Part shown: positions 1-64,000 of the stretch, one piece after another | How the letters are laid out: every line of letters starts with the position of its first letter | Position numbering within the stretch: position 1 is the stretch's first letter | Origin: an uncultured bacterium | GTDB taxonomy: Bacteria > Joyebacterota > Joyebacteria > Joyebacterales > Joyebacteraceae | Assembly: GCA_964487295.1 (NCBI GenBank) | Contig: CAZAQL010000001.1 | Span: forward strand, 13,091 to 77,090 | Direction: 5' to 3' | Length of the DNA stretch: 64,000 nucleotides | Notes under the pieces: model-generated | What the model saw: only the letters and a program-made list of their open reading frames with translations | Databases searched by the model: none | What the model was told of the DNA's origin: nothing | Program-made: the position numbers and the translations under genes

Positions 1-1202
1 AGAAGTGCCCGGCGAAGACCGACTCGGAGTTCGAGGAGGGGCTGGCGAAGCGCAAGGCCATCTACACGCCGTTCCCGCAGGCCGTGCCGAACAAGCCCGT
101 GCTCGATGCCGAGCACTGCCTCTACATGCAGAGCGGCAAGTGCGGCATCTGCGCGAAGATCTGCCCGGTCGACGCGGTCGACTATGAGCAGAAGGACGAG
201 ATCGTGGAGGAGGAGGTCGGCGCCATCGTCGTCGCGACGGGCTACGACCTCTATCCCGTTGTGAACATCGGCGAGTACGGCGGCGGCAGGCTCAAGGACG
301 TTGTGACGAGCCTCCAGTTCGAGCGGCTGCTCTCCGCGTCCGGTCCGACGAGCGGCGAGGTGCGCAGGCCCTCGGACGGCAAGGTGCCGAAGGAGGTCGT
401 GTTCCTCACCTGCGTCGGCTCGCGCGATCCCGAGAGCCACATGCCCTACTGCTCCAAGATCTGCTGCATGTATCTGACCAAGCACGCGATGCTCTACAAG
501 CACAACGTGCACGACGGTCAGGCCTACCTCTTCTACATGGACGTCCGGACCGGCGGGAAGGGGTACGAGGAGTTCTACCAGCGAGCGACGGAGGAGGACG
601 ACGTTCTCTACATCCGGGGCAAGGTCTCGAAGCTCTTCGAGGAGGACGGCAAGGTCATCGTCTGGGGCGTCGACACGCTGACGGGCCAGAAGGTCGAGGT
701 CGCGGCCGACATGGTCGTGCTCGGCCTCGCGATGGTCCCGAACACAGCCGCCCTCGAGCTCGCGAAGAAGCTCAAGATACAGGTCAACGAGTGGGGCTTC
801 CTTTCGGAGGCTCACCCGAAGCTCAGGCCCGTCGAGAGCCTCGCGCCCGGCTTCTATCTCGCCGGCGCCGCGCAGGGGCCGAAGGACATTCCGGACGCCG
901 TGGCTCAGGCGTCGGGCGCCGCGAGCAAGGTCGCGTCGCTCTTCGCCGAGAAGGAGTACCACCGAGAGCCGATCATCGCGTTCGTCGACGAGGACGATTG
1001 CGCGGGCTGTCGCGTGTGCGTCTCGGTCTGTCCGTACGATGCGGCCCAGTTCGACGAGGAGAAGAAGGTGGCGCACATCCAGGAGGCGATCTGCGAGGGC
1101 TGCGGCGCGTGCATCGCGGCGTGTCCGTCCGGATCCGTGACGCAGAAGAACCTCACCGACGACCAGCTTTTCCACATGGTCACGGCGGCCCTGGAGGACT
1201 GA
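1..1202 (+). CDS. hdrA: heterodisulfide reductase subunit A (HdrA), C-terminal part; 5' end lies upstream of the window
   Basis: Frame 3 is open from the window edge (..CPAKTDSEFEEGLAKRKAIYTPFPQAVPNKP..) to TGA at 1200-1202. Two CxxCxxCxxxCP ferredoxin motifs sit near the C-terminus (CAGCRVCVSVCP, CEGCGACIAACP). The overall layout is typical of HdrA. Confidence 0.85.
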   Translation, partial: KCPAKTDSEFEEGLAKRKAIYTPFPQAVPNKPVLDAEHCLYMQSGKCGICAKICPVDAVDYEQKDEIVEEEVGAIVVATGYDLYPVVNIGEYGGGRLKDVVTSLQFERLLSASGPTSGEVRRPSDGKVPKEVVFLTCVGSRDPESHMPYCSKICCMYLTKHAMLYKHNVHDGQAYLFYMDVRTGGKGYEEFYQRATEEDDVLYIRGKVSKLFEEDGKVIVWGVDTLTGQKVEVAADMVVLGLAMVPNTAALELAKKLKIQVNEWGFLSEAHPKLRPVESLAPGFYLAGAAQGPKDIPDAVAQASGAASKVASLFAEKEYHREPIIAFVDEDDCAGCRVCVSVCPYDAAQFDEEKKVAHIQEAICEGCGACIAACPSGSVTQKNLTDDQLFHMVTAALED

Positions 1203-1203
1203 T

Positions 1204-1776
1204 ATGTTCGAACCGAGAGTCATGTGCTTCTTCTGCAAGTGGTGCACCTATGCCGGCGCCGATCTCGCGGGGACATCACGCAAGCAGTACCCGCCGAACG
1301 GCGTCGCAGTGCGCGTCAACTGCAGCGGGCGCGTGGATCCGCAGCACATTCTGTGGGCGTTCAGGGAGGGGGCGGACGGCGTGCTGCTGGGAGGGTGTCA
1401 TCCTGGTGACTGCCACTACCAGGACGGCAACTACAACACGATGCGGAGACTGTCGCTCCTCAAACCGATGCTCAAGGAGCTCGGGATCAACCCCGACCGG
1501 GTCCGGCTCGAGTGGATCTCGGCGGCCGAGGGCGACAAGCTCGTGCGCGTGATGAATGAGTTCGTCGATCACATCCGCGAGCTCGGCCCGCTCACCGTCG
1601 ATCTGGGCGAGGATCTCGCGGGTGTGGAAGGTCCGCCGGGTGTCGCTGCCGCGACGCCGAAGCGGAAGCCGGTCGCCGGCAAGCCGGCGGCTGCCGCTCG
1701 CGCGGCAGCTAAGCCGAAGCCGAAGGCTTCGGCATCCAAGGGCAAGGGAAAGAGATCCACAGCGAAGACGAAGTAG
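1204..1776 (+). CDS. mvhD: MvhD/FlpD-type hydrogenase iron-sulfur (2Fe-2S) subunit with a K/A/P-rich C-terminal tail
   Basis: The Cys pattern CKWCTYAGADLAG..NCSGRVD..GGCHPGDCHY matches the MvhD family. The ATG lies 2 nt after the hdrA stop, with GGAGG 6 nt upstream. The last ~45 aa are a lysine/alanine/proline-rich low-complexity tail. Confidence 0.85.
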   Translation: MFEPRVMCFFCKWCTYAGADLAGTSRKQYPPNGVAVRVNCSGRVDPQHILWAFREGADGVLLGGCHPGDCHYQDGNYNTMRRLSLLKPMLKELGINPDRVRLEWISAAEGDKLVRVMNEFVDHIRELGPLTVDLGEDLAGVEGPPGVAAATPKRKPVAGKPAAAARAAAKPKPKASASKGKGKRSTAKTK

Positions 1777-1844
1777 CTTGAGGACGGACGGGGAGGGGTG
1801 ACAAGCCCTCACCCCCCGTCGGACGAACAGGAGGAATGCCTGCG

Positions 1845-2528
1845 ATGGCAGAGGACATGGTCACCATCCACGTGATGGGAAAGGCGTACGAGGTCCCCTC
1901 GAACCTCACCATCATGAAGGCGATGGAGTACGCCGGCTACCAGTTCATCAGAGGGTGTGGGTGCCGGGGGGCGTTCTGCGGAGCCTGCGGCACGGTCTAC
2001 CGCACGAAGGACGACTACCGGCTCAAGGTCGGGCTGGCGTGCCAGGAGATGGTGCAGGACGAGATGTACCTCGCGGAGATCCCGTTCTTCCCGGGGAACA
2101 AGGCGACGTACGATGTCGAGAAGCTCAAGCCGACCTCCGAGACGATCCTCAAGCACTACCCGGAGGTCTTCCGCTGTCTCGCCTGCAACGCGTGCACGAA
2201 GGCCTGTCCGCAGGACATCGAGGTGATGGAATACGTGCAGGCGGCGCTTCGCGGCGACATCGCCAAGGCGGCCGACCTGTCGTTCGACTGCCTGCTCTGC
2301 GGGCTCTGCGCGTCGCGCTGTCCGGCGGAGATCGTGCAGTACAACGTGGCCCTTCTGTGCCGCCGGCTCTACTCGAGCAAGGTCGCGCCGCGCGCGGAGC
2401 ATCTCGCAAAGCGCGTGAAGGAAGTGAAGAAGGGCAAGTTCGACAAGGAGATGGCGAAGCTCAAGAAGATGAAGAAGCCCCAGCTCGCGAAGCTGTATGC
2501 GGAGCGCGAGATCGAGCCGGCTGAGTAG
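1845..2528 (+). CDS. succinate dehydrogenase/fumarate reductase iron-sulfur subunit-like protein (2Fe-2S plus two 4Fe-4S motifs)
   Basis: CRGAFCGAC fits the C-x4-C-x2-C 2Fe-2S pattern. CLACNACTKACP and CLLCGLCASRCP are 4Fe-4S motifs. AGGAGG lies about 10 nt upstream of ATG 1845; the ORF is also open from ATG 1836. The C-terminus is K-rich. Confidence 0.75.
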   Translation: MAEDMVTIHVMGKAYEVPSNLTIMKAMEYAGYQFIRGCGCRGAFCGACGTVYRTKDDYRLKVGLACQEMVQDEMYLAEIPFFPGNKATYDVEKLKPTSETILKHYPEVFRCLACNACTKACPQDIEVMEYVQAALRGDIAKAADLSFDCLLCGLCASRCPAEIVQYNVALLCRRLYSSKVAPRAEHLAKRVKEVKKGKFDKEMAKLKKMKKPQLAKLYAEREIEPAE

Positions 2529-2539
2529 GAGGAGGGCGC

Positions 2540-4168
2540 GTGTACACCGGAAAGATGCTTGAATCGATGAAGCGCCTGGAGGCCACCCGCAACGAGCGGT
2601 TGGGTCAGGAGATCCCGCTTCTCTCCCCCGAGGCCAGGCAGGAGCTGCTCGAGGGGTTCCACCCGGATTTCAAGGACGACGTGTTCCGGACCCTCAAGGT
2701 GGGACCGTCGAAGGGCGACCGGGCGCCGAAGGAGCTGGTCGACGCGTTCGAGGCGTACAGCGCGATCGATCCGGCGAAGTTCGATCTGTCGGATGTCGAC
2801 CGTGATGTGGATGTTCTGATCATCGGCGGCGGCGGCGCGGGCGCCGCGGCCGCGCTGGTGGCGGCGGAGCACGGTGCGGACGTGCTGCTCGCCACGAAGC
2901 TCAGGCTCGGCGATTCGAACACCGTGATGGCGCAGGGCGGCATCCAGGGCGCCGACAAGGCGAACGACTCTCCGGCCATCCACTACCTGGACGTGATGGG
3001 CGGCGGGCGCTACTTCAACGACCCTGATCTCGTCGAGGCGCTCGTCACCGACGCGCCTGATGTCCTGGCCTGGCTCGAGAAGCTCGGCGTGATGTTCGAC
3101 AAGGAAGCCGACGGCACGATGATCTCGATCCACGGCGGCGGCACATCGCGCAAGCGCATGCACGCGGCGCGCGACTACACCGGCGCCGAGATCATGAAGA
3201 CTCTGAAGGACGAGGTGCTCAACCGCGAGATCCCCGTCATGGAGTTCGCCGCGGCCTACGAGCTTCTGACCGACGGCAAGAAGGTCACCGGCGCGATCCT
3301 CTACAACATGGAGACCGAGGGGTACCTGGTCGTCCGCGCCAAGACCGTCATCATCGCCACCGGCGGCAGCGGCAGGCTCCACGTCATGGGCTTTCCGACG
3401 AGCAACCACTACGGCGCCACGGCGGACGGCCTCGTGCTCGGTTACCGCGCGGGCGCTCCGCTCACCTTCATGGACACGATCCAGTACCATCCGACGGGCG
3501 CCGCATACCCCGAGCAGATCCTGGGGCTCCTGGTGACCGAGAAGGTCCGCGGCATCGGCGGGCAGATCGTGAACGATGAAGGCAACCGGTTCATCTACGA
3601 GCTCGAGACGCGCGACGTCGAGGCCGCGGCGATCATCCGCGAGTGTCTCGGCCGCAAGAAGGGCGTCACGACGCCGTCCGGTCAGCCCGCGGTCTGGCTC
3701 GACACGCCGATCATCGACGTGATGCACGGCGAGGGCACGATCAGATCGCGCATCCCGGCGATGTACCGGCAGTACGAACGGTTCGGGATCGACATGACGA
3801 AGGTCCCGATCCTCATCTACCCGACGCAGCACTACCAGAACGGCGGACTCACGATCGACGCGACCGGCGAGACGAAGGTGAAGAACCTCTTCGCAGCCGG
3901 CGAGGTCGCGGGTGGCATCCACGGGCGGAATCGCCTGATGGGCAACTCGCTCCTGGACGTCGTCGTCTACGGCCGGCGCGCCGGAGAGGCGGCGGCCGAG
4001 CGGGCCGCGGGGATGAAGAAGGCCGGGAGGATGACGCTTCAGCATCTCGAGAAGTTCCACAAGGATCTCAAGGCGGCGCGCGTCGGCAAGGGGCGGGTGG
4101 CGCCCGTCCTGCTGCCGGAGTACCGCCGCACGGAGACCGTCGATCACCGTATCGGCGCTCTCGACTAG
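2540..4168 (+). CDS. FAD-dependent oxidoreductase of the SdhA/FrdA flavoprotein family (non-covalent-FAD type)
   Basis: GGGGAGAAAA is a dinucleotide-binding fold. HPTG and HYQNGG are catalytic-domain signatures of the SdhA/FrdA/L-aspartate oxidase family. Ser (SNTVMAQGG) occupies the position of the covalent-FAD histidine of SdhA. GTG start with AGGAGGAGGG upstream. There is an unusual ~85-aa N-terminal extension. Confidence 0.8.
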   Translation: MYTGKMLESMKRLEATRNERLGQEIPLLSPEARQELLEGFHPDFKDDVFRTLKVGPSKGDRAPKELVDAFEAYSAIDPAKFDLSDVDRDVDVLIIGGGGAGAAAALVAAEHGADVLLATKLRLGDSNTVMAQGGIQGADKANDSPAIHYLDVMGGGRYFNDPDLVEALVTDAPDVLAWLEKLGVMFDKEADGTMISIHGGGTSRKRMHAARDYTGAEIMKTLKDEVLNREIPVMEFAAAYELLTDGKKVTGAILYNMETEGYLVVRAKTVIIATGGSGRLHVMGFPTSNHYGATADGLVLGYRAGAPLTFMDTIQYHPTGAAYPEQILGLLVTEKVRGIGGQIVNDEGNRFIYELETRDVEAAAIIRECLGRKKGVTTPSGQPAVWLDTPIIDVMHGEGTIRSRIPAMYRQYERFGIDMTKVPILIYPTQHYQNGGLTIDATGETKVKNLFAAGEVAGGIHGRNRLMGNSLLDVVVYGRRAGEAAAERAAGMKKAGRMTLQHLEKFHKDLKAARVGKGRVAPVLLPEYRRTETVDHRIGALD

Positions 4169-4317
4169 CAGAGACGAATCCGGCCGGGTGTGGCGACTGC
4201 GCCGCCCGCCCGAGCCGGGGCTCTGTCTCGGCGCCGGTCCGGCTCCGCCCGCCGTTGAGACGGCAGTGCGGCCTTCGACGAACGCCGGCTCGACGCCGGC
4301 GAGGGGGTGAGGAAGGG

Positions 4318-4800
4318 ATGAGGGCATTGATCCTGGGGCTCGGAGATCCGGGTCTTGCGGGAGAGCGGGTCGGACTCGAGGTGGCGCGGGAGCTCCATTC
4401 CACGCTGGATGATCCCGAGGTCGACATCATCGAGACGAGGGTCTCGGGAATCGACCTGTTCGAGATCGTCGCCGGGTACGACAAGGTCGTCATCGTCGAC
4501 TGCGTCCGAACGGGCGAGGGCGGTTTCGGGGAACTCTGCCGTCTCGGGCTCGACGACCTCGAGCTGGTTCCGAAACGGAAGGCCGATCACGGCGTGGAGT
4601 ACAGAGCCAAGATAGAGATCGACGGCGTCTCCGACCTGGCCATGCCGGGCGAGATCTCCGTCTATGCCATCGAGGTGACCGACGACGTCGCCGATGGCCC
4701 GGATCTGAAACCTGTCGCGCGCGAGGCGGTTCTCAGGCTCGTCGATGAGATCGCACGCGAGGAGTTCGGCGGCAGGATGCGAGAAAGCGGGTGGTACTGA
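4318..4800 (+). CDS. hydrogenase maturation (C-terminal processing) protease, HycI/HyaD family
   Basis: 160 aa. The N-terminus MRALILGLGDPGLAGERVGLEV matches the conserved LvlGiGN..gDdGvG signature of this protease family. GAGG-like RBS upstream. The longer track ORF 3643..4800 is an antisense read-through of the flavoprotein gene. Confidence 0.7.
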   Translation: MRALILGLGDPGLAGERVGLEVARELHSTLDDPEVDIIETRVSGIDLFEIVAGYDKVVIVDCVRTGEGGFGELCRLGLDDLELVPKRKADHGVEYRAKIEIDGVSDLAMPGEISVYAIEVTDDVADGPDLKPVAREAVLRLVDEIAREEFGGRMRESGWY

Positions 4801-4818
4801 GGCAGAACGCAGCTTCAC

Positions 4819-6192
4819 ATGAAGGAGGGCTTTCCCTTGGCAGAGGAGAAGCGGCTCACGAAGGAAGAACTGGTCAAGAAGGCTGAGAAGCCGAGTCACG
4901 ACGCCATGGTGCTGCACCCGTTCTACGGGGGCAAGTACCAGGTCGTCCCGAAGTGCGTCATCCGCAGCCTGGATGACTTCTCCATCTGGTACACCCCGGG
5001 CGTAGCGGCGCCCTGCAAGGACATCCACGCTCACCCCGAGGCCGTCTACGAGCACACGAACAAGAAGAACACCATCGCCGTCGTGACCGACGGCACGCGC
5101 GTGCTGGGGCTCGGAGACATCGGTCCGCACGCCAGCCTCCCGGTCATGGAGGGCAAGGCTCTCCTTTTCAAGTACCTGGGCGGCGTCGACGCCGTGCCCA
5201 TCGCCGTCGACACGAAGGACCCGGACGTCCTGATCGAGACAACGAAGCTCATCAGCCCCGCGTTCGGGGGGATCAACCTCGAGGACATATCGCAGCCGAA
5301 GTGCTTCCGCGTTCTCGAGGAGGTACGCGCCGCGCTCGACATCCCCGTCTGGCACGACGACCAGCAGGGGACGGCGGCCATCACCGTGGCGGGCGCCATC
5401 AACGCCGTCAAGGTCGTCGGCAAGGAGTTCGACAAGGTCAGGATCGCGATGATCGGCGCGGGAGCGTCCAACGTCCGGATCGCGCACCTTCTGATCAGCG
5501 CGGGCGCCGACCCCGGCAAGATCATCATGTGCGACAGCCGCGGCACGCTCCACGAGGGCAGGAAGAACGACTTCCTGCCGGACTACAAGGAGAAGTGGGA
5601 GCTCGCGCAGCTGACGAACGAGGCGAACCTGGACGGTGACCCGGGCGACGCCTGCAAGGGCGCCGACATGCTCATCGCGCTCTCGAAGCCGGGTCCCGAC
5701 ACGGTCAAGAAGGAGTGGATCGAGGCCATGGCGAAGGACGCCATCGTCTTCGTCTGCGCCAATCCCGTTCCGGAGATCTGGCCGTGGGAGGCGAAGGACG
5801 CGGGAGCCCGGATCGTGGCGACGGGCCGCTCCGACTTCCCGAACCAGGTCAACAACTCCCTCGGATTCCCGGCCATCTTCCGGGGCGCGCTCGACGTCAT
5901 GGCGAAGACCATCACGGACGAGATGTGCATCGCGGCCGCCGAGGAGATCGCGCAGTGCGCCGAGGACAAGGGGCTTCGCGAGGACTACATCGTTCCGGCC
6001 ATGACCGAGTGGGAGACCTTCCCGCGGGAGGCCGTGGCCGTCGGAATGAAGGCTATCGAACAGGGCGTCGCGCGTGTTAGCATCTCGCGCGAGGATCTCT
6101 ACAAGATGGCCGAGGCGAAGATCAGGGAGGCGAGAGAGCAGGCCCACGTTCTTATGAGGGAGGGCCTCATACCTCCTGCGCCGGAGCTCTAG
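4819..6192 (+). CDS. NAD(P)-dependent malic enzyme
   Basis: Strong malic-enzyme signatures: GPHASLPVMEGKALLFKYLGGVDAVPI, NLEDISQPKCF, and an NAD-binding GAGASNV segment. 457 aa. Confidence 0.85.
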   Translation: MKEGFPLAEEKRLTKEELVKKAEKPSHDAMVLHPFYGGKYQVVPKCVIRSLDDFSIWYTPGVAAPCKDIHAHPEAVYEHTNKKNTIAVVTDGTRVLGLGDIGPHASLPVMEGKALLFKYLGGVDAVPIAVDTKDPDVLIETTKLISPAFGGINLEDISQPKCFRVLEEVRAALDIPVWHDDQQGTAAITVAGAINAVKVVGKEFDKVRIAMIGAGASNVRIAHLLISAGADPGKIIMCDSRGTLHEGRKNDFLPDYKEKWELAQLTNEANLDGDPGDACKGADMLIALSKPGPDTVKKEWIEAMAKDAIVFVCANPVPEIWPWEAKDAGARIVATGRSDFPNQVNNSLGFPAIFRGALDVMAKTITDEMCIAAAEEIAQCAEDKGLREDYIVPAMTEWETFPREAVAVGMKAIEQGVARVSISREDLYKMAEAKIREAREQAHVLMREGLIPPAPEL

Positions 6193-6215
6193 GAAGCACG
6201 CACACTCCAGAGATC

Positions 6216-6243
6216 GCACGGGCGGCCGCCCGGCCGCCCGTGC
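6216..6243 (+). terminator. GC-rich hairpin downstream of malic enzyme (11-bp stem, no U tract)
   Basis: GCACGGGCGGC / GCCGCCCGTGC perfect inverted repeat with a 6-nt loop, 24 nt after the stop. Confidence 0.4.
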
Positions 6244-6266
6244 GGTCTCGGAATCCCGGGTTCCGC

Positions 6267-6866
6267 ATGACTGAAGAGCTGCATCCTACCGACACCGAGC
6301 TCGTGACCGCCGCGAAGAACGGCGACAATGAGGCCTTCGGCCAACTCGTCGAGCGGCACGAGGCGAACGTCTACGGTCTCTGTCTCAAGATGCTCAAGAA
6401 CCCCGAGGACGCCGAGGACTGCCTCCAGGAGGTCTTCGTCAAGGCGTACAAGGCGCTTCCCGGTTTTCGCGAGGAGGCGCGGTTCTCCACCTGGATCTAC
6501 CGGATCGCGACCAATGCCGCCCTCATGCGCATCCGCAAGAAGAAGCTCGATACGGTGTCCCTCGACCAGCCGGTCGAGCTCGGAGAGACGAAGGTCCCGC
6601 GCGAGGTCGCGGACTGGACCACCGATCCCTCGACCAACGTCATGAACGATGAGCTCTCCGCCGTGCTCACTCAGCACATCAACGACCTTCCGCCCAACAA
6701 CAGGATCGTGTTCGTGCTCCGGGACGTGCACGGTCTCTCGACCGACGAGACGGCCGGCGTGCTCGGGCTGACCGCCCCGGCGGTCAAGTCGAGGCTGCAC
6801 CGGGCCAGGCTGTTTTTGCGCGAGCGCCTGTCGGAGTACTACGCTCGTGGAGGGCCCCCCGCGTGA
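6267..6866 (+). CDS. RNA polymerase ECF sigma factor (sigma-70 family, regions 2 and 4)
   Basis: Region 2 (FGQLVERHEANVYGLCLKML..EDCLQEVFVKAY..FSTWIYRIATN) and region 4 (RIVFVLRDVHGLSTDETAGVLGLTAPAVKSRLHRAR). ORF open from GTG 6240; ATG 6267 chosen as start. Confidence 0.8.
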   Translation: MTEELHPTDTELVTAAKNGDNEAFGQLVERHEANVYGLCLKMLKNPEDAEDCLQEVFVKAYKALPGFREEARFSTWIYRIATNAALMRIRKKKLDTVSLDQPVELGETKVPREVADWTTDPSTNVMNDELSAVLTQHINDLPPNNRIVFVLRDVHGLSTDETAGVLGLTAPAVKSRLHRARLFLRERLSEYYARGGPPA

Positions 6867-6943
6867 CACGTGAATCGTTCTGCGCGGTTCTGAATCGAAA
6901 GTGTGTTGCACAATCACTCAATCGGCAGCAAGGAGGACGCAGA

Positions 6944-8884
<1,941 letters not shown>

Positions 8885-8997
8885 GTCAACGAACCAGACG
8901 CGGAGCTTCCACCGCCAGCGATCTAGGGCGCGGTATGCGGGTCGCACCGGACACCCATGAAGCGGTGAAGCCATGCGTCGCAAGCGGGTGAGACACC

Positions 8998-9249
8998 ATG
9001 GACGAGAAGCACGATTGCGAAGGCTGTCTGGAGTTCCTTGAGGTCCTCTCGGAGTACTACGACGGGGAGCTCGACGAGGCGATCGCCACCAGGCTCGAGC
9101 TGCACATGCGAGAGTGCAAGCGGTGCGAGGCGGTCGTGCGGACGTTCAGGCAGACCATCGTGCACTACACGACGACCCGCTGTCGGAAGGTGCCTTCGAA
9201 CGTGCACCAGGGGCTCATGAACGCCCTCAGGAAGTGCATGGAGGAGTAG
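8998..9249 (+). CDS. ZAS-type (zf-HC2) anti-sigma factor, small cytoplasmic
   Basis: 83 aa with the HMRECKRC (H-x3-C-x2-C) zinc motif plus an upstream CEGC. Lies downstream of the ECF sigma gene, with the S9 peptidase between them. Confidence 0.6.
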   Translation: MDEKHDCEGCLEFLEVLSEYYDGELDEAIATRLELHMRECKRCEAVVRTFRQTIVHYTTTRCRKVPSNVHQGLMNALRKCMEE

Positions 9250-9308
9250 CGGGCTCGGCGGCGGTGAGCCGGGCGCCCCGGCCTCACTCCGGCGAAGCAA
9301 TGCGAGAG

Positions 9309-9350
9309 ACGCCCCGCGGGTCCCCGGACCCGCGGGGCGTTGCTTCTTCC
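9309..9350 (+). terminator. intrinsic terminator after anti-sigma gene
   Basis: ACGCCCCGCGGGTC / GACCCGCGGGGCGT 14-bp perfect stem with CCCG loop, followed by TGCTTCTTCC. Flanking AAGCAA/TTGCTT extends the structure. Confidence 0.5.
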
Positions 9351-9546
9351 CCGGCGCGCTGCGCCGCCCGGAGCGAGCCGCTGCGTCCGCCAGGACCCTC
9401 GCGGCGTCGCGTTTTTCCGCGACCGATCTTCGCGATTCGCATCGAAAGGGATGAGCGGTGGATGTCCGGAAGCGCGGGCTCGGCCGCTCTCTGAGCGTGA
9501 GCAGTTGTTCACATCGACCTCAGGACGGAAGGGAGGTGTTGGTTCA

Positions 9547-10002
9547 ATGGAACTCGTCAAATGGAGGCCGAGAAAGGACGTTCTGAGCGTCCACGATGAG
9601 CTCGATCGTGCTATGGATCGGCTCCTCCGGGGCTGGGTGCCCGCCAACTCCTACGCCGGCCTCGACTGGAGCCCGAGCGTCGACATCGCCGAGAGCGACG
9701 ACCGGTTCGTGGTGAAGGCCGAGGTGCCCGGCGTCGACAAGGACGACATCGAGATCAGTCTCGTCGACGGCAACCTCGTCATTCAGGGAGAGAAGAAGCA
9801 GGAGAGTGAGGAAGAGGGCAGGAACTTCTATCGGGTGGAGCGCAGCTACGGCTCGTTCAAGCGCGTCTTCGCCCTGCCCGCCCGCGTCGACATGGACCAG
9901 GTCAAGGCGTCCTACGAGGACGGCGTGCTCTCCGTCGTCATCCCGAAGTCCGGGGAGGCGAAGAGCAAGAAGATCCGGATCGAGAAGCCGGAGAAGGTCT
10001 AG
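9547..10002 (+). CDS. Hsp20/alpha-crystallin family small heat shock protein
   Basis: 151 aa. Alpha-crystallin domain strings: WSPSVDIAESDDRFVVKAEVPGVDKDDIEIS and GVLSVVIPK. GGGAGG RBS before ATG 9547. Confidence 0.85.
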   Translation: MELVKWRPRKDVLSVHDELDRAMDRLLRGWVPANSYAGLDWSPSVDIAESDDRFVVKAEVPGVDKDDIEISLVDGNLVIQGEKKQESEEEGRNFYRVERSYGSFKRVFALPARVDMDQVKASYEDGVLSVVIPKSGEAKSKKIRIEKPEKV

Positions 10003-10085
10003 GCCGAATCCCGGTCCGAGGGCCGGGTGGCGTCCGGCGGTTCGCGTCGGACGTCGGACCCGCCCGAGGACGGTCGACAACTGAG

Positions 10086-10121
10086 AGGGGCGGCCTCGCG
10101 GCCGCCCCTTCCGCTTGTTTG
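10086..10121 (+). terminator. intrinsic terminator after hsp20
   Basis: AGGGGCGGCC / GGCCGCCCCT 10-bp stem with TCGC loop, followed by TCCGCTTGTTTG. Confidence 0.55.
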
Positions 10122-10194
10122 CGCCGCGCTCCGGGGCTAAGATGGTTTCAAGCAGCAGTGTCCGCGATGCGCCCGTCTCACGCAGGAGGTGATC

Positions 10195-11655
10195 ATGCCG
10201 CCAGAGATGAAGCGAGGAGGCAGGCTCGTCGTGATCGGCGGCGACGCCGCGGGGATGAGCGCCGCGAGCCGGGCCAGGAGGCTTCGCCCGGACGTGGAGA
10301 TCGTCGTGCTTGAGCGAGGAGAGATCGTCTCCTACGGCGCCTGTTCGCTGCCGTACTACGTCGCCGGACTGGTGCCGTCCCGCGACGACCTCATCGTTCA
10401 TGATCCCGACTTCTTCCGTCGCGAACGGCATATCGACGTCCGCACCGGGGCCGATGTCGTGGCCGTGCATCCGCGGGAACGGACCGTCCTGTGCAGTACC
10501 GCTCTCGGCGAGGAGTCGTTGACCTACGACGCTCTCGTCATCGCAACAGGCGCGAAGCCCGTGAGGCCGCGGCTCCCGGGCGTCGACCTGCCGGGCGTCT
10601 TCACGCTCAGGTCCGTTCCCGACGGCGACGCCATTCGAGAGCGGCTGCGCTCTCTCGGGGCCCCCGAGCCCTCAGTCACGGGGAGCATCGACGGCACGCT
10701 CGAGGATCCTCCGGCAACGTCGCCTCCTCACGGGACGATCCGCGCGACGGTCGTCGGCGGCGGGTACATCGGACTGGAGATGGCCGAGGCTCTCGTCGCT
10801 CGGGGCGCGCGCGTGACGGTCATCGAACTCCTTCCGCGCGTTCTGTCGACATACGATCCCGACATGAGCGACCTTGTTCTCCGGGAGCTTCTGGACCGAC
10901 AGGTGATCGTACGGACCGGAACGGGCGTCGAGGCGTTCGAGGCCGGCGAGGACGGGAGCGTCGGCTTCGTGCTCGCCGGCGGTCAGAGGCTCGCCACGGA
11001 CATCGCTGTACTCGCCGTCGGCGTGAGGCCGCGCGTCGAGCTGGCCCGCGACGCCGGGATCGAGCTCGGCCGAACGGGCGCGATCGCCGTCGACCCGCGA
11101 CAGGTCACGAGCGAGCCCGCGGTGCTCGCCGCGGGCGACTGCGCCGAGTCGCCTCACATCGTGACGGGCAGATCGGCGTGGATCCCGCTGGGCACGACGG
11201 CGAACAAGCAGGGGCGGCTCGCGGGTGAGAACGCTGTCGGTGGCGATGCGCGTTTCGGAGGCGTCGCCGGGACCAACGTGACGAAGATCTTCGGCCTCGA
11301 GGCGGCGCAGACAGGGCTCTCGACCGAGGCCGCCGAGAACGAGGGCATGGAGCCCGACTCCGTCCGCATCACGGGGGCGACGCGCTCGCATGCGTATCCC
11401 GGCGGCGGCAGGATCACGGTCAAGCTCATCTTCGAGCGCGGCTCCGGCCGGCTGCTCGGAGCGCAGCTCGTCGGGGCGGAGGGCGTCGCCAAGCGCGTGG
11501 ACATCCTCGCGGCGGCGCTCGCCGCGGGCATGCGCGTCCACGACGTCGCGGCGCTCGATCTGAGCTACGCGCCCCCGTTCGCTCCGGTGTGGGATCCCGT
11601 CCTGATCGCGGCGAACCAGGCAGTGAAGAAACACGCGTCGGGACGCGACGAGTAG
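10195..11655 (+). CDS. CoA-disulfide reductase / NADH oxidase family flavoprotein (single redox-active Cys)
   Basis: VIGGDAAG FAD fold. Active-site SYGACSLPYY. Second dinucleotide fold VVGGGYIGLEMAEAL. AGGAGG lies 5 nt before ATG 10195. There is a ~30-aa insert (APEPSVTGSIDGTLEDPPATSPPHGTI). Confidence 0.8.
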   Translation: MPPEMKRGGRLVVIGGDAAGMSAASRARRLRPDVEIVVLERGEIVSYGACSLPYYVAGLVPSRDDLIVHDPDFFRRERHIDVRTGADVVAVHPRERTVLCSTALGEESLTYDALVIATGAKPVRPRLPGVDLPGVFTLRSVPDGDAIRERLRSLGAPEPSVTGSIDGTLEDPPATSPPHGTIRATVVGGGYIGLEMAEALVARGARVTVIELLPRVLSTYDPDMSDLVLRELLDRQVIVRTGTGVEAFEAGEDGSVGFVLAGGQRLATDIAVLAVGVRPRVELARDAGIELGRTGAIAVDPRQVTSEPAVLAAGDCAESPHIVTGRSAWIPLGTTANKQGRLAGENAVGGDARFGGVAGTNVTKIFGLEAAQTGLSTEAAENEGMEPDSVRITGATRSHAYPGGGRITVKLIFERGSGRLLGAQLVGAEGVAKRVDILAAALAAGMRVHDVAALDLSYAPPFAPVWDPVLIAANQAVKKHASGRDE

Positions 11656-11723
11656 ACAGGCCCGCGCGGTCCGGGTCGTCCGTGCCGCGCGACAACAGGC
11701 CGTTCGGAGGCAGGTGGGTCTTC

Positions 11724-13526
11724 ATGAGCAACGGGTCGGAAGCAGACTCGGGCCGCCCGGCGGGCGACCCCGTGAACAGCGGTCGGGAGGACGGGACCGA
11801 CGCCAGGGAGGCGGGCTCCACCATCCGGGGCATTCCGGTGTCGCCGGGCGTCGTTCATGGCCCGGTGATGCTGTTCGGCGACATTCTCGACGAGGTCGAG
11901 ACTCGCGTCATCCAACCGTCGGAGGTCGACGCTGAGATCGAGCGGCTCCGCGAGGCCATCAGGCTCGTGAAGGAGGAGCTGGCGCGGGACGCCGAACGCA
12001 TCTCCGGTCAGCTCGGCCAGAGCGAGGCCGACATCTTCCTCGTTCACACGATGATCCTTGAGGACAAGAAGCTCGTCGAGGAGATCGAGGAGCGCATTCG
12101 CACCGAGCTCATCAACGCCGATGCCGTCGTCGCCCAGGAGATGAAGCGGGTCAGTGGCGTGCTCCGCGCGTCGGATGATGCCTATCTCATGGACCGTTCG
12201 TACGATGTCACCGACATCGGGAAGCGCGTGATCGAGCGCATGCTCGGGGTCTGGGCGCACTGTCCCCTGACTCACCCGATGATCATCGTCGCGCGCGAGC
12301 TTCGGGCGTCGGACACGGTGTCGATGGACCGCGGGAGAGTCCTCGGCTTCGTCACCGAGATGGGCGGCCGGCAGGCGCACGCGGCGATCCTGGCGCGCTC
12401 GCTGGGCGTGCCGGCGATCGTGGGGGCGCACGGGATCGTGGACCGGGTACGCTCCGGCGACACGCTCGCCGTCGACGGCTCGACGGGCGAGGTCCTGATC
12501 AACCCGTCGACCGACGTCCTCGCCCGGTACATGCAGAAGCAGGAGCAGGAGGCACTCGACTGGGCCGCGCTGGCGCCGTATCGCGAGGCGGTAACGCGGA
12601 CGGCCGATGGGACCCGCATCGAGCTCATGGCCAACATCAGCACGCCGGAGGAGTCGGTGGCGGCCACCGCTCTCGCCGTCGACGGTGTCGGACTGTTCCG
12701 GACCGAGATCCCGTTCATCGAGGCCGGTTTCTATCTGAGTGAGGACGCGCAGTACGCGGTCTACCGGAAGGCCGTCGAGGGCGTGGGCCGGGGCCCCCTG
12801 ACGATCCGGACGCTCGATGTGGGCGGCGACAAGTTCATAGGTCGCGAGAATCCTCTCGCGGAGCACAATCCGCACCTGGGGTACCGGTCGATCCGCGTGT
12901 CGCTCGACCACCCCGACGTCTTCCTCGAGCAGCTGCGCGCGATCCTGCGGGCCGGCGCGCATGGCGAGGTCAGACTGCTTCTTCCCATGGTGTCGGGAAT
13001 GGGGGAACTCCGCGCGGCACGGGATTTGCTCGATCAGGCGCGGGCATCGCTCGCGAAGGACGGAGTGCCGCACGCTCCGAACGTGCCGGTCGGGGTGATG
13101 ATCGAGATCCCCTCGGCCGTGATGGTCGCCGACCGGCTCGCGGCCGAGAGCGACTTCCTGAGCATCGGAACGAACGACCTGGTTCAGTACGCGCTGGCCG
13201 TCGATCGAGGGAACACGTACGTCGACCATCTCTATCGGCCGTACGACCCCGCCGTGCTCGCGCTCATCGACCGGACCGTGCGCGCGGCGCGGGACGCCGG
13301 CAAGCCGGTCGCGGTCTGCGGGGAGATGGCCGGCGTGACCGAGTACATCCCCCTGCTGCTCGGCCTCGGGGTGCGCGAGTTCTCGGTCGCCATGAGCAGG
13401 ATCCTCTTCGCGAGACGCGCGATCGCTCTGACCGACCTTGCCGAGGCTGAAGCCCTCGCCGCCCGGGCGCTCGGCGCCTCGACGGCGGCCGAGGTCGCCC
13501 TGGAACTCGGCATCAAGGGAGCATGA
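11724..13526 (+). CDS. ptsI: phosphoenolpyruvate-protein phosphotransferase (PTS enzyme I)
   Basis: Phosphohistidine region GGRQAHAAILARSLGVPAIVG. PEP-utilizing TIM barrel (IRTLDVGGDKF, SIGTNDLVQYALAVDR, CGEMAG). ~40-aa disordered N-terminal extension. GGAGG upstream of ATG 11724. Confidence 0.8.
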   Translation: MSNGSEADSGRPAGDPVNSGREDGTDAREAGSTIRGIPVSPGVVHGPVMLFGDILDEVETRVIQPSEVDAEIERLREAIRLVKEELARDAERISGQLGQSEADIFLVHTMILEDKKLVEEIEERIRTELINADAVVAQEMKRVSGVLRASDDAYLMDRSYDVTDIGKRVIERMLGVWAHCPLTHPMIIVARELRASDTVSMDRGRVLGFVTEMGGRQAHAAILARSLGVPAIVGAHGIVDRVRSGDTLAVDGSTGEVLINPSTDVLARYMQKQEQEALDWAALAPYREAVTRTADGTRIELMANISTPEESVAATALAVDGVGLFRTEIPFIEAGFYLSEDAQYAVYRKAVEGVGRGPLTIRTLDVGGDKFIGRENPLAEHNPHLGYRSIRVSLDHPDVFLEQLRAILRAGAHGEVRLLLPMVSGMGELRAARDLLDQARASLAKDGVPHAPNVPVGVMIEIPSAVMVADRLAAESDFLSIGTNDLVQYALAVDRGNTYVDHLYRPYDPAVLALIDRTVRAARDAGKPVAVCGEMAGVTEYIPLLLGLGVREFSVAMSRILFARRAIALTDLAEAEALAARALGASTAAEVALELGIKGA

Positions 13527-15921
13527 ACTGAACTACCGGATTCGTACAGACACCCTTCGGACAGCGCTTGTCGCGACCGTCGCGCTGGTCCTGGCGCTCG
13601 GGGCGTCCGAGGCGGACGCACGCTGGCGTGCGACCGCCGACTCCCTCTACGCGGTGGCCGAGCTCCATTACCAGGGGTCTGACTTCGTCACCGCGGCGCG
13701 TCTCTATGGAGACATCACGGTCCTCCTCGACGAGCAGGAGGAGGCCGGGCTCGGATCGTACTTCGAGAAGCTCGGCGCCCGGGCCGCCTTCCTCAAGGCG
13801 CGGGCGTTCGAACGGGCGGGAGACTGGGAGCAGGCGGAGAAGGCATACGCCTCGGCGCTCCCCCTGATGCGGCCCATCGGCGACGCCGTCAACTTCCGCA
13901 TGGCCGTCTGCCGGCTCGAGCAGGACGACCTCGAGGGCGCGACATCGCTCCTGCGCGCGATCGTCGAGGACGGCGAGGAGACCTCGTTCGACGAACGGGC
14001 GGTCGAGGCGCTCGGCGACGCGCACCGCCGCTTCTCGGAGTGGGACCTGGCCATCCAGTGGTATCGCCTGCTGCTGGCAAGGGCGCCATCCTACGACGAG
14101 CAGGCGCGAATCCACACCAGCATCGGGATGACGCACGAGGCTCGCGGCGACCGCGAGACCGCGATGCGCAGCTACGCCAGGGTCGTTGACGAGTTCCCCC
14201 GCTCGCGGCACGCGCACGATGCGATGAAGGAGGCCAGGAAGCTCTCTCGCTCATTCACCGATCGCTACCACCAGGGTCTTGTCCTCTACAACCGGAGGCT
14301 CTACGCCGACGCCGCCGAGTTCTTCGAGCACTACATCAGAAACGACGACGATGCGACATGGCGGCTCGAGGCTACCTACTACCTCGGACGCGCGAACCAG
14401 CGGCTCGGACGATACGATGCCGCCGCGAAGCACTACGCGGCCGCGATCGCTATCGGCGAGGGCGACGGGGGCGGAGACGGTACGGCGACGCCCGACAGCG
14501 AGGAGTACCATCTCGCCTGGCAGCGCCTCGCCTACGCGCGGCGCGTGCTGGGAGACGCCCAGGCCTGCCTGTGCACGTACGACGACTACGTGGCGAGGCA
14601 CCCGTCCGCCGACCACGCCGCAGACGTGCTCTGGGAGAAGGCGCGCTTCCTCGAGGACGAGAAGCGATGGGACGAGGCCGCGGAGGTCTTCGCCCTGCTC
14701 GCGGAGCGCTATCCGCATACGGAGAGGGCCGGTGACGCGCGATTCCGACGTGGGCTCGTGCTCTACAAGAACGGCGACCGCGAGGCCGCCGAGGCGGCGT
14801 TCACGCGCGACGCGTCCGTCGCGCGCGGGGAGGACCTCGCCCGCGCCGCCTACTGGCTCGGGAAGACCCGCGAGGCGCTCGGCCATCGGCGCCAGCCGCT
14901 CGTCGACTACCGGCGGGCCCGCGAGAGCGCGCCGGACTCGTACTACGGAAGACGGGCGTCGGAGAGCCTCGTGCGACTCGGGGTCGTGGATCCGGCGCCG
15001 GAGCGGGACCCTTCCACGGCCGCGCTCCGCAGGGCGCGCGTTCGCCCGGCCTGGGCGAACGGACCGGGCCGTGACTACGGCGCGTGGCTCGCCACGTGGG
15101 CCGAGCGCACCTACGTCCCGATCGAGTACATCGCCGTCCGGGAGCGGCTCATGGCGGACCGGTGGTTCGTCAGGGCCGACCATCTGCGCGCCGTCCACAT
15201 GGACGAGAACGCGGAGGAGGAGTTCTCACGGCTGGAAGAGAGCACGGCGTCGGATCCCACGATGCTCTCCATGCTCGTGGACTACTACGAGCGTTCGGGG
15301 CTCAACCGCCGCGGCATCCGCCTCGCCGAGCGCATCCTGCGCATGTCTCCCGTCGAGAACGCGAGTGAGGCGCCGGTGTATCTCGCCGAGCGCATCTTCC
15401 CACGGCATTTCGAGGACGTCGTCGAGCCCGAGTGCTTCGAGCGCGGGGTCGACGCGAACCTCTACTACGGGCTGATGCGGCAGGAGAGCGTCTTCGAGTC
15501 CGACGCGGTCTCGTGGGTGGGGGCGCGAGGGCTCTCGCAGATCATGCCCGCGACAGGCCGGTGGATCGCACGTCGTATCGATCACGGGCGGTTCCGGCTG
15601 GATCACCTCATGGACCCCTCGACGAACATCCGCTTCGGCGCGTACTACCTCGCCGAGCAGCTCGCTGAGTTCCAGGGCGATCCCCTCAGGGCACTCGCGG
15701 CCTACAACGGGGGACCGCGCAACGTCCCGCGGTGGTGGGGATACGGTGGGTGCGACGACGTTGACGTGTTCGTGGAGGACATCGGATACGCCGAGACCTC
15801 GGACTACGTGCGTCGCGTCTACGCCTACTGGCGTCTGTACGAGGAGATCTACGGGCGTTCTCCGGCGCCGGCGGCCGCAACCCCGTCATTCCGACCGGCG
15901 TCCGCCGCTTCGTCATCCTGA
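13438..15921 (+). CDS. TPR-repeat protein with C-terminal SLT-family lytic transglycosylase domain (secreted)
   Basis: SLT domain GLMRQESVFESDAVSWVGARGLSQIMPATG..IRFGAYYLAEQL..AYNGGP. Signal-like TALVATVALVLALGASEADA. The only ATG/GTG/TTG upstream of the signal peptide is ATG 13438, which overlaps ptsI by 89 nt, so the start is uncertain. Confidence 0.7.
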   Translation: MPRLKPSPPGRSAPRRRPRSPWNSASREHELNYRIRTDTLRTALVATVALVLALGASEADARWRATADSLYAVAELHYQGSDFVTAARLYGDITVLLDEQEEAGLGSYFEKLGARAAFLKARAFERAGDWEQAEKAYASALPLMRPIGDAVNFRMAVCRLEQDDLEGATSLLRAIVEDGEETSFDERAVEALGDAHRRFSEWDLAIQWYRLLLARAPSYDEQARIHTSIGMTHEARGDRETAMRSYARVVDEFPRSRHAHDAMKEARKLSRSFTDRYHQGLVLYNRRLYADAAEFFEHYIRNDDDATWRLEATYYLGRANQRLGRYDAAAKHYAAAIAIGEGDGGGDGTATPDSEEYHLAWQRLAYARRVLGDAQACLCTYDDYVARHPSADHAADVLWEKARFLEDEKRWDEAAEVFALLAERYPHTERAGDARFRRGLVLYKNGDREAAEAAFTRDASVARGEDLARAAYWLGKTREALGHRRQPLVDYRRARESAPDSYYGRRASESLVRLGVVDPAPERDPSTAALRRARVRPAWANGPGRDYGAWLATWAERTYVPIEYIAVRERLMADRWFVRADHLRAVHMDENAEEEFSRLEESTASDPTMLSMLVDYYERSGLNRRGIRLAERILRMSPVENASEAPVYLAERIFPRHFEDVVEPECFERGVDANLYYGLMRQESVFESDAVSWVGARGLSQIMPATGRWIARRIDHGRFRLDHLMDPSTNIRFGAYYLAEQLAEFQGDPLRALAAYNGGPRNVPRWWGYGGCDDVDVFVEDIGYAETSDYVRRVYAYWRLYEEIYGRSPAPAAATPSFRPASAASSS

Positions 15922-16493
15922 CCGGCGTCCGCTACCCTGTCGTCCTGACCGGCGTCCGCCACCCCATCGTCCTGACCGGCGTCCGCCACCCCATCGTCCT
16001 GACCGGCGTCCGCCGGGGATGTGACCGTTCGATCCGCCCAATCCTCCACTTCGAGGATCACGTCAGCGTCGTTTTTCGTCTGCGTCGCCAGCACGTAGGC
16101 CCAGTTCGCGGCCACCGCGACGAGCACGACGGCCCAGGCGACGAGACGCTCCCGTCGCGAGAGCGTCACGCGCAACACGGCGCCGCGGGCGAGCCTGGCG
16201 ACGCCCAGCACAGCGGCCGCGGGGATCACGACGAGGATGATCAGCGCATCGAGCGGGTTGGTCCTCAGAGCGAGCCCTGGGTGGCCCCTCAGTACGGCGC
16301 CGGTGCCTCGCAGAAATCCACACGTGGGACAGGGAAGACCTGTCAGTCTGCGAAAGAGGCAGATGACGGGACCGTCCCAGTGCGCGGTAGAGAGCGCGGC
16401 GAAGAGCCCGAACGCCAGGATGAGCAGGGCCGCCGCGACCGCGAGTCGGGGTGGCCGCGGTGCGCCGTTAATGCGTTCGAGTCGGATCCTCAC
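15849..16493 (-). CDS. DUF2752-like membrane protein (CPTCG motif) with repetitive acidic C-terminal tail
   Basis: GLPCPTCGFLRGTGAVLRG followed by TM helices. GTG start. The tail ADAGQDDGV x4 is encoded by the 27-bp tandem repeat. The 3' end overlaps the convergent SLT gene by ~70 nt. Confidence 0.6.
   Translation of the reverse strand: MRIRLERINGAPRPPRLAVAAALLILAFGLFAALSTAHWDGPVICLFRRLTGLPCPTCGFLRGTGAVLRGHPGLALRTNPLDALIILVVIPAAAVLGVARLARGAVLRVTLSRRERLVAWAVVLVAVAANWAYVLATQTKNDADVILEVEDWADRTVTSPADAGQDDGVADAGQDDGVADAGQDDRVADAGQDDEAADAGRNDGVAAAGAGERP
15917..16018. repeat. 27-bp tandem repeat x ~4 (CCTGACCGGCGTCCGCCACCCCATCGT)
   Basis: Direct tandem copies seen at 15917-15943, 15944-15970, 15971-15997 and a partial copy at 15998-16018. 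The array spans the stop of the SLT gene. On the minus strand it encodes ADAGQDDGV x4. Confidence 0.85.
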
Positions 16494-16524
16494 GACGAAT
16501 CCTGCCGGCTCACACCTCGCATCC

Positions 16525-16896
16525 CTACCAGCCGGAACCGATGGCGGCCATGATGAAGGCGAAGTACGCGGCGTAGATGATGAGCGCGAGCGCCTGCAGC
16601 GCCGTGCCGACGATGCCGCAGATCATGCCGGCGCGCGTCAGGTCGGTGCCGGCGGGGTCACGGAGCCCCTCCCGCATCTCGCGGAGGTCACCGGAGCCCA
16701 TGACCCAGGCCATGATGCCCAGGATCGCGCCGATGCACGGGATGACGAGCGACAGGATGCCGAGAACGAGAATGACGGCCCCGCGCTGAGGATTCATGGG
16801 AGCGGCTGAGGTCGACACGTTCTGTGTGATGGCCGCCTCCGGGAGGTTGGGATCCCGCGGCGACTGCTCCGGAGTGCGCTGCGAAGACTCCTCCAT
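16525..16896 (-). CDS. DUF4190-like small membrane protein (paralog 2)
   Basis: Two TM helices flank the conserved AWVMGSGDLREMREGLRDPAGTDLTRAGMICGI motif. Q/P-rich N-terminus. ATG with AGGAGA RBS. Confidence 0.7.
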   Translation of the reverse strand: MEESSQRTPEQSPRDPNLPEAAITQNVSTSAAPMNPQRGAVILVLGILSLVIPCIGAILGIMAWVMGSGDLREMREGLRDPAGTDLTRAGMICGIVGTALQALALIIYAAYFAFIMAAIGSGW

Positions 16897-16984
16897 GGTG
16901 TCTCCTGGTCGTGCGGGAGACGCCCCCGCCCCCGACGAGGGAGAGGGGGCGTCCCCGCGGTCCGGCCGTCGTCGACGGCGGTCG

Positions 16985-17326
16985 CTACCAGCCGCCGGAA
17001 GCGGCGCCGATGGCGACGGCGAAGATCCAGATGATGAGCACGAGGACGTTGATCGCCACCGAGATGATCCCGCAGATCATGCCGGCGCGCGTCAGACCCT
17101 CGCCCGCGGGATCTCTGAGTCCCTCGCGCATCTCGCGGAGGTCGCTCGACCCCATTACCCAGGCAATGATGCCCGTGATGACACAGACCACGAGGCCGAT
17201 GATGCCCAGCGCCAGGATGACGCCGCCGCGGTGCGGCTGCATCATCCGGGGCGTTCCACCCACCGGCTGCTGCGCCGCAGGCTGCGCCTGCTGTCCCTGC
17301 GACTCGTACTGCGGGGTCTCCTGCAT
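16985..17326 (-). CDS. DUF4190-like small membrane protein (paralog 1)
   Basis: Motif AWVMGSSDLREMREGLRDPAGEGLTRAGMICGI. ATG at 17326, 2 nt after the iscU stop, with GGAGG upstream. The track ORF extends to a TTG at 17413. Confidence 0.7.
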   Translation of the reverse strand: MQETPQYESQGQQAQPAAQQPVGGTPRMMQPHRGGVILALGIIGLVVCVITGIIAWVMGSSDLREMREGLRDPAGEGLTRAGMICGIISVAINVLVLIIWIFAVAIGAASGGW

Positions 17327-17328
17327 GG

Positions 17329-17724
17329 CTACTCCTCGGATGGGGTGGACCGCTGCTTCTCCATGTAGTCCCTGATCGCCTTGTGGAGCGCGTCGGCTGC
17401 GAGGTTGGAGCAATGCATCTTCTGCGGCGGGAGGCCGTCCAGCTCGCTGGCGACGTTCTCGCGCGTGATCTCGAGCGCCTCCTCGAGCGTCTTTCCCTTC
17501 GCCATCTCGGTGACCATGCTGCTGGTGGCGATGGCCGAGCCGCAGCCGAACGTCTTGAACTTGATGTCGGTGATGACGTTGTCCTCGACCTTGATCTGGA
17601 TCTCCATGAGGTCGCCGCAGACGGGGTTTCCCTCGACCCCGACGCCGTCCGGTGATTCGAGCTCACCCACGTTCCGCGGGTTCCTGAAGTGCTCGAGGAC
17701 CTTCTCGCTGTAGATGGGAGTCAC
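17329..17724 (-). CDS. iscU: Fe-S cluster assembly scaffold IscU/NifU
   Basis: YSEKVLEHFRNPRNVG, GNPVCGD, FGCGSAIATSS and HCSNLAADAL are classic IscU strings. GTG at 17724 with AAAGGAG 9 nt upstream gives 131 aa. The track ORF extends to a TTG at 17787. Confidence 0.8.
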   Translation of the reverse strand: MTPIYSEKVLEHFRNPRNVGELESPDGVGVEGNPVCGDLMEIQIKVEDNVITDIKFKTFGCGSAIATSSMVTEMAKGKTLEEALEITRENVASELDGLPPQKMHCSNLAADALHKAIRDYMEKQRSTPSEE

Positions 17725-17908
17725 GGTGTCTCGCTCCTTTCCGAAGTATGCCCCATCAATGATAGACTCAGCGCGGGGGTCCGTCAAGACGGCGCGTGCC
17801 GGGAAAACCGGAAGCGGCGCCTTGCTGAGTTGAGCTCGGTGGTGCTACCATGACGGCTTCGAGCGCGCCTGAGAGCGCGATGGACGCAAACCCAGCCGAG
17901 GGAATCAC

Positions 17909-20185
17909 ATGATGAGCAGTCGGTCATCGATCAGCGTCGCGACAGCCGCCCTCTTCCTGACGCTCGCGCTCCCGCATTCGCTCTGCGCCCGCGGTGTGGG
18001 AGTGCCGCTTCCCGGGCGCGTGTCGGCGGCCGCCTCGGAGGAGGTTCGCAGGCTTCTCGAGCTCGACGCCGCCCGCACGCTCGCACGCGACGGCCGGCTC
18101 GCCCGGCAGGACCTCGAACGGGTCGACCTCGACGTCTGTGTCGACCCGGGTCGGGGGTGGCTCTCCGGTTCGGCGACGCTCCAGTTCGAGGCGACGACGA
18201 CCACCCTCGAGCTCTTCCTGAATGAGTCGCTCACGGTGCTCTCCGTGTCGGGTCCATCCGATCGCCCGCTCGGCTTCGAGCGCGAGGGGCGTCGTATCAC
18301 CGTTCCCATCGGTGCGTCCGTGGACGCCCGGACTCGCGAGATCACGATCGTGTACGAGGGGCTGATGCGACCGACGCACGGTGTGGTCGAGACCGGGCGT
18401 GGCCTGGCGGTTCTCCTCGGCGACGACTGCTGGTATCCCTCCTCCCACGCGACGGACAGGGCTCTCGTCCGTGCCGTCGTCAGGCATCCAGGCCGGTACG
18501 CCAGCGTGCTCAGCGGCTCGCTCGCCGGCATGGCGACGCCGCCCGCGACGCGTCCGGGGCCCTGTGCGTTCGGCGACGTCTGGGAGGCGGGGAACGTCTC
18601 GCCCTGCGCGCTCGTCGTCGGCAGGATCGAGAGCCGGTGGGGCGTTCTCGGTGACGTGTTCACCGGGGCCCATCGGGATACGTCCTCCGGAGAAGCTCGG
18701 GTGTCGCGCGGTGGACGGCGGAGCCCGGTCGACCATCAGGTCAAGCAGCCGCTCAGGTTTCTCGAGTCGTGTTTCGGTCCCTATCCCATGGACTGGCTGC
18801 ACGTGGTGGTTGTGCCTCACGGCCAGCTTGGTCGAGAGGCCGTATCAGGCCCCGGTCTCATCGTCGTGGAGGCCGATGAGGACGACCCGGCTTGCGCGGC
18901 CGATCCGGATCCGGACGCGTACTTCATGGAGCTGGCGCGGATGTGGTGGGACGACGCCTACGACGCCGGTCGCGTCGTCGCGGACGGACTGGCCGCCCAC
19001 ATGGAGCTCGAGTGGCTCGCGAGCGTGCGAGGCGAGGAGATCGCGTCCGAGCGCAAGGACCACCGAAGGCAGCAGTACATGCGCGCGCTGACCGACTCAG
19101 GAGGAGCAGCGCCACTCTCCCTCTGCCTCGGTCCGGACGCGTCGCAGGACGAGAGGATCTCCCTCGGACGGGGCGGCGCGCTCATGGACATCTGCTCCGC
19201 CGTGCTGGGCCGTGACGACTTCTGCCGCGCCGTGCGTCGGGTGGGCGAGGATGCCGGGAGCGGTGACGCGGGTCTCGGCGCGTTCGCGCGTGAGATCGAG
19301 GACGCCCTCGGAGACACCGTCGACTGGCTGCTTTACGAATGGGTGGCGCGGGGCGACCTTCCGGTCTACGCTCTCGAGTACGAGACGCGCCCGGCTCGAG
19401 GCGGAGGATACGTCATCACAGGGACGATCCGACAGCCCACGGAGCCGTTCAGAACGCCGGTGCCGTTGACGATCGACCTCGGTGGGTGGATCTACGACGA
19501 GTGGATCGCCATCGAGTCCGCCGACCAGCAGTTCCGGCTGGAGGCGGAGCTCGAGCCGCAAGCGGTCACGGTCGACGCCGGGAACGTGCTGCTCCGCATC
19601 GATGGCGAGGACCGGGCGCGCGTACATCACGAACTCGGACGTCGCGCGGCCGACGCCAGTCGCTGGACCGAGGCGGTCGACCAGTTCGGCGCGGCGGTCG
19701 CGCTCGACCCGGACCGGTCGGTCTACCGTTCGCGCTACGGCCTCGCCCTCGTGCGCGTCGGGCGCCCCGGCGACGGGCTCCGCGAGCTGCTTCACGCGAT
19801 CGAGCTCAGTCCCTCGAACAGCGACCTTCTGTTCACGACGGGGACGCTCTCGGCCAGGATGGGAGACCACGAGACGGCCGCGGAGGTCCTCGGGCGGTAC
19901 GTCCGGATGCGGCCCGCCGACCCTCGCGGCCACGTAGAGCTCGCCATGTCGCTCATCGAGCTGGGAGACCTCGAGCAGGCCATGGCGAACCTCGACCGGT
20001 GTCCGGTCGGCTCCGACACTACGACCACCGGCCAGTGGCTCGAGCGGTACCACATAGCGGTCGGGCGCTACAGCGAGGCGCGGGGCGAGACCGAGCTCGC
20101 GGTCGCGGCGTACGAGGCGGCGCTCGACGTCAACCCCGTCTCCGACGAGGCGCGCAGGAGGCTGGCCGCCGTTCGTCAGCCGTGA
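17909..20185 (+). CDS. secreted M1-aminopeptidase-like pseudo-peptidase with C-terminal TPR repeats
   Basis: Signal peptide MMSSRSSISVATAALFLTLALP. The segment YFMELARMWWDD aligns with the gluzincin HELAHQWFG motif, but both Zn-ligand His are replaced (M and R). TPR-like C-terminus. Confidence 0.6.
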   Translation: MMSSRSSISVATAALFLTLALPHSLCARGVGVPLPGRVSAAASEEVRRLLELDAARTLARDGRLARQDLERVDLDVCVDPGRGWLSGSATLQFEATTTTLELFLNESLTVLSVSGPSDRPLGFEREGRRITVPIGASVDARTREITIVYEGLMRPTHGVVETGRGLAVLLGDDCWYPSSHATDRALVRAVVRHPGRYASVLSGSLAGMATPPATRPGPCAFGDVWEAGNVSPCALVVGRIESRWGVLGDVFTGAHRDTSSGEARVSRGGRRSPVDHQVKQPLRFLESCFGPYPMDWLHVVVVPHGQLGREAVSGPGLIVVEADEDDPACAADPDPDAYFMELARMWWDDAYDAGRVVADGLAAHMELEWLASVRGEEIASERKDHRRQQYMRALTDSGGAAPLSLCLGPDASQDERISLGRGGALMDICSAVLGRDDFCRAVRRVGEDAGSGDAGLGAFAREIEDALGDTVDWLLYEWVARGDLPVYALEYETRPARGGGYVITGTIRQPTEPFRTPVPLTIDLGGWIYDEWIAIESADQQFRLEAELEPQAVTVDAGNVLLRIDGEDRARVHHELGRRAADASRWTEAVDQFGAAVALDPDRSVYRSRYGLALVRVGRPGDGLRELLHAIELSPSNSDLLFTTGTLSARMGDHETAAEVLGRYVRMRPADPRGHVELAMSLIELGDLEQAMANLDRCPVGSDTTTTGQWLERYHIAVGRYSEARGETELAVAAYEAALDVNPVSDEARRRLAAVRQP

Positions 20186-20289
20186 TGCGGCCGGGGCCCG
20201 CGTTGATGCGCGCGACGGCCGCATGGTAGGATGGAGCGACGGCGCTCAGGCGTCAGAGGAACGACACGGTTCCACACCCGGGAGACACC

Positions 20290-21279
20290 ATGCGGAAGCA
20301 CTTCTTCAGCGGCATTCAGCCGAGCGGACGGCTGCACATCGGGAACTACATCGGCGCCATCAAGCAGTGGATCGGGCTCCAGGACCAGTACGCGCCGATC
20401 TTCGGGATCGTCGACTACCACGCGGTCACCGTTCCCTACGAGGCCTCCGAGATGCCCACGCGCGTGCTGGACGCGGCGGCGGCATACCTCGCCGCCGGGG
20501 TCGACCCGGAGAAGAGCATTCTCATGGTCCAGTCGCACGTGCCCGAGCACACGGAACTCGCGTGGGTCCTCAACTGCCTGACCCCCATGGGAAGGCTCTC
20601 GCGCATCCCGACGTTCAAGGACAAGGTCCGTCAGAGTCCGGGCCAGGTCAGCATGGGGCTGTTCGACTACCCGGTTCTCATGGCCGCTGATATCCTCCTC
20701 TATAAGTCGGAGATCGTGCCCGTCGGCGAGGACCAGGTGCCGCATCTCGAGTTCACGCGCGAGGTCGCGAGGAAGTTCAACGCGACGTTCGGCGAGACGT
20801 TCCCGGAGCCCTCCGAGGTTCTGGGGAAGGGTGCCCGCCTCCTCGGGTTGGACGGTGAGTTCAAGATGAGCAAGAGCCTGGACAACTGCATCTATCTCGA
20901 CGATTCGGACGAGGAGATCGAGAAGAAGATCGCGACGGCGAAGACCGACCCGGCGCGGAAGCGGCGCGACGACCCCGGGAACCCGGACGTCTGCAATATC
21001 TTCAACTACCACAAGGTCTTCTCCACGCCGGAGGAGCAGGCCCACTGCTCCGAGGGCTGCCGCACGGCCGGCATCGGATGCGTCGAGTGTAAGCGCATCC
21101 TCGTCGGGCACATGAAGGAGATGATCGGACCGCTCCGCGAGAGGCGCGAGGAGCTCCTGGCGGAGCCGGACGACATCATGGATGTGCTGGCCGACGGCGC
21201 CGACCGCGCCCGCTCGATCGCGCGGGAGACGATGCGCGAGGTCCGCGAGCGGATGGGACTCGCCGTTCGGGGAGGATAG
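20290..21279 (+). CDS. trpS: tryptophan--tRNA ligase
   Basis: HIGH region FSGIQPSGRLHIGNY and a KMSKS motif. 329 aa. Ends in TAG. Confidence 0.9.
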   Translation: MRKHFFSGIQPSGRLHIGNYIGAIKQWIGLQDQYAPIFGIVDYHAVTVPYEASEMPTRVLDAAAAYLAAGVDPEKSILMVQSHVPEHTELAWVLNCLTPMGRLSRIPTFKDKVRQSPGQVSMGLFDYPVLMAADILLYKSEIVPVGEDQVPHLEFTREVARKFNATFGETFPEPSEVLGKGARLLGLDGEFKMSKSLDNCIYLDDSDEEIEKKIATAKTDPARKRRDDPGNPDVCNIFNYHKVFSTPEEQAHCSEGCRTAGIGCVECKRILVGHMKEMIGPLRERREELLAEPDDIMDVLADGADRARSIARETMREVRERMGLAVRGG

Positions 21280-21280
21280 C

Positions 21281-21898
21281 ATGGCAGAGGAACGCGACGA
21301 GCGATGGGTCTACGTGGCGCTCGCCGCCATCGCCGTGGGATACCTCGTCCACGCGAACTGGGAGACGATCGTCGACCGGGTGAGCCTCAGGGGCATCGGC
21401 AGGTTCACGTCGTCCATCGGGTACCTCGTCGCCCCCCTCGGGGCCGCCGCCCTCGCGCTCTATCGCAGAAAGAAGGCGGAGGGAACGAAGCGCGAGTGGG
21501 AGCAGCAGGCCTTCGCCGAGGGGATCGTTCGCGAGGAGCAGGGCGTCAGTGGCCGAAAGGTCGACACCAAGGGTCGCGGGACCTTCCGCGCGGACCTGCG
21601 GCTGACGCGCATGGCCCTCTACGTGTTCGACAGGAGCGGCCGTGTGGAGCCCATGCGGCTGCTGGTCCACATGGAGGCGGTGACGGATCTCGGGCTCTAC
21701 GACGTGGAGTACGAGCCGGGACGGGCCGGCGGCTCCTTCACCGTCCGCGTCGTCGGGAAGTCGAAGTTCGGGCTCCGTTTCGAGAGCGCGCAGGCGCTGG
21801 GATGGTGGACGGACATCCGGAAGGTGCTGGGTCTCCCGGCGGACCGCCACAGGGCGCCATCCGCCGAGGGCGGGGATGCCGCCACGCCGTCCGATTGA
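21281..21898 (+). CDS. hypothetical membrane protein (two N-terminal TM helices, possible PH-like cytoplasmic domain)
   Basis: ATG 21281 follows GGAGG and abuts the trpS stop. TM segments WVYVALAAIAVGYLV and YLVAPLGAAALALY. No family recognised. Confidence 0.55.
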   Translation: MAEERDERWVYVALAAIAVGYLVHANWETIVDRVSLRGIGRFTSSIGYLVAPLGAAALALYRRKKAEGTKREWEQQAFAEGIVREEQGVSGRKVDTKGRGTFRADLRLTRMALYVFDRSGRVEPMRLLVHMEAVTDLGLYDVEYEPGRAGGSFTVRVVGKSKFGLRFESAQALGWWTDIRKVLGLPADRHRAPSAEGGDAATPSD

Positions 21899-21978
21899 GA
21901 CGGACACGATGATCACAAGCGAGATGCTCCGGCCGTCGCTCCACCATGTGGCGGCCGATTCTGCCTGAGGGGGTGACG

Positions 21979-23334
21979 ATGCACAGCTACATCTTCCGCG
22001 AGTACGACATCCGGGGCGTGGTGGAGCGCGACCTGACCGAGGACGTGGTCAGAAACATAGGGCGCGGGTTCGGGACGTACGTCATCCGCCACGGCGGGTC
22101 GACCGTCTCGCTCGGCGGCGACGTGCGGCTCTCGACGCCGCGTTTCCGCGAGCTCATCACCGAGGGACTCACGTCGGTCGGAGCGAACGTCGTCGACGTC
22201 GGGACCGTCCCGACGCCCGCGCTCTATTTCACGCTCTTCGAGCTGCCGGTGGACGCGTCGCTCATGATCACGGGGAGCCACAATCCGCCCGACATGAACG
22301 GTTTCAAGCTCAATCTCGGGCCGGCCAGCGTCTACGGCGAGGAGATCCAGAGGATCCGCGAGATCATCGAAGCGGGAGATTACGAGGACGGGAGCGGGAC
22401 GACGACGACAGCGGACATCCTGGAGCCGTACAAGAGGGCGATCCGCGAGCGCATCCATCTCGAGCGTCCGCTCAAGGTTGTCGTCGACTGCGGCAACGGT
22501 TGCGGGTCGCTCGTTGCGGAGGATCTATTGTCGAGCATCGGGTGTGAGCTCGTTTCTCTCTACTGCGAGCCGGACGGAACGTTCCCGAACCATCACCCCG
22601 ATCCGACGGTGATGGAGTACATCACCGACCTCATCGCGGCGGTGAAGGAGCACGGCGCCGATATCGGCATCGGCTACGACGGTGACGCCGACCGTGTGGG
22701 CGTGGTGGACGAGAAGGGCGAGGTCGTCTACGCGGACAAGATGCTCGCGCTCCTCGCGCGAGAGGTTCTCGCGAAGGGTCCGGCGAAGATCGTCTTCGAC
22801 GTCAAGTGTTCTCAGGCGCTCGTCGAGGATATCGAAGCCCACGGCGGCACGCCCATCATGTGGAAGACGGGACACTCGCTCCTCAAGGAGAAGATCCGCG
22901 AGACCGGCGCGCCGATCGGGGGCGAGATGAGCGGCCACATGGTGCTCGCGGACGATTTCCACGTCGTGGATGACGCCGTCTACGCGTCGTGCAGGATCCT
23001 CCAAATGCTGTCGCGGACGGACAAGCCGCTCTCGGCGATGGTCTCGACCATCCCGCACTATCACGCGACGCCCGAGATCCGCGGGGAGACCACGGATGAT
23101 GCGACGAAGTTCGCGATGGTCGAGAAGGCCGTCGAGTACTTCAAGGCGAACTACGACGTCATCGATGTCGACGGCGTGAGGATCCTTTTCGGCGACGGCT
23201 GGGGCCTCGTCCGAGCCTCCAACACACAGCCCGTCATCGTCATGCGCTTCGAGGCGAAGACCCGCGAACGGCTGGAGGAGATACAGGCCCTCGTGACCGA
23301 TAAGTTGAGGGAATACGGGGAGATACGGCTGTAG
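21979..23334 (+). CDS. phosphomannomutase/phosphoglucomutase (alpha-D-phosphohexomutase family)
   Basis: Active-site loop TGSHNPPDMNGFK. Metal-binding GYDGDADR. Sugar-binding GGEMSGH. ATG 21979 after GAGGGGG. Confidence 0.85.
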   Translation: MHSYIFREYDIRGVVERDLTEDVVRNIGRGFGTYVIRHGGSTVSLGGDVRLSTPRFRELITEGLTSVGANVVDVGTVPTPALYFTLFELPVDASLMITGSHNPPDMNGFKLNLGPASVYGEEIQRIREIIEAGDYEDGSGTTTTADILEPYKRAIRERIHLERPLKVVVDCGNGCGSLVAEDLLSSIGCELVSLYCEPDGTFPNHHPDPTVMEYITDLIAAVKEHGADIGIGYDGDADRVGVVDEKGEVVYADKMLALLAREVLAKGPAKIVFDVKCSQALVEDIEAHGGTPIMWKTGHSLLKEKIRETGAPIGGEMSGHMVLADDFHVVDDAVYASCRILQMLSRTDKPLSAMVSTIPHYHATPEIRGETTDDATKFAMVEKAVEYFKANYDVIDVDGVRILFGDGWGLVRASNTQPVIVMRFEAKTRERLEEIQALVTDKLREYGEIRL

Positions 23335-23375
23335 AGAGCAGCGTGTGAATACCCCATCGCACGCCCCGTCTAAGG

Positions 23376-24023
23376 ATGCTGCGAGAGACCATGCCTGAGC
23401 GCGATCCCAGGGAGATCGACCTCGAGAAGGTCCGTGCCAGTCAGGCCGGGGACCACGAGGCATTCGATTTCCTCATCGACAAGTACAAGGATGTCGTCTA
23501 CGCGGTCGCGTACCGGTTCGCGCACGACCAGGATCTTGCGATGGACCTGGCGCAGGACACGTTCATCCGCGCGTACAAGGGCATCAAGAGCTTCAAGGGA
23601 AGATCCAGTTTCTCGACGTGGCTCTACCGGATCGCGATGAACACGTGTATCGACTACACGAGGAAGCACTCGCGTTCCGTCGCGTCTCAGGCAGTGCCGG
23701 AGGAGGTCGCGGAGTACGCCGACAGCGAGCCGATCGGCAGGAAGCCCGACAGGGGGCCGGCGAGACGGGTCCTCACGAGGGAGCTCGGCGAGCAGATCCA
23801 GCGGGCGGTCGACGCGCTGCCCGAGTACCACCGGTCGGTGTTCGTGCTCTACGAGATCGAGGGGATGTCATACAAGGAGATCGCGGACGTCGTCGGTTGC
23901 TCGATCGGCACGGTGATGTCGCGACTTCACTACGCAAGGAAGAAGCTGCGCGTGATGCTCGAACCCTATGTGGATGGCGGTATCGACGTCGGCGCGGCGG
24001 ACGGGGAGAGCGGGAAGAACTGA
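23376..24023 (+). CDS. RNA polymerase ECF sigma factor (RpoE-like)
   Basis: Region 2 DLAQDTFIRAYKGIKSF..FSTWLYRIAMN and region 4 SVFVLYEIEGMSYKEIADVVGCSIGTVMSRLHYARKKL. Confidence 0.8.
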   Translation: MLRETMPERDPREIDLEKVRASQAGDHEAFDFLIDKYKDVVYAVAYRFAHDQDLAMDLAQDTFIRAYKGIKSFKGRSSFSTWLYRIAMNTCIDYTRKHSRSVASQAVPEEVAEYADSEPIGRKPDRGPARRVLTRELGEQIQRAVDALPEYHRSVFVLYEIEGMSYKEIADVVGCSIGTVMSRLHYARKKLRVMLEPYVDGGIDVGAADGESGKN

Positions 24024-24028
24024 CAGCT

Positions 24029-24577
24029 ATGAGCAAGCCCTGCAGACTGGAGAAGCACCTGACGGCCTACGCGGACGGCGAGCTCTCGCCGCGCCGGCGG
24101 AGACAGGTCGAGCGTCATCTCGAGTCGTGCGCCGCGTGTTCGCGCGAACTTGACTCGATCCTCGCCTTTGATAGAATCCTCACTGAGGCTCCGTCCGTTC
24201 CCGACGTCACGCCGGAGAAGTGGGAACGGTTCGGAAGGCTCCTTTCGCAGGAGATGGACCGGATCGACAGGGCGGCGGCCCGGACCCCGCGGGTGCGTGA
24301 GGCCCGTCCGGTCTTCGCGGACCTCAGGCGCCGCGCGATCGCCTTCGCGGGAGTCGCCGTGGCCGCTGCGATCGCGGTCTTCGCGTTCTGGCCGACGGCC
24401 GTCGCGCCGATAGGCCTCTCCGCGAACAACGCGTGCAGCGTCGAGAGCCTCGAGACCTACGGAAGCGGCTATACCCCCATGGCATTCACCTCGAACGACC
24501 CTGAGATGACCGTCATCTGGGTGTTCTCCGAGGACGCTGAGGCGGGGGGAAGGGGCGAGACGCCGGGATCGATCTAG
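24029..24577 (+). CDS. membrane-anchored zf-HC2 anti-sigma factor
   Basis: Begins 5 nt after the sigma stop. HLESCAACSREL zinc-finger motif followed by a TM helix IAFAGVAVAAAIAVFAFW. Confidence 0.65.
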   Translation: MSKPCRLEKHLTAYADGELSPRRRRQVERHLESCAACSRELDSILAFDRILTEAPSVPDVTPEKWERFGRLLSQEMDRIDRAAARTPRVREARPVFADLRRRAIAFAGVAVAAAIAVFAFWPTAVAPIGLSANNACSVESLETYGSGYTPMAFTSNDPEMTVIWVFSEDAEAGGRGETPGSI

Positions 24578-24647
24578 GCGAGGGGTTCCGCTCCGGGTGT
24601 GGTATCATCGAGAGTGGAATGGGTTTCGTGACGCGGGTCGGAGACGT

Positions 24648-25169
24648 ATGAGACGAACTGTCATCACGTGCGTTGTCGTGCTTGCCGTGGCGCTTCTGTT
24701 CGCGCCGGGCCGCGCGGCCGCGGAAGAGGTGACGATCCAGGTGACCTCGATCGCGGCCGCGTCCCTTTCCGGGGCGCAGCTCGGCGACGCTGAGGCCCGG
24801 ATCGACGAGGAACTCTCCGCCTACGCGCAGAAGCTCCAGGCGCTCTTCGCCTACAACAGCTACACATTCCTCGGTGACGTCAGGACGCGGATGGACTTCG
24901 GTTCGGCAGAGCGCCTCCAGTTGCCGGAGCACTTCGCCATGGAGGTCGAGCCGACGCGGTTCGACCGCGAAGGCGCAGGGCGGATCGAGATGATGGTGAC
25001 CCTGCTCCGCGACGTCAGGACGGAGGGCGCGAGTGGCCAGCGCGGTCACCCCCGGGACGAGATCGTCCTGCGAACGCGGATCCGCCTGGAGAACGGCGGG
25101 ACCGTGCTGCTCGGAGGTCCTCCGATCGGCGGAGGCGTGCTGATCCTGGCGCTCTCCGCGAGACGGTAG
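24648..25169 (+). CDS. hypothetical secreted protein
   Basis: Signal peptide MRRTVITCVVVLAVALLFAPGRAAA. GGAG upstream. No recognised domain. Confidence 0.5.
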   Translation: MRRTVITCVVVLAVALLFAPGRAAAEEVTIQVTSIAAASLSGAQLGDAEARIDEELSAYAQKLQALFAYNSYTFLGDVRTRMDFGSAERLQLPEHFAMEVEPTRFDREGAGRIEMMVTLLRDVRTEGASGQRGHPRDEIVLRTRIRLENGGTVLLGGPPIGGGVLILALSARR

Positions 25170-25219
25170 TTCCCGACCCGCGATGATGCGAGAACCCGGA
25201 GGCTCTCCGGTGCAGTTGT

Positions 25220-25249
25220 GAGGAGGCTGTCGCGCGCGGCAGCCTCCTC
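25220..25249 (+). terminator. hairpin (10-bp perfect stem GAGGAGGCTG/CAGCCTCCTC, 10-nt loop) after 24648..25169
   Basis: Seen directly in the sequence. No U tract follows; it is immediately followed by the 53-bp tandem repeats. Confidence 0.4.
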
Positions 25250-25375
25250 GCTTATCCGGGCTCCGTCCGGCGGGGTTGCCGGGGAAAGGCGGAGCCGCCG
25301 TCGCTTATCCGGGTTCAGTCCGGCGAGGTTGCCGGGCAGAGGCGGAGCCGCCCCCGCTTATCCGGGCTCAGTTCA
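25250..25375. repeat. 53-bp tandem repeat x 2.4
   Basis: GCTTATCCGGGCTCCGTCCGGCGGGGTTGCCGGGGAAAGGCGGAGCCGCCGTC at 25250-25302. A near-identical copy at 25303-25355. A partial third copy from 25356. Confidence 0.85.
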
Positions 25376-25443
25376 CCCGTTCGTGAATAGCCATTCTTCC
25401 CCTCCCGTCATATCACTCGCAGACCCGACGGACCGGTCCCTGG

Positions 25444-26973
25444 ATGACGCAGGGAGGCCGTCACGAAAGGGGAGGTGAGATCCCTATGATGCGAATGATC
25501 AGTCGGAGACGGTTCCTGGCCGCGTGCAGCGCGCGGCGGCCGGCTCACGGCCGGCGAGCACGCGTCGCCAGCCGCCGTGAAGTCCTCGGTCTCGGGCGGC
25601 TGATGCACTGGGCCGCGGCCGTGGCCGTTCTTCTCACGCTCCTCGTCCTCGCGGCGACCTCGCAGGCGGCGACCGTCGCGAAGGAGGAGGCCGTCCCGGA
25701 CGACGGCTCCGCGGAGCCGCGTCCCGTTCCGGACTCGGAGATCACGGAGCGGGTCATCGTCGACCCGGAGCCGAACTGGGGCGACTGGGGTGACATCGAC
25801 GACTCGTTCTACCACTACCACCCGGGTGGCCTCAGGATCGACACGTGGGTCGACCGCGGCGAGTGGGCGACGTACGAGCCCGGCGACAGGCTCTGGGTGT
25901 ACTTCCGGGTCAACAAGCCGTGCTATGTGACGATCCTCGACTACACGACCGACGGCCGCGTCGAGACCATCTACCCGAACCGCTGGTCCGGGGCGAGGAT
26001 GGCATACCCGGGTCGCGTCTACCGCGTCCCCGACGACGGTCGCTTCTCGCTTCGAATCGCTGGGCCGGAGGGCATCGAAACGCTCGTAGCCTGCGCTCAC
26101 GAGCTCCCCTGGCCCAGCGGGCACACCGGTTCATGGACGCCACGGTACCATCGCTGGATCGAGCCCCGATCGAGGACCTACGTCGCCCCGTGGGGCGTCC
26201 CGCCGGGCCGCGTGATACGCGGCAGTGATCGATCAACCCCGGCGCCGCGCTCGGCGCCCGAAGGACGTGTCGTGCCCGGGGAAGGCGGACGGGTCGCGCC
26301 CCAGAGCGATCAAGAGGGTCGCGTGATAGTGGGCGGAGACTCCCGTCGTGACGGCCGCGTCATCGTCGGAGGAGACTCCCGCGGGGGCCGCCGGGTCGTC
26401 TGGGGCCCGCCGCGAGGCCGCGTGGTCGTCGGACCGGACTGGTGGCCCGTCCCGGAACCATGGCACACCTCGCCGGGGCGCTGGGCCTGCGACTCCGTGA
26501 CCTTCCGGGTCGCGAGCAGGTACGGTGACGACTGGGGCGGCGACTGGTGGTACGGCGGGGACTCTCAGGACGACTGGGGAGATGACGACTGGTACGGCGA
26601 CGGCTACGGTCGTCCGCTCATGCACGAGCGCTTCCGGATGAGCACTCCGCGGGATTCCATGCACGAGACCTTCCGCTTCGACGACGAGCGCGTGCACGTC
26701 AGGATCGACTGCGTGGCGGACCGCAAGAACGACCCGACGGAGATCGTCGGACGGATCGGGTGGTTCGGAGGCTGGGGAGACGAGACGATCTTCCGCATCG
26801 ATGTGAGTGGAAGAAACGGCATCGTCCCGCGTGAGGGAGACGTCTACACGGCCTTCACCGGACCCATCCGTGTTGATGTCGAGGTCGTCGACCTCCGTCT
26901 TGCCCGGGTGAGGCCGTGGCAGCTTCCGAGGATCGAGTGGATCAAGTTCGAGGTGAAGGCATACGCACGTTAG
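25444..26973 (+). CDS. secreted DUF4384-like domain protein with GRV(I/V)VGGDSR repeats and a Trp/Asp-rich segment
   Basis: DRLWVYFRVNKPCYVTILDYTTDGRVETIYPN resembles DUF4384. Tandem peptide repeats GRVVPGEGGRVAPQ/GRVIVGGDSRRDGRVIVGGDSRGGRRVV. Segment DWGGDWWYGGDSQDDWGDDDWYGDGYG. Start uncertain: a TAT-like RRRFLAA and a later hydrophobic signal are both present. Confidence 0.55.
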   Translation: MTQGGRHERGGEIPMMRMISRRRFLAACSARRPAHGRRARVASRREVLGLGRLMHWAAAVAVLLTLLVLAATSQAATVAKEEAVPDDGSAEPRPVPDSEITERVIVDPEPNWGDWGDIDDSFYHYHPGGLRIDTWVDRGEWATYEPGDRLWVYFRVNKPCYVTILDYTTDGRVETIYPNRWSGARMAYPGRVYRVPDDGRFSLRIAGPEGIETLVACAHELPWPSGHTGSWTPRYHRWIEPRSRTYVAPWGVPPGRVIRGSDRSTPAPRSAPEGRVVPGEGGRVAPQSDQEGRVIVGGDSRRDGRVIVGGDSRGGRRVVWGPPRGRVVVGPDWWPVPEPWHTSPGRWACDSVTFRVASRYGDDWGGDWWYGGDSQDDWGDDDWYGDGYGRPLMHERFRMSTPRDSMHETFRFDDERVHVRIDCVADRKNDPTEIVGRIGWFGGWGDETIFRIDVSGRNGIVPREGDVYTAFTGPIRVDVEVVDLRLARVRPWQLPRIEWIKFEVKAYAR

Positions 26974-27049
26974 CTGCACCCCGCCTTGCGCGGCGGGAGG
27001 GGACCACGAGCGACCCGCGCTCAAGCGGGTCCGGGAAGGAGGTCCTGTG

Positions 27050-27601
27050 ATGCGACGGAGAGAGCCTGTGGTGATGTCATCGATCGTGCGTCGGGCGGCG
27101 CTGGTGGCGACGCTTGCCGTCGCGGTCTCGCTGTCCGGTTGTATCGTCTGTCCGTGGTGCTGGGAGTGCGATGACCGTCCACCCCGGATGGCGATGATCT
27201 ACGTGCACGTGAGCGACTACTACACGGGAGCGCCGATCAGCTGGGCTGCGGCCGACCTCTACGAGTCCGACTGGTGGGAGTGGGACTTCATCGGGACGTG
27301 GGAGGTGAACGGCTCCGGTCGGGCGACACTCTACGGCGGGTACCTCTACGACGAAGGTGACGGTCCCGAGGAGGAGGACTTCAAGGTCGTCGTGTATGCG
27401 TCGGGATACGAGACGCTCGACTACACGCTCGAGCTCGATTTCTGGCATCCCACCGAGACGCTCCACTTCTACCTCTTGCCCTACTACGCAAGGGAGGGCG
27501 AGGAGCCTGATGTGAGCGGCGAGAATGAACCCGGGGAGGACGGTCCGGACGGGCCGCGGGTTCTCGTTGGTGAACCGCGGGAGGGCCTTCCAACGCGATA
27601 G
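27050..27601 (+). CDS. small lipoprotein with CxxCxxCxxC motif immediately after the lipobox
   Basis: AAGGAGG lies 7 nt before ATG 27050. Signal peptide ..LAVAVSLSGC, then CIVCPWCWEC. W/Y/E-rich mature part. Confidence 0.55.
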   Translation: MRRREPVVMSSIVRRAALVATLAVAVSLSGCIVCPWCWECDDRPPRMAMIYVHVSDYYTGAPISWAAADLYESDWWEWDFIGTWEVNGSGRATLYGGYLYDEGDGPEEEDFKVVVYASGYETLDYTLELDFWHPTETLHFYLLPYYAREGEEPDVSGENEPGEDGPDGPRVLVGEPREGLPTR

Positions 27602-27602
27602 G

Positions 27603-28745
27603 CTAATCCCCCTGCGCAAGTTCGGACAGGAGACGGGCAAACTCCTCCGCCCGCTCAGCCCAACTGTTCGGCAGCGCTATCCTCTCGCGGAGCGATCGGC
27701 GGCGTTCATCGTCGCCGATCGCGCTTTGTACGGCCGCCGCGAACTCCGCGGGCGTCGTCGCGATCCGGATGAGATCCTCGTGGCGCCGGATCTCGTCTGA
27801 GAACGGCGTCGATACGATGTTCATCTCCATCGCCGCGTACATGTAGAGCTTGTTCGGGTTGATCGCCTCGGTCTTGGGAGTCAGGGCGAAAGGCGCGATG
27901 CCCACGTCGGCGTGGGACATCAGCTCGGGGAGCCGCTCGTACGGGACGCGCTCCGTGAGGAAGAGCCGGTCCGGGAACGCCTCACGGACGGTCGAGATCG
28001 CGCTCCGGGTCTTCTCGAAGATCCGGCCGACAAGCACGACGCCCACGTCCTCGCCGCCTTCCTCGATCAGCTCAAGTGTCCTTCTCAGGATCCCGATGTC
28101 GAGCCGGTCATCGACGGAGCCGACGTACATGACGAGCCTGCCGCACCGGTCGATGGCCCCGCCGGTGAGCTCGGGCGGCCGCCCGCCTTCGACCCTGCCT
28201 CCGAACGTATCGAGATCCACCCCGTTGCCGATGATCACGCCCCGGCCCGCCGCGTCGTGAAGCGCCTCGGAGGACGCGACGACCTCGGATGCGTGCTCGA
28301 CGAGGGTGCGGAAGAGTTCCTCGGCCCGATCGCGCGCGTGGTGGTAGAACTGAGGGTGGAGGTCGTTGAGGTCGTAGACGACCGGGACGCCGAGATTCCT
28401 GATCCTCTCGACGAGCGGGGCCGCCCAGAGATACGAGCAGACCACGACGTCGGGGTCGAACCGCCGGAGCTCGCGCATGACGGCTTCCCCGCCAAGCGTC
28501 TGGAGAACGGGGGTCATCGCCCGAAGCGGCGCCAGGGCGGCATCGGGCTTGGGCAGGAGGATCGAGCGATACTCGACGCGAGACTGCACGCGGTCCCGGC
28601 GGGTCACGAAGCTGTTCTCTCCGCGCGCGAGATTCGCGGGCGAGAGGAACAGGACCTTCCAGTCCGGAGGGAAGCGCCGGACCATCTGGTGCTTCCTGGA
28701 CACCTGAGACTGCCACTGGACCTCGGCGATGTAGAGAACTCTCAT
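27603..28745 (-). CDS. glycosyltransferase, GT-B fold (GT1/GT4-like)
   Basis: 380 aa from ATG 28745. The C-terminal half carries a GT-B donor-binding region (VGRIFEK..ERVPYERLPELMSHADVGIAPF..EAINPNKLYMYAAMEMNIV). The track ORF extends through the upstream repeat array to 29252. Confidence 0.75.
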   Translation of the reverse strand: MRVLYIAEVQWQSQVSRKHQMVRRFPPDWKVLFLSPANLARGENSFVTRRDRVQSRVEYRSILLPKPDAALAPLRAMTPVLQTLGGEAVMRELRRFDPDVVVCSYLWAAPLVERIRNLGVPVVYDLNDLHPQFYHHARDRAEELFRTLVEHASEVVASSEALHDAAGRGVIIGNGVDLDTFGGRVEGGRPPELTGGAIDRCGRLVMYVGSVDDRLDIGILRRTLELIEEGGEDVGVVLVGRIFEKTRSAISTVREAFPDRLFLTERVPYERLPELMSHADVGIAPFALTPKTEAINPNKLYMYAAMEMNIVSTPFSDEIRRHEDLIRIATTPAEFAAAVQSAIGDDERRRSLRERIALPNSWAERAEEFARLLSELAQGD

Positions 28746-28759
28746 GAGCCGCAGTCTAC

Positions 28760-28920
28760 CGCCGGTGACGCCGCCGGTGCAAGTGCGGTGACGCCGCCGG
28801 TGCGAGTGCGTTGAGACCGGCTGTGGGAGTACGGTGAAACCGCCGGTGCAAGTGCGGTGACGCCGCCGGCGCGAGTGCGGTGAGACCGGCTGTGGCAGTG
28901 CGGTGACGCCGCCGGCGCGA
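28760..28920. repeat. ~23-bp tandem array x 7 with two alternating unit types (GTGCGGTGACGCCGCCGGYGCRA / GTGCGKTGAGACCGGCTGTGGSA)
   Basis: Units at 28783, 28806, 28829, 28852, 28875, 28898 plus a partial at 28760. Lies between the divergent GT-B gene and the 29013 gene. Confidence 0.85.
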
Positions 28921-29012
28921 GGACGTTGGTGCGGGCCCGCTGTTGAGTCGGGCGCAGCGTAGGTGTAGACTGCGTGTGTCCTTCCACGGAAACGCGAGCG
29001 ACGGAGGTGCGC

Positions 29013-29495
29013 ATGGAACTCAGGGCGGTTCGGATCGAGTTCCCCAAGGACTCCAACATCATCGTGGGGCAGAGCCACTTCATCAAGACGGTCGAGGATC
29101 TCTATGAGGTGATGGTCGGTTCGTCTCCGGCGTGCCGGTTCGGCGTGGCTTTCTCCGAGGCGTCGGGGCCGCGCCTGATTCGTCACGACGGCAACGACGA
29201 GGAACTGACCCGCGCGGCGGTCACCATCATGGAGACGCTCGGCGCCGGGCACACGTTCGCGATCGTGATGCGCGGGTGTTTCCCGATCAACGTCCTCAAC
29301 GCGGTCAAGGCGTGCCCGGAGGTCTGTCGGGTCTACTGCGCCACGGCCAACCCGGTGGAGGTCGTGCTGGCGGAAACGCCACAGGGCCGGGGAGTTATGG
29401 GGGTCATCGACGGATCGGGGCCGGCCGGTGTGGAGACCGATGACGACCGGTCCGCGCGAGAGGCGTTCCTTCAGAAGATCGGGTACAAGCGCTGA
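29013..29495 (+). CDS. conserved ~160-aa protein resembling the archaeal/bacterial adenosine-specific-kinase-like (former DUF355) family
   Basis: MELRAVRIEFPKDSNIIVGQSHFIKTVEDL N-terminus. GGAGG 5 nt upstream of ATG 29013. Assignment from memory of the family signature, so tentative. Confidence 0.5.
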   Translation: MELRAVRIEFPKDSNIIVGQSHFIKTVEDLYEVMVGSSPACRFGVAFSEASGPRLIRHDGNDEELTRAAVTIMETLGAGHTFAIVMRGCFPINVLNAVKACPEVCRVYCATANPVEVVLAETPQGRGVMGVIDGSGPAGVETDDDRSAREAFLQKIGYKR

Positions 29496-29621
29496 CGGGA
29501 AGTCGCGGGCGCGGACTCACGTGACCCGGAACGCGAGCAGTACACGACGACGGCGGCGCCCCGAGTGGGCGCCGCCGCGTGTTACGTATCGCGCGATCTC
29601 GTCGAGCGCTTGTCGAACCGG

Positions 29622-29996
29622 CTACCGGAGGAAGTCACGGATGAGCCGCTTCGCGTCGCCCACCATCTCGCGCGGGATCATGACCATCGTGTCAGCGTCG
29701 GGAGCCGTGTCGGTGAACAGCTCGTCGCTCAGGAAGCAGGGGATGCCGCTGTCCTCGAGGAGCTCACGCAACTGGACGACGCGAACGTCGTCCGGTGTTG
29801 TCTCGATGACGACGAGTCCGTCCGACGGGAGGTTGCCGTCGTCGACATCTGGTCCCGCGACCTCGCCCGCTTCCTTCTCCATGAGCGGGACGTCGCAGTT
29901 GGGACAGAGCTCGAGGCTCTCGTTCTCAAACTCCGTTTCGCATTCCGGACAGACGCGCAACTCTCTGTTCCTCCACGATGTGTTGCCCGGTGACAT
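29622..29996 (-). CDS. zinc-ribbon (CPEC..CPNC) protein with DUF2007-like C-terminal domain
   Basis: ATG at 29996. Cys4 ribbon VCPECETEFENESLELCPNC. C-terminal LVVIETTPDDVRVVQLRELLEDSGIPCFL..MVMIPREMVGDAKRLIRDFL. Confidence 0.5.
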   Translation of the reverse strand: MSPGNTSWRNRELRVCPECETEFENESLELCPNCDVPLMEKEAGEVAGPDVDDGNLPSDGLVVIETTPDDVRVVQLRELLEDSGIPCFLSDELFTDTAPDADTMVMIPREMVGDAKRLIRDFLR

Positions 29997-30339
29997 CTGC
30001 TTGACGAGTACCGATAGTAGCAACGCCTTCGAGGGAGTCAAACACAAACTTGCCGCCGGTGTCCACGCTGTTCGCTAGCATGAATCGGTCCGGCTTCGCG
30101 CGGTGTGCGAAACCGCGGCGGACATCTCTCACGAGGAGAGTGTCGAGGTGGTGTCGCGCCAGGTCGGAGCGGAGGCGCGGTCTCGGGCGTTGCGCGCCGC
30201 GTGGTCGTCGGGGCGCGGTCGTGGCGCCGTGCGTCGAGCGGTCGCGGGGACACGGACCGGCGTCGCACGGCGCGCCGCTGTCGGGGCATGCGGATGCGCG
30301 CGGACCGCGTCGCCGCCGGACGGCGGCGGAGCCCCGTTG

Positions 30340-30368
30340 TTGACACGCCTTCGGGCCAGGGCTAGCAT
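30340..30368 (+). promoter_or_regulatory. candidate sigma-70 promoter (TTGACA-N17-TAGCAT) for metallophosphoesterase gene
   Basis: Consensus -35, 17-nt spacer, 4/6 -10. About 70 nt upstream of ATG 30440. Confidence 0.35.
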
Positions 30369-30439
30369 TCCTGGAGGATCGGGACCGAGCGCCAACAGGT
30401 TGCGCTGCGGGAGACGGCGCGCAGCCAGGAGGATACGGC

Positions 30440-32203
30440 ATGAAGCGCGTAAGTACTGGACAGGTTGCAGTTTGGCTTCTCCTACTGCTCATCCTCGCCA
30501 CGCCGCAGGGAACGGCTCATGCGGCGTACCGGCTGGCGATCCTCGGCGACCGCACGGGAGGACACGAGCCCGGCGTCTACCCGTCCATCATCGAGGAGAT
30601 CGAGCTGCTCAAGCCGGACATCGTCGTGACCGTCGGCGATCAGATAGAGGGCTACGGGGACGACATGGAGGCCATGTCGGCCGAGTGGGACACGCTGCTC
30701 GGGATGCTCGACGCCATCGAGGCGCCCGTATACCTGACGGCGGGGAACCACGACATCTGGTGTGACGACAGCGAGGCCCTCTACCGGAATCGCACCGGGT
30801 TCGACCCGTACTACTCCTTCGACTTCGAACAGACCCACTTCGTGATCCTCGACAACAGCCGGTACGAGTCCTGGAACGAGATCGACGACGCGCAGCTCGA
30901 CTGGCTCCGTGAGGACCTTGGGCGTCACGGCCCTGACGGACAGGTCTTCGTCTTCTATCACAAGCCGCTCTGGCTTCTGACGACGGCTGCCGGCGTGAGC
31001 GACCCGGTGCACGAGCTCCTGGTGGAGCATGGTGTGGACGCCGTCTTCACGGGTCACTTCCACCACTACTTCCACGGAACGTACGACGGGATCCGGTACA
31101 CGAGCGTCGGAAGCTCGGGCGGGTATATGGAGCGCATGGAGACCGAGCCCGTCGCGCGAGGCGAGTTCTTCCAGTTCGCCTGGGTCACAGTGCGCGAGGA
31201 CGGGCTGGACCTCGCGGTGATCGACGCGGGGAACGTCTACCCTCTCGACTTCCACACCGTCGACAATCAGAGAGAGATCACCGCGATCGAGTCCGAGTAC
31301 GTCGCCGTCACGCCGCTCCGTCTGGACGAGGGAGCGACCGACACGCTCGATGTCGTCGTCAGGATCGAGAACGGCGCTTCGGTCCCGCTCGAGGATGTCG
31401 TCCGCTGGAGCGCGCCCGGGCTCTGGGCCGTCGAACCGGCCTCCCGCCCGGTCTCGCTCGAGCCGGGTGAGGCTCGGGAGTTCGAGTTCAGGATGTGCCC
31501 TCCCGAGTCCATCTTCCCAGCGCCCTCTCTCTCAGTGAACTACCCGCTGTCGAACGGCATGGAGGTGCTGGCCGAGGTTCCACTCCGCGTCATGCGGAGA
31601 GCCGAGGCGGCGCTCTTCGGCTCCGCGCCCGCGATCGACGGTGCGCTCACCGAGCCGTGCTGGCTCGCCGCGCAGCCCGTGACTCGACTCTACCCCGCGT
31701 ATGACGAGGACGAGTGCGACATCGACGGAGACACGGAGTTCCGGTTCGGACACGACGATGAGAACCTCTATCTGTCTGCCGTGTGCCACGAGCCGGCCAT
31801 CGACGCGATCGTCGCAGAGAGCGTGGAGCGGGACGGGCCCGTCTACCGCGACGACTGCGTCGGGTTCTTCATCCAGCCGGACACTGACGAGATGACCGTC
31901 TACCAGGTCTACGCCAGCCCGGAAGGAACGGTGTTCGACCAGCGCATCACGTACGATGAGTCCATGATCTACACGGCCGACGTGTCGTGGGACGGCGACT
32001 TCGAGGCGGCGTCCCGGATCGGCGAGGACCGCTGGGTCTTCGAGGCGGCGATCCCGCTCTCCGAGCTCGGCGTGGCCCTCGGCGAGAGCGATGTCTGGCG
32101 GATCAACTTCCGGCGCAAGCAACAGAGGACGTTCGGCGTCGAGGATTGGCAGGTGCCTCTCGACTACCATCCGAACACGCTCGGAGAGCTGGTCCTCAGG
32201 TAG
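30440..32203 (+). CDS. secreted calcineurin-like metallophosphoesterase with C-terminal CBM9-like/carbohydrate-binding-type domain
   Basis: Signal peptide. Metallophosphoesterase motifs GDRTGG, VTVGDQIE, GNHD, GHFHHY. C-terminal domain with CWLAAQPV..ENLYLSAVCHEP..DDCVGFFIQPD..WRINFRR. Confidence 0.75.
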   Translation: MKRVSTGQVAVWLLLLLILATPQGTAHAAYRLAILGDRTGGHEPGVYPSIIEEIELLKPDIVVTVGDQIEGYGDDMEAMSAEWDTLLGMLDAIEAPVYLTAGNHDIWCDDSEALYRNRTGFDPYYSFDFEQTHFVILDNSRYESWNEIDDAQLDWLREDLGRHGPDGQVFVFYHKPLWLLTTAAGVSDPVHELLVEHGVDAVFTGHFHHYFHGTYDGIRYTSVGSSGGYMERMETEPVARGEFFQFAWVTVREDGLDLAVIDAGNVYPLDFHTVDNQREITAIESEYVAVTPLRLDEGATDTLDVVVRIENGASVPLEDVVRWSAPGLWAVEPASRPVSLEPGEAREFEFRMCPPESIFPAPSLSVNYPLSNGMEVLAEVPLRVMRRAEAALFGSAPAIDGALTEPCWLAAQPVTRLYPAYDEDECDIDGDTEFRFGHDDENLYLSAVCHEPAIDAIVAESVERDGPVYRDDCVGFFIQPDTDEMTVYQVYASPEGTVFDQRITYDESMIYTADVSWDGDFEAASRIGEDRWVFEAAIPLSELGVALGESDVWRINFRRKQQRTFGVEDWQVPLDYHPNTLGELVLR

Positions 32204-32220
32204 CCGGCCCGCGGCGTGGG

Positions 32221-33390
32221 ATGCCCGCCGCGCCCGCGACGGATAGAGGCAGACGACTCGTGCCCGAACGGTGTGATCTTCTCGTTATCGGCGCCGGCCC
32301 TGCGGGAAGCGCGTGCGCCGCCGAGGCGGCGGCGCGCGGTCTCGACGTGCGCCTGCTCGACCGAGCCGACTTCCCGCGCGGTAAGCCGTGCGCCGCCGGG
32401 CTCACTTCGCACGCACTCGCGTTGTTCGACGGCGTCGCCGACAGGGTCATCCACCGTTCGGTCAACGTCGTCGAGATTCGTCTGACCGATCGTGTCCGGG
32501 CGACGTGGCGTGCGCCGAGAACAGTCGTGGCCACCACGACGCGCCGCGAGCTGGACAGTAGGCTGCTCGAACTGGCCGGCGCCGGGGGTGCGCGGGTTGA
32601 GACGGGGCGAGGCGTAACGCGGATCGAGCAGGACGAGCGCGGGGTTACGGTCGTGCGGGGGACCGACCGGATCCGGGCGGCGTACGCGGTGGTCGCCGAG
32701 GGCGCGGCGGGGAGGCTCCGGGAGCAGCTCGGCATGCCGCCACTCGCGCGCGCGGGCGGTGCCTACGTCCGGGTCGTGCCGCGTTCACAGGCCGCGTTCG
32801 ACGAGTTGGCGAAGAGCGTCCTTCTCGACATGCGGCGGCGTCGCCGCGGGTACGGCTGGGTCTTCCCGAAGCGCGACCACCTCAACGTCGGCGTGTTCGG
32901 ACCCGAACCGCTCGATGCGAGCTACCTCTCGGATCTCCGCCTCTTCGTCGAGTCGCTCCGGCTCGACCCACGCAGGGTCGAGGGTCCCTTCGCGGGGTTC
33001 GTTCCGCGAGCGTCTCGCGCCCGCGACCTGGGGAGCGGTCGCGTGCTCTCGGCGGGCGACGCGGCGGGGTTCGCGTCGGCCATCAGCGGTGAGGGGATCT
33101 CACACGCGGTCCTGGGTGGCCGGATCGCGGCACGCGTCATCTCCGACGGGTTCGTGGACGACGCAGAGAGAACGACGGTGCTGGGGCGCTATCGGGCCCT
33201 GGTCGCCCGCGATGTCCTTCCTCACACGAGGCTCTTCGGGATCCCGGGCCGCTGCCTCTACGCTCTCGGCCCCGGGTTCATCGGGGCGGTTCTGTCGTGT
33301 CGTCCGCTGGCGGCATCGGCCGAACGGTGGCTGCCGACGAGCTGGTACGGCTTGGGCGGCAGTCTCGACGTGCGCGTCGAGCGCGGCTAA
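32221..33390 (+). CDS. FAD-dependent oxidoreductase, geranylgeranyl reductase family
   Basis: DLLVIGAGPAGSACAAEAAARGLDVRLLDR Rossmann fold. GKPCAAGL. C-terminal GDAAGFASAISGEGI. ATG 32221; an in-frame GTG at 32260 is also possible. Confidence 0.7.
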   Translation: MPAAPATDRGRRLVPERCDLLVIGAGPAGSACAAEAAARGLDVRLLDRADFPRGKPCAAGLTSHALALFDGVADRVIHRSVNVVEIRLTDRVRATWRAPRTVVATTTRRELDSRLLELAGAGGARVETGRGVTRIEQDERGVTVVRGTDRIRAAYAVVAEGAAGRLREQLGMPPLARAGGAYVRVVPRSQAAFDELAKSVLLDMRRRRRGYGWVFPKRDHLNVGVFGPEPLDASYLSDLRLFVESLRLDPRRVEGPFAGFVPRASRARDLGSGRVLSAGDAAGFASAISGEGISHAVLGGRIAARVISDGFVDDAERTTVLGRYRALVARDVLPHTRLFGIPGRCLYALGPGFIGAVLSCRPLAASAERWLPTSWYGLGGSLDVRVERG

Positions 33391-33459
33391 CCTGCCTCCT
33401 GGCGGCCATATCGGCTGCAAAGCCTGCCCACCAGCGCATCGCCGCCGGGGCGGCGCCGG

Positions 33460-33514
33460 ACCATCGCCGGGCCATCGCCGGGCCATCGTCGGGCCATCGC
33501 CGGGCCATCGTCGG
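33460..33514. repeat. 11-bp tandem repeat x 5 (GCCATCGYCGG)
   Basis: Five contiguous copies immediately upstream of the M14 gene promoter. Confidence 0.85.
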
Positions 33515-33535
33515 GCCGCGCTGAGGGGTCCCTCA

Positions 33536-33564
33536 TTGCTTTGCTCCGTAATCTGTGTTATCAT
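33536..33564 (+). promoter_or_regulatory. candidate sigma-70 promoter TTGCTT-N17-TATCAT in AT-rich island
   Basis: A local AT-rich stretch (cattgctttgctccgtaatctgtgttatcatttgaagttagg) in otherwise GC-rich DNA. AAGGAG 9 nt before ATG 33628. Confidence 0.4.
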
Positions 33565-33627
33565 TTGAAGTTAGGAGCAATCAAAGACGAGACGCCCGAT
33601 TTCCTCCTCGACAAGGAGATGGAGAGC

Positions 33628-36255
33628 ATGGTGCGTGTCCTGACAATCAGCCTTGCCGCGGCGCTGCTGGTCGCGGCCGCGGTCCCTGCGGCGGCCGGTC
33701 CCGAGGGGCCGTACGTGCAGGCCCGGGTCCAGTTCCGCGACGCCGCCGAGGCGGAGCGGTTCATGAGCCTGGACGAGCTCGACGTGATGAAGTACAAGCC
33801 CGGCGTCGGCGTTCAGCTCGTCACGAGCCACGAGCAGATCGAGGAGTTCCGGTCGCTCGGCTACGACGTCGTCATCGAGATCGATGACATGTCGAGCTTC
33901 TACGCCGCCCGGAACACGGCTCGCGGTTACGGTGACTTCTACACGTTCGACGAGACCGTGACCTTCATCAACTCGCTTCACGCGTCCTATCCGAACATCG
34001 TGAGCGAGCCCATCAGCATCGCGACGACGGAGCAGGGGAGGACGCTGTGGGCGCTCAAGATCTCCGACAACCCGGAGGTCGACGAGCTTGAGCCCGAGAT
34101 CCTTCTCGACGCGGTTCATCACGCGCGCGAGCCGATCACGATCAACGCCGTCCTCAACTACATGGACTGGCTGACGTCAAACTACGGGACGGACCCCGAG
34201 GCGACGTTCCTCGTAGACAACCGGGAGATCTGGTTCCTCCCGTGCGTCAACCCGGACGGCTATGTCTACAACGAGCAGACCGACCCCAACGGCGGCGGCA
34301 TGTGGCGCAAGAACCGCCGGGACAATGCCGGCAGCTCGTGTTACGGCGTCGACCCGAACCGCAACTACAGCTACCAGTGGGGCACGTCCGGCATCTCGTT
34401 CGACCCGTGCAGCGACATCTACTGCGGGACCCAGGCGTTCTCCGAGCCGGAGATCGCCGGCTACCGTGACTTCGTCGAGTCGCACGACTTCGTGACGAAC
34501 ATCACGTTCCACTCGGTCGCCGGAGCGATCCTGGTTCCGTGGAGCTACACGACCACATCCCCACCCGAGCCGGATAACACGATCTTCCGCGACATCGGCG
34601 ACATGATGGCGATGTCGAACGGCTACGAGGTCGGGACCGCGTACGAGACGATCAACTACACCTGCTCCGGCACCACCTGCGACTGGATGTACGGCGTGCA
34701 CGGGATCTGGTCGCTCTGCATCGAGGTGAGCGGCAGCGGCTTCTGGCCGCAGCAGAGCGAGATCGCCGGGCTCACGGCCGAGAACCTCTGGCCGCAGCAG
34801 TACATCAGCCGCATCGCGGGGGCCTACCTCGCGCTCAGCTCGACGCACTTCACCGGCGGAAACGGCGACCAGGAGCCGGACGCCGGCGAGACGCTCGACC
34901 TGACGATCACGGTCGAGAATCAGGGCGTCGTCGCGGACGCGTCGAACGTCCAGGTCACCCTGGTGACGGACGATCCGTACGTCGCGCTGCACGATGCGCA
35001 CACGACGCTCGGTTCGATCGCGGCGGGGTCCTCCACGCAGAACACGTTCGACCCGTTCTCCCTCTCGGTCGACGCGGGAACCCCGGACGGTCACGGTCTC
35101 GCCGTGACGCTCATCATCGAGGGCGACGGGCTGTACATGGAGGAGGAGCTGTCCTGGATGGTCGGCGAGCCGACGGTCGTGTTCTTCGACGACATGGAGA
35201 GCGGCACCGGCAACTGGGTCGAGAATGACGGCTACTGGGGTCTGACGACCTCGTCGTACCACTCGGCATCGAACAGCTACACGGACAGTCCGAACGGCAG
35301 CTACAGCAACTACCGGAACACGTGGATCGAGCTGGCGTCCCCGATCGACTTCTCCGCCGCGTCGGCTGCGGACCTCTCCTTCTGGCACCGCGTCTCCACG
35401 GAGGAGGACTACGACTTCTGCTACGTCGAGGTCTCGGACGACAACGGAGCGACGTGGAACCAGGTTGGCCCGAAGTACCACGGCAACAGCTACGGCTGGG
35501 ATCAGGTGGAGCTGTCGCTGAACGATTACGTCGGAACGGCGGGCTTCAAGCTCCGCTTCCGCTTCACGTCGGATACCTACGTGACCGCCGACGGATGGTA
35601 CGTGGACGACGTGACGATCAGCGGGCCGCCGACCGGCAACACGAAGCCGACCGCGCCGGTGCTGAACGACCCGCCCGATGGCGGCACGGTGTCGGTCTCC
35701 ACGCCGGAGCTCACGGTCACAAACGCCGTGGACAGCGATCCCGGCGACGTGCTCACGTACGGTTTCCGCGTCTACGACGACGAGTTCTGCACGAGCCTCG
35801 CCGCGTCGATCTCCGGCGTGGCCGAGGGCAGCGGAACGACGTCGTGGACCGTCGACTCCGGTCTCGCTGACGGCACGTACTACTGGCGGGCCTACGCGGA
35901 CGACGGGACCGAGCGAAGCCAGCTCATGGAGACCGCGTCCTTCACGGTGGAGAGCACGGGCGTCGACGAGGCCGTCGGCCGCCTCGCGCTCCATGCCGCG
36001 AGCCCGAACCCGTTTGCCGGTTCTGCGAGACTCTCGTTCTCGCTTCCCGAGCGAGCGGACGTCGAGCTCTCCGTCTACAGCGTTGACGGCAGACTGGTGC
36101 GAACGCTCGTATCCGGCGAGGCCGGTCCCGGCGTCATCGAGCTCACATGGGACGGTCGTGACAACGGCGGCCGCCGCGTGGGCAACGGCCTGTACTTCAT
36201 GCGCCTGACCGCGGCCGACGAGACGAGGCACGGCAAGCTCGTCATGCTCCGCTAG
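33628..36255 (+). CDS. secreted M14 zinc carboxypeptidase with MAM/jelly-roll-like and Fn3-like domains and Por/T9SS C-terminal sorting domain
   Basis: M14 zinc site HHAREP. Signal peptide. C-terminus ..SPNPFAGSARLSFSLPERADVELSVYSVDGRLVRTLVSGEAGPGVIELTWDGRDNGGRRVGNGLYFMRLTAADETRHGKLVMLR matches the T9SS CTD pattern. Confidence 0.85.
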   Translation: MVRVLTISLAAALLVAAAVPAAAGPEGPYVQARVQFRDAAEAERFMSLDELDVMKYKPGVGVQLVTSHEQIEEFRSLGYDVVIEIDDMSSFYAARNTARGYGDFYTFDETVTFINSLHASYPNIVSEPISIATTEQGRTLWALKISDNPEVDELEPEILLDAVHHAREPITINAVLNYMDWLTSNYGTDPEATFLVDNREIWFLPCVNPDGYVYNEQTDPNGGGMWRKNRRDNAGSSCYGVDPNRNYSYQWGTSGISFDPCSDIYCGTQAFSEPEIAGYRDFVESHDFVTNITFHSVAGAILVPWSYTTTSPPEPDNTIFRDIGDMMAMSNGYEVGTAYETINYTCSGTTCDWMYGVHGIWSLCIEVSGSGFWPQQSEIAGLTAENLWPQQYISRIAGAYLALSSTHFTGGNGDQEPDAGETLDLTITVENQGVVADASNVQVTLVTDDPYVALHDAHTTLGSIAAGSSTQNTFDPFSLSVDAGTPDGHGLAVTLIIEGDGLYMEEELSWMVGEPTVVFFDDMESGTGNWVENDGYWGLTTSSYHSASNSYTDSPNGSYSNYRNTWIELASPIDFSAASAADLSFWHRVSTEEDYDFCYVEVSDDNGATWNQVGPKYHGNSYGWDQVELSLNDYVGTAGFKLRFRFTSDTYVTADGWYVDDVTISGPPTGNTKPTAPVLNDPPDGGTVSVSTPELTVTNAVDSDPGDVLTYGFRVYDDEFCTSLAASISGVAEGSGTTSWTVDSGLADGTYYWRAYADDGTERSQLMETASFTVESTGVDEAVGRLALHAASPNPFAGSARLSFSLPERADVELSVYSVDGRLVRTLVSGEAGPGVIELTWDGRDNGGRRVGNGLYFMRLTAADETRHGKLVMLR

Positions 36256-36331
36256 CAACGACGCTCATCCCGCGCGGACAGTCTCGGTGGGCTGTCGGCC
36301 TCAGGGGAGCAAGCTGAATACGAACGATCGA

Positions 36332-36360
36332 CGAGGGGCGGCCGGCGTGGCCGCCCCTCG
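36332..36360 (+). terminator. GC hairpin (12-bp perfect stem CGAGGGGCGGCC/GGCCGCCCCTCG) after M14 gene
   Basis: Seen in the sequence ~75 nt after the stop. Confidence 0.5.
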
Positions 36361-36574
36361 GCACGTGATATGGTCAATGTGATCCGGATGTCAAGAGCGT
36401 GCAGGCCGCAACGCGCGCCCGGAGGCTGGGACGAGGAGCCGTCCCCGGCCCCGTTCGACTCCCGACATGCCCGCGCCGTGGGCCTTCCCGGAGCAGTTGC
36501 TGGAACACCCCTTGCATCACCATGTCCCTGGATGCTGTGTCCACAACCGGGGACCGAGTGACGGAGGGGAGTCG

Positions 36575-38902
36575 ATGCCGACTGCGATGATCTCAGGACC
36601 GAGGACCGCGTACCTCGTCGCGCTCGTCGCGCTCGTGTGCGTGTCCTGTTCGAGCACGACCGGGCCATCCGAGGTGGATCCGCCCGAGGGGGCGATCCCA
36701 ACGAGGACCGTCGCCGGGGAGATCGCGCTTCCCGAGGGCGCGACCCTCGATCCGGCTGCGCTCTCCGTCGTGTCGCTCGCAGATGCGGCGGCCGTCGGAG
36801 GCGATGGGTCGTTCTCCCTGTCCATCCCCGACACGGATGTCTCGCAGACGCTCGCGGTCGTCGACGCAGGGGGCGAGATGGTCCTCATGGGCGTCGTATC
36901 ACGCTCGGCGTCCTCCGGCATCGTCGTCGACGCCGGGTCGACGGCGACCGCGCTGCTTCGCATGAACCCTTTCATGACGATGTTCTCGGAGTCGAACCGG
37001 GCCGTGATGGTCGAGCGGGCCGAGATCAAACCGGGCTGGACGACGCTCGTGAGGATGGTCGAGGATGCGCTCTGCGGACCCGACGGGCGTCTGCGCGGCC
37101 CGGCTCTCTCGGACGCCTCGCAGCAGTCGTCCGAGCTCGTCATCGATGCGTTGAACGACGAGCCGCCGCAGCCCTCGACGCTCACGGACCCATGGCTCGA
37201 GGACGTCGAGGGGGACAGCGTCTCCTGGGTGAACCCGGACCCGGTCTGCTACGCGGCCGTCTTCCGCTCGCTGACCTCGGCCGACTCGCTTGTCGTGCCG
37301 GTCTCGGTGGAGCGGACGAGGATCCGCGTGACGCCGGGCTGGCCTCCGTCCGTTCACGTCAGCGGAAGCACACGCACGCACGTCGACATTGGTGACGGCA
37401 CGTATCGCACCCGTCTTGTCGATGCCTCCTTCCGCACGTTCGACTCGTCGAGTCCGGACGGCGTCGCCACGGCGCGCAATGCCGGGCGCGCGGTGACGGA
37501 GCTCATTGCGCTCGTCTCGGGCGCCGTCGTCGAGCGCGAGACGTTCGATCTGGACATGGCCCGCCGGGGCGCGTCGGAGCTCGGCGGCGCCGTGAGCGCC
37601 CGCGACCCGTATCGCCTGATCCGTTCGCTCGCATCGCTGATGGCGGACGGAAGCGATGAGGTGGCGCAGTGGATCTGGGACGGCCCGAATCCCTCGTGCT
37701 CCGACTTCGTGAGCGCACTCTGCCCCGTGCTCGCTGAGGTCACGTTCGCCACCGGCATCATGGCGGGCGGGGAGTCGCGTGTTCCGTTCTTCGACCGGCT
37801 CGTCACGTCCGACCCACGCGTTGAGCTCACCATCAGCCAGCTCGATGGGGTCATGACCGAGACCGGCTCCAGCGAGCCGCCCTCGGCCGCCTTCACCGTC
37901 AGTCACTCCTACGCGGCGCCGGGGCAGAGCGTGACGTTCGACGCCTCGGCCGTTGCCGACCCCGACGATCCCACCGAGACGCTGGCGGTCCGCTGGGACT
38001 GGGAGAACGATGGGGAGTGGGACACGGGTTGGTCGACCACGAAGACCGCGACGCACGCGTACTCCACCGCCGGAGCGCGTGAGGTCGCCATGCAGGTCAG
38101 GGACCCCCGCCTGCTCAACGACAGCGCCGTGCACACGGTCAACGTCGGCGGGAGCGAGGAGACGGCGATCCACGTTGTGATCCTCAGGGACGTGGTCCCG
38201 TGGGCGGACGAGATCCCCGCCGTGCTCGACCAGATGCTCGAGGTGATGGGGTTCGAGGCGGGAAGCGGACCCGGGGAGTACGAGGTCGCGTCCGCGGCTT
38301 CGCTTCCGGACATCGCGCTCGTTCCCGGTGAGGACCTTCTGATCGTCCAGAACGATCAGCCGCAGTCGTTCTACAACGACTACGCCGCGAGCCAGGTTCG
38401 GGTCCAGCGGTTCGTCGAGGAAGGCGGCACCGTGTTCTGGGAAGCGTGCGACCGCGGCTGGCAGGGCGGATCGATCGAGTCCGCGGGGATCGTGCTGCCG
38501 GGCAACGTGACGCTCTCGGAGTACGAGACCTGGTACAACTACGTCGCGCTGCCGGGCGCTCCGCTCGTCGAGGGGCTCCCCGATCTGCTCTACGGGCAGT
38601 ACGCGAGCCACGAGGCTCTTGAGTCGCTTCCGGACGGGGCCGTCGTCTACGTGACGGACGACGCCGGCGGGGCGACGCTCGCCGAGTACGGCGTGGGAGA
38701 CGGGTGGGTGCTCATCAGCACGCAGCCGCTCGAATGGAACTTCTATCACAACTGGTCCGGTGGTCACGTCATGCCTCACGTCGTGTGCCACGTTCTCGGG
38801 CTGCCGCTGACGCACGACTTCGGCGACATCGTCAAGCCGGAGCGCCGCGGCGCCCCTTCGGATTCCGGCGGAGGTCTGGGTCTGACCAGCGGGATGCACT
38901 AG
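36575..38902 (+). CDS. large secreted lipoprotein-like protein with a PKD domain
   Basis: GGAGGGGAG RBS before ATG 36575. Signal peptide TAYLVALVALVCVSCSS. PKD-like segment FTVSHSYAAPGQSVTFDASAVADPDDPTETLAVRWDWENDGEWD..HAYSTAGAREVAMQVRD. Confidence 0.6.
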   Translation: MPTAMISGPRTAYLVALVALVCVSCSSTTGPSEVDPPEGAIPTRTVAGEIALPEGATLDPAALSVVSLADAAAVGGDGSFSLSIPDTDVSQTLAVVDAGGEMVLMGVVSRSASSGIVVDAGSTATALLRMNPFMTMFSESNRAVMVERAEIKPGWTTLVRMVEDALCGPDGRLRGPALSDASQQSSELVIDALNDEPPQPSTLTDPWLEDVEGDSVSWVNPDPVCYAAVFRSLTSADSLVVPVSVERTRIRVTPGWPPSVHVSGSTRTHVDIGDGTYRTRLVDASFRTFDSSSPDGVATARNAGRAVTELIALVSGAVVERETFDLDMARRGASELGGAVSARDPYRLIRSLASLMADGSDEVAQWIWDGPNPSCSDFVSALCPVLAEVTFATGIMAGGESRVPFFDRLVTSDPRVELTISQLDGVMTETGSSEPPSAAFTVSHSYAAPGQSVTFDASAVADPDDPTETLAVRWDWENDGEWDTGWSTTKTATHAYSTAGAREVAMQVRDPRLLNDSAVHTVNVGGSEETAIHVVILRDVVPWADEIPAVLDQMLEVMGFEAGSGPGEYEVASAASLPDIALVPGEDLLIVQNDQPQSFYNDYAASQVRVQRFVEEGGTVFWEACDRGWQGGSIESAGIVLPGNVTLSEYETWYNYVALPGAPLVEGLPDLLYGQYASHEALESLPDGAVVYVTDDAGGATLAEYGVGDGWVLISTQPLEWNFYHNWSGGHVMPHVVCHVLGLPLTHDFGDIVKPERRGAPSDSGGGLGLTSGMH

Positions 38903-38985
38903 CCTGGACGGCGATTCCACTCCTTTGGCACGCCGCGCTGTGTCCCCTGGTTGGCCCGCTCCGCCGCTTCTCAGGCGCCGCTCCT

Positions 38986-39119
38986 CCGGAGCCATCCGGG
39001 GCGGGCGGCGTCTTGTCGCATTCGCGGCGAGCCCGTCAGAGCGGTCGGTGCCTCGTCGCATTCCCGGCGAACCCGTCTGGGCGGCTGGCACCTCGATGTG
39101 CCCACCCGGAGCCATCCGG
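38986..39119. repeat. composite repeat: two identical 14-bp palindromes (CCGGAGCCATCCGG) flanking a 40-bp direct repeat pair
   Basis: Palindromes at 38986-38999 and 39106-39119. Direct repeats GTCGCATTCGCGGCGAGCCCGTCAGAGCGGTCGGTGCCTC (39014-39053) and GTCGCATTCCCGGCGAACCCGTCTGGGCGGCTGGCACCTC (39055-39094). Confidence 0.8.
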
Positions 39120-39368
39120 ATCGAGCGTCGTTCCGTCTCTTCCCGCGGAATGACTGTCCCTCGGAAAGTTCTTGCGTCACCATTCAATTTTCGTTAGGAT
39201 ACTCATGAAGGCCCAAGCCGTGGTCGATTGTGGCTGAATCGAGTGTCAGTCGGGTACGATCACACGCGTCCTCACGGAGGATTCGAGAGCCCCCCCCGGT
39301 AGCGAACGCCGGAGGTCGGGGGCTGCCCCCCTCAGGATTCCGCGGCTTGCCGCTCCGTGAGGGTCGCA

Positions 39369-39386
39369 GGCTCCGATGCGGGAGCC
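39369..39386 (+). promoter_or_regulatory. palindrome GGCTCC-N6-GGAGCC immediately upstream of the TetR gene RBS (candidate operator)
   Basis: Perfect 6-bp inverted repeat, 17 nt before ATG 39403. TetR repressors typically bind palindromes overlapping their own promoter. Confidence 0.35.
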
Positions 39387-39402
39387 GGAGAAGGAGTCAT
39401 CC

Positions 39403-40008
39403 ATGGCACGGAAGAGAGTCGGGAACAAGCGCGAGAAGATCATCAACGCGGCGGCGAAGTTCTTCGGCGAGAAGGGCTACCACAACACGACGACCTCCGA
39501 GATCGCGGAGGCCGCCGGCGTGGCCGCCGGGACCATCTACATCTACTTCAACAGCAAGGAAGAGCTCATCGTCGCTGTCTTCGAGGAGTTCCTCGGGCGC
39601 CACATGGAGCGTCTCAGGGTGGGCGTCGAGTCCGTCGATGGTCCGATCGCGAGGATCCGCCGGCTCATGACGCTCGGACTCGAGCTCATGGAGAGCAACC
39701 CCGAGAGCGCGAGGATCTTCCTCTCGCAGCTCCGTCAGAGTACGACGATGATCAAGACGGTCGCCAAGCGCAGCAGCAGAGCCTACAAGGACATCATCGA
39801 GGCGGTGCTGACCGAGGGGATGACGAAGGGTGTCTTCCGTCCGATGGACACGGAGCACGTCGCCAGCATGCTCTTCGGCGCATACCAGATGACCGTGCTG
39901 GACTGGGTGGCGCGCGACTGCTCGTACTCACTCACGGCCAAATCGAAGGAGCTCGCTGATTTCGTGCTCATCGGTCTGGCCTGCGAGCTGCCGAAGGAGG
40001 ATTCGTAG
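39403..40008 (+). CDS. TetR/AcrR family transcriptional regulator
   Basis: HTH KREKIINAAAKFFGEKGYHNTTTSEIAEAAGVAAGTIYIYFNSKEEL. AAGGAG 7 nt upstream. Confidence 0.85.
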   Translation: MARKRVGNKREKIINAAAKFFGEKGYHNTTTSEIAEAAGVAAGTIYIYFNSKEELIVAVFEEFLGRHMERLRVGVESVDGPIARIRRLMTLGLELMESNPESARIFLSQLRQSTTMIKTVAKRSSRAYKDIIEAVLTEGMTKGVFRPMDTEHVASMLFGAYQMTVLDWVARDCSYSLTAKSKELADFVLIGLACELPKEDS

Positions 40009-40158
40009 GAACGAAGGCTCCCGGATGACGGGAGTCGCGGTGGTAACTGAAGTACTTCGGTTCGCCGTCCTGGGGAGTTGTCCGGATGGCGGATGGGCGG
40101 ATGCGGAGAAAGGCGCGGACATTCTCCGAACGGACGGCGACGCATGTGAGGTGATACC

Positions 40159-41670
40159 ATGCAGCCGTCACAGAGTCATCAGGACACGATCAAGGGGCAC
40201 CTGCTCCGCAAGCTGGGCGCCTGGGGAAGCAGGCGATCCGCGGACGACGTCAGGAAGCTCGTAAGCTGGTCGGCGAAGGGGCTTCCCGAAGGCGTCATAC
40301 GCGACCGGGTCGAGAGCTTCCGCAGGGCCCTGGACTCCTCGGCGGCGGCGAGCGAGCTCGTCGACGCGTTCTTCAACCTCGCACCGACCTGCCGCAGGCG
40401 CATCATCGAGAACCTGCTTGTCAACTGGGGCATTCTCGGCGGCCAGACCCGGTATCACATCATGGAGTCCGAGGGGTGGATGCCGCCGAACTTCGCGGTC
40501 ATAAGCCCCACCATGCGATGCAACCTCCGCTGCAGGGGGTGCTACGCCTTCGAGTACACGCGGGACGGAGAGCTCACGACCGAGGAGTTCGACGACGTCA
40601 TATCGCAGTGCAAGGCGCTCGGCATCCACTTCTTCACGATCTCCGGCGGCGAGCCGTTCGTCCGTGAGGACCTCCTCGATCTCATCGACCGTCACAGCGA
40701 CTCCCTCTTCCAGATATACACGAACGGCACGCTCATCGACGATGCTGTGGCGGACCGCCTCCTCGAGCTCGGCAACGCGATGCCGGCCATCAGCGTCGAG
40801 GGGTACGAGGAGGAGACCGACGCCCGGCGCGGCCCCGGCACGCACGCCCGCCTGACGGCCGCGATGGAACGGCTCAGAGAGCGCGATCTGCTGTTCGGGA
40901 TCTCCGTCACGGCGACGCGTCACAATCAGGAGATCCTGACGAGTGAGTCGTTCTACGATTCGTACATCGAGCGCGGCGCGCTCTTCGCCTGGATCTTCCA
41001 GTACATCCCGATCGGCCGCGAGCCGGATGTCGATCTCATGCCGACGCCGAGTCAGAGGACGGAGCTCAGGAGGTTCGTCCACGGCCTGCACCGGACGAAG
41101 CCGATCTTCATCGGGGACTTCTGGAACGACGGCGCCTACACGGGCGGCTGCATGGCCGGCGGCCGGATCTACTTCCACGTCACGTCGAGCGGCGGAGTGG
41201 AGCCCTGCGTCTTCGCCCACTTCTCCGTCGGCAACGTGCGCGAGCGTCCGCTGCGCGAGATCCTTCAGTGCGATTTCTTCAAGGCGATTCGCTACGCGCA
41301 GCCTTACCGTGAGAACAGGAACCTCTACACGCCCTGTATGATCATCGACAACCCCGAGGTGCTCCGCGATCTCGTCGCGGAGTTCCGCGTCCCGCCAAGT
41401 CACGCCGGCGCGGAGACCATCGTGGCCGATCCCCGGATCGTCGCGCACCTGGACGAATACTCCCGGGGGATCAGACGACTGGCCGACCCCGACTGGGAGC
41501 GTGATCATTGGGATGATCCGGACTCCGAGTGGTACCGCGATGGCGGCTATCGCCTCGAACGCCAGTGGGCGGACGAGCGCGAGGCGCTTGTTCGATGGAA
41601 CGAGGAGCGGGGAAGGAAGAGGAGCCGACGGTCCGGTGTGGAGGCCGCAGCGGGGCACGTGATCCGGTAG
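40159..41670 (+). CDS. radical SAM enzyme with SPASM/twitch-like auxiliary Cys cluster, ~110-aa N-terminal extension
   Basis: CNLRCRGCY (CxxxCxxC) and GGEPF motifs. Downstream GGCMAGGRIYFHVTSSGGVEPC..C SPASM-like pattern. GAGGTGA RBS. Confidence 0.75.
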   Translation: MQPSQSHQDTIKGHLLRKLGAWGSRRSADDVRKLVSWSAKGLPEGVIRDRVESFRRALDSSAAASELVDAFFNLAPTCRRRIIENLLVNWGILGGQTRYHIMESEGWMPPNFAVISPTMRCNLRCRGCYAFEYTRDGELTTEEFDDVISQCKALGIHFFTISGGEPFVREDLLDLIDRHSDSLFQIYTNGTLIDDAVADRLLELGNAMPAISVEGYEEETDARRGPGTHARLTAAMERLRERDLLFGISVTATRHNQEILTSESFYDSYIERGALFAWIFQYIPIGREPDVDLMPTPSQRTELRRFVHGLHRTKPIFIGDFWNDGAYTGGCMAGGRIYFHVTSSGGVEPCVFAHFSVGNVRERPLREILQCDFFKAIRYAQPYRENRNLYTPCMIIDNPEVLRDLVAEFRVPPSHAGAETIVADPRIVAHLDEYSRGIRRLADPDWERDHWDDPDSEWYRDGGYRLERQWADEREALVRWNEERGRKRSRRSGVEAAAGHVIR

Positions 41671-41699
41671 CGGCGGACCCGTGCGGCCGTAGACCAGCC

Positions 41700-42881
41700 C
41701 TACCGTGAGAGGTCCGAGCGGATCTCGAGATTCCTCATGATGTCGCCGCGCGTCACGATCCCGACGAGCCGGCCGTTCTCCACGACCGGCAGCCTTCCCG
41801 AGCCTTCGGCCGCGAGCTTGCGCATCGCCGCGGGAATGGGATCGCCCGGGCGGAGCGTGTTCTCGTCGGTGATGGTCGTCATGACATCGCCCACGTGTGT
41901 CTCCGACCAGCGGTCGCGTGGCGTGTGCTTCACGTCCTTGATCGTGACGAAGCCGAGCGCGCGATCTCCCTCCGCCACGGGATAGCAGACGAAGTGATGG
42001 TGGAGGAAGTGCTCGTTCACGAGCGCGTCGAGGGTGATCGCGGGGGAGACGGTCACGACCTCCCGCGTCATCGCGTCGCCGACGCTCGCACCCGCGATCG
42101 CGCGCTTGAGCGCTATCTGGCGGTAGCTTGCCTCCGCACCCTGCCTGAGGAAGAGGGCGATGAAGATGAGCCAGAGCCCCGGAGCGATGCCCCCGATGAA
42201 CAGGATCACGACCAGGCCGATGACGATCATCAGACCGGCGATGACCTGACCGGTCACGCTCGCGACGAGCGTCGCGCGCCTGAGGCTCCCGGTCACGCGC
42301 CAGACGACCGCGCGCAACACGCGGCCGCCGTCCAGCGGCAGACCGGGGAGCAGGTTGAAGAGGAGCAGGAAGGTGTTCGCCACGGCGAGATAGAGCAGAG
42401 CGCGGTGAGCAGCGGGCCGGCCGGTCACCCTTCCCAGAATGATGACGCCCGCCCAGAACGCGACGGCGAGCACGGCGCTGACGGCCGGGCCGGCCAGCGC
42501 GACCTTGAGCTCGGTGGACGGGTCCTCGGGCTCCTTGTGGATCTCCGCGATGCCCCCGAAGAGGAAGAGTGTGATCCGCCTGACGGGAATGCCGTGCAGG
42601 ACGGCGACCATGCTGTGAGCGAGCTCATGGACGACGACAGACGCGAAGAAGAAGAAGGCCGTGATGAGACCCAGCGTGACGTAGTGTGCGAGCGACAGGT
42701 TGGGTATGGCGCTCGGGAACCAGCCGATACTGAGCGTCCCGACGAAGAGCGCCACGATGAGGAACCAGCTGTAGTGGGCCACGACACGGATACCCATGAC
42801 CGAGAAGAGCGGGATCCCGCTGTGGCTGGCCACCCAGGAGAGGCCGCGAGGGCTTCGGCGTGCGTTCATGAGCTCCAGCAT
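41700..42881 (-). CDS. M50 family site-2 protease with tandem CBS domains
   Basis: HELAHSMV zinc motif within TM helices. LPGLPLDGG (LDG motif). C-terminal CBS pair. Start ATG 42881; an alternative ATG at 42869. Confidence 0.8.
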   Translation of the reverse strand: MLELMNARRSPRGLSWVASHSGIPLFSVMGIRVVAHYSWFLIVALFVGTLSIGWFPSAIPNLSLAHYVTLGLITAFFFFASVVVHELAHSMVAVLHGIPVRRITLFLFGGIAEIHKEPEDPSTELKVALAGPAVSAVLAVAFWAGVIILGRVTGRPAAHRALLYLAVANTFLLLFNLLPGLPLDGGRVLRAVVWRVTGSLRRATLVASVTGQVIAGLMIVIGLVVILFIGGIAPGLWLIFIALFLRQGAEASYRQIALKRAIAGASVGDAMTREVVTVSPAITLDALVNEHFLHHHFVCYPVAEGDRALGFVTIKDVKHTPRDRWSETHVGDVMTTITDENTLRPGDPIPAAMRKLAAEGSGRLPVVENGRLVGIVTRGDIMRNLEIRSDLSR

Positions 42882-43012
42882 AGACCAGCCGTCGGGGTGG
42901 GGCAAGGATGGGGCCCTCGGGCCGGAGGTCCCGGGCGCGGGCAACCCCGGGTCTTTCCGCGCGTCAGAAGGTCTGTGGGGTCGTTTTCCCGGGGGCGGAA
43001 CCCGGAGCCACC

Positions 43013-43041
43013 TTGACCGGGGCCATATGTTGTGATAATAT
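43013..43041 (+). promoter_or_regulatory. near-consensus sigma-70 promoter TTGACC-N17-TAATAT with overlapping palindrome CCATAT-N9-ATATGG
   Basis: Sharp AT-rich island (ttgaccggggccatatgttgtgataatatggataattgg) 50 nt upstream of ATG 43090. GGAGG RBS. Confidence 0.55.
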
Positions 43042-43089
43042 GGATAATTGGAAGCGAATGAGTGGGTCATGGCATCCGAACGGAGGAAC

Positions 43090-44868
43090 ATGATGCGCAG
43101 ACTGACCGCTTTGCTCGTCCTCGTGCTTGTTCTCGTCTCGGCGCTCTCAGCCGCGGCGAAGCTTGAGCTGGCCGAGATGACGACGCGCGGCGCGATCCAG
43201 GACGCCACGGCGCGCGGCGACCTGGAGGAGGCACAGAAGTACCTCTACATGGCGTATTCGATCTATGCGCCCGAGAAGCTGCCGGCGGAGTATCGCGGCG
43301 GCCGGATCGACAAGTGCGGCGTCCCGACCATCGAGGCGATCGACGACGCGCTCCCCACGTTGCCCGAGGCTGTGGCGAACGAGATCCGCGGCCTGCGGGT
43401 TCGCCCGTCGTGTCAGACCTACATGGACACCGAGCATTTCCGCATCCACTACGATACGAGCGGCACGCACGCGATCCTCTCGACCGACTACCTCAACGCC
43501 ATCGCAACGGCTCTGGAGAACTGCTGGGACGAGGAGATCGACGTGCTCGGGTTCCGTCAGCCGCCGAGCGACGGCAGCGACGCGGACGGCGGAGGCGGCA
43601 GCGCGCACTACGACTTCTACGTCCAGAGCCTCTCGGGCGTTTACGGCTACTGCCAGCCGACGTTCTACGCCCCGGGCGGACCCGCGAACGACGCGACGAG
43701 CTTCTGCGTCATCGACAACGACTACGCGGGGTTCGGATACGTCGACCCGACAGACCCGATGAAGGTCACGGTCGCCCACGAGTTCTGTCACGGCCTTCAG
43801 GCCGCGCACGACGTGAACGAGGAGCTGTGGTACAAGGAGTGCACGTCGGTGTGGGTCGAGGAGATGGTCTACGACGAGATCAACGACTACACGCAGTACT
43901 GCAGCTCGTTCTTCTCGAGCCTCTGGCGCCCGCTGGAGTACGACGACAGCAACGTCCGCATCTACGGGTCGTTCGTCTGGAACATGTTCCTCACGGAGAA
44001 CATCAGCCCCAGCGTGGTCGTGGACAACTGGTGGCAGATGGAGGTCTCGGGAGAGTACACGGCCATGAACGCCGTGTTGACCACATACGGGACGTCGCTC
44101 GAGGAGCAGTTCCACGAGTTCAGCATCTGGAACTTCTTCACGAACGCGAGGAACGACGGCGCCCACTACGAGGAAGCCGCTTACCTGCCGCTCGCCTCGT
44201 TCCAGCGGACCTTCGGCATGTATCCGCTGACCGACGTGGGTCCGTACACGGCGACGCGTCCGGACCACATGGGTTCCAACTACATCAAGTTCTCGAACCC
44301 CGGGAACACGTGGACCGGTCTCCACCTCTCGTTCGACGGTCCTGCGCTCTACGAGCTGCCCTACTGGGCCGACGTCTGCGTCCGCGAGGACCAGGTCGGC
44401 GTGGGGCACACGAGCCATCTCGGCGAGATCACGCTGAACCCGTGGGGCAACGGCGACATGACGGTCGCTGACTGGGATCTCATGGACTACGCGTGCCTGA
44501 TCGTCACGAACGGCTGCACGACGACCGATGACATGGACTACCTCTTCAGCGCCGAGCAGGTCGACACCGGCGTCGAGGTCGGCTCTCACATCTTCGCGAT
44601 GAAGCCGGCCAGCCCGAATCCGTTCACGGCGCAGACCTCGATCGCGTACACCGTCCCCAACGGCGGAGGCGCCGTCGAGATGACGATCTACGACGTCAAC
44701 GGCAGAGCCGTCCGCACGCTCGTCGACGAGCAGATGATGCCCGGCGACCGTCTGGCGTACTGGGACGGCCTGGACAACAACGGCGAGAAGGTCGCGTCCG
44801 GCGTCTACTTCGCGCGCCTCAACGTCGACGGCCTGACGGCCTGCGGCAAGCTCGTCGTTCTGAAGTAA
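43090..44868 (+). CDS. secreted HEXXH zinc metallopeptidase-like protein with Por/T9SS C-terminal sorting domain
   Basis: Signal peptide MMRRLTALLVLVLVLVSALSAAA. HEFCH motif (TVAHEFCHGLQAAHD). C-terminus ..ASPNPFTAQTSIAYTVPNGGGAVEMTIYDVNGRAVRTLV..GVYFARLNVDGLTACGKLVVLK. Confidence 0.7.
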   Translation: MMRRLTALLVLVLVLVSALSAAAKLELAEMTTRGAIQDATARGDLEEAQKYLYMAYSIYAPEKLPAEYRGGRIDKCGVPTIEAIDDALPTLPEAVANEIRGLRVRPSCQTYMDTEHFRIHYDTSGTHAILSTDYLNAIATALENCWDEEIDVLGFRQPPSDGSDADGGGGSAHYDFYVQSLSGVYGYCQPTFYAPGGPANDATSFCVIDNDYAGFGYVDPTDPMKVTVAHEFCHGLQAAHDVNEELWYKECTSVWVEEMVYDEINDYTQYCSSFFSSLWRPLEYDDSNVRIYGSFVWNMFLTENISPSVVVDNWWQMEVSGEYTAMNAVLTTYGTSLEEQFHEFSIWNFFTNARNDGAHYEEAAYLPLASFQRTFGMYPLTDVGPYTATRPDHMGSNYIKFSNPGNTWTGLHLSFDGPALYELPYWADVCVREDQVGVGHTSHLGEITLNPWGNGDMTVADWDLMDYACLIVTNGCTTTDDMDYLFSAEQVDTGVEVGSHIFAMKPASPNPFTAQTSIAYTVPNGGGAVEMTIYDVNGRAVRTLVDEQMMPGDRLAYWDGLDNNGEKVASGVYFARLNVDGLTACGKLVVLK

Positions 44869-44895
44869 CGACAGCGGATGTTACGGATGCCAGAT

Positions 44896-44927
44896 GAAGG
44901 GGCGGCCTCGTGCCGCCCCTTCTTTGG
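44896..44927 (+). terminator. intrinsic terminator (GAAGGGGCGGC/GCCGCCCCTTC stem, CTCGT loop, TTTGG tail)
   Basis: 27 nt after the stop of 43090..44868. Confidence 0.6.
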
Positions 44928-44988
44928 TGGTAGGCTCCTGAGGTGGTAACACGGGATCGCGGGGAGTCATGGATCGTGGAGGCGCACG

Positions 44989-45474
44989 ATGAGCGAGAAG
45001 CTCGAGCGAGAGGTCGAGTGGCTGAGGCGGGTCCGGTCCGGCTTCCGATACATGGCGACGGTCCACAGCCAGGTCGGCACCCTCGTTTACCGCGCCCTGC
45101 GCGTGCGCGACAGCTACTCCTCGCGCTCGCTCCGGCTCCGCCACTGGGACACCACCGGCGGGCAGGTCACTCTGACCGATGACGAGCACAAGGCGGTCGT
45201 GCCTGTCTACGACTTCGGCTTCATCCACAACCTCTATCACATGGCGGACGAAGACGCTGAGACCGTCGTGCTGGCGGCCTGGTACCTCGTGGCCCACGAG
45301 TGGGGACACTACTATCTGGCGAAGGCGGGGAAGCGGAACCAGGAGCGGGACGCGGACGCGTTCGCGGAGCGCGTGATGGTCCGGGTCGGGTTTGATGAGG
45401 AGGAGGCCGCCGGGGCGGAGGACCAGTACTGGATCGTCTTCAACGACGACAAGAAGCCCGCTCACGCCCGCTAG
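44989..45474 (+). CDS. hypothetical small protein with HEWGH (HExxH) motif
   Basis: GTGGAGG RBS 6 nt before ATG. AAWYLVAHEWGHYYL. 161 aa. Confidence 0.5.
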   Translation: MSEKLEREVEWLRRVRSGFRYMATVHSQVGTLVYRALRVRDSYSSRSLRLRHWDTTGGQVTLTDDEHKAVVPVYDFGFIHNLYHMADEDAETVVLAAWYLVAHEWGHYYLAKAGKRNQERDADAFAERVMVRVGFDEEEAAGAEDQYWIVFNDDKKPAHAR

Positions 45475-45488
45475 TTTGACCCCCCATC

Positions 45489-47021
45489 CTAGCGTTCCCA
45501 CAGAAACGCGGTTGATGTCACATAGACCGCGCCGCGGCGCGACTTGGACTCACCCGGTGATGACGCCTCATGCGCGCCGACGACGAGCTCAAGCCAGCGA
45601 TCGCCGTCCGTGTCGATCGCGGCGACCGAACTCGCGACCGCGTCGCCGGGCGCGCCCACCAGAACGCCGTCGGCGTCCTCGGCGGTTCCGCGCTTCGCGC
45701 GCATCACGGACCGCAGGCTCCCCTTGTAGAGATACACCTCGCCCGACCGCTTTCGTTCGCCACCCATCCCGTTGACGAACTGTCCCGCCACGGCGATGTC
45801 GTCGAAGCCGTCCCCGTTGAGATCGACGATCATCGGGGCGAGTCCGAAGATGTCCCACTGGGAGCGCCCGACGAACGTGACGATGCGGTCGCTCGGCTCC
45901 TCCGGGTCCAGGGCGGTCCCGAGAGTGCCGGACAGAGCATCGATGCCGCTTCCCGGGTCGCCGAAGACGAGATGCGCTGATCCGCGGGAGACGTGCCTGT
46001 CGCCCTCCATCCCGGAGGTGTGAGATGAGATGACAGCGTCCGTCGCTCCGTCGCCGTCGACATCGCCGACGGCGATCGCGTAGCCGAGGAGACCGCGCTC
46101 GTCGGCGCCGGTGAGGCGCGCGATCGCGACGTCGGCGATCGTGGACGGACCGTTCGCGAGCGCCGACGCGGGAACGACGTAGACGGCGCCCACGTCCTCG
46201 ACCAGGCCGCCGTCCGCTCGCTCGGCGTCGAACTGGTGCGCGCCGATGAGAAGCTCAGGGAAACCGTCACCATCAACGTCTCCCGTGCGGACCGTTCTGA
46301 TCGATTCGCCCGACACCGACCCGACGATACGCGTCCGCATCGAGATGTGCGTCGCGTCGTGGTCCACGCCCGGCTCGAGCAGGCCGGTGTCGACGGCGTA
46401 GACGGCGCCGACGTCCGGCAGGGCGCCGCTGTCGTGTCCGGGTGCCGAGACGATGAGCTCGTCCCGGCCGTCACCGTCGATATCACAGGATGCGAGCGAG
46501 GCTCCGAAGGAGTCGCCGTTGCCCGCTCCGGTCATCGTCGCCACCACCGAGCACGACGCGTCGGTCGAGTCGCGTGGCTCCAGGATGAACACGCGGCCGT
46601 TGCGGATGCCGCCTGGAGAGCCGAACTCGGGAGCGCCGACGACGATCTCGTCGTCGCCGTCCGCGTCGATGTCCAGAAAGAGGATCGAGGATCCGAAGCG
46701 CGAGGTCGGGTCGCCCTCCCGGACGAGGAAGGCGGCGTCGGACGCGGCATCATCCGTGGTTCGACCGATGGCGTCGGCGGCGAGCACGTAGACGGCGCCC
46801 GCGTGGCCGGCGGCGCCCGGTGCTCCGACGGCGAGCTCGGGCGAGCCGTCCCCGTCGGTGTCGCCGACGGCGAGGCTCCATCCGAACTCGTCTCCGGGCG
46901 CGTCACCGCGGATGACGACGCCCGGCGGCAACGCCAGATCGACGGGCTCCGCGCCGCGGAGGCCGCCCGCGGCCGGCAGAGAGAGCGCGACGAGGGCGGC
47001 GAGGAGGATCCGTGCGGGCAT
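45489..47021 (-). CDS. secreted FG-GAP repeat (integrin-alpha-like beta-propeller) protein
   Basis: Signal peptide MPARILLAALVALSLPAAG. At least 7 repeats of the D-x-D/N-G-D-G..(A/G)AP.. type (DTDGDGSPELAVGAP, DIDADGDDEIVVGAP, CDIDGDGRDELIVSAP, GDVDGDGFPELLIGA, GDVDGDGATDAVIS, VDLNGDGFDDIAVAG, IDTDGDRWLELVVGA). Confidence 0.75.
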   Translation of the reverse strand: MPARILLAALVALSLPAAGGLRGAEPVDLALPPGVVIRGDAPGDEFGWSLAVGDTDGDGSPELAVGAPGAAGHAGAVYVLAADAIGRTTDDAASDAAFLVREGDPTSRFGSSILFLDIDADGDDEIVVGAPEFGSPGGIRNGRVFILEPRDSTDASCSVVATMTGAGNGDSFGASLASCDIDGDGRDELIVSAPGHDSGALPDVGAVYAVDTGLLEPGVDHDATHISMRTRIVGSVSGESIRTVRTGDVDGDGFPELLIGAHQFDAERADGGLVEDVGAVYVVPASALANGPSTIADVAIARLTGADERGLLGYAIAVGDVDGDGATDAVISSHTSGMEGDRHVSRGSAHLVFGDPGSGIDALSGTLGTALDPEEPSDRIVTFVGRSQWDIFGLAPMIVDLNGDGFDDIAVAGQFVNGMGGERKRSGEVYLYKGSLRSVMRAKRGTAEDADGVLVGAPGDAVASSVAAIDTDGDRWLELVVGAHEASSPGESKSRRGAVYVTSTAFLWER

Positions 47022-47283
47022 CGCGGACTCCTGGTCAGAAGTGTCTGCTCCGAACGAAGTTTCTGATCGGACCGCGCGCGTGCGATCCGGGGGAGCGTCG
47101 GGGCCTGGCGCGAGTATGCGCGCGGCGCGTCCGCCCCGTCAAGCGTCAGGCCCTCCGCCGTCCGGTCTCGGAGCGGCGACTGCCGTCAGACCACGGTGGG
47201 CACATGCCGTCAGGCCAAGGGGACGGCCTGCTGTACGGCCCGCGAGGCTGCCAAGACCCGCAGGGTGAAGCCCGGCCGTTCGC

Positions 47284-47312
47284 TTGACACCCTGGCTGCG
47301 GTGGCGATAGAG
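47284..47312 (+). promoter_or_regulatory. candidate promoter TTGACA-N17-ATAGAG
   Basis: Consensus -35. Weak -10. About 30 nt upstream of GTG 47340. Confidence 0.3.
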
Positions 47313-47339
47313 TCCGCGCACACCAGGGAGGTGCGGAGC

Positions 47340-48239
47340 GTGACGATGACCGTGACAGGCTATTCAAGGACGCGCCCGGCGCGCGCGGGAGAGGGTGCTG
47401 CCCGGAGCGGCCCGGCGCGCGAGGGAGACGGCGATACCCGGACCGGCCCGGCTCGCGCGGAAGCGAGCCGCACGGCGCCCCGGCGCCGGCGCCGCGCAGT
47501 GGGTGCGGCGGCGACTTGCGTCGGGCTCGCGGCGCTCGGTCTTGCGCTCCTCGGTCCGTTGCCGGTTCGAGCGGCGGAGCCTCTGTCGAGTGCGGAGCTC
47601 GCCGAGCTTCTGGAGCGCTACAATTCGTTCGTCAGACACGAGCGCTGTCTGATCGAGACGCTTCGCGTGGTCCAGACCATGGTGGATCCGCAGGAGGACG
47701 GCTCGGAGCGGACCGCGGTCGCCGAACTCACGTACATCGCCGGCAGCGGTATGGTCCGCGACGTACTCTCCTCGGACCTGGCCCATCCTGAGGGTGACTA
47801 CACGCTGGACAGCGTGATCGGACCCGAGCTTCCAGGCGGGGAGTACGACATCGAGCCCGTCGGCCGCGACACGGTGGACGGCGAGTCCGCGTTCCACCTG
47901 CGTGTGACCGCGCTCGACCGAGACAGGGATCACTTCGACGGCGAGATCTGGATATCCGAGATGGACGCCTCGCCCGTCCGCGTCCGGGGACGCGTCGCCG
48001 ACCCGCCCTTTCCCGTGGTCCTCATCACCTTCGACAAGCGGTTCGAGCGGCTCGCGCCGCAAGACGTTCGTGGCGAGGAGTGCCCGACCGCTCTCCGACT
48101 GCTCCGGCGTCACTCCGGCGAGGCCGAGGTGAACCTGCTGCTCGGGAGGAAGCGCGGGCAGCGTCACATCTTCTACGACGACTACGTCGTGAGGGTTCGA
48201 CCTCCGGACGGCGGGCCGACCGGAAGCACAGCCGATTGA
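47340..48239 (+). CDS. hypothetical secreted protein (Arg-rich TAT-like leader)
   Basis: GTG 47340 lies 8 nt after GGAGG; ATG 47346 is also in frame. Leader ..RRRRRAVGAAATCVGLAALGLALLGPLPVRAA. The mature part has ordinary globular composition. The antisense ORF 47364..48626 is R-rich junk. Confidence 0.5.
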   Translation: MTMTVTGYSRTRPARAGEGAARSGPAREGDGDTRTGPARAEASRTAPRRRRRAVGAAATCVGLAALGLALLGPLPVRAAEPLSSAELAELLERYNSFVRHERCLIETLRVVQTMVDPQEDGSERTAVAELTYIAGSGMVRDVLSSDLAHPEGDYTLDSVIGPELPGGEYDIEPVGRDTVDGESAFHLRVTALDRDRDHFDGEIWISEMDASPVRVRGRVADPPFPVVLITFDKRFERLAPQDVRGEECPTALRLLRRHSGEAEVNLLLGRKRGQRHIFYDDYVVRVRPPDGGPTGSTAD

Positions 48240-48263
48240 GGGATGTCCGCCGCCGGCGGGCAG

Positions 48264-48360
48264 GCATGGGGAGTCCGTCGCCGGCGGGTACGCATGGGGA
48301 GTCCGCCGCCGGCGGGTGCGCATGGCGAGTCCGCTGCCGGCGAGTTCGCATGCGGTCGGG
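48264..48360. repeat. 28-bp tandem repeat x ~3.5 (GCATGGGGAGTCCGCCGCCGGCGGGTGC)
   Basis: Units at 48264-48291, 48292-48319 and 48320-48347, a degenerate fourth copy, and a partial copy starting at the stop codon (48237) of the upstream gene. Confidence 0.85.
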
Positions 48361-48692
48361 CGGCCTCCGATGGCCGAACGCTGCCGAATTCGATTGACAG
48401 AATTGCGCGAGTTCTGTATGTGTCCATTATGACACAGCTCAGGGGCTGCGGCTGACCGTTCCTGGGCGCCCCGACAGGGGTGAGGAGCCGCTCTTGGGCG
48501 GCTCCTGTCTGAGATTGGGAGGAGCGCGGCGCTTACCGTGTTCCTCCCGATTCGTCTGAGTGCGGCGCGGACCCTTCTCCTCCCGATTCGTCTGAGTGAG
48601 CGGCGGCGGCATGAGAAACGCCCCACCCGAGGGTGGGGCGTCTCCGTGGTGATCGGTCGTCCCTGGGCGGGTCATCCCGCCCGGAGCCGCTG

Positions 48693-49262
48693 TCAGCGAT
48701 ACAGCGCCTTGATCGCCGACCAGGATCTCTCCTCGACCGGCTGGCCCTCGCAGTCGCCGTCGTCGGCGAACTTGCCGACCCCGCCGTGCCAGAGAACGCA
48801 GTAGATGTGGACCTGATCGTCGCAGTCGACCACCCAGCGCGGGTAGTCGGGATGGTCACCGATGATGATGTCGCCTGGCGCTCCCAGGTAGAACAGGTGC
48901 ACCACGGCGATCGGGTACGGGTGCTGCCCGAGATCGATGCACTCGGTGGACGAGAGCGTGATGCCCTCCTCCCAGTTGCCGATGGAGAGGCCGCCGGGGA
49001 GGAGGCTCTCGTAGCTCGGCGGCGAGGACGTCCCGGGTGTCACGTCGAGCTGGAACGAGATGGTCGTGAAGCCCACGCCGCTGCCGAACATCTCGAGCAT
49101 GACGTAGGCATCCACGGACGTGTAGGCGTCGGGATAGGCCTGGGGCTGGTAGTTCCCCGGGTCGAAATCGATGTACATCGCGTCGAAGCCGACCGGGTTG
49201 CCCGCGGCCACGGCGGCGCCCAGCGACAGGAGCAGCACGACAGCCATAGCAGTACGCAGCAT
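48693..49262 (-). CDS. hypothetical secreted protein
   Basis: ATG 49262 with GGGAGGTGA RBS. Signal peptide MLRTAMAVVLLLSLGAAVAAG. 189 aa. No recognised domain. Confidence 0.55.
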   Translation of the reverse strand: MLRTAMAVVLLLSLGAAVAAGNPVGFDAMYIDFDPGNYQPQAYPDAYTSVDAYVMLEMFGSGVGFTTISFQLDVTPGTSSPPSYESLLPGGLSIGNWEEGITLSSTECIDLGQHPYPIAVVHLFYLGAPGDIIIGDHPDYPRWVVDCDDQVHIYCVLWHGGVGKFADDGDCEGQPVEERSWSAIKALYR

Positions 49263-49398
49263 GGTCACCTCCCTCGTTGAGGACGAGCACCGACCACCAG
49301 TCATCATTATACCACGCCCTGCCGGTCGATGCACGAGCCGCGCAGCGCCGGACCGGGTTCACCGGAAGAAGCCCCGCGGTCCCGCGATGCGGGGCGCG

Positions 49399-49428
49399 TT
49401 GACAGGCGGTCCGTTTCGCCGATAGAAT
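49399..49428 (+). promoter_or_regulatory. candidate sigma-70 promoter TTGACA-N18-TAGAAT upstream of ABC exporter operon
   Basis: About 70 nt upstream of ATG 49498. Confidence 0.4.
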
Positions 49429-49497
49429 CCACATGCGCCACACGCCCGGCACCACCCGCAGTCCCGCCATGAGATTCTTCCGGCATCAGGGGAACGC

Positions 49498-51267
49498 ATG
49501 AGCAGCTTCAGGGGCTTCCTGACACACCTCGCCCGATATCGATGGAAGGTGCTGCTGGGCCTTGCGAGCCTGATCGTTGTCGACGCGATGCAGCTCGTCA
49601 TCCCGCGGATCATCAAGAGCGCCGTCGATGATCTCACGGCCGGCGCGGCCGGCGGGAACGACCTCGTCCGGTACGGGCTCGTCATCGCCGGACTCGCCGC
49701 CGGCATCGCGGTCTTCCGGTTCGCCTGGCGCTTCTTCATCATCGGGACCTCCCGCCGGATCGAGGAGGACATCCGCAACAGGATCTTCCGCCACCTCCAT
49801 CTGCTCTCCGCCCGGTACTACTCCGCAAACAAGACCGGTGACCTGATGGCGCGCGCGACGAACGACCTGAACGCGGTCCGGATGGCGTGCGGCATCGGCA
49901 TCGTCGCGATGACCGACGCCGTCCTGCTGGGGCTTGCGACCATCGTGTTCATGCTGGCGCTCAACGTGCGACTGACGCTGCTCGCTCTCATTCCGATGCC
50001 CATCATCGCGCTCTTCGCGCTCCGGGCGGGGCGGATGCTCCACCAGCGGTTCGAGAGAGTGCAGGCGACCTTCTCGGACCTCACCGAGCGCGTGCGGGAG
50101 AGCATCGCCGGGATCCGCGTGGTCAAGGCGTACGTGCAGGAGGACTACGAGTTCGAGCGCCTCGCCGACGTCGGTCGGGACTACATCCGGAGGAACATCC
50201 GGCTCGTCAGGGTCTGGGGGGCGTTCTTCCCGTTCATCATGCTCCTCTCCAGCATGAGCATCGTCATCGTGATCTTCGTGGGCGGCCGGCAGGTGATGAC
50301 GGGAGACATCTCGACCGGCGACCTCGTGGCCTTCACGAGCTACCTCGGGATCCTGACCTGGCCGATGATGGCCATGGGGTGGGTCGTCAATGTCATGCAG
50401 CGCGGCGCGGCGTCTATGGAGCGCATCCAGGGTATCCTCGACGCGGACGTGGAGATCGCCGACGCCGACGGGGCCGTGGAACTCGACGAGGTCCGCGGTG
50501 AGATCGAGTTCGATCACGTGACCTTCCGCTATGAGAAGGACCTCGAGCCCGCTCTCGACGACGTGAGCTTCCACGTGCCCTCGGGCTCGTGGCTCGGCGT
50601 CCTGGGGCGGACCGGGTCCGGCAAGAGCACCGTGTGCAATCTCCTCCTCCGGCTGTTCGAGACGGACGAGGGCACCGTGATGCTCGACGGGCACGACGTG
50701 AGATGTCTAACGCTCGCGTCGCTCAGGCGGGCCTACGGATACGTTCCGCAGGACACGTTCCTCTTCTCCGATACCGTGCTTGAGAACGTCCGGTTCGGAC
50801 ACCCCGGCGCGACCGAGGACGACGTGCGGAGGGCGCTCGACGTGGCCGGCATCGCCGAGGAGATCGAGGAGTTCCCGAAGGGGCTCGAGACGCTCGTCGG
50901 CGAGCGCGGCGTGACGCTGTCGGGCGGGCAGAAGCAGCGGATCGCCATCGCGCGCGCCATCCTCGGTGCGCCGGCGGTCATCATCCTCGACGACTCGCTG
51001 TCGTCGGTCGACACCGCGACCGAGGAGCGCATCCAGGAGCACCTGCGCGATGAACTGGCGGGTCGCACGAGCATCATCGTGTCGCACCGCATCTCGTCGA
51101 TCAAGGACTGCGACCAGATCATCGTTCTCGACGAGGGCCGCGTCATCGAGCGTGGTCGGCACGAGCAGCTCGTCGAGCACGGGGGCCTCTACGCGGACAT
51201 CTACCGCCGGCAGCTGCTGGAGGAGGAGATGGAGGAGAGCGACGAGGCGGAGGAGGAGACCGCGTGA
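49498..51267 (+). CDS. ABC transporter permease/ATP-binding protein (type I exporter half-transporter, subunit 1)
   Basis: Six-TM domain followed by Walker A GRTGSGKST, signature LSGGQKQR, Walker B IILDDSLSS. Confidence 0.85.
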   Translation: MSSFRGFLTHLARYRWKVLLGLASLIVVDAMQLVIPRIIKSAVDDLTAGAAGGNDLVRYGLVIAGLAAGIAVFRFAWRFFIIGTSRRIEEDIRNRIFRHLHLLSARYYSANKTGDLMARATNDLNAVRMACGIGIVAMTDAVLLGLATIVFMLALNVRLTLLALIPMPIIALFALRAGRMLHQRFERVQATFSDLTERVRESIAGIRVVKAYVQEDYEFERLADVGRDYIRRNIRLVRVWGAFFPFIMLLSSMSIVIVIFVGGRQVMTGDISTGDLVAFTSYLGILTWPMMAMGWVVNVMQRGAASMERIQGILDADVEIADADGAVELDEVRGEIEFDHVTFRYEKDLEPALDDVSFHVPSGSWLGVLGRTGSGKSTVCNLLLRLFETDEGTVMLDGHDVRCLTLASLRRAYGYVPQDTFLFSDTVLENVRFGHPGATEDDVRRALDVAGIAEEIEEFPKGLETLVGERGVTLSGGQKQRIAIARAILGAPAVIILDDSLSSVDTATEERIQEHLRDELAGRTSIIVSHRISSIKDCDQIIVLDEGRVIERGRHEQLVEHGGLYADIYRRQLLEEEMEESDEAEEETA

Positions 51268-53351
51268 CGCACGGGTATCACGAAGATGACATCATGGGGA
51301 AGGCGTACGACGCGCGGCTTGTGCGGCGCCTCCTCACGTTCGTGCGGCCCTACGCGCGCCTCATCGTGCTGGCCGTCCTCATGCTCGTCGCCGTCGCCGC
51401 GTTCGAGATCGCGTTACCGTATCTCACCCGTTCGGCCATCGACGATTACATCGTCGCGACGTCCCGGCTCATCGTCTCGGACGGGGAGGGAGCGGCGTTC
51501 GTCGAGCGGCATCCCGACGGGCTCATGCCGGTCGACGGAGAGCCGGGTTCGTACTTCGCCCGGACGAAGACGCTCTCAGGATACGATCCGCGCGAGGTCG
51601 CGCGCGCTTCGGATCAGGGCGTCATCCGCGACGGGTTCTACTACCTGGCCGACCGCGAGCGGGCCGTCCGGGCGGGACTCGACCTCGACGACCTCAGGAC
51701 CGCCGGATCGGTCGTCGCGATCCCGATCGACTCTCTCTCCGGGCTCTCTCCGGAGCAGGTGCGCATCCTGCGCGCCGAGGACTTCGAGGGAATCTCGCGC
51801 ATCGCGCTCACGATCGTGGCGATGCTTGTCCTCTCGTTCACGTTCACGCTGCTTCAGATCAACATGATGGAACTGACGTCCCAGCGAGTCATGTACGACA
51901 TCCGGATGCGCGTGCTCGGACACCTGCAGAGACTGTCGCTCTCCTTCTTCGACAAGAATCCCGTGGGCCGCCTCGTCACGCGCACGACGAACGACGTGCA
52001 GGTCCTTCACGAGATGTTCACGTCGATCGTCATCACGCTCTTGCGGGACGTGTTCGTTCTGCTCGGCGTCGTGATCGTGCTCCTCCGGCTCAACTGGCGA
52101 CTCGCGCTCGTGAGCTTCGCGGTGCTGCCGTTCATGGCGTGGGTGACCGTCCGGTTCAGCGTTCTCATCCGAGATGCGTTCCGCGAGGTTCGCATCAAGG
52201 TCGCGCGCATCAACGCGTCGCTTCAGGAGAACATCAGCGGCATGCGGGTCACTCAGATCTTCCGGCGTGAGGAGGAGAGCTGCCGGCGGTTCGCGATGAT
52301 CAACCACGAGAACTACCTGGCGGCGATGCGGCAGGTGAAGACGTTCGCGATGTTCATGCCCGTCATGGAACTCGCGAGCGCCATCGCGATCGCGCTCGTC
52401 ATCTGGTACGGCGGCGGCAAGGTCGTTCAGAGCACTCTCTCGCTCGGCACGCTCGTGGCGTTCCTGTCGTACGTCCAGATGTTCTTCCGTCCACTCAGGA
52501 ACCTCGCGCAACAGTACGGGACGATGCAGCAGGCCATGGCGTCGTCGGAGCGGATCTTCCAGTTGCTCGACAACGACCGGATCATCCCTGATCCAGAGGA
52601 GCCTGTCACGCTCGAGCACGTCGAGGGGCGTATCGCGTTCGAGGACGTCTGCTTCGCGTACGTCGAGGGAGAGCCGGTCCTCCGGAACGTCTCCTTCACG
52701 GTCGAGCCAGGCGAGACGGTTGCGATAGTCGGCGCGACGGGCGCCGGTAAGACCTCGATCATCAGCCTCATCGAGCGGTTCTACGACATCCAGGAGGGCC
52801 GCATCACGCTCGACGGCGTGGATATCCGGAAGCTCAGCAAGTCGGATCTCAGGCGCCACATCGGGCTGGTGATGCAGGACGTGTTCGTCTTCGCCGGCGA
52901 CATCAAGGGGAACATCCGCCTGGGGAACGAGGAGATCGGGGATGAGGAGCTTCAGCGCGTCTCCAGACACGTCAACGCCGACCGCTTCATCCGCAGGCTG
53001 CCTGGCGGGTACGAAGAGGAGGTCCGGGAGCGCGGCTCCACGCTCTCGACCGGGCAGCGCCAGCTCCTCGCGTTCGCGCGCGCGCTCGCGTTCGATCCGC
53101 GCATCCTCATCCTCGACGAGGCTACCTCGAACATCGACACGGAGACGGAGGCGCTCATCCAGGACGCGCTCGTCCGTCTCATGGAGGGGCGCACCTCGAT
53201 CGTCATCGCGCATCGGCTCTCCACGATCCAGCACGCGGACAAGATCCTCGTAATGCACAGGGGCCGCATCCGCGAGGTCGGGACACACCAGGAGCTCCTC
53301 GCGAAGCGGGGGTACTACCACACGCTCTACCAGCTGCAGTACGCGCAGTAG
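51264..53351 (+). CDS. ABC transporter permease/ATP-binding protein (subunit 2) with ~110-aa extracytoplasmic insert between TM1 and TM2
   Basis: GTG overlapping the upstream stop (GTGA); ATG 51294 is an alternative. Walker A GATGAGKTS, signature LSTGQRQL, Walker B LILDEATS. Long loop VATSRLIVSDGEGAAF..EDFEGISRI after the first TM. Confidence 0.85.
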   Translation: MTHGYHEDDIMGKAYDARLVRRLLTFVRPYARLIVLAVLMLVAVAAFEIALPYLTRSAIDDYIVATSRLIVSDGEGAAFVERHPDGLMPVDGEPGSYFARTKTLSGYDPREVARASDQGVIRDGFYYLADRERAVRAGLDLDDLRTAGSVVAIPIDSLSGLSPEQVRILRAEDFEGISRIALTIVAMLVLSFTFTLLQINMMELTSQRVMYDIRMRVLGHLQRLSLSFFDKNPVGRLVTRTTNDVQVLHEMFTSIVITLLRDVFVLLGVVIVLLRLNWRLALVSFAVLPFMAWVTVRFSVLIRDAFREVRIKVARINASLQENISGMRVTQIFRREEESCRRFAMINHENYLAAMRQVKTFAMFMPVMELASAIAIALVIWYGGGKVVQSTLSLGTLVAFLSYVQMFFRPLRNLAQQYGTMQQAMASSERIFQLLDNDRIIPDPEEPVTLEHVEGRIAFEDVCFAYVEGEPVLRNVSFTVEPGETVAIVGATGAGKTSIISLIERFYDIQEGRITLDGVDIRKLSKSDLRRHIGLVMQDVFVFAGDIKGNIRLGNEEIGDEELQRVSRHVNADRFIRRLPGGYEEEVRERGSTLSTGQRQLLAFARALAFDPRILILDEATSNIDTETEALIQDALVRLMEGRTSIVIAHRLSTIQHADKILVMHRGRIREVGTHQELLAKRGYYHTLYQLQYAQ

Positions 53352-53430
53352 CCGGGGGGCGGCGTCCTCGCGTCGGGCGCCACAGCAGTGGCCGGGCATC
53401 GATCGGTGCCGGGCAGCGACGGAGGAACAG

Positions 53431-55071
53431 ATGGCATACGCACTCATCGAGCGGTCCGGAGGCGAGCGCGTCGTCCACGTGCTCCGAGAGGGAGAGCAGA
53501 CCGTCGGGCGCTCGTCCGATTGCGACATCCGGCTCGGGCACTCCTCGGTATCGCGGAGCCACGCGAGCATCACAGTCGACGGCGGCCACGTGACCGTTCG
53601 CGATCTCGGCAGCCGCAACGGCACGTTCGTCGGCGGCGAGGCCACGAGCGGGGCCGTCGAGGTCTCGCCGGGGCAGGAGATCGAGTTCGCCGGGGTCGGG
53701 ATGGAACTCGTCGACCGTGACGCGTCGAGGAACGGCAGTGCGTCGCTCGACGCGTCCGCCGTCGTGAGCTCGGTGATGGCCGCGTCGGAACTGAAGACGC
53801 CCGGGAAGGGACGCGAGAGCGGGTCCGGACTCTTCCGGGTCCTGGCCGACGCCGGCGCGTTCCTCGTCTCGGAGCGTCCGCTCGACACCATCTACGAGGA
53901 CGTGCTCGACCTGGTGGAGCGCGCGGTCTCGTGCGAGCGGGCCGTCATCCTCGTCCGCGAGGACGGAGGCGAGCCCGTCGTCAGGGCTTCGAGGGTTCGC
54001 GGACAGGGGGCCGGTTCCGACCGGCTGGTTCTGAGCCACACGATGGTCCAGCGCGTGCTCGATGAGGGTGTCGCGCTCCTGACGACCGACGCGCAGTGCG
54101 ACCCGCGCTTCGAGGGGCGGGAGAGCGTCGTCGCGCAGGGCATCCGGGCGGCGATGGCGGCGCCGCTGCACGACAACGAACGGGTCATCGGCCTGCTCTA
54201 CGCGGACACGACCGACCCGGCGTCCTGGTACAACGACGATGAGCTTCGAGCCTTCACCTCGCTCGCCAATCTGGTCGCCGTGAAGATCACGCAGGCCCGG
54301 CTCGCCGCGGCAGAGGAGGAGCGGAAGCGACTCGAGCGGGAGCTCTCGACGGCGCGCGAGATCCTCTCGAACATCCTCCCCGCAGAACTGCCGGACGCCG
54401 AGGGCTACGAGGTGTGCGCGTTTCACGAGTCCTGCTTCGAGGTCGGTGGAGACCTCTACGACGTCAGGCACTTCGACGACGGACGCTCGCTCGTGCTCGT
54501 CGGCGACGTGGCCGGCAAGGGGCTCGGAGCGGCGCTCCTCGTGTCGAGCATCGTGCCGATGGCGCACGCGCTGCTGGAAGGCGAGACGGAGCTCGTCGAC
54601 GCGGTGACGAGACTCAACAGACAGGTGTTCAGAGCGACGGACGCCGTCCGGTACGCGACGCTCTTCGTGGGGATGCTCGACCGGCCGACCGGTCGGCTGG
54701 TGTACGTCAACGCGGGACACAACCCGCCCTATCTCGTGGAGCCTGACGGGAGCGTCCGGGAGGTCAAGGCGACGGGGACGCCGGTGGGCATGCTCGAGGC
54801 CGTACCCTTCTCCGCGAGCGAGGTGACGCTCGCGCCCGGGGCCGTTCTCGCGGCGTTCAGCGACGGTGTGACCGAGGCGGAGCGCGCGGACGGGGCCTTC
54901 TACGACGAGGAGCGCCTCCTCAAGGCCCTGGACCGGGTCCGGACGGACTGCGCCGGGGCGATCGTGTCGGGGGTTCTCGATGACGTTCGCGAGTTCGTCG
55001 GGGACTGCGCTCAATCGGACGATGTGACGCTGCTCGTCATCCGGAGGCTCCCCGGGGCAGGGTCCGACTGA
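53431..55071 (+). CDS. FHA - GAF - PP2C (SpoIIE/RsbU-like) serine/threonine phosphatase
   Basis: FHA QTVGRSSDCDIRLGHSSVSRSHASITVDGGHVTVRDLGSRNGTFV. Central GAF-like region. PP2C motifs GDVAGKGLGAALLVS and AFSDGVTEA. Confidence 0.8.
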   Translation: MAYALIERSGGERVVHVLREGEQTVGRSSDCDIRLGHSSVSRSHASITVDGGHVTVRDLGSRNGTFVGGEATSGAVEVSPGQEIEFAGVGMELVDRDASRNGSASLDASAVVSSVMAASELKTPGKGRESGSGLFRVLADAGAFLVSERPLDTIYEDVLDLVERAVSCERAVILVREDGGEPVVRASRVRGQGAGSDRLVLSHTMVQRVLDEGVALLTTDAQCDPRFEGRESVVAQGIRAAMAAPLHDNERVIGLLYADTTDPASWYNDDELRAFTSLANLVAVKITQARLAAAEEERKRLERELSTAREILSNILPAELPDAEGYEVCAFHESCFEVGGDLYDVRHFDDGRSLVLVGDVAGKGLGAALLVSSIVPMAHALLEGETELVDAVTRLNRQVFRATDAVRYATLFVGMLDRPTGRLVYVNAGHNPPYLVEPDGSVREVKATGTPVGMLEAVPFSASEVTLAPGAVLAAFSDGVTEAERADGAFYDEERLLKALDRVRTDCAGAIVSGVLDDVREFVGDCAQSDDVTLLVIRRLPGAGSD

Positions 55072-55116
55072 GCGAGCCGGGGACGCGCCAGACGCGCGGT
55101 TCACGTGGCGTGGGCG

Positions 55117-55994
55117 TCAGCCCGCCTTCTCCGCCGCCCGCATCTCCGTCGCCATGTGCCTGTGGTTCCACACAGCGGCCGCGATGATGAGCGCGATCCC
55201 CGCGAGGCTCAAGCGGTCGGGCACCTCTCCCCAGAGCACGAGCGCTATCACCCCGGCGAAGACGACGTGCGCGTAGTTGTAGATCGAGAGCTGCGACGCC
55301 TGGGCCTGATGGTAGCCGTACGTCAGCGCGAACTGGCCACTCGTGGCGAACACACCCGCCCCGAGCAGAGCCAGCCACTGCCGGGGATCGGGGTGGACGT
55401 ATGTGGCGATCGTCGGCCCGATGACCGCGACCACCGAGACGAGTGAGAACCAGAACACCACGGTGTAGGGCGGCAGCTTGCCCCTGAGCGAGCGGACGAC
55501 GGTGTACGCGCCGCCCGAGCACATCGCCGAGACCAGCCCGGCGACGGCCGGCATCGCCCGGTAATCGAGCTGTGGCTTGAGCACGAGCGCGGCGCCCAGA
55601 AAGGCAACGAGGAGCGCGGGAACGACGTGTCTTGAGAGTCGCTCGCCGAGAAACGCCACGGCGAAGATGGTGACGAAGAACGGCGAGAGCTTGTTGAGGA
55701 TCGTCGCGTCCGCGAGGTTCAGACGCCCGATGGCGTAGAAGTAGAGCAGCATCGCGGCGGTCCCGAACGCACCCCGAAGCAGCAGCACGGGCGCGAGGCG
55801 CCCCTGCGCGAACGGGTTCTCGCCGTACCTTGCCCCGACGGCCGCCATCGCCACGAGCGAGACGACGCTCCGGTAGAACACCTTCTCAACGACCGGGATG
55901 TCTCCGGCGAGCCTCACCATCACCCCGACGAGCGAGAACGAGACGGATGCCACGAGGATCGCCACCACGGCGCGCCCCGCGTTGTCGCGCGTCA
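55117..55994 (-). CDS. DMT superfamily (EamA-like) transporter
   Basis: 10-TM hydrophobic profile with two EamA-type halves. The start is placed at in-frame GTG 55994. The track ORF extends to 56079, overlapping the upstream gene by 55 nt with atypical N-terminal composition. Confidence 0.6.
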
Positions 55995-56024
55995 CGGGGT
56001 CGTGACCGATGCGCAAAGGGTGGC

Positions 56025-57371
56025 TCAACGTCGGCCCCTGTCCGAAGGGGAGAAGAGCCGGTCGGCGGCCCGCGCCCACGCCTCCAGGCGGTCGGGTGTC
56101 TTCGGGTAGCGCCGGTAGTGGCGGTGCGCGGCGGCCGCCTGTCGCGACGCCGCCAGAAGACCGGCGGCGAGAACCGGCCTGCGGGCGGCGCGTCCCACCA
56201 TCGACATCAGGTGACGCGTGAACCGCCCGGGCGAGTTCCCGTAGAGCTCGCGGTAGACGCCGGCGGCGCGGCCCAGTTCCTCGACGAGGAAGGCCAGGTC
56301 TTCATGAGAGAGGGAGGCGACGAGACGACGGAGCACGTCCTGCGCGGCGTGGGGCGCGCCGATGAGACGCATCGTCTCGACCGCGTACGGCCAGAGCTCC
56401 GCGAGGCTCGCGTCTCGGCTGAGCGCGGCGCGCCCGCCGATCCTCCCGGCGAGCGCACCGGCGATGATCGACGGCGCGATGCCGCCGCCGTGAAGAGGGT
56501 TGGTGTGGCACGCGGCGTCGCCGACCGAGATGAAGCCGGGTCCGACGACACTCGCGAGAGGACGCCGAAGCGGGAGCATGCCGGCACCCGACCGCACGGC
56601 CGGCAGGGCCGTGACGTCGTTCCAACGTTCGAGCAGCTCCGGGAGGCGCGAGTGGAGCGGCCGGTCGATCCTCGGGAGCGTCCCGCCGATTCCGACGTTC
56701 GCCATGCGGGCGCCGACGGGGAACAGCCAGCCGTACCCGTCGCCGGCGCCGTCCGGTGACGGCAGGATGCGGATGCGGTCGGGCCGGTCGAGCTCGTTCG
56801 TGAGCGGCACGAGCGCGTAGTACCCGATCCCGACCTCGGCGCGACGCGGCGCCTCGGGACGAACCGGACCGTCGTGACGCGTCAGCACCGACCGGAAGCC
56901 CGACGCGTCGATCACCACGCGGCCCGAGACATCTCGCTCGCGGCTCTCGAGGTCGCGCAGTCTGATGCGGCCGCGTCCGCGGTCCGACCAGCCGACGCAC
57001 GACGTCCCGTCGAGAAGCTCGGCGCCCGCCTCGATGGCGTCGGCGACGAGTCGCTGGCCGAAGAGGGGGCGGTTGATGACGATGCCCGGCTCGTCGACCT
57101 CGACAACGCTGCCCGGGAGTTCGAGCCTGCCGCCCGTGACCTCGGTCGCGATCTCCGCTCCACGCGGCGGATCGACGTACTCAGCGATCGTGGTTGCCCC
57201 GTCGGTGGAGAGCGCGCCGCCGCAGGCCTTGGCTCCGATCTCGCGCGCGGAACGGCTCTCGACGAGGAGCGTGGAGACGCCCGCTCTGGCCGACCAGAGC
57301 GCGGCGGCAGCCCCGGCGGTCCCGGCGCCGACGACGATCACGTCGTGTATGTCCCCGTGTGACGATGACAT
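56025..57371 (-). CDS. FAD-dependent oxidoreductase, geranylgeranyl reductase family (second copy)
   Basis: DVIVVGAGTAGAAAALWSARAGVSTLLVE Rossmann fold. GAKACGGAL. GDAACHTNPLHGGGI. Confidence 0.7.
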   Translation of the reverse strand: MSSSHGDIHDVIVVGAGTAGAAAALWSARAGVSTLLVESRSAREIGAKACGGALSTDGATTIAEYVDPPRGAEIATEVTGGRLELPGSVVEVDEPGIVINRPLFGQRLVADAIEAGAELLDGTSCVGWSDRGRGRIRLRDLESRERDVSGRVVIDASGFRSVLTRHDGPVRPEAPRRAEVGIGYYALVPLTNELDRPDRIRILPSPDGAGDGYGWLFPVGARMANVGIGGTLPRIDRPLHSRLPELLERWNDVTALPAVRSGAGMLPLRRPLASVVGPGFISVGDAACHTNPLHGGGIAPSIIAGALAGRIGGRAALSRDASLAELWPYAVETMRLIGAPHAAQDVLRRLVASLSHEDLAFLVEELGRAAGVYRELYGNSPGRFTRHLMSMVGRAARRPVLAAGLLAASRQAAAAHRHYRRYPKTPDRLEAWARAADRLFSPSDRGRR

Positions 57372-57528
57372 AGAGGACCGGAGCTTACCAGCGGGCCGGT
57401 CGCCGGGTCAATGCCGCCCGGTGCCGTGGGGAACCGCGCTTCGTGGAGCGCATCTAAATGGATGGTGAATAGCGCCGTGTCGCGGTCGCGTGGCGTCCTC
57501 GCGACGCGTTTCCCTCGCACTGCGCCTG

Positions 57529-57557
57529 TTGAAACGGGGCACAAATCATGCTATACT
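57529..57557 (+). promoter_or_regulatory. near-consensus sigma-70 promoter TTGAAA-N17-TATACT in AT-rich island
   Basis: ttgaaacggggcacaaatcatgctatactacagtctgtcaagaatttag. Leaves a ~120-nt leader before ATG 57682. Confidence 0.5.
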
Positions 57558-57681
57558 ACAGTCTGTCAAGAATTTAGCGACCGGTTGCCCCCGCGAACGG
57601 TAGACGGGGGCGTATACCCGTGACGCGGGTGCGCGTCGTGCGGACGACGCGCGCGTCCCGTCGGTGAGGAGTGTGACTCGA

Positions 57682-58728
57682 ATGCGAGGAACGAACAGGC
57701 CAACAAGCGTTCTCATCACGGCGCTTCTCGTACTCGTCGCCATGGCGCTTCCGCTCATCTCCTTCGCGGAGGTGAACCGGGAGGTCTCCCCGGAGGAGCA
57801 GGCGAGGATCGACGCGATCAACGACCGGATCACGGAGATGGGGTACGACTGGGTGGCGGGACCGACGAACGTCTCGCACCTGTCGCCCGAGCAGAAGCGA
57901 AACCGGCTCGGCGGCGAGATCCCGCCGGACATCCTCGCGGAGTTCGAGGCCCTCGAGCCCGATCCTGAGATCCTCCGCATGACGTTCCGCTCGAGTTTCG
58001 ACTGGCGTGACTTCGGCGGCGTCACCCCGGCCAAGGACCAGGCGGACTGCGGCTCATGCTGGGCGTTCGGCGCGGCCGGCGCCACGGAGGCGCACATCCG
58101 GATCGCCGAGGGCGTCATCCTCGACGTCTCCGAGCAGCAGATCATTGACTGCAACGGACAGGGCTCCGACTGCGACGGCGGCTGGGCCGGCGATGCCTAC
58201 GCCGTTCACTACAGCCCCGGCGCCGTGAGCGAGGACGACATCCCCTACGTTGCGGACGACAACCAGAGCTGCCGTGAGCGGCGGTACGACAAGATCGCCA
58301 TCATCGACGGCAGCGCGAACATCTCGAACAACGTCTCCACGCTCAAGTACAACCTCGAGACGTACGGTCCGCTCTCGGTCGGCATGTGCGTCTACGACGA
58401 CTTCTACAACTACACGGGCGGGTGCTACGAGAATCCGGGCACCGACTGGACGAACCACGTGGTTCTGCTCGTCGGCTGGGACGACGCGATGTGCGGGGGC
58501 GAGGGCGCGTGGCTCTGCAAGAACAGCTGGGGGCAGGACTTCGGCGACAACGGCTTCTTCTGGATCAAGTACGGGACCTGTCGCATCGGCACCGGCGCGA
58601 TGCGCCCGGTCAACGCTCACACTCCGAAGACCGTCCTGGTGCCAGACGAGTACGCGTCGATCCAGACCGCGATCGACAACTCGGAGCGCGGCGATGTCAT
58701 CAGGATCGCGGAGGGAACCTACAACTAG
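57682..58728 (+). CDS. secreted papain-like (C1A) cysteine peptidase; N-terminal segment of a gene interrupted by in-frame TAG at 58726-58728
   Basis: GAGGAG RBS 10 nt before ATG 57682. Signal peptide. QADCGSCWAFG active-site Cys. Oxyanion Q upstream. NSWG and WIKYG near the His/Asn region. The reading frame continues beyond the TAG. Confidence 0.75.
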   Translation: MRGTNRPTSVLITALLVLVAMALPLISFAEVNREVSPEEQARIDAINDRITEMGYDWVAGPTNVSHLSPEQKRNRLGGEIPPDILAEFEALEPDPEILRMTFRSSFDWRDFGGVTPAKDQADCGSCWAFGAAGATEAHIRIAEGVILDVSEQQIIDCNGQGSDCDGGWAGDAYAVHYSPGAVSEDDIPYVADDNQSCRERRYDKIAIIDGSANISNNVSTLKYNLETYGPLSVGMCVYDDFYNYTGGCYENPGTDWTNHVVLLVGWDDAMCGGEGAWLCKNSWGQDFGDNGFFWIKYGTCRIGTGAMRPVNAHTPKTVLVPDEYASIQTAIDNSERGDVIRIAEGTYN

Positions 58729-58809
58729 ACGGTCGTTCTCGACGACTACCGGTCGCTGATCGGCGGGTACGACCCGACCTTCACCTACCGGGACCCCGAG
58801 GCCTACCCG

Positions 58810-61323
58810 GTGGTGATCGACGCCGGTGGCGCAGGTCACGGCATCTACGTCGAGGAGAGCGAGAACATCCTGATCGACGGTGTGAAGGTGACCGGAGCGA
58901 CGGGTGTCTCGTCCGGCATCTACGTGAAGGCGACGACGGCGACCATCCAGAACGTCGAGGTCTACGGCTGCTGGCGCGGTCTCACCGCGACGTACGGCAG
59001 TTCGGGTCCCGAGGGTGGGCTCATCATCGAGCTGTCGAACTTCCACGACAACGACGTGGCCGGCGTTTTCCTGAACGACGTGCCGAACGCAGACGTCAGC
59101 CTCTACTACGTCGCCTCGTACGACAACGGCGGACCGGGCATCTACTCCTACTCGTCGGCGACGGACATCGAGAACTGCACGATCGCCGGGAACGGGCTCG
59201 ACGGCGGCATCGACATGCGCTCCTCGACCGGCAACGTCATCATGAACAACATCATCGCGTCGAACACGGGCCACGGCATCGTCTGCACGAGCGCCACGCC
59301 CGACATCTCATACAACGACGTCTGGGACAATTCACTGGGCGGATACAGCGGCTGCTCGGCCGGCACGGGCGACATCTCCGTCGACCCGGTCTTCTGTGAC
59401 GCCGCCGGCGGCGTCTACTCGGTCCACGCCACTTCGCCGACCCTGACCCAGGGCGATGGCGGAGGCCCGATGGGGGCGCTCGGCATCGGCTGTCCCGTGG
59501 GTCCGCAGAACCTCGAGATCGCGCAGAGCGGCGCGTCGCTGGAACTCACGTGGGACGAGCCGCCGGCCTCCCGCGCGACCGTCGACTACTACATCGTCTA
59601 CCGCGACACGGTCGCCGTCCCGGCGCAGCAGATCGCGACGGTGGACGCGCCGGCGACCTCCTTCACCGACATCACCATCCCGGCCTGTCAGCTCAGCTAC
59701 TACCGGGTCTCCGCCGTCGATGACGGCGGCCTCGAGGGCGCGCCCTCGAACAAGGTGTTCGGCGAGCTGTGCTACGATGGTCCGACGGCGCTCACGGCGG
59801 GCTTCACCGAGGGCGCGAACGAGCTCAGCTGGTCGGCCGGAGCGGGACCGATCGACGAGTACGTCGTGATGCGGGGCAACGTCCTCGCGGAGCCCGAGTC
59901 GCTCGCGAGCGTCTCGAGCGCGGAGACTGAGTTCGTCGACGTCTGGACGACCGACTGCCCGCGCGACAACTACCGCTACGAGATCGTGCCCGTCTACGAC
60001 ACGGGCTGGTACGGGCAGCCGTCGGCGCAGGTCTCCGTCGATCCGGCTCCGTCGCCGCCCGAGGGCATATCCATCGGGTGGGACATCGACGACATCGTGC
60101 TGAGCTGGGACTGGAACTGCGAGAGCGACTTCCGTCGCTACTGGGTCTACCGCGACACGATCCCGTTCTCCGATCCGATCGACTCTGACCGGCTCGTGGG
60201 CTTCACGCCCGACACGACGCACGTCGACGAGGGTATGAACCCGAACAAGACCTGGTTCTACCGGATCGCGGCGAGCGACGCATCCTCGCAGAAGAGCGTC
60301 TACTCCGAGCTCGTCTGGCTGGGCACAGGCGTGACGATCGACGTGCCGTCGACCTACTCGACCATCCAGTCGGCCATCAACGCGGCGAGCCCCATCGACA
60401 CGGTGCTCGTGGCGGCCGGCACCTACAACGAGAACATCACGCTGAAGGACGGCGTGCTCGTCATGAGCGCGGACGGACCGGCGACCACGGTCATCCAGTC
60501 CTCGACCGGCAACGTCGTCTCCGCGACCGGCCTCGGCGACCTGACGCTTCTGCGGGGGTTCACGATCGACGGACAAGGCTCGGCGTCGAACGGGCTGCAG
60601 ATCCTGGACTCGGTGCTTCGCATCGACGACTGCTTGGTGACGGGCTGCAACAACGGCATGAACTTCACGTTCGGAGCGAAGCCCACCGTCACCGCGTCGA
60701 CGCTGACGTCCTGTCAGTACGGAGCCGCGGTCGGCGACTCGTCGGTACCGTTCTTCTCGGGCTGCACGTTCAGCGACAACTCGTTCGCGGGCGTCTACAA
60801 TCAGGGCGTTCCCGGACCGCAGATCGGCCGGACGCTCGGGGACGCCTGTGACTTCGGGAACAACGCGTACTTCCACGTGTTCAACCTCGCCGCGTCGGAG
60901 CTCGACGCCGAGTACAACTACTGGGGAGACATCTGCGTCGAGGAGGCCTGGTTCTACGGACTCGTCGACTACATCCCGTGGACGGATTCCGGACACACGG
61001 AGGTCTACACGGAGTGTCCCAACAGCGTGCCCGACGGGGACGGGGGGAAGGCGTTCGTGACACACAACTTCCCGAACCCGTTCAACCCGTCGACAGCGAT
61101 CCAGTACGCGCTCGGCCGGTCGGGTCCGGTCTCGCTCTCCATCTACGACCTGCGCGGACGGCTCGTCCGCACGCTCGTCAACGAGGAGCAGGCGGCCGGG
61201 GACTACACGGTCGTGTGGCAGGGGAGGGACGACGAGGGTCGGCAGCTCGGCTCCGGCGTCTACTTCTACCGCATCGACGCTCCGGGCATCTCTGAGCGCC
61301 GGAAGATGGTCATGTTGAAGTAG
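58810..61323 (+). CDS. right-handed beta-helix / Fn3-like repeats / Por-T9SS C-terminal sorting domain; downstream segment of the interrupted C1 peptidase gene
   Basis: Same frame as 57682..58728, with no stop between 58729 and 61323. The track start is an internal GTG. C-terminus HNFPNPFNPSTAIQYALGRSGPVSLSIYDLRGRLVRTLV..GVYFYRIDAPGISERRKMVMLK. Confidence 0.65.
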   Translation: MVIDAGGAGHGIYVEESENILIDGVKVTGATGVSSGIYVKATTATIQNVEVYGCWRGLTATYGSSGPEGGLIIELSNFHDNDVAGVFLNDVPNADVSLYYVASYDNGGPGIYSYSSATDIENCTIAGNGLDGGIDMRSSTGNVIMNNIIASNTGHGIVCTSATPDISYNDVWDNSLGGYSGCSAGTGDISVDPVFCDAAGGVYSVHATSPTLTQGDGGGPMGALGIGCPVGPQNLEIAQSGASLELTWDEPPASRATVDYYIVYRDTVAVPAQQIATVDAPATSFTDITIPACQLSYYRVSAVDDGGLEGAPSNKVFGELCYDGPTALTAGFTEGANELSWSAGAGPIDEYVVMRGNVLAEPESLASVSSAETEFVDVWTTDCPRDNYRYEIVPVYDTGWYGQPSAQVSVDPAPSPPEGISIGWDIDDIVLSWDWNCESDFRRYWVYRDTIPFSDPIDSDRLVGFTPDTTHVDEGMNPNKTWFYRIAASDASSQKSVYSELVWLGTGVTIDVPSTYSTIQSAINAASPIDTVLVAAGTYNENITLKDGVLVMSADGPATTVIQSSTGNVVSATGLGDLTLLRGFTIDGQGSASNGLQILDSVLRIDDCLVTGCNNGMNFTFGAKPTVTASTLTSCQYGAAVGDSSVPFFSGCTFSDNSFAGVYNQGVPGPQIGRTLGDACDFGNNAYFHVFNLAASELDAEYNYWGDICVEEAWFYGLVDYIPWTDSGHTEVYTECPNSVPDGDGGKAFVTHNFPNPFNPSTAIQYALGRSGPVSLSIYDLRGRLVRTLVNEEQAAGDYTVVWQGRDDEGRQLGSGVYFYRIDAPGISERRKMVMLK

Positions 61324-61377
61324 AGACCGCCAGGTCGCCTGCGACGCGGCGCGGCCGAGCGCGGCACGAGGATCTTC

Positions 61378-61410
61378 GAAGGGGACCGGTTTCCACCGGT
61401 CCCCTTCTGC
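61378..61410 (+). terminator. intrinsic terminator (13-bp perfect stem GAAGGGGACCGGT/ACCGGTCCCCTTC, TTCC loop)
   Basis: 55 nt after the stop at 61323. Followed by TGCGTTCAAT. Confidence 0.6.
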
Positions 61411-61479
61411 GTTCAATAGAGCGGAGAGGTCCGCGCGGCCGGCATGACGGCGCGTTCACAGCATACTGATTGAAAGTCA

Positions 61480-61508
61480 TTGACGACCTGCCGTCATTTG
61501 GGTATTAT
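61480..61508 (+). promoter_or_regulatory. near-consensus sigma-70 promoter TTGACG-N17-TATTAT with TGACG-N6-CGTCA palindrome over the -35
   Basis: AT-rich island (tgattgaaagtcattgacgacctgccgtcatttgggtattatcgtattgttg). ~125-nt leader before ATG 61633. Confidence 0.5.
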
Positions 61509-61632
61509 CGTATTGTTGTCGGACTACCAATCATCAACGAACAGAGTTGCTGCCAGCGGAAGGGTCGGCGGCCAGGTCGCGTTGTCGCGCCTGTCCGTGT
61601 CGCTCGTCCGCGCCATCACGGAGGAGCCGACG

Positions 61633-63543
61633 ATGCGCACACGTTACCGCTTCGCGCTGCTTGCGGTTCTCGCCCTTCTGGTCCCGGCGAGCGCCCTCGC
61701 GCAGACCCCGCCCCCGAACTACGACCTCTACTGGGTCGACACGAACAGCGACCAGGTGTGGGCGTACGTCGATACGGCCGGCACGATCGTGAATCCCACG
61801 CCCATGTTCAGCGGCGTCACTTCGATGGCCGTCGCTCAGGACGGCGGCGTACTCATCGGCAAGCAGCTCGGCATCGACCGTCTGGATCCCGTCACGGGGA
61901 CCACGACGACGCTCGACCCGTACTCGTACAACATCGGTGAGCTCTGCGAGGACGGCGAGAGCGGCGACATATTCTGGATCTCGGGCACCGGGTACTCGGA
62001 GCTCTGGGTGTTGCCCTCCGGCACCAGCACGAGCCTCATGGCGACCACTTTCACAGACCAGCCGCTCGACATCGACGTCATACCGAACGGTGAGCGCGCC
62101 GGGAACCTCCTCATACTCCTCGACTCGTACGGAGTCGACCCGAGGCTCGTCGAGCTTGAGCGCGACGGCCTGAACGAGTTCACGATCGTCGACACGGTCG
62201 CGACGTTCTACGAGCAGTGCCCGCTCGCCTTCTCGTTCCTCCCGAACGGGCACATCATCGTCCTCGATTGCGTCGACGGGATGTGGGAGGTCGAGTACGA
62301 CGGGTCCATGACGCAGTTCGGGACCTTCTCGGACGACGGCGTCACCGACATCTCCGTCGGGGCCGACGGAACCGTCTACGTCATGGGAGAGGCCTACGCA
62401 TCAGTCTTCCGCTTCAACTCCTTCGGCCAGCAGCTGTTCCCGTCGATCTTCGGTCCGCTCCTCGGAGGCCCCATCGAGGCCGTCGGGTTCGTCCCGACGC
62501 CGCCGGGGTCGAACGTCGTCGTGAACCCGTTGCTCGGGGTCGACGTGCTCTTCGAGGAGATCACCGACGGCGGGTACACGTCGGCCGAGACCACCGAGAG
62601 CGACAGCCGCACGAGTCCCGGAGGCAACGACCTGCCGGCGTACGCCCAGCCGCCGGGTTCTCGGAGCGATTTCACCTACATCGCGGCGACGACGAGCGCC
62701 GTCTACGAGAACCTTATCCAGGTGGACGTCTACCTGCCGGGAAGCCGCTTCTTCGTCGCGCAGGGGACGGGGGGCGAGTTCCACGACGTGACGGTCGTCG
62801 GGAGCATCGAGGACGCGCGCGGGGTCATCTCGCGGTTCAACTCGCCCGTGCAGATCCCGACGGGCGACGGCACACGCATCGACGGCCCGACCGAGTTCGT
62901 CCTCGTTGAGGACACGAGGGCCCTCCCGGATGTCGTGGACGCGAAATTTGACAGACTCATCGATCTGCTGAACGACGGCGAGCACTCGCCGTCGGCGACG
63001 ATGGACCTCGTGTACGCGAGCCGGTATCTCCTGAGGCGCGCCATGACGGCCGAGCGCATCTACGACGGGGGCAGCGTGCTCGGCGCCATCGCCGAACTGG
63101 CCATGATGAACGATGATATCCGTTCGTTCGCGGGCAAGGGGGTCCCCAATTCGTCAGAGGATCCGCTCGGGAACGTCGCCGGTGAGATGCTGTCGCGCTC
63201 GAAGACGCTGATGTTCAGTCTCGGCCTCATGGTCACGCCGCTCCGCGGAGCGGGCGTCGAAGCGGACGGGGCGACGCTCGCCCTGGCGACGCCGAACCCC
63301 GTGCGCGGCGAGTGTCGGATGCAGCTCACGGGACCGGCCGGGACTCGCGCGCTGGCGGCCATCTACACCGTGGGCGGCCGGCTCGTGCGGACGCTCTACG
63401 AGGGCGAACTGGCGACGGGCTCGCAGGAGCTCGTGTGGAACGGCACGGACGACGCGGGCCGCCGCGTCGCTTCGGGCGTGTACCTTACCAGGGCAATCGC
63501 CGGTTCGAGGGTCTCGACCGGGAAGCTCGTATACGTCAGGTAG
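61633..63543 (+). CDS. secreted beta-propeller-like protein with Por/T9SS C-terminal sorting domain
   Basis: GGAGGAG RBS. Signal peptide MRTRYRFALLAVLALLVPASALA. C-terminus ..PNPVRGECRMQLTGPAGTRALAAIYTVGGRLVRTLYEGELATGSQELVWNGTDDAGRRVASGVYLTRAIAGSRVSTGKLVYVR. Confidence 0.65.
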   Translation: MRTRYRFALLAVLALLVPASALAQTPPPNYDLYWVDTNSDQVWAYVDTAGTIVNPTPMFSGVTSMAVAQDGGVLIGKQLGIDRLDPVTGTTTTLDPYSYNIGELCEDGESGDIFWISGTGYSELWVLPSGTSTSLMATTFTDQPLDIDVIPNGERAGNLLILLDSYGVDPRLVELERDGLNEFTIVDTVATFYEQCPLAFSFLPNGHIIVLDCVDGMWEVEYDGSMTQFGTFSDDGVTDISVGADGTVYVMGEAYASVFRFNSFGQQLFPSIFGPLLGGPIEAVGFVPTPPGSNVVVNPLLGVDVLFEEITDGGYTSAETTESDSRTSPGGNDLPAYAQPPGSRSDFTYIAATTSAVYENLIQVDVYLPGSRFFVAQGTGGEFHDVTVVGSIEDARGVISRFNSPVQIPTGDGTRIDGPTEFVLVEDTRALPDVVDAKFDRLIDLLNDGEHSPSATMDLVYASRYLLRRAMTAERIYDGGSVLGAIAELAMMNDDIRSFAGKGVPNSSEDPLGNVAGEMLSRSKTLMFSLGLMVTPLRGAGVEADGATLALATPNPVRGECRMQLTGPAGTRALAAIYTVGGRLVRTLYEGELATGSQELVWNGTDDAGRRVASGVYLTRAIAGSRVSTGKLVYVR

Positions 63544-63624
63544 CAGCCGGCGCAAAGCGGCTGTCTTCGGAGGTGGCGCGGGTGGCGGCTGGCCGCCCGC
63601 GCCGCTTCGTGGTAGGCTACCCGC

Positions 63625-64000
63625 ATGATCGGCAGGACGATCACACACTATCGCATCGTCGACGAGCTCGGCCACGGAGGCATGGGCGTCGTCTACGTAG
63701 GCGAGGACACGAAGCTCGGCCGCAGGGTCGCCATCAAGATGCTGGCGCGCGACGTCACGGGCGACCGCGAGCGCGTCGAACGCTTCGTGCGCGAGGCCCA
63801 GGCGGCGTCCGCCGTCAACCACCCGAACATCGCGACGATCTACGAGATCGACGAGGCCGATGGCGCGACGTTCATCGCCATGGAACTCGTGGAGGGGCGC
63901 ACGCTCAGAGCCCGCATGGACGCGGGGCTCGACCCCGCGACGGTCCTCGAGATCGCTCGCCAGGTCTGCTCCGGATTGGCGAAGGCGCACGAGCTCGGCA
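63625..64000 (+). CDS. serine/threonine protein kinase (N-terminal kinase domain; 3' end beyond the window)
   Basis: YRIVDELGHGGMGVVYVGEDTKLGRRVAIKML (glycine loop plus VAIK lysine). The ORF is open to the window edge. Not in the ORF track because no stop is reached. Confidence 0.8.
   Translation, partial: MIGRTITHYRIVDELGHGGMGVVYVGEDTKLGRRVAIKMLARDVTGDRERVERFVREAQAASAVNHPNIATIYEIDEADGATFIAMELVEGRTLRARMDAGLDPATVLEIARQVCSGLAKAHELG

Follow-up and report, generated by a model that had tools for sequence, protein, structure and literature searches.

Four secreted-protein genes in this locus each stand behind an AT-rich promoter and each end in what looks like a type IX secretion system (T9SS) sorting domain. 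Do they form a coherently regulated regulon, and what do their C-terminal domains (CTDs) imply about secretion in the organism that carries them? The window, by which we mean the whole 64-kb stretch of DNA that was analysed, has a GC content of 67.2%, and in a scan of a genome collection the orthologues of its M14 carboxypeptidase (58-83% identity) sit in Eisenbacteria and related MAGs. The host is an uncultivated, GC-rich, Eisenbacteria-like bacterium whose candidate phylum is allied to the FCB group; Eisenbacteria have been placed next to the phyla of the FCB superphylum (PMC13271369, PMC11323493). By eye, the 25 non-syntenic proteins of the related loci look like transporters and enzymes. 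We found no tRNA or tmRNA in the window, and Rfam gave no match for the whole window at the gathering threshold or for the leader regions at an E-value threshold. Our preferred reading, to which we assign a probability of roughly 0.7, is that of four independent monocistronic cargo units, transcribed from sigma-70 family promoters and encoding proteins with a Sec signal and a T9SS type A/FlgD-Ig-like CTD. The features are as follows.

33536..33564, + strand: M14 promoter; -35 TTGCTT (3/6), 17-nt spacer, TGT-extended -10 TATCAT
33628..36255, + strand: M14 carboxypeptidase cargo gene; signal peptide, Peptidase_M14, CARDB, MAM-like domain, CTD
36333..36359, + strand: GC-rich hairpin 3' of the M14 gene, probable terminator (RNAfold and pattern)
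43013..43041, + strand: HExxH promoter; TTGACC-17-TAATAT with TGTGA extension
43090..44868, + strand: MXAN_6640-family HExxH metalloprotease cargo gene; CTD ~44602-44865
44896..44922, + strand: terminator hairpin 3' of the HExxH gene (RNAfold and pattern)
44928-44936, + strand: TGGTAGGCT, an extended -10-like box for the next gene, after the HExxH hairpin
57529..57557, + strand: C1 promoter; TTGAAA-17-TATACT with TG extension
57564..57681, + strand: C1 leader, ~118 nt, its first ~57 nt (to 57619) within the conserved block 57529-57619
57682..58728, + strand: C1 (papain-family) part, ending at a premature in-frame TAG, 58726-58728
58729..61323, + strand: remainder of the ancestral C1 gene; beta-helix repeats, fn3, CTD ~61057-61320
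61378..61407, + strand: terminator hairpin 3' of the C1/beta-helix gene (RNAfold and pattern)
61480..61508, + strand: DUF6689 promoter; TTGACG-17-TATTAT
61633..63543, + strand: DUF6689 cargo gene; signal peptide, six-bladed beta-propeller, beta-sandwich, four-helix bundle, CTD
63575..63603, + strand: terminator hairpin 3' of the DUF6689 gene (RNAfold and pattern)
63610-63618, + strand: TGGTAGGCT, after the DUF6689 hairpin

Each gene is a self-contained unit in which the promoter is followed by a leader of 42-118 nt (close to the 50-125 nt first estimated), a Shine-Dalgarno (SD) sequence, the ORF and a GC-rich hairpin, the last found 3' of all four genes by RNAfold and pattern search. The M14 protein matches Pfam PF00246 at 229.6 bits and FlgD_ig at 45.1 bits, contains an HxxE zinc motif and has its CTD at ~35989-36252; its SD (AAGGAG) and ATG start are preserved among orthologues, which also have an equivalent hairpin 3' of the gene. 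The HExxH protein, whose signal peptide is MMRRLTALLVLVLVLVSALSAAA, matches NF045524 at 208 bits (cutoff 140) over the whole 290-position model and has a HEFCH motif at residue 230, and both the hairpin and the TGGTAGGCT box behind its gene are conserved in orthologous loci. The DUF6689 protein matches PF20396 at 38.9 bits and FlgD_ig at 32.9 bits, with a CTD at ~63277-63540, and its AF2 model (pLDDT 78) retrieves Pizza6, NHL and YWTD propellers (TM 0.6-0.78, target-normalised) as well as PorZ in Foldseek. The domain content given by a sequence-only reading of the locus was thus roughly right (M14; MXAN_6640-type HExxH; papain C1 with beta-helix and fn3; DUF6689), and the fourth protein is indeed a propeller protein, but its label of four hydrolases has to be reduced to three peptidases, since the single six-bladed propeller comes without a catalytic domain.

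The C1 unit had been described as one open frame, 57682..61323, and in this genome it is not: an in-frame TAG at 58726-58728 divides it. The C1 part retains PF00112 (178 bits) and the CGSCW and NHVV catalytic motifs, and the remainder retains Beta_helix (79 bits) and FlgD_ig (42.3 bits). In orthologues the beta-helix/CTD part is continuous with the C1 domain, L078 having the gene called as one 1213-aa product, and the codon at 58726 is GAG (Glu) in all five distinct orthologues (L015, L022, L026, L027, L078). Recoding of the TAG is excluded, because TAG ends 27 of the 41 called genes, being the main stop codon of the genome, and so is a true stop here. The C1 gene in this genome copy is either inactivated by a GAG-to-TAG nonsense change or mis-sequenced, and the remainder is now severed from its signal peptide; if the TAG is real and not a sequencing error, then the C1 peptidase domain is parted from its export signal.

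The same unit has a strongly conserved leader. Its promoter is nearly identical in L026, L027 and L078, and the block 57529-57619, which includes a hairpin at 57587-57611, is nearly invariant in four sequences whose proteins are ~80% identical and whose upstream flanks are unalignable. Folding (z-score -2.06) predicts pairing of the SD region with an upstream UACCC..GAC; the leader has no Rfam match. We also considered a conserved upstream ORF in this leader and rejected it, as its frame and length vary between orthologues when the alignment is read.

The -35 and -10 strings with their 17-nt spacers lie exactly where they had been reported, at 33536, 43013, 57529 and 61480. The description of each as an almost textbook promoter needs a qualification: the strings are present, but the M14 -35, TTGCTT, shares only 3/6 bases with TTGACA and falls below the scanner threshold, a weakness for which its TGn-extended -10 compensates. 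The M14 promoter is also one of only two exact TTG-N17-TGnTAnnAT matches in the window, where 0.05 are expected. The AT-rich patches are as striking as had been claimed, no other upstream region having a 50-nt GC minimum as low as those of the four islands (0.36-0.38); the next independent minimum is 0.40 (TetR), and most of the others are at or above 0.44. These islands stand out against 67% GC DNA, and they consist of the core promoter (an AT-rich spacer and usually a TGTG-extended -10) and the first 20-30 transcribed bases. Such a make-up points to strong, largely self-sufficient promoters rather than to a shared operator. Housekeeping genes were said to lack such islands, and the AT-rich patches are indeed lacking there, but their hexamers are equally good: NifU (TTGACG-17-TATCAT), ABC1 (TTGACA-18-TAGAAT, 11/12), the TrpRS and metallophosphatase genes and others have hexamers as good as those of the cargo promoters, all within GC-rich DNA.

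Could the cargo promoters then form a class of their own, either recognised by an alternative sigma factor of group 1 or group 2 or unable to work without the extended -10, so that the genes are co-ordinated by promoter type? The contrast with other promoters gives this idea some substance. Cargo -35 boxes are degenerate (TTGATT, TTGCTT), the spacer is an invariant 17 nt, the -10 takes the form TGTGnTATnAT and GC is low, whereas other strong promoters of the same genomes follow TTGACA-N16-18-TAGnAT in a GC-rich context; TGTGGTATCAT and CGTGGTATAAT also occur 5' of two genes for small proteins with a signal peptide (24598 and 49306). Compared with other good promoters, the cargo promoters always have a 17-nt spacer and much lower GC, and they have an extended -10 in 88% of cases against 39%, although this comparison repeats four gene families through orthology and its p-values are inflated accordingly. 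This difference between the groups leaves room for a dedicated factor. Against it, the DUF6689 promoter has a good -35 box and no TG extension, all of the elements fall within the normal range of housekeeping sigma-70, and no sigma gene can be linked to these promoters. We consider a separate class unlikely.

A true regulon, in which one transcription factor acting on a shared operator switches on the four secreted-protein genes jointly, is a somewhat poorer prospect still. The similar promoter style (AT-rich, 17-nt spacer, mostly TG-extended -10) would be in keeping with it, and the surroundings encode several regulators: TetR (39403), an ECF sigma (~23376), a phosphatase of the FHA-GAF-SpoIIE type (53431) and a Ser/Thr kinase (from 63625). 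A single further element recurs among the upstream regions: a conserved CTGA-N7/8-TCATTG directly next to the -35, which with its variable spacer has an activator-like look. It is confined, however, to the M14 and DUF6689 families, which differ by one base in its spacing (DUF6689 has the N7 form), and is missing in the HExxH and C1 families. As a regulon marker it had to be discarded, its three other matches in the fetched loci being chance occurrences inside unrelated coding DNA. No 7- to 10-mer is consistently placed in all four upstream regions, each gene family keeps its own spacer and leader sequence within conserved blocks that are family-specific, and other CTD genes of related loci (L015 7387-9855, L023 4597-7401) have no AT-rich island. 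The coherently regulated regulon that had been proposed is unsupported because no k-mer or operator at a consistent position is common to the four upstream regions.

The preferred reading also takes the CTDs for export signals, and here the competing explanation is that they are FlgD-type Ig domains serving in binding or anchoring, in an organism without a T9SS. When all six frames are searched with a local HMM made from the four tails themselves, exactly four CTD-bearing ORFs emerge in the window, the number originally reported, ending at 36255, 44868, 61323 and 63543, and the HMM matches reach the last residue in each. FlgD_ig (PF13860) is above its Pfam gathering score in all four (32.9-45.1 bits), whereas Por_Secre_tail (PF18962) stays below its own (27 bits), with 19.4 and 21.9 bits in two of them and no match in the others; in precomputed Pfam annotation most homologous tails carry both. 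With a profile of 25 CTDs, FlgD Ig-like domains are the stronger match (E 2e-11) compared with solved T9SS CTDs (1.8e-7 to 8e-3), and the top matches in both PDB and Pfam are FlgD Ig-like domains. The T9SS-related structures matched by the same profile, however, are PorU (6za2, 1.8e-7), RgpB (5hfs, 5.8e-4), PorZ (5m11, 1.2e-3) and a Flavobacterium CTD (8glj_D, 7.7e-3). TIGR04183 exceeds its cutoff of 23 bits in three of the four proteins (M14 30.4, HExxH 26.0, beta-helix 33.4 bits), the DUF6689 protein giving no match at E <= 0.01. The domain lies at the extreme C-terminus, all four proteins close with K-x-V-x-L-K/R, and all four join a Sec signal peptide at the N-terminus (identified by reading the sequence itself) to a secreted-enzyme architecture. 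Pfam finds no FlgD N-terminal or other FlgD domain in them, and the FlgD equivalog models align to nothing but the Ig-like part, with scores of 22-31 bits where 230-383 are required. Homologues carry the NCBI label 'T9SS type A sorting domain-containing protein', one of them from Candidatus Eisenbacteria.

The FlgD explanation also draws on the search for machinery. Pfam and NCBIfam searches of all called genes find no T9SS core gene in the 64-kb window, and there is none in the ~10 kb annotated past the window's right end on an orthologous contig; a PorW/SprE match at 32 bits against a cutoff of 250 was set aside as TPR similarity only. The open literature searched contains no mention of T9SS with Eisenbacteria, Effluviviacota or Latescibacter (Latescibacterota), and the terms gld, por and spr are absent from the supplement of PMC13271369. 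Weighing both sides, we regard binding or anchoring domains without export as improbable, and the sequence features of the four proteins support the architecture of T9SS type A cargo. It would be a long shot, too, if FlgD-Ig-type CTDs were sorted by a non-canonical or strongly divergent T9SS while some of the cargo genes were under a dedicated, conserved, AT-rich TGTG-extended -10 class, served by a specialised factor of the sigma-70 family or an activator of class II type (CTGA-N7/8-TCA).

The independent-unit reading finally takes the promoters to be functional, and the comparison of orthologous loci bears on this. The M14 block cATTGmTTc-N8-GTAATyTGTGnTATnAT is kept in 13 non-redundant regions upstream of M14 orthologues and the HExxH block cTTGACC..CTATGTTGTGaTAnaAT in 11 orthologous loci; the DUF6689 promoter, directly preceded by a conserved CTGATTGAAAGTCA (61466-61479), is conserved in L026, L027, L028, L029, L030 and L078. 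Pairwise identity across orthologues is 68-76% in the promoter block and 27-51% in the flanks, and the conservation spans orthologues with 44-83% protein identity from Eisenbacteria-like MAGs and metagenomes; assemblies with orthologous loci include GCA_029990255.1 (JAPEKS01), JAPEKQ01, JALGZK01 and CAZQSB01. The elements are under purifying selection in orthologous loci, and because they are conserved 5' of orthologues, the four blocks are very probably real sigma-70-type promoters. That the hexamers are non-functional chance matches in AT-rich intergenic DNA is scarcely credible: the scans do count consensus matches and nothing else, and single random 250-nt segments score up to 12.8 (95th percentile 10.2, 99th 12.6) against 12.3-13.8 for the four promoters, but promoter-like sites number 6-7 per 20 kb against 1.3 +/- 1.3 in shuffles, a roughly five-fold enrichment, and the four blocks, conserved where their flanks have diverged, point towards start codons preceded by an SD and lie at the right distance from them.

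If the four units work as we propose, RNA polymerase holoenzyme would start transcription ~7 nt past the -10 box, and the proteins would pass the inner membrane via Sec. A type IX-like machinery would then recognise the CTD and export each protein across the outer membrane, where it might be released or attached to the surface, and the three peptidases would degrade extracellular protein. Should this be right, there is little new in kind, since the expression signals are classical, and in MAGs of this sort the NCBI pipeline already labels T9SS-type cargo automatically; four cargo genes with conserved promoters are real yet ordinary biology, with no regulon shown. What the analysis does offer is a first comparative, conservation-backed view of the expression signals (promoters, leaders and terminators) of an uncultivated candidate phylum, which helps in calling genes, predicting start sites and expressing the lineage's enzymes in other hosts, along with the finding that one cargo gene of this genome is inactivated or mis-sequenced. 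It also shows typical T9SS-type cargo in a lineage that the open literature searched never mentions together with the system, and with such cargo present the machinery can be looked for directly in public MAGs.

The closest known counterparts are T9SS type A cargo proteins such as RgpB and CPG70 of Porphyromonas gingivalis and the secreted peptidases of Flavobacterium. CPG70 is itself an M14 carboxypeptidase and a T9SS cargo. The shared design is a Sec signal, one or more enzyme domains, Ig-like accessory domains and a C-terminal beta-sandwich of ~85 residues with a basic/hydrophobic last strand; the differences are that the host is an Eisenbacteria-like candidate phylum and not a member of the Bacteroidota, that putative cargo genes but no machinery were found in the window and its annotated flank, and that the CTD subtype scores higher with FlgD_ig than with Por_Secre_tail. 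In Bacteroidota, expression signals differ from the canonical -35/-10 and SD pattern, whereas the cargo genes described here have canonical -35/-10 promoters and SD sequences. Peptidases are a dominant class of T9SS cargo (PMC11205867, PMC9936825).

The DUF6689 protein resembles PorZ, a surface component of the P. gingivalis T9SS, in that a beta-propeller is joined to a CTD at the C-terminus, and Foldseek ranks 5m11 first by E-value, but the TM-score to 5m11 is just 0.13-0.15 and the protein has one propeller, a beta-sandwich and a four-helix bundle where PorZ has two propellers. Against the PorZ model NF052228 (cutoff 260 bits) it scores 19.5 bits, all of it from the CTD; being below that cutoff and with a single propeller, the DUF6689 protein is ruled out as a PorZ orthologue. 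The HExxH protein matches the full model of the MXAN_6640 putative metalloproteases (NF045524) and differs from them in being fused to a T9SS-type CTD, outside the myxobacterial context. As for the promoters, extended -10 (TGn or '-16 TRTG') sigma-70 promoters are known from E. coli and Gram-positive bacteria. Those of the cargo genes are predicted from sequence in a 67% GC candidate-phylum genome, and they share with their better-known counterparts the TTGnnn box, the 17-nt spacer, the TGTGnTAnnAT motif and a weak -35 that is offset by the TG extension.

A profile built from four tails and run over all six frames of the window (67.2% GC) gives exactly four open reading frames that bear a C-terminal sorting domain (CTD), ending at 36255, 44868, 61323, and 63543, in agreement with the sequence-only reading. 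They form four conserved units, each of promoter, leader, open reading frame, and hairpin, that encode proteins with a Sec signal and a CTD:

33628-36255, M14 gene: Peptidase_M14 (229.6 bits), CARDB, a MAM-like domain, CTD
43090-44868, HExxH gene: MXAN_6640-family HExxH metalloprotease (NF045524, 208 bits against a cutoff of 140), CTD
57682-61323, C1 gene: papain-family C1 (178 bits), beta-helix repeats, fn3, CTD
61633-63543, DUF6689 gene: DUF6689, CTD

Read from the translations, a Sec signal peptide of typical form stands at the N-terminus of all four proteins, and catalytic motifs are seen in M14 (HARE), the metalloprotease (HEFCH), and C1 (CGSCW/NHVV). The AlphaFold model of the DUF6689 protein (mean pLDDT 78, 18 homologues as input) is all-beta across residues 30-285, with fold matches to six-bladed NHL, YWTD, and Pizza6 propellers, and predicts a propeller region followed by a beta-sandwich, a four-helix bundle, and the CTD. 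No catalytic domain is recognizable in the model or its fold matches, so that the description of the set as four hydrolases holds for the three peptidases but not for this propeller protein.

The C1 gene, proposed as a single gene, is not one open frame, with an in-frame TAG at 58726-58728 (context GTYN*TVVL). In five distinct orthologues from related loci (L015, L022, L026, L027, L078) the codon is GAG (Glu), and each encodes one continuous polypeptide, called in L078 as a 1213-residue product. Since TAG ends 27 of the 41 called window genes (12 end in TGA, 1 in TAA), it is a genuine stop in this genome. Such dominance of TAG is unusual at 67% GC, where TGA is normally the dominant stop. The C1 gene therefore carries a nonsense change, G to T, unless the TAG is a sequencing error; if the nonsense change is real, then the peptidase domain would retain its signal peptide, and the beta-helix and export domain would be lost.

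The four promoters lie exactly where they had been proposed, and each belongs to a block that recurs upstream of its orthologues:

M14 promoter, 33536: TTGCTT-17-TATCAT; block cATTGmTTc-N8-GTAATyTGTGnTATnAT in 13 non-redundant sequences
HExxH promoter, 43013: TTGACC-17-TAATAT; block cTTGACC..CTATGTTGTGaTAnaAT in 11 sequences
C1 promoter, 57529: TTGAAA-17-TATACT; block near-identical from -35 to about +56 in orthologous upstream regions
DUF6689 promoter, 61480: TTGACG-17-TATTAT; block ACTGAttGAAArTCATTGACGA-N13-GGGTATTAT in orthologous upstream regions

The spacer is 17 nt in all cargo promoters. In every cargo family the block from -35 to -10 is kept while its flanks have diverged, with a mean pairwise identity of 0.68-0.76 in the block against 0.27-0.51 in the 36 nt upstream, and we take this as the decisive evidence in concluding that the four are very probably functional promoters of the sigma-70 type. 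A consensus scan yields 6-7 sites per 20 kb, where shuffles give 1.3 +/- 1.3; the HExxH, C1, and DUF6689 promoters pass it, but the M14 site does not, because its -35 box matches only three of six bases. The M14 promoter has a TGn-extended -10.

What distinguishes the cargo promoters from those of other genes is composition, not the quality of the hexamers. Among the 31 upstream regions of the window, equally good hexamers lie ahead of NifU (TTGACG-17-TATCAT), the metallophosphatase/CBM9 gene (TTGACA-17-TAGCAT), the first ABC transporter gene (TTGACA-18-TAGAAT, 11 of 12 consensus bases), TrpRS, the DUF2007 gene, and unk47, and housekeeping genes therefore have promoters of comparable quality; the metallophosphatase and TetR promoters are likewise conserved in orthologues. 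All other independent upstream regions have higher 50-nt GC minima than the cargo regions (0.36-0.38): TetR is next at 0.40, and most non-cargo regions have minima of at least 0.44. The claim that housekeeping genes lack such islands thus survives for AT-richness, which sets the four cargo genes apart, but not for the hexamers. When the window is taken together with 29 related loci, GC minima are lower (p ~1e-11) and promoter scores higher (p ~1e-8) at cargo genes than at other genes, and among strong promoters the TG extension is found in 88% of cargo against 39% of others. All of these figures are inflated by orthology, through which the four families enter repeatedly. Strong cargo promoters always have a 17-nt spacer and have weaker -35 boxes, whereas the others tend to TTGACA/TAGnAT. 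Other CTD genes stand without islands (L015 7387-9855, L023 4597-7401), no promoter of cargo quality was found in the 118-nt gap between another CTD gene and the M14 orthologue of L015, and in unrelated metagenome loci cargo and other genes do not differ (p = 0.16). We read the AT-rich islands as marking strong extended -10 promoters that are largely self-sufficient and lie in GC-rich DNA.

The four genes had also been proposed as a coherent regulon, and here a motif search finds no common operator at a consistent position. No 7-mer and no 9-mer is common to the four upstream regions; 8- and 10-mers common with mismatches lie at inconsistent positions and nearly all recur in other intergenic regions. 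Spacer and leader are conserved family by family, each its own. An element abutting the -35 box, CTGA-N8-TCATTG in M14 (33521-33538) and CTGA-N7-TCATTG in DUF6689 (61466-61482), has conserved ends and a variable spacer in orthologues, as in an activator site. The window holds it at these two promoters and nowhere else (0.07 expected), a pattern derived from those same sequences, and its other occurrences in related loci are chance matches within coding DNA. Neither the HExxH nor the C1 family has this element, and no k-mer is common to all four regions at a consistent position; a four-gene regulon is therefore unsupported. Possible instead are activator half-sites common to two of the four promoters, and with them co-regulation of two cargo genes, or co-ordination via promoter class.

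With the inferred transcription start sites placed 7 nt after the -10 box, the predicted leaders measure ~57 (M14), ~42 (HExxH), ~118 (C1), and ~118 nt (DUF6689), so that the leaders described as long do reach ~118 nt but are not unusually long. All four hold a GGAG-type Shine-Dalgarno (SD) sequence 5-11 nt ahead of the ATG, and their fold z-scores are -2.0, -2.6, -2.1, and -0.6. The C1 block at 57529-57619 (promoter and first ~57 nt of leader) is almost invariant among the window, L026, L027, and L078, whose proteins are ~80% identical, and holds a conserved hairpin, GCCCCCGCGArCGGUAGACGGGGGC. In the consensus fold of the C1 leader, UACCC..GAC pairs with the SD region across a variable hairpin, with essentially no covariation in four near-identical sequences, and an SD-sequestering helix is predicted; the leader matches no Rfam family. 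Strong GC-rich hairpins follow the cargo genes (36333-36359, 44896-44922, 61378-61407, 63575-63603), which are monocistronic units.

Several other elements of the window may be recorded here. An identical TGGTAGGCT box lies at 44928-44936 and 63610-63618, a few bases from the HExxH and DUF6689 terminator hairpins. The genes that begin just beyond the boxes encode a conserved 161-aa protein and a Ser/Thr kinase, respectively. These sites are compact terminator-promoter junctions, and orthologous loci conserve the one that follows HExxH. The extended -10 boxes TGTGGTATCAT (24598-24608) and CGTGGTATAAT (49306-49316, minus strand) precede genes for small signal-peptide proteins (24648-25169; 48693-49262, minus strand) with no Pfam match, the second of which ends in SWSAIKALYR, a C-terminal motif also found in an L008 protein. 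For the TetR gene (39403-40008), the region 39172-39251 holds a conserved promoter, TTGCrT-17-TAGrAT, and the leader is ~200 nt long; a related motif, TGAAyCGrGwrTCAGTC (39235-39251 in the window), possibly a TetR operator or leader element, recurs at variable distance in most TetR orthologues. On the plus strand, an orphan promoter-like site in an AT-rich patch (TTGACA-17-TATGTG, 48394-48422) has no open reading frame downstream; after it come a direct repeat, CCTCCCGATTCGTCTGAGTG (48543, 48579), and a hairpin (48620-48639) facing a convergent gene, and 48394-48650 is a candidate small RNA. GC-rich tandem repeats at 33443-33517 (period 11 nt), 39001-39095 (40), 48240-48352 (28), 25236-25372 (53), 28763-28921 (23), and 15868-16014 (27) are for the most part intergenic by position, several just upstream of promoter-like sites, and the L001 metallophosphatase orthologue has a similar repeat upstream.

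Orthologues of the M14 protein, at 58-83% identity, occur in MAGs labelled Candidatus Eisenbacteria, 'Effluviviaceae', or 'bacterium', with synteny from the ECF sigma gene through the gene after the FG-GAP protein. The metagenome contigs L026 and L027 and the NCBI contig JAPEKS010000003.1 are syntenic with the window across EamA, FAD oxidoreductase, C1/beta-helix, DUF6689, and Ser/Thr kinase. In the more distant relatives L015 (12832-16317) and L022 (~2879-6238), the C1/beta-helix/CTD gene directly follows M14 and is not beside DUF6689. A radical SAM/SPASM gene (40159-41670), flanked by TetR and the M50 protease, is shared with some of the syntenic loci only (L010, L015, L019) and missing from the closest relatives, an insertion or deletion inside otherwise conserved synteny. 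Published phylogenies take Eisenbacteria as the sister lineage of Joyebacterota, a phylum of the FCB superphylum, and root them together with Latescibacterota and Effluviviacota (PMC13271369, PMC11323493).

[quoted passage not shown] T9SS core families are absent among the window genes and, on one orthologous contig, from ~10 kb annotated past the window's right end. That the organism has a T9SS, as had been implied, is plausible. If the cargo behaves as established T9SS cargo does, it would reach the periplasm by Sec export, the type IX translocon would recognize the CTD, and the protein would then be released or attached to the surface, where the three peptidases would serve extracellular protein degradation.

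A reading of the cargo proteins as FlgD was rejected, the match being limited to the Ig part with scores far under the FlgD equivalog cutoffs. We file them, on their sequences, as a FlgD-Ig-like subtype of putative T9SS type A-class cargo, and the four units would belong to an already known kind of system. In a set of 2,397 homologous tails, 'T9SS type A sorting domain-containing protein' is one of the names used by NCBI, and a DUF6689 homologue from Candidatus Eisenbacteria bears it too. Like type A cargo, the window proteins carry the domain at the extreme C-terminus, end in K-x-V-x-L-K/R, and score above the TIGR04183 cutoff in three of four cases (the DUF6689 tail falls below); a profile of 25 tails of this type, run against the PDB, matches the CTDs of PorU (1.8e-7), RgpB (5.8e-4), PorZ (1.2e-3), and a Flavobacterium cargo (7.7e-3). 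They differ from it in that FlgD Ig-like domains beat the solved T9SS CTDs in match strength, being the best PDB matches of the profile (2e-11) and the best Pfam match, above the gathering score in all four tails, where Por_Secre_tail falls below its own.

Follow-up and report, generated by a model that had tools for sequence, protein, structure and literature searches.

Probable origin of a repeat composite upstream of a FadR-like TetR gene by tandem duplication of a terminator-hairpin tail in an Eisenbacteria-type genome

Repressors of the TetR family commonly regulate their own genes through palindromic operators. In the case of FadR of Bacillus halodurans and B. subtilis (TetR family, YsiA), the operator is the 21-bp sequence GATGAATGAATACTCATTCAT (PMC5397183; PDB 5gp9, 5gpc). 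This box is made up of four ATGA(A/G)T half-sites that are offset by 4 and 10 bp, and it is AT-rich half-sites of this form that B. halodurans FadR reads (PMC5397183). The TetR gene analyzed here lies in a 64-kb stretch of DNA from an uncultured bacterium (hereafter the window), and the source genome and the sampled loci of its relatives are labeled Eisenbacteria-type in this work. All features described below are on the + strand. The TetR gene with its Shine-Dalgarno sequence occupies 39390-40008 (GAAGGAG at 39390-39396, ATG at 39403, stop codon at 40006-40008), and its product contains the Pfam domains TetR_N and TetR_C_4. The best NCBIfam model for the protein was FadR, with a score below the cutoff (137 vs 200 bits), and the closest solved structure was that of B. 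halodurans FadR (5gp9/5gpc, E = 1.6e-34). The recognition helix, AGVA-GTIY-YF, is almost the same as that of B. halodurans FadR and is invariant across 41 orthologous proteins, and the N-terminus MARKRVGNK is conserved. The locus differs from that of Bacillus FadR in that no fatty-acid degradation genes were seen beside the TetR gene.

The spacer between the upstream gene, which encodes a PKD-domain protein, and the FadR-like TetR gene is 500 nt long, compared to approximately 360 nt in 10 distinct close orthologues. A separately assembled contig from Logan (L001) matches the entire spacer exactly, with the sole two mismatches located at 38560 and 38563, and misassembly is therefore unlikely. 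Since L001 is identical, copy-number polymorphism of the repeats was not observed in the one population sampled. A sequence-only reading of this spacer had described a composite of inverted and direct repeats, a weak promoter and a dyad operator. Comparison with the orthologous spacers indicates that the spacer probably consists of a conserved core of about 360 bp and two recent lineage-specific expansions, namely a tandem array and an insert of about 87 nt, and that the flagged composite probably arose when the tail of a terminator-like hairpin was duplicated in tandem, an ordinary and recent event, beside a conserved putative promoter. The conserved core would run from a 3'-UTR block to a long hairpin, a variable spacer, the promoter and a transcribed leader, and the leader would in turn contain a 20-nt motif (39234-39253), a small hairpin that abuts the Shine-Dalgarno sequence, and the TetR start codon. 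The significance of repeats and dyads was determined using 500 dinucleotide shuffles of the 500-nt spacer. Rfam 15 gave no match in the whole 64-kb window at the gathering threshold, and only noise at E <= 10 in the region 38850-39450 (mir-1200, 20.7 vs 71 bits).

Directly 3' of the stop codon of the PKD-domain gene is an ultra-conserved non-coding block (38903-38972) that includes a CU-rich CUCCUUU stretch. It is present as a single copy in the window, and 19 loci share its first 26 nt without a mismatch, among them loci of groups in which the TetR protein is only about 70% identical. Read-through of the PKD stop codon and a small ORF within the block were also considered, but a 1-nt indel between groups speaks against coding, and both were rejected. 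The block is followed by a long GC-rich, terminator-like hairpin (38973-39013) with a folding energy of -34.8 kcal/mol (z = -4.9; 0 of 200 shuffles equally stable). Among the 10 relatives the hairpin has 17 pairs, 8 of which have changed on both sides, with 94% of the cells paired, and its covariation score was reached by none of 500 shuffles. The alignment of the hairpin contains about 20 G-U cells, which is consistent with an RNA of the + strand. The hairpin is predicted to be a terminator-type RNA structure that would end the PKD transcript. Similar to intrinsic terminators, it is a sense-strand, GC-rich stem of 17-20 bp located just downstream of a stop codon, with compensatory changes across species. 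It differs from them in that it has no clear U-tract and is preceded by the ultra-conserved 70-nt block, which ordinary terminators do not have. A terminator scan returned 0 sites, and the tail that follows the hairpin in the window is CUUGUCGCAUUC, while the group B relatives do have a U-rich tract at this point, CAUUUUGUU.

The apex of this hairpin opens a degenerate tandem array of four 40-bp units (38989-39148; unit starts at 38989, 39029, 39069 and 39109). Two of the elements noticed earlier were recovered here as described. The identical 14-mers, CCGGAGCCATCCGG, are located at 38986-38999 and 39106-39119, with no other exact copy in the 64 kb, and the tandem 40-bp direct repeats 39014-39053 and 39054-39093 match each other at 32 of 40 positions. 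The description of the 14-mers as internally palindromic holds for only a 4-bp internal palindrome in each (CCGG...CCGG), and the label of inverted repeats is incorrect, as the two are direct copies of each other and are only 75% complementary when read as inverted repeats. Copy 1 forms the apical stem-loop of the hairpin and opens unit 1. Copy 2 spans the boundary between unit 3 and unit 4, in register at 120 nt (3 x 40) from copy 1, and by itself forms only a 5-bp hairpin, the stability of which is not unusual. Tandem Repeats Finder reported a period of 40 with 2.4 copies, and a repeat search found three units in register, starting at 38989, 39029 and 39109. The pairwise identities between units are 30, 26, 23, 22, 20 and 16 of 40, where about 12 would be expected. 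An exact 14-nt repeat occurred in 1 of 500 shuffles, and a lagged match of 32/40 in none of the 500.

The origin of the array is suggested by the alignment of its units with the 3' arm, GAGCGGCGCCTC, of the hairpins of the relatives. Each unit corresponds approximately to the hairpin loop, the 3' arm and a tail stretch of about 13 nt, and the array is missing from the orthologous spacers of all 10 distinct close relatives. We infer that the array arose by repeated tandem duplication of this loop, arm and tail, and that slipped-strand or template-switch replication errors may have caused the duplications. The first 14-mer would then be the hairpin apex and the second the same segment within unit 4, and the two 40-bp direct repeats would be the overlaps of units 1/2 and 2/3. 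Similar to minisatellite (VNTR) arrays of the slippage type, the units are arranged head-to-tail and in register, decay with age, are copied from adjacent unique sequence, and vary in presence between close lineages. In contrast to such arrays, there are four units only, and these are already divergent, with an exact 14-mer retained in units 1 and 4. About half of the remaining positions of these two units match. The retention of an exact 14-mer in otherwise diverged units is not predicted by simple decay, and points to gene conversion or to selection that acts on the small stem-loop. The array most likely has no dedicated regulatory role beyond a longer spacing between terminator and promoter. 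ORFs that span the array were rejected as typical high-GC artefacts that are not conserved. Other, unrelated arrays are located in or beside intergenic spacers of the window at 15868-16014, 25236-25372, 33443-33517 and 48240-48352.

The array is followed by a conserved promoter block (39149-39200), which consists of an A-rich upstream part, a -35 element TTGCGT (39172-39177), a 17-nt spacer and a -10 element TAGGAT (39195-39200). The same hexamers had been proposed as a weak promoter candidate, and the proposal gained from the comparison of orthologues, in that the hexamers and the surrounding 50 nt or so are almost invariant in the 10 distinct relatives. An analogous CTTGC-N17/18-TAnnnT arrangement is present in the more distant groups, and the GC content drops to 47% at the block. 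In terms of the consensus hexamers, TTGCGT matches at 3/6 positions and TAGGAT at 4/6. A consensus promoter scan returned 0 sites, with the candidate under the threshold; the consensus used is of the E. coli type and may not be that of the host phylum. Conservation was used as the criterion instead. The pattern TTGC-N19/20-TAnnnT has only 6 matches in the 64-kb window, of which 2 are fully and 1 more is partly intergenic, and these are too few to define a promoter consensus. The conservation of the block points to a sigma-70-like promoter at 39172-39200 as the candidate promoter of the TetR gene.

Downstream of the promoter is a conserved 20-nt motif, CTGAATCGAGTGTCAGTCGG (39234-39253; consensus RTGAAYCGRGWRTCAGTCRG), which is a candidate for either a TetR/FadR-like operator or a leader element that acts at the RNA level. 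The motif is found upstream of the TetR gene in all four sequence groups (A-D), and has one copy only in the window. Group D was left out when the motif matrix was built, and the group D motif scored 16.2-16.5 against a null maximum of 13.5. A scan of the metagenome collection with a 19-nt motif returned 89 stretches. Four of these adjoin TetR orthologues, with the motif at the same relative position; the remaining stretches have unrelated flanks, and some of them encode the ESRVSQ segment of sigma factors. As these remaining stretches are approximately as numerous as expected by chance according to our estimate, the scan identified no additional regulon sites.

Similar to the Bacillus FadR box, the motif opens with an RTGAAY half-site (CTGAAT in the window and GTGAAT in the relatives), and it has TCAG-TCAG where the box has TCAT-TCAT, with TCAGTC in the register of TCATTC. 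The overall agreement with the B. halodurans box is 12/21 identities, no more than chance would give, as 26% of shuffles reach this value. If the TetR protein autoregulates as its relatives do, then 39234-39253 with its RTGAAY half-site would be the best operator candidate. It is possible, though rather unlikely, that the motif instead acts as RNA, for example as a remnant or mimic of a translation-initiation region or as a leader element bound by a protein or the ribosome, and that the operator is located elsewhere, for example at ATGAGT...ATTCAT around the -35 element. In groups A, B and D the predicted transcript includes the motif, which shows no clear palindromic symmetry. The placement of the motif with respect to promoter and start codon differs between groups, with a distance from the -10 element that ranges from about 0 to about 110 nt, and the group D copy coincides with the Shine-Dalgarno sequence and the ATG. 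However, the 5' part of the group C motif falls downstream of the -10 element and ahead of the expected start site, which argues for its conservation as DNA, and a conserved complementary partner was not seen. With regard to an operator at the -35 element, the promoter block of the close relatives retains the FadR-type half-sites ATGAGT and ATTCAT, but they are 26 nt apart, unlike those of the FadR box, and both are degenerate in the window.

As for the ultra-conserved block and the adjoining terminator-like hairpin, the two together (38903-39013) could be an undescribed small RNA derived from the 3' UTR and conserved across the sampled Eisenbacteria-type loci, a reading that we consider improbable.

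Between the 20-nt motif and the TetR gene, the leader contains the second expansion, a window-specific insertion of about 87 nt (39279-39368) that is absent from all 10 relatives. The ancestral sequence CCTCACGGAGGATTC that flanks the insertion recurs twice within it, once in direct orientation as CCTCAGGATTC and once inverted as CTCCGTGAGG. A 10-bp perfect complement joins 39270-39279 with 39353-39362, and the insertion folds as a long hairpin with an energy of -48.4 kcal/mol, yet its z value is only -1.2. As single-sequence folds, neither the leader nor the 87-nt insert was unusually stable (z = -1.2 to -1.3). A second local duplication and inversion event would have placed these 87 nt in the leader.

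The insertion ends at a perfect dyad, GGCTCC-N6-GGAGCC (39369-39386), which had been located correctly and, from its position, read as a likely autoregulatory TetR operator. This 6-bp stem-loop follows the conserved -10 element at a distance of about 170 nt, and its 3' arm ends 3 nt before the GAAGGAG Shine-Dalgarno sequence, directly at the G-rich run GGAGAAGGAG. It has a folding energy of -12.9 kcal/mol (z = -2.4). At least two perfect 6-bp dyads with spacers of 3-10 nt were present in 245 of the 500 shuffles (observed 2, mean 1.8), and the dyad alone is therefore not beyond chance. In 10/10 distinct close relatives, a stem of 5-7 bp ends at the same point with differing arms and G-U pairs. 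The arms among the orthologues are GGCTCC, GATCCC, GATCCT, GGTCC and GATTCC, and the differences between them are compensatory and include G-T/G-U pairs. More distant orthologue groups lack the dyad, and the region before the Shine-Dalgarno sequence is not unusually structured across the wider family (mean z = -0.5), so that structure there is unsupported beyond the close group. The retention of the stem with different, compensating sequence and G-U pairs, together with an invariant TetR recognition helix, fits a small RNA hairpin that abuts the Shine-Dalgarno sequence. It is more likely that the dyad is such a hairpin before the ribosome-binding site than that it is a repressor binding site. 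It would be the local version of a small RNA stem-loop that may insulate or stabilise the translation-initiation region, and would not be a family-wide TetR operator.

A near-copy of the dyad hairpin, GGCTCCCGGATGACGGGAGTC (40016-40036), is located 8 nt past the TetR stop codon and upstream of the radical-SAM gene, with the start of that gene about 120 nt further downstream. The dyad pattern occurs at only these two places in the 64 kb (39369 and 40016), where 0.04 would be expected. This pair leaves a residual chance that the dyad is a DNA operator of the TetR protein and the near-copy a second operator for the radical-SAM gene, as a shared binding site could explain both. The perfect palindrome is sited over the translation-initiation region, and autoregulation through palindromes is frequent in this family of repressors. 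Nevertheless, we consider this quite improbable. Perfect 6-bp dyads are at chance frequency in the spacer, the arm sequence changes in close orthologues and is missing in distant ones while the helix is invariant, and the nearest characterized homologue, whose helix is almost the same, recognizes AT-rich ATGA(A/G)T half-sites. In addition, the copies differ in length (18 and 21 nt), as is more readily expected of a hairpin than of a fixed dimer footprint, the dyad is far downstream of the predicted promoter, and the radical-SAM gene is missing at most orthologous loci. The hairpins that follow the TetR stop codon in the relatives are unrelated to the near-copy. The reading of the dyad as the autoregulatory operator is not supported, given its variable arms, its absence in distant orthologues and its chance frequency.

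With regard to the array, the earlier suggestion of an iterated regulator array would make the 40-bp units and the 14-mers iteron-like sites for a lineage-specific regulator or nucleoid protein at the TetR promoter. The regular 40-bp phase immediately upstream of the promoter, the exact 14-mer that units 1 and 4 keep despite divergence elsewhere, and the small hairpin or partial palindrome in each unit are in agreement with this suggestion. It is nonetheless very unlikely, as the array is absent from the 10 close spacers that keep the same promoter and regulator, identity among the units is only 40-75%, and their sequence is explained by descent from the neighboring hairpin arm. Moreover, the matrix of the TetR-linked motif, which gives 28.0 at the real site in the window, reaches at best 5.2 within the array, which is background level.

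The other suggestion, that the 134-bp block is a miniature element, here of the MITE or REP type and inserted between the terminator and the promoter, is hardly credible, since the presence/absence variation among orthologous spacers and the identical, partly self-complementary 14-mers at both ends are outweighed by ends that are direct and not inverted, the lack of a target-site duplication (the flanks are GCTCCT and ATCGAG), a left end that is the apex of an ancestral hairpin, and a single copy in the 64 kb. Similar to REP and MITE elements, the block is a short, GC-rich, hairpin-containing intergenic sequence that is absent at orthologous sites; it differs from them in its copy number, its direct ends and its origin from the neighboring hairpin. 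The mobility of the block, for which a search had been proposed, found no backing. BLAST of the spacer against the 64-kb window returned, besides the 14-mers, only chance matches of 11-12 nt and no further copy of the block, and the repeat core GTCGCATTCSCGGCGARCCCGTC had 0 matches in the metagenome collection, which is weak evidence, as the collection also did not return the source genome. The absence from 10 orthologous spacers, the single copy in the window, the lack of a target-site duplication and the absence of the core from that collection argue against both a mobile element and a conserved array of regulator sites. Tandem duplication of the hairpin tail remains the probable explanation.

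In terms of its consequences, the importance of the composite itself is small, as a tidy pattern of inverted and direct repeats can come merely from the serial duplication of half a terminator hairpin. The comparison of orthologous spacers tells such lineage noise apart from real control elements. It provides a usable promoter model for this locus in these uncultured bacteria and a specific 20-nt sequence as the candidate operator of a highly conserved FadR-like regulator, and it indicates that the radical-SAM gene is merely an occasional passenger at the TetR locus. If the small-RNA reading of the block and the hairpin were true, then the CU-rich, anti-Shine-Dalgarno-like loop might target neighboring or distant mRNAs, and the copies of the 3' arm in the array, together with the twin hairpins that bracket the TetR cistron, would change termination or processing in this lineage. 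The deeply conserved 3'-UTR element is the most curious by-product of the analysis, and may merit separate study.

The 500-nt spacer lies between a PKD-domain protein gene (36467-38902, + strand) and a TetR gene (39403-40008, + strand), the latter followed by a radical-SAM/SPASM gene (40159-41670, + strand) and, on the opposite strand, an M50/CBS protease gene. The TetR frame begins at ATG 39376 in the mechanical ORF list; the conserved MARKRVGNK at the N-terminus, together with a Shine-Dalgarno sequence at 39390-39396, puts the real start at 39403. The protein carries the Pfam domains TetR_N and TetR_C_4, its top NCBIfam model is FadR (score under the cutoff), and among solved structures B. 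halodurans FadR comes nearest (E = 1.6e-34), the recognition helices of the two being almost identical; judged by these matches, the protein is FadR-like. Source records of its homologues name Candidatus Eisenbacteria. A scan of species-representative genomes yielded 28 orthologous loci, and further loci came from exact-protein look-ups and a metagenome scan. The close set consisted of 10 distinct relatives (TetR 88-90% identical) that can be aligned to the window across the spacer and that have the same upstream PKD gene wherever the contig extends that far. For the distant set, three sequence groups with TetR ~68-77% identical, the comparison combined visual inspection with a position matrix. 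In ~33 orthologous loci the conserved arrangement is PKD-TetR-M50; the radical-SAM/SPASM gene, for which all NCBIfam models scored below cutoff, is found in only ~10 of them, is patchy over the groups and is a mere remnant in one locus (L018), so that the TetR/radical-SAM "pair" is optional.

All of the features flagged by the sequence-only reading are present where it placed them. The 14-mer CCGGAGCCATCCGG occurs at 38986-38999 and 39106-39119, with no other exact copy in the window, and the two 40-bp direct repeats (39014-39053 and 39054-39093) are identical at 32 of 40 positions. Both the exact 14-nt repeat (1 of 500 spacer shuffles) and the 32/40 lagged match (0 of 500) are real signals beyond chance. 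The two repeats represent a four-unit array seen with a 25-nt shift in phase. With a period of 40 nt, positions 38989-39148 resolve into GAGCCATCCGGGGCGGGCGGCGTCTTGTCGCATTCGCGGC, GAGCCCGTCAGAGCGGTCGGTGCCTCGTCGCATTCCCGGC, GAACCCGTCTGGGCGGCTGGCACCTCGATGTGCCCACCCG and GAGCCATCCGGATCGAGCGTCGTTCCGTCTCTTCCCGCGG (units 1 to 4), whose pairwise identities are 30, 26, 23, 22, 20 and 16 of 40 where ~12 would be expected. The 14-mers are the starts of units 1 and 4, separated by 120 nt, or 3 x 40. The start of unit 1 lies within a hairpin at 38973-39013 that has the 14-mer at its apex, and all four units can be aligned to the 3' arm (GAGCGGCGCCTC) of the relatives' counterparts of this hairpin. The array itself is missing from every relative compared; close relatives have spacers of ~360 nt, versus 500 nt in the window, and a separately assembled Logan contig is identical to the window across the whole spacer. 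From the match to the 3' arm and the absence of the array in relatives, we conclude that the block probably arose in the window lineage when the hairpin loop and 3' arm, with a short tail, were repeatedly duplicated in tandem, a process that would have proceeded by slippage or template switching. Units 1 and 4 have the exact 14-mer in common, yet only about half of their remaining positions match, and simple decay does not account for this. In the close relative L046, the TetR/radical-SAM spacer holds a different tandem repeat of ~40-50 nt (CGCCGGGGWACCACGCAGKACCCGG..., ~960-1110).

The proposal that the block is a mobile element does not hold: its ends are direct and not inverted copies, a target-site duplication is absent, its left end belongs to an ancestral covarying hairpin, and there is no second copy in the 64 kb. 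The repeat core also had no match in a metagenome collection, a weak test because that collection is without the source genome.

The ancestral hairpin at 38973-39013 is stable (-34.8 kcal/mol, z = -4.9). Across 10 sequences, 8 of its 17 pairs show changes in both partners and pairing holds in 94% of cells, a level of covariation reached by none of 500 shuffles; when the partners were slid, pairing fell to 35-54%. The ~20 G-U cells are consistent with RNA of the PKD gene's sense (+) strand. A clear U-tract was not found at this hairpin, so we infer only that it is probably of the terminator type. Directly 5' of it is a non-coding block that begins at the PKD stop codon. Its initial 26 nt are shared without a single difference by 19 loci from groups whose TetR proteins are only ~70% identical; a coding role is excluded by a 1-nt indel between groups. 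In its consensus fold, with two covarying pairs, the stop codon is enclosed and a CU-rich, anti-Shine-Dalgarno-like CUCCUUU stretch is looped. The block and hairpin (38873-39013 in the window; loci L006-L010, L012, L013, L015, L017, L019, L024, L029, L047, L051 and L067) are without an Rfam match and may constitute a 3'-UTR element or a small RNA derived from the 3' UTR.

The weak promoter candidate, TTGCGT-N17-TAGGAT at 39172-39200, gained support from conservation. The region 39149-39200, which includes both hexamers and their spacer, is almost invariant in close relatives and is the sole AT-rich dip (47% GC) of the 500-nt spacer. Distant groups have CTTGC-N17/18-TA(A/G)(T/G)AT-like elements with an A-rich stretch 5' of them. 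The match is weak, as claimed, against an E. coli consensus that may not be that of the host; conservation supports a predicted sigma-70-like promoter. With a start site near 39207, the predicted leader would be ~195 nt, versus ~105 nt in relatives. The difference is an ~87-nt insertion (39279-39368), found only in the window, that folds to a long hairpin of no unusual stability. Within it the flanking ancestral CCTCACGGAGGATTC recurs twice, once as a direct copy and once, without mismatch, in inverted orientation, which points to another probable local duplication.

The perfect dyad GGCTCC-N6-GGAGCC (39369-39386), read earlier as the TetR operator, lies 3 nt 5' of GAAGGAG, which precedes ATG 39403. 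Two perfect 6-bp dyads were observed in the spacer, close to the shuffle mean of 1.8 (at least two in 245 of 500 shuffles). In all 10 close sequences a stem of 5-7 bp is retained, with the end of the 3' arm at the exact start of the G-rich Shine-Dalgarno run. The arms themselves drift (GGCTCC/GGAGCC, GATCCC/GGGATC, GATCCT/GGGATC, GGTCC/GGACC, GATTCC/GGGATC and GGTCCCT/GGGGACC) through compensating changes and several G-U pairs, and no dyad of this kind was found in the distant groups. A GC-rich, drifting palindrome is a poor operator candidate because the TetR recognition helix is invariant in 41 orthologues and the nearest characterised homologue makes its contacts at ATGA(A/G)T repeats (PMC5397183). 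The operator reading is thus not sustained, and a small RNA hairpin before the ribosome-binding site appears to be the better one. A near-copy of this hairpin (GGCTCCCGGATGACGGGAGTC, 40016-40036) lies 8 nt past the TetR stop, so that in the window lineage two like hairpins bracket the reading frame. A pattern designed with both copies known found just these two sites in 64 kb, which could favor a putative shared binding site. Relatives have unrelated hairpins after the TetR stop, and we regard the near-copy as another local duplication.

The only element common to the TetR upstream regions of all four groups (A to D) is RTGAAYCGRGWRTCAGTCRG, represented in the window once, as CTGAATCGAGTGTCAGTCGG at 39234-39253. 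This 20-nt motif is immediately 3' of the -10 element in group C, ~30 nt past it in groups A and B, and overlaps the Shine-Dalgarno sequence and ATG in group D, where a matrix built without that group gave it scores of 16.2-16.5 (null maximum, 13.5). Its start is a FadR-like half-site; its overall likeness to a FadR box is at chance level, and it is not clearly palindromic. The motif is the best candidate for the TetR operator, with a roughly even chance of being so; the main alternative is that it acts at the RNA level. In L016, L020, L021 and L027, from one orthologue group, the motif, at -18 from the TetR ATG, coincides with both the start codon and the Shine-Dalgarno sequence (RTGAAGCGAGGTTCAGTC-ATG); past the -10 element these loci also have a separate palindrome, GTGACAGTTCAC-N5-GTGAAGTCAC.

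Each flagged feature belongs to a familiar class (slippage-type tandem array, terminator-type hairpin, sigma-70-like promoter or leader stem-loop), and none would surprise a specialist. Unrelated tandem arrays are located in or beside other intergenic spacers of the window (15868-16014, 25236-25372, 33443-33517 and 48240-48352) and within predicted genes (28763-28921 and 47374-47460). The periods of the window's other arrays are 27, 53, 11, 28, 23/69 and 36 nt, and most lie within intergenic spacers or at their margins. The presence of several unrelated arrays in one window suggests a genome in which local tandem duplication occurs readily and seems to be common.

Follow-up and report, generated by a model that had tools for sequence, protein, structure and literature searches.

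The 64-kb stretch of DNA analysed here (the window) carries, on its forward strand, a gene for a TetR-family regulator of 201 amino acids (39403..40008), an intergenic region of 150 nt (40009..40158) and a gene for a soluble radical-SAM enzyme of 503 amino acids (40159..41670). A gene for an M50/CBS protease (41700-42881) converges with the enzyme gene from the reverse strand, and the two stop codons are separated by 29 nt. Regulator, enzyme and protease are real genes, and their GC3 values of 0.86-0.90 support all three as coding. An ABC half-transporter pair (49498-53351) is located 7.8 kb downstream of the enzyme. This agrees with the layout given in an earlier, sequence-only reading of the same DNA, which had described an upstream TetR, a radical-SAM enzyme with an auxiliary cysteine pattern, an M50-CBS protease within 30 nt on the opposite strand and an ABC pair about 7 kb away. 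Two geranylgeranyl-reductase-family genes also lie within the window.

The ATG of the enzyme at 40159 is immediately preceded by a ribosome-binding site, GAGGTGA. The open reading frame of the regulator opens at 39376; however, the AAGGAG 8 nt upstream of 39403 and the length of 201 amino acids in the orthologs of the two closest relatives, L001 and L002, make 39403 the likely start. The spacer between the two genes contains an 18-bp palindrome, AACTGAAGTACTTCGGTT (40045-40062), which occurs only once in the window, where 0 would be expected by chance. The corresponding spacers in L001 and L002 lack it, and it is a weak candidate for the TetR operator. Towards its 3' end, the spacer is conserved in L001, and no sigma-70-like promoter or terminator above shuffled expectation was found in 40009..40158.

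The protease has the features of a site-2 protease (HExxH, an NxxPxxxLDG-type motif and a CBS pair), with HELAH located at residue 85 and LPGLPLDG at residue 178; it also has several hydrophobic segments and two CBS domains (76.7 bits). The ABC pair resembles the generic exporters SmdA, SmdB and MsbA. Both adjoin the enzyme only in L001 and L002, where the whole neighbourhood is collinear with that of the window. As the adjacency is confined to these collinear regions, protease and ABC pair were rejected as partners in a common system, and they are probably unrelated to the enzyme.

Domain architecture of the radical-SAM enzyme

The enzyme matches the Pfam families Radical_SAM (75.9 bits) and SPASM (32.5 bits), the latter only in part (residues 331-393). 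Its radical-SAM cluster motif, C121-N-L-R-C125-R-G-C128 (40519..40542, forward strand), has the spacing C121-x3-C125-x2-C128 and corresponds to block I, CNxxCxGC, of the bacterial membrane-spanning lipid synthase (Mss). The auxiliary-cluster region (41149..41337, forward strand) follows, a twitch or partial SPASM domain with C331 (in GGCMAGG), C350 (in GGVEPC) and C393. In the family alignment (A1), these three are the only invariant cysteines outside the radical-SAM motif, which points to a single auxiliary cluster, and the CxxCx5Cx3C pattern of full SPASM domains, which hold seven or eight auxiliary cysteines, is absent from the enzyme. Judged from the cysteine pattern, the auxiliary domain is twitch-like rather than a full seven-cysteine SPASM; the auxiliary cysteines noted in the sequence-only reading are borne out, while a full SPASM domain is not.

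That reading had also described long extensions at both ends, and both exist. The N-terminal one (residues 1-105; 40159..40473, forward strand) forms five helices in the AF2 model (7-21, 28-41, 46-60, 62-72 and 76-105). It is found family-wide, aligning at 19% identity compared with 56% for the core, and has no match to any Pfam family; it may serve in lipid binding or membrane docking. Only the C-terminal extension (residues 456-503; 41524..41667, forward strand), modelled by AF2 as a long helix spanning 464-499, is clade-specific: it is restricted to the Eisenbacteria-like clade and is 4% identical, absent or unalignable in members from outside the Eisenbacteria. A structure search returned SkfB, SuiB and anSME as the closest solved folds.

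Relationship to Mss and other lipid enzymes

Two Mss proteins have been validated, that of T. ethanolicus (WP_129545148.1) and that of T. maritima (Tmari_0825 / WP_004080829.1), and only for these two has anaerobic expression been shown to yield long-chain alpha,omega-diacids of the diabolic or iso-diabolic type (Sahonero-Canavesi et al. 2022, Sci Adv, PMC13159169). Six conserved blocks of Mss are described in the text of the supplement (bioRxiv 10.1101/2022.04.21.487849), and all six, as worded there, are present in the window enzyme and invariant in the family alignment. For block I, the residues C121, N122, C125, G127 and C128 are all invariant, as are G163, G164, E165, F184 and N189 for block II (GGE with conserved L, F and N). 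Block III (N, S and a Gly-rich stretch with R) corresponds to N206, S212, G215, R223, R224 and G225, and block IV (W, then P, Q and R) to W278, P297, Q299 and R300. Block V, described as D beside F, then Y, H and VEPC, is matched by D320, F321, Y338, H340 and V347-E348-P349-C350, and block VI, three P plus C, V and A, by P382, P392, C393, P399 and V406.

The authors of the Mss study counted as homologs those proteins with at least 30% identity and E ≤ 1e-50 to either validated enzyme. In our identity comparison, Dictyoglomus homologs served as a proxy for validated Mss, both D. turgidum and D. thermophilum being producers of diabolic acid, with Mss homologs shown in Fig. 4B of that study (PMC13159169). 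Each of the two species has a single homolog of the window enzyme (WP_012584072.1 and WP_012548471.1, respectively), and the matches show 39-40% identity over ~88% of the length, with E-values of 2e-118 and 6e-118. A homolog from the Thermotogota (Mesoaciditoga) is 44% identical, and homologs from Clostridium spp. also fall within the family; taken together, the homologs in Dictyoglomus, Thermotogota and Clostridia show 39-47% identity to members of the window family. The best 80 loci listed in a scan of genome contigs include Mesoaciditoga and Anaerolinea, and are without Thermotoga or Thermoanaerobacter. The same two genera are missing from the best 120 matches of homolog searches started from the Mesoaciditoga and Dictyoglomus proteins.

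The enzyme had been called an orphan. In fact, it belongs to a family with more than 5,000 sequence clusters, which is distributed over anaerobic bacterial phyla and DPANN archaea (Zixibacteria, Omnitrophota, Atribacterota, Synergistota, Spirochaetota, Armatimonadota, Caldisericia, Chloroflexota, Actinomycetota and Woesearchaeota among them), in agreement with the distribution published for Mss. As far as the published description goes, the size of ~460-500 amino acids, the six blocks, the phylum distribution and the usually stand-alone gene are all shared with Mss. Linked to it through the motif descriptions and the Dictyoglomus proteins, the 503-residue enzyme is probably a member of the Mss family, and would be a fresh member of an already known family of lipid enzymes. 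It differs from the known Mss in two respects, however. It lies in a separate, Eisenbacteria-like sub-branch with its own 48-residue C-terminal helix, the members of this clade being 60-81% identical to one another and no more than 54% to any protein outside it, so that it may act on another substrate, or couple at another position, than Mss. Moreover, its gene is preceded by that of a FadR-type TetR, whereas the upstream genes in T. ethanolicus encode a ferredoxin and an iron-dependent repressor.

Two other lipid enzymes were considered and rejected as the family of the window enzyme. Gms is an AhbD homolog with an N-terminal COG4001 extension of ~100 amino acids (PNAS 2024, PMC11214058), for which an E-value of 7e-79 and 36% identity to M. 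barkeri AhbD have been published. The window enzyme resembles it in being a presumably lipid-acting SPASM/twitch radical-SAM protein that carries some 100 extra residues at its N-terminus, and Gms-like genes adjoin members of the window family in two loci, L082 and L072. In contrast to Gms, however, it is not AhbD-like. The AhbD model TIGR04545 gives it 97.9 bits over residues 118-292 only, compared with 271 bits over the full length of the Gms-like protein L082:8727-10136, to which it is 26% identical, and its auxiliary cysteines number three rather than seven or eight. For Tes (GDGT-MAS; PDB codes 7tol and 7tom), phmmer detected similarity in the radical-SAM core only (E = 0.003), hence no specific homology in sequence, and in the fold searches Tes ranks below SkfB, SuiB and anSME. 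Tes also has more metal sites: as Lloyd et al. are said to have found in 2022, it contains three [4Fe-4S] clusters plus a rubredoxin-like iron.

Regulator and genomic neighbourhoods

Bacillus FadR (YsiA) is a TetR-family repressor that is freed by long-chain acyl-CoA. The window regulator, with Pfam matches to TetR_N (71.5 bits) and the YsiA-like TetR_C_4 (53.2 bits), appears by its similarities to be of this acyl-CoA-sensing type. Among solved structures, the nearest are those of B. halodurans FadR (5gp9/5gpa, E = 2e-34) and B. subtilis YsiA/FadR (1vi0, 3whb), and similarity to the Bacillus proteins, including 5gpc, extends over the full length (E = 2e-34 to 9e-28). It differs from them in that its best NCBIfam match, the Bacillus-type FadR model NF053878, scores 137 bits and is below the 200-bit equivalog cutoff, and in that its gene stands beside that of a putative lipid-tail-coupling enzyme rather than a beta-oxidation regulon. 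A TetR gene on the same strand precedes the family gene in 8 of 85 loci. The pairing occurs in at least four lineages beyond the window's own, with the paired regulators only 27% identical to one another, and this recurrence, together with the FadR type of the regulator, makes TetR control of the enzyme gene plausible.

Lipid genes recur around the family gene in relatives. Acyltransferases (Lip_A_acyltrans/LPLAT) stand beside it in 10 of the 85 loci and B12-binding radical-SAM enzymes in nine, and GT4 and GT2 glycosyltransferases are further recurrent neighbours. In L082 and L072, the operons run in the order TetR, family member, B12-binding radical-SAM enzyme and AhbD-like, “Gms-like” radical-SAM protein with a 110-residue N-terminal extension. 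Bacterial gms genes have been published as clustered with mss, and these two operons reproduce that clustering in relatives of the window. In the window itself, no lipid gene directly adjoins the enzyme gene.

A search for short open reading frames of 18-100 amino acids within 1 kb of the gene in the 85 loci found no family common to different phyla. Short frames group only within close genomes, where they represent overlaps with ThrRS, ribosomal protein L35 and antisense TetR, and no RRE-type Pfam match was found in the enzyme. The sequence-only reading, which had likewise seen no convincing precursor gene nearby, is confirmed on this point; the precursor peptide would be missing because the substrate is a lipid.

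Alternative readings and proposed function

The lipid-gene neighbours and the missing peptide gene, together with the Mss-family match, speak against the peptide- or protein-maturase and RiPP framing that had been favoured for this locus, and we have set it aside. Such a SPASM/twitch-type maturase would have its precursor encoded elsewhere, and the M50 protease and ABC exporter might be its partners. The nearest solved folds are indeed peptide and protein maturases, mycofactocin and sactipeptide maturases are among the best NCBIfam matches, and the protease and the transporter pair are close by. However, when the comparison with radical-SAM subfamily models that had been suggested for this enzyme was made, no NCBIfam maturase model came near its cutoff (at most 100 bits, compared with cutoffs of 265-650). 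The protease adjoins the gene only in the collinear close relatives, the ABC pair has no C39 peptidase domain, and no conserved small frame flanks the gene in the 85 loci. We consider a maturase highly improbable; the fallback offered in the same reading, a radical-SAM enzyme acting on a small molecule, is closest to the evidence. We find next to no probability for a cofactor-biosynthesis enzyme akin to AhbD or NirJ (heme or heme d1), PqqE or MoaA. NirJ2 (99.9 bits) and AhbD (97.9 bits) are the top NCBIfam matches, but both fall far short of the 500-bit cutoffs, and the matches are confined to the radical-SAM core (118-292). AhbD-type enzymes hold two auxiliary clusters, compared with three conserved auxiliary cysteines here, and no heme or PQQ genes occur near the family gene in any locus examined. 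Membership in the AhbD/NirJ, PqqE, mycofactocin and sactipeptide maturase families was rejected throughout, all of these models scoring far under their curated cutoffs.

Within the family, a different reaction on lipid tails, such as mid-chain cross-linking as in Gms, cyclisation or isoprenoid coupling, is unlikely, although several observations would suit it. The clade of the window enzyme branches off separately and carries a C-terminal extension of its own, the helices at the N-terminus parallel the lipid-binding extension described for Gms, and two geranylgeranyl-reductase-family genes are present in the window; in relatives, B12-binding radical-SAM and Gms-like neighbours indicate that several tail chemistries cluster. 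Against this, every Mss block described in the supplement is invariant, the window enzyme included, and both the AhbD-model score and the identity to the Gms-like protein of L082 are low. Some Clostridia have been reported to possess Mss homologs with no detectable spanning lipids (PMC13159169), and the window has no lipid gene immediately next door, which would fit an enzyme that is silent, or acts on a non-lipid substrate, in this lineage. Strong conservation of the catalytic residues, the retention of the clade at 60-81% identity in many metagenomes and a dedicated fatty-acid-type regulator render this very unlikely.

For the enzyme as a member of the Mss family, we infer the following chemistry, substrate and regulation. 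By analogy with the family, the [4Fe-4S] cluster on CNxxCxGC would convert SAM to 5'-deoxyadenosyl radicals, and these would take hydrogen from two fatty-acyl chains of the membrane, at the omega or omega-1 carbon. Assisted by a single auxiliary cluster on C331, C350 and C393, the enzyme would then link the two tails by a C-C bond, giving a membrane-spanning lipid of the diabolic or iso-diabolic-acid type. The FadR/YsiA-type TetR encoded upstream is probably a repressor of the gene, and a build-up of long-chain acyl-CoA would release this repression, by which the output of spanning lipids would be tied to fatty-acid status. The private C-terminal helix, the FadR-type TetR and the two geranylgeranyl-reductase-family genes leave room for something other than a plain diabolic-acid synthase, and we allow a small chance that the sub-branch is an acyl-CoA-gated enzyme coupling other chains (isoprenoid or mixed), or coupling at another position.

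With the window enzyme as a probable Mss, an Eisenbacteria/Effluviviacota-like lineage joins the candidate producers of spanning lipids, and the reading of the substrate as a lipid removes a false RiPP lead. The FadR-type TetR ahead of mss in 8 of 85 loci suggests that acyl-CoA status may be linked to spanning-lipid synthesis. Branched GDGTs, in wide use as proxies for palaeotemperature and pH, are presumed to derive from bacterial membrane-spanning lipids, and there is continuing debate about which organisms produce them in anoxic soils and sediments. If the sub-branch does couple different chains, an uncultured soil and sediment phylum would possess its own route to brGDGT-type or hybrid spanning lipids.

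Organization of the locus and architecture of the enzyme

The gene for the TetR regulator, contained in an ORF that opens at 39376, likely starts at 39403, because an AAGGAG motif lies 8 nt upstream and the resulting length of 201 amino acids matches the orthologs in L001 and L002, the two closest-relative loci. It is followed by the gene for the 503-residue radical-SAM enzyme (40159-41670; Pfam Radical_SAM 75.9 bits, SPASM 32.5 bits) and, on the opposite strand, by that for an M50 metalloprotease (41700-42881) with HELAH and LPGLPLDG motifs and two CBS domains; the stop codons of the latter two genes are 29 nt apart. Judged by their third-position GC (GC3) of 0.86-0.90, all three genes are coding, and the Pfam domains and motifs confirm the convergent three-gene anatomy proposed in the sequence-only reading. 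The ABC half-transporter pair that it placed some distance away is located at 49498-53351.

In a 33-sequence family alignment, the only invariant cysteines outside the CxxxCxxC motif are C331, C350 and C393, which indicates a single predicted auxiliary cluster, twitch-like rather than a full SPASM. The SPASM/twitch pattern described earlier needs this correction. The long terminal extensions both exist, but alignment and model identify the N-terminal helical extension of ~105 residues as a family-wide feature, and only residues 456-503 are clade-specific. In an AlphaFold2 model (mean pLDDT 88.6, pTM 0.89), the N-terminal domain consists of five helices and the radical-SAM core forms a partial TIM barrel; a cysteine-bearing β-hairpin region and C-terminal helices are also predicted.

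Several other features surround these genes. The 470-nt spacer that separates the TetR gene from a gene for a PKD-domain protein carries three copies of a ~40-nt direct repeat (38989-39148). Their identity to the reference copy is 65-75%, and an inverted GGAGCCATCCGG motif brackets them. Large secreted proteins ending in FlgD_ig/Por_Secre_tail-like domains, which are typical of FCB-group sorting signals, are encoded at 33541-36255, 43048-44868, 58810-61323 and 61480-63543. They comprise an M14 carboxypeptidase, a β-helix/NosD-like protein, a DUF6689 protein and, at 43048-44868, a 606-residue protein with FlgD_ig/Por_Secre_tail matches only; the members of this set around the enzyme keep a collinear order in L001 and L002. 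At 44989-45474 (+), 47196-48239 (+) and 48693-49334 (-) lie three ORFs whose GC3 is coding-like but which have no Pfam or NCBIfam match; the first two have same-position counterparts in L001 and L002. An FHA-GAF-SpoIIE (PP2C) phosphatase gene (53431-55071 (+)) lies directly downstream of the ABC pair.

Relation to membrane-spanning lipid synthases

A search of 5.8 billion proteins returned more than 4,500 clusters related to the enzyme at E ≤ 1e-5, and at least 544 species had a relative when one genome of each species was scanned, so that its description as an orphan does not hold. Full-length relatives with 60-81% identity are Eisenbacteria-labelled or unnamed metagenome sequences, followed by a tier at 43-54% from WS1, Armatimonadota, Omnitrophota, Caldatribacteria, Spirochaetia, Hydrothermae and archaea. 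One ortholog with 80% identity is encoded on contig Ga0180435_10000002 of JGI 3300017992. Among the matches listed, the closest genome that bears a name is that of Candidatus Effluviviaceae (63%), and Zixibacteria, Actinomycetota, Synergistaceae, Atribacterota, Woesearchaeota and Methanosarcinales also have relatives; those of Mesoaciditoga (Thermotogota) and Anaerolinea thermophila are 44% and 43% identical, respectively. The host genome is Eisenbacteria/Effluviviacota-like. A shorter, 454-residue type of the enzyme, P0306 (8001-9365 of locus L085), occurs in another Eisenbacteria-labelled MAG, where its gene stands alone without a TetR gene; its identity to the window protein is only 44%, and the label therefore spans two divergent gene versions. 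No NCBIfam equivalog came near its cutoff, the best (NirJ2 and AhbD) reaching ~100 bits against 500 over the radical-SAM core only.

The radical-SAM membrane-spanning lipid synthase (Mss) has been identified in T. ethanolicus (WP_129545148.1) and T. maritima (Tmari_0825 / WP_004080829.1), and anaerobic expression of these enzymes in E. coli coupled two fatty-acid tails to C32-C34 diacids (Sahonero-Canavesi et al., Sci Adv 2022, PMC13159169). When the six conserved Mss blocks described in the preprint supplement of that study were compared with the invariant or ≥90% conserved columns of our 33-sequence alignment, all six had a correspondence. In the window protein, block I (CNxxCxGC) is represented by C121, N122, C125, G127 and C128, block II (GGE) by G163, G164 and E165, and block III (N, S and a Gly-rich stretch with Arg) by N206, S212, G215, R223, R224 and G225. 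Block IV (Trp, then P, Q and R) corresponds to W278, P297, Q299 and R300, block V (Asp beside Phe, then Y, H and VEPC) to D320, F321, Y338, H340 and VEPC347-350, and block VI (three Pro with C, V and A) to P382, P392, C393, P399 and V406.

The diabolic-acid producers Dictyoglomus turgidum and D. thermophilum are represented by their Mss homologs in the alignment of Fig. 4B of the published work (PMC13159169). Each has a single homolog of the window protein (ACK42997.1 / WP_012584072.1 and ACI19839.1 / WP_012548471.1), with 39-40% identity (E = 2e-118 and 6e-118). The phylum spread of the family also agrees with the published list of Mss homologs, which names FCB candidate phyla, Omnitrophica, Atribacterota, Synergistetes, Spirochaetes, Armatimonadetes, Caldiserica, Chloroflexi and DPANN/Asgard archaea. 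Linked through the block descriptions and the Dictyoglomus homologs, the gene is probably a member of the known Mss family. The C-terminal helix of its product is specific to the clade, and its regulator is of the FadR type; the chemistry and substrate of the enzyme are predicted.

The sequence-only reading had also considered a RiPP-like system with its precursor encoded elsewhere, and had pointed to the M50 protease and the ABC pair nearby. Its failure to find a precursor peptide was upheld, as no family among the short ORFs (18-100 residues) within 1 kb of the enzyme gene in 85 loci crosses phylum boundaries. The protease and enzyme genes adjoin each other in no loci but the window, L001 and L002, which are collinear over the entire 17 kb of the neighbourhood. 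The ABC pair lacks a peptidase domain and is of a generic, SmdA/SmdB/MsbA-like exporter type. The RiPP reading is therefore unsupported.

A FadR-type regulator and the neighbours of family members

The closest solved structures to the TetR protein are FadR of Bacillus halodurans (5gp9, 5gpa; E = 2e-34) and YsiA/FadR of B. subtilis (1vi0, 3whb), and its best NCBIfam model is FadR (137 bits, under the cutoff of 200). FadR/YsiA proteins are repressors that long-chain acyl-CoA releases. Plausibly, acyl-CoA would derepress mss via the TetR protein, which would fit the published regulation of mss by growth phase and temperature. The TetR-enzyme spacer contains a near-perfect 18-bp AT-rich palindrome, AACTGAAGTACTTCGGTT (40045-40062), unique in the 64-kb window. 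The case is weakened because the L001 and L002 counterparts of the spacer do not preserve this palindrome, the TetR protein of another family-bearing locus, L082, is only 27% identical to that of the window, and the genes upstream of mss in T. ethanolicus encode a ferredoxin and an iron-dependent repressor instead of a TetR protein.

All ORFs of at least 70 residues from 85 loci were clustered, and the families were confirmed by Pfam. Lip_A_acyltrans/LPLAT acyltransferases were found near the enzyme gene in 10 of the 85 loci (often adjoining), B12-binding radical-SAM enzymes in nine (usually adjoining), TetR proteins with a YsiA-like C-domain in eight (four outside the Eisenbacteria-like group), EamA transporters in eight, and GT4 and GT2 glycosyltransferases in five each. 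In Spirochaetota, genes for response-regulator-PP2C phosphatases repeatedly lie close to Mss-family genes (cluster 11, nine loci).

L082 (5172-10136) and L072 (3163-7141), from an unclassified MAG and an uncultured Clostridia MAG, share one operon encoding a YsiA-type TetR protein, an Mss-family enzyme (46% identical to the window protein, E = 3e-124), a B12-binding radical-SAM enzyme resembling BchE, HpnJ and the "lipid biosynthesis B12-binding" type, and an AhbD/NirJ2-like, GMGT synthase (Gms)-like radical-SAM enzyme with a 110-residue N-terminal extension (AhbD model 271 bits, full length). This operon has the look of a regulated gene set with which bacteria would build bridged spanning lipids and modify them.

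Two geranylgeranyl-reductase-family flavoproteins are encoded in the window, at 56025-57371 (-) and 31987-33390 (+), scoring 185 and 164 bits with TIGR02032 (cutoff 158.8). The former abuts an EamA transporter (55117-56079), and its best equivalog match, to the archaeal digeranylgeranylglycerophospholipid reductase, scores 218 bits over the full length, under the 580 cutoff. This may be a hint that the genome encoding the Mss homolog also saturates isoprenoid lipids.

The significance is modest. The finding enlarges the set of lineages that may produce brGDGT-type lipids and points to a possible regulatory link from a FadR-type TetR protein to mss, but the wide occurrence of Mss homologs among candidate phyla was known before.

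Follow-up and report, generated by a model that had tools for sequence, protein, structure and literature searches.

An in-frame TAG interrupts the gene of a predicted multidomain papain-like protease with a T9SS sorting domain in an uncultured bacterium

Proteases that are type A cargo of the T9SS, known from the FCB group and allied phyla, carry a sorting domain at the C-terminus in addition to their signal peptide, catalytic domain and spacer modules; examples are the C1A peptidases with a FlgD_ig or Por_Secre_tail module from Zixibacteria, Krumholzibacteria, KSB1 and Eisenbacteria. The gene described here, located in a 64-kb stretch of DNA from an uncultured bacterium (the window, 64,000 nucleotides), is predicted to encode a protein of the same layout, and dozens of homologs with this order of protease, spacer and sorting domain were found. 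Unlike the other T9SS cargo proteases, the subfamily of the window protein has two beta-helix modules together with three FN3 repeats placed between protease and tail, an architecture common to only about ten close relatives.

The window gene contains an in-frame stop codon, for which two kinds of described systems are relevant. Recent unitary pseudogenes, routinely encountered in bacterial genomes and MAGs, likewise have one in-frame stop and intact orthologs, and are split in two by automated annotation; the window gene differs from a typical nonsense-disrupted gene in being free of any visible secondary decay. Programmed read-through and the decoding of UAG as pyrrolysine likewise concern an in-frame UAG followed by a frame that stays open and conserved, but the stop in the window is conserved in no relative and is accompanied by no stimulatory structure, and UAG serves this genome as its main terminator. 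A literature search for Eisenbacteria in combination with stop codons returned nothing relevant.

The interrupted reading frame and its orthologs

Positions 57682–61323 form a single frame, in which 1,212 sense codons are interrupted by one internal TAG (58726–58728); this TAG is in frame with both the ATG at 57682 and the terminal TAG at 61321–61323. The internal stop is preceded by 348 sense codons and followed by 864, in agreement with the initial annotation, which described one frame running past the TAG to 61323 and a downstream ORF beginning only at an internal GTG. This GTG (58810) is the first in-frame start past the TAG, 27 codons downstream. The source record, an 83,721-bp NCBI contig, annotates two proteins, P0001 of 348 and P0007 of 837 amino acids, which match the window at 100% identity over their own segments (57% and 38% of the query).

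Open frames are cheap at the GC content of the window (67%). The long frame is not a chance ORF, since its halves have a common coding signature (GC3 of 0.90 and 0.92), are the sole coding-like pair in the 64-kb window that abuts in frame across one stop, and give with a relative one tblastx HSP of 1,188 amino acids, uninterrupted across the internal TAG. The promoter match listed in Table 1 has no counterpart elsewhere in the interval from the upstream gene to the internal TAG.

Table 1. Features of the interrupted gene (window coordinates)
Feature	Position	Strand	Basis or remark
Sigma-70-like promoter match: TTGAAA, 17 nt, TATACT, TG extension	57529..57557	+	consensus match only; putative function
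Shine-Dalgarno-like GAGGAG, 10 nt before ATG 57682	57666..57671	+	read from the sequence
Whole interrupted CDS	57682..61323	+	3,639 nt aligned by codon, with zero gaps, to the intact L081 ortholog
Probable Sec signal peptide (MRGTNRPTSVLITALLVLVAMALPLISFA / E)	57682..57768	+	assigned by eye
Papain-family (C1) peptidase, residues 104–307	57991..58602	+	Pfam PF00112; complete upstream of the stop
First right-handed beta-helix module, ~residues 318–600	58633..59481	+	Pfam and ortholog model; outer limits estimated
Premature in-frame TAG	58726..58728	+	T at 58726 for G of the ancestral GAG (Glu349), from alignment
GTG, annotated start of the downstream "gene" (837 aa)	58810..58812	+	inside conserved coding sequence
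Three fibronectin-III-like repeats, ~residues 608–880	59503..60321	+	Pfam fn3, 28.6 bits; limits approximate
Second beta-helix module	60331..61026	+	begins with the motif that opens module 1 (VPSTYSTIQSAINAASPIDTVLVAAGTYNENITL)
C-terminal T9SS type A sorting domain, residues 1130–1210 of the fused protein	61069..61311	+	NCBIfam TIGR04183

Seven homologous proteins (P0002–P0006, P0008 and P0009) and six related loci read from DNA (L001–L004, which are Eisenbacteria or unclassified MAGs, L081 and L082) are unbroken through the junction, and the residue at the site of the stop is Glu or Gly, with a stop in none of the 7 proteins and 6 loci. The proposal that one gene has been interrupted is borne out by these single ORFs across the junction; neither orthologs encoded by two genes nor a promoter in the junction were found.

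The nearest relative is L081, a locus on a JGI contig with 80% nucleotide and 83% protein identity to the window. It is syntenic with the window, having neighbouring genes in common on both sides, and its ortholog begins at the Met equivalent to ATG 57682. The two genes align codon for codon over 3,639 nt with zero gaps, AAC GAG in L081 corresponding to AAC TAG in the window, and the alignment therefore points to one base change, G>T at 58726, which converted GAG (Glu349) to TAG. GAG was indeed among the codons listed initially as one substitution away from TAG. By comparison with the relatives, Glu is the ancestral residue at position 349. A chimeric assembly join is ruled out by the collinearity with L081 and by the similar divergence from it on both sides. 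Proteins with between 59% and 99% identity to the window protein were not found in the protein database, and a 54-nt junction pattern with NNN at the stop codon had no exact match in GTDB-representative contigs, which indicates that the GTDB representatives do not include this genome or its species.

Both halves of the gene are under comparable constraint. The dN/dS ratio in comparison with L081 is 0.152 upstream and 0.184 downstream of the TAG, and 0.109 in the 27 codons from the TAG to the GTG, which two separate genes would leave untranslated. No extra stops or indels occur downstream of the TAG in the alignment to L081. With L082 as the outgroup, the ratio of window-specific to L081-specific amino-acid changes is 15:18 upstream and 41:43 downstream, and with P0002 it is 15:20 and 32:36 in the two halves; the relative-rate test with these two outgroups reveals no lineage-specific acceleration on the window branch. 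With P0005 the halves differ (17:11 vs 13:29), in the direction opposite to relaxed constraint on the window lineage. As for a pseudogene, each ortholog is a single protein with which both fragments are collinear; the other marks of pseudogenes, relaxed constraint or additional lesions past the stop, were not observed. The lack of secondary decay implies that the event is either extremely young or not real.

Predicted architecture of the fused protein

The ancestral product is predicted to be a secreted multidomain protease of 1,213 amino acids, exported by Sec and sorted by the T9SS. From N- to C-terminus, a papain-like peptidase is followed by a beta-helix, then by three FN3-like repeats and another beta-helix, and the protein ends in a type A sorting domain. 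The internal TAG leaves the signal peptide and papain domain on one side and the T9SS sorting domain on the other. The signal peptide, recognized by eye, has a basic N-terminus, a hydrophobic core and an SFA motif.

The catalytic domain matches the profile PF00112 with 175.7 bits (cut-off 20.7) over residues 104–307, corresponding to profile positions 3–217 of 220. The active-site residues of C1 peptidases, Gln120, Cys126 (CGSCW), His259 and Asn281 (NSWG), which we take to be the equivalents of papain Q19, C25, H159 and N175, are all found and are invariant or nearly so in alignment A1. The profile match and the catalytic residues assign the domain to the C1 (papain-like) family at the sequence level. 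An AlphaFold model was made of the ortholog P0003, not of the window protein, and its best 50 Foldseek matches in the PDB are only cathepsins, including cathepsins L, S and K, which confirms the protease fold and carries no information on the beta-helix fold.

The first beta-helix module is recognized by Pfam Beta_helix PF13229 with 77.4 bits (cut-off 25.9, residues 387–540) and by NosD with 51.9 bits (cut-off 23.6). A sequence search of the PDB with the beta-helix segment gave a chance antibody match only. The model of P0003 contains a regular ladder of strands of 3–6 residues from 341 to 560, with pLDDT of ~80–90; the profile match together with these stacked short strands argues for a right-handed parallel beta-helix. 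The TAG lies ~30 residues inside this module. The Glu equivalent in the model is positioned between strands 347–350 and 353–355 (pLDDT 81–91), placing the stop, by equivalence to the ortholog, between two strands of the first rung. The initial annotation had likewise located the stop inside a folded beta-helix domain.

All-beta modules are visible in the ortholog model at the FN3-like region. The second beta-helix module has Glu where the first has TAG; Pfam reports in it a pectinesterase-like N-terminal match at residues 884–943, and an internal cross-match connects 60334–60540 to positions 3178–3384 of L081. The sorting domain is recognized at the extreme C-terminus by TIGR04183, which scores 33.4 bits (cut-off 23) over the last 81 residues, and the protein is on this profile a predicted type A cargo. 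Pfam matches to the C-terminus are FlgD_ig (41 bits) and Por_Secre_tail PF18962, the latter at 21 bits under its cut-off of 27, so this Pfam model by itself would not call a sorting domain. Components of the T9SS machinery (PorU, PorV, SprA, PorK-N) had no match in the subset of window ORFs scanned.

Origin and consequences of the stop codon

TAG was initially described as a normal stop elsewhere in the window, with global recoding unlikely, and both statements hold. It ends ~17 of 28 long coding ORFs (~60%, by crude GC3-based calls), more than any other genuine stop of the window, and is used by trpS (20290–21279) and by the genes ending at 32203 and 63543. Five housekeeping or enzyme genes among the TAG-ending ORFs are confirmed by Pfam; the verified genes include those for phosphoglucomutase, malic enzyme, a radical-SAM protein and an ABC transporter, and in trpS, phosphoglucomutase and malic enzyme the TAG is found at the expected end of the protein. 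No other in-frame TAG junction occurs within the 64-kb window. Global recoding is ruled out because TAG is the majority stop codon, and pyrrolysine at the site is ruled out by the Glu or Gly of the relatives. Phase variation is also ruled out, the lesion being a substitution with no repeat tract. What is observed is an ordinary gene-breaking mutation of very recent date or a base-calling error, and not a new decoding mechanism.

The best explanation, to which we assign a probability of about 55%, is a real nonsense allele of very recent origin that is fixed, or else highly frequent, in the sampled population; we infer that the base at 58726 is real rather than an error. A less probable but serious alternative is that the organism has GAG and an intact gene, and that the T arose in sequencing, polishing or consensus building as a wrong call or a promoted minority variant. 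The sequence fits both, and the absence of decay is equally predicted by an artefact: the codon is only one base off that of the ortholog, the 3,639 nt contain no further lesion, and the unchanged downstream dN/dS and absence of lineage acceleration are exactly the pattern of an intact gene. The contig is moreover assembled from a metagenome. However, the window has no other abutting in-frame coding pair and the gene overlaps inspected look ordinary, so that by these two features the assembly does not seem error-prone in general, and wrong substitutions seldom enter a consensus when short-read depth is normal. Neither of these points is decisive. Two of the three causes named in the initial annotation, recent nonsense mutation and error, are therefore those that fit the sequence; the third, low-level programmed read-through, does not.

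Programmed or tolerated read-through, by a near-cognate or suppressor tRNA or with a non-standard amino acid such as pyrrolysine, would allow the cell to make a short protease retained in the periplasm together with some full-length T9SS cargo. The downstream frame is perfectly preserved, the stop is followed by A, a minority context (A in 3 of 21 genuine TAG stops, the others being mostly G or C), and a 7-bp hairpin is possible 3 nt past it, but no ortholog has a stop at a site that is always Glu or Gly, and the hairpin sequence differs in L081. The folding energy of 58720–58840 is ordinary (z = -0.89; 32 out of 200 shuffled sequences are at least as stable), and the full 64 kb of the window contain neither an Rfam match nor a tRNA gene. 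Neither conservation of the stop codon nor a stimulatory downstream structure or context is thus seen, and a leaky TAG is less likely where TAG is the majority terminator. Read-through is on this evidence very improbable. The same holds for a real TAG that is leaky in vivo and acts as a dual-localisation switch newly arisen in this lineage, with a short protease staying in the periplasm for want of the sorting domain and a small share of full-length protein exported through the T9SS. Functional fission, in which a stand-alone protease and a separately translated beta-helix/FN3/CTD protein with GTG 58810 as its start are both maintained, would agree with the two genes of the source annotation and with a weak GAGG located 8 nt upstream of the GTG. 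It is extremely unlikely, however, given that the relatives are all fused, that the 27 codons between TAG and GTG are under strong purifying selection relative to L081 (omega 0.11) and that the junction has no promoter-like site. The split would moreover fall between two adjacent strands of the first rung in the ortholog model, and from established T9SS biology the sorting domain of a downstream product without a signal peptide should be useless.

If the nonsense allele is real, translation from ATG 57682 would end at the TAG, yielding a 348-aa product made of the signal peptide, the pro-region, the complete catalytic domain and a stub of ~30 beta-helix residues that probably could not fold. 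This product, having no sorting domain, could reach the periplasm without being handed over to the T9SS. Were translation to restart at GTG 58810, the product would lack both the signal peptide and the first beta-helix rung and would be expected to remain in the cytoplasm. With one product stopping in the periplasm and the other in the cytoplasm, the allele would amount to loss of function for the secreted enzyme. As a clean, datable case of an uncultured Eisenbacteria-like population losing a "public-good" protease that it secreted, it would also be of modest ecological interest.

The interrupted gene has no bearing on open questions of decoding, and its main value is for annotation. The 348-aa and 837-aa database proteins are fragments of one 1,213-aa protein and ought to be joined, or else marked as a pseudogene; left as they are, they introduce false architectures into databases, a "stand-alone" C1 peptidase and a T9SS cargo without a signal. 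A C-terminal module of the FlgD_ig type is also present in three other genes of the window (33541–36255, 43048–44868 and 61480–63543).

A single gene interrupted by an in-frame TAG

The segment 57682-61323 is one gene carrying a single-base nonsense change, a feature of an ordinary and already known kind. Read in a single frame, it comprises 1,214 codons, two of them stops, the internal and the terminal TAG (see the table). The public record splits the gene identically, into proteins of 348 aa (P0001) and 837 aa (P0007), which come from one 83,721-bp NCBI contig and in a protein search show 100% identity to the window, each across its own segment; they are fragments of a single protein and should not be taken as natural architectures. 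As the initial annotation held, the downstream ORF only seems to start at an internal GTG, the earliest in-frame start past the stop and 27 codons away from it. A weak GAGG lies 8 nt upstream of this GTG, and the junction between the two ORFs contains no promoter-like match. Since long open frames are frequent at the 67% GC of the window, the openness of the frame is weak proof. The two segments have a strong coding signature in common (GC3 of 0.90 and 0.92), and nowhere else in the 64 kb do coding-like segments adjoin in the same frame with just one stop between them.

That a single TAG cuts one gene, as was first proposed, is borne out by the intact relatives and by a gapless alignment with the nearest of them. 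The junction is uninterrupted in seven homologous proteins (P0002-P0006, P0008 and P0009; 46-58% identity), with the local consensus RGDxIKVAGGTYxxxVxLxDYxxLxGGYDPTFTxRDP and either Glu or Gly at the stop site. Read as DNA, four loci of GTDB species representatives (two carry the label Candidatus Eisenbacteria) each form one stop-to-stop frame over the junction, as do the JGI metagenome contigs L081 and L082, and none of the relatives has a stop at the equivalent site. L081 (Ga0180431_10000713) is the nearest, with 83% amino-acid and 80% nucleotide identity, and its gene is the positional ortholog, since the neighbours on both sides are shared: FAD-oxidoreductase and EamA genes upstream (minus strand) and a DUF6689/FlgD_ig gene downstream. 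The L081 ORF begins with the corresponding Met and aligns with the window over all 3,639 nt with zero gaps. The recommended alignment of orthologs thus gave one ORF throughout and the codon GAG in L081 (ACA TAC AAC GAG TCG, and ACC TAC AAC TAG ACG in the window). The simplest history is one G>T transversion at 58726 that made a GAG (Glu) codon into TAG; starting from Gly, two changes would be needed.

Features of the interrupted gene, of the P0003 model and of other genes with a FlgD_ig-type end
Feature	Position	Strand	Remarks
Promoter-like match	57529-57557		upstream of gene
Upstream ORF	57664..58728	+	354 aa from GTG, 348 aa from ATG 57682; mechanical ORF list
GAGGAG	10 nt before ATG 57682
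Internal TAG	58726-58728	+	in frame with ATG 57682
Downstream ORF	58810..61323	+	837 aa from GTG, frame of upstream ORF; mechanical ORF list
Terminal TAG	61321-61323	+	same frame as internal TAG
Peptidase_C1	residues 104-307		175.7 bits; Pfam, stop bridged
Beta_helix	residues 387-540		77.4 bits; Pfam, stop bridged; NosD also matched
fn3			Pfam, stop bridged
Pectinesterase-like N-terminal match	residues 884-943		Pfam, stop bridged; sub-threshold
FlgD_ig, Por_Secre_tail, CHU_C	C-terminus		Pfam, stop bridged
T9SS type A sorting domain TIGR04183	last 81 residues		33.4 bits, cut-off 23; NCBIfam
Strand RLVP	P0003 319-322		model
Helix	P0003 329-334		model
Strand VIKVA	P0003 341-345		model
Strand GTYQ	P0003 347-350		model
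Glu351	P0003 351		model; equivalent of stop site
Strand VTV	P0003 353-355		model
Strand	P0003 360-365		model; then regular short-strand ladder of beta-helix
M14 carboxypeptidase	33541-36255	+	MAM-like and CARDB domains, FlgD_ig-type end
606-aa protein	43048-44868	+	no other Pfam domain, FlgD_ig-type end
DUF6689 protein	61480-63543	+	FlgD_ig-type end; directly downstream of broken gene

Domain organization and position of the stop

The N-terminus, MRGTNRPTSVLITALLVLVAMALPLISFA/E, reads by eye as a putative Sec signal peptide, and the papain active-site residues Gln120, Cys126, His259 and Asn281 are all found and conserved. A structure was modelled for P0003, an ortholog with Glu at the stop site that stands in for the repaired window protein (14-sequence alignment; mean pLDDT 68, and 81-91 over residues 320-360). 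Foldseek comparison of the model with the PDB confirms the papain fold (cathepsins L, S and K, TM ~0.75 on target), while no beta-helix is among the top 50 matches. The stop lies ~40 residues past the end of the papain domain. Because Glu351 sits between strands 347-350 and 353-355, the stop separates two neighboring strands of the first rung in this model, in line with its original placement inside the beta-helix domain.

The protein contains two beta-helix modules with the same opening motif, backed by an internal cross-match: VPDEYASIQTAIDNSERGDVIRIAEGTYN[TAG]TVVL in module 1 and VPSTYSTIQSAINAASPIDTVLVAAGTYNENITL in module 2. At the stop-equivalent position, the protein's own second copy thus carries Glu. 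The duplication (58633-58740 and 60331-60440, plus strand) is a near-identical 35-residue motif, VP-x-x-Y-[AS]-[ST]-IQ-x-AI...GTYNE; we take it to resemble the N-terminal GxYxE signature of pectin methylesterases, a view to which the sub-threshold Pectinesterase match contributes.

A FlgD_ig-type C-terminal module like that of the broken gene occurs in three other genes of the window, all intact. Against NCBIfam, the DUF6689 protein does not match TIGR04183; its matches, to the C-termini of PorU and PorZ, all lie below threshold.

Age and cause of the lesion

Between the window and L081, dN/dS (Nei-Gojobori) is 0.152 over the 348 codons upstream of the TAG, 0.184 over the 864 downstream (0.16-0.22 across three sub-blocks) and 0.109 over the 27 codons from the TAG to the earliest possible restart, at a dS of ~0.7; there are no indels and no second stops. 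In a relative-rate test, where an outgroup assigns amino-acid changes to either lineage, L082 yields window:L081 counts of 15:18 for the upstream part and 41:43 for the downstream part, and P0002 yields 15:20 and 32:36; P0005 covers fewer sites, and its 13:29 for the downstream part indicates a slower, not faster, window lineage. Neither dN/dS nor these counts show a trace of relaxed constraint, and therefore the stop is very young relative to the L081 divergence, or not real, or read through.

The initial annotation had named a nonsense mutation, an error and read-through, of which the first two stand. We favor a real, very recent nonsense allele, with a probability of about 0.55. A consensus or sequencing error, which would equally leave constraint unrelaxed, is a serious possibility short of even odds. 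Read-through would also agree with the constraint and is very improbable: the relatives have no stop at the site, and folding of the 121 nt surrounding and following the TAG is no stronger than in shuffled sequences (z = -0.89), on which grounds a programmed mechanism was rejected. A small 7-bp hairpin lies 3 nt past the TAG, where L081 has a different sequence. Functional fission into two maintained genes has a slimmer chance still, because the 27 codons between the two ORFs are under strong constraint, which contradicts it. The 348-aa product would retain the signal peptide, pro-region and entire catalytic domain and end in a ~40-residue tail, ~30 of them a beta-helix stub; it would still be able to pass the inner membrane, although the T9SS would not recognize it once the sorting domain is lost. 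The product from GTG 58810 would have neither signal peptide nor first beta-helix rung, and its sorting domain would be useless. These fates make a maintained two-gene arrangement implausible.

TAG usage in the window and related loci

TAG is not decoded unusually in the window. By crude GC3-based gene calls, about 17 of 28 long coding-like ORFs (~60%) use TAG as their stop, 9 use TGA and 1 uses TAA. The TAG-ending genes verified by Pfam encode trpS, phosphoglucomutase, malic enzyme, a radical-SAM/SPASM protein and an ABC transporter, with the TAG at the expected protein end (phosphoglucomutase domain IV finishes 10 residues ahead of it). Code reassignment is rejected on this basis, as the initial annotation anticipated, and pyrrolysine failed a defining test; neither tRNA genes (ARAGORN) nor Rfam matches were found in the window. 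The A following the internal TAG is a minority context, not a unique one (G 8, C 9, A 3 and T 1 after genuine TAG stops).

The GC3 filter yields false positives on the opposite strand: two abutting in-frame segments of the related locus L002 (4928-6196 and 3569-4927, minus), antisense to the orthologous gene, passed it, and both are almost certainly shadow ORFs produced by the high-GC gene on the sense strand. TAG stops in the window include 2526-2528, 4166-4168, 6190-6192, 21277-21279, 23332-23334, 41668-41670, 53349-53351 and 63541-63543, and they are frequent too in the related Eisenbacteria loci L021, L036, L081, L082 and L002 (small samples, crude gene calls). A review puts TAG usage in bacteria at a low ~20% that does not respond to G+C content (PMC9348620), and the lineage of the window may be a real outlier to this 'TAG paradox'.
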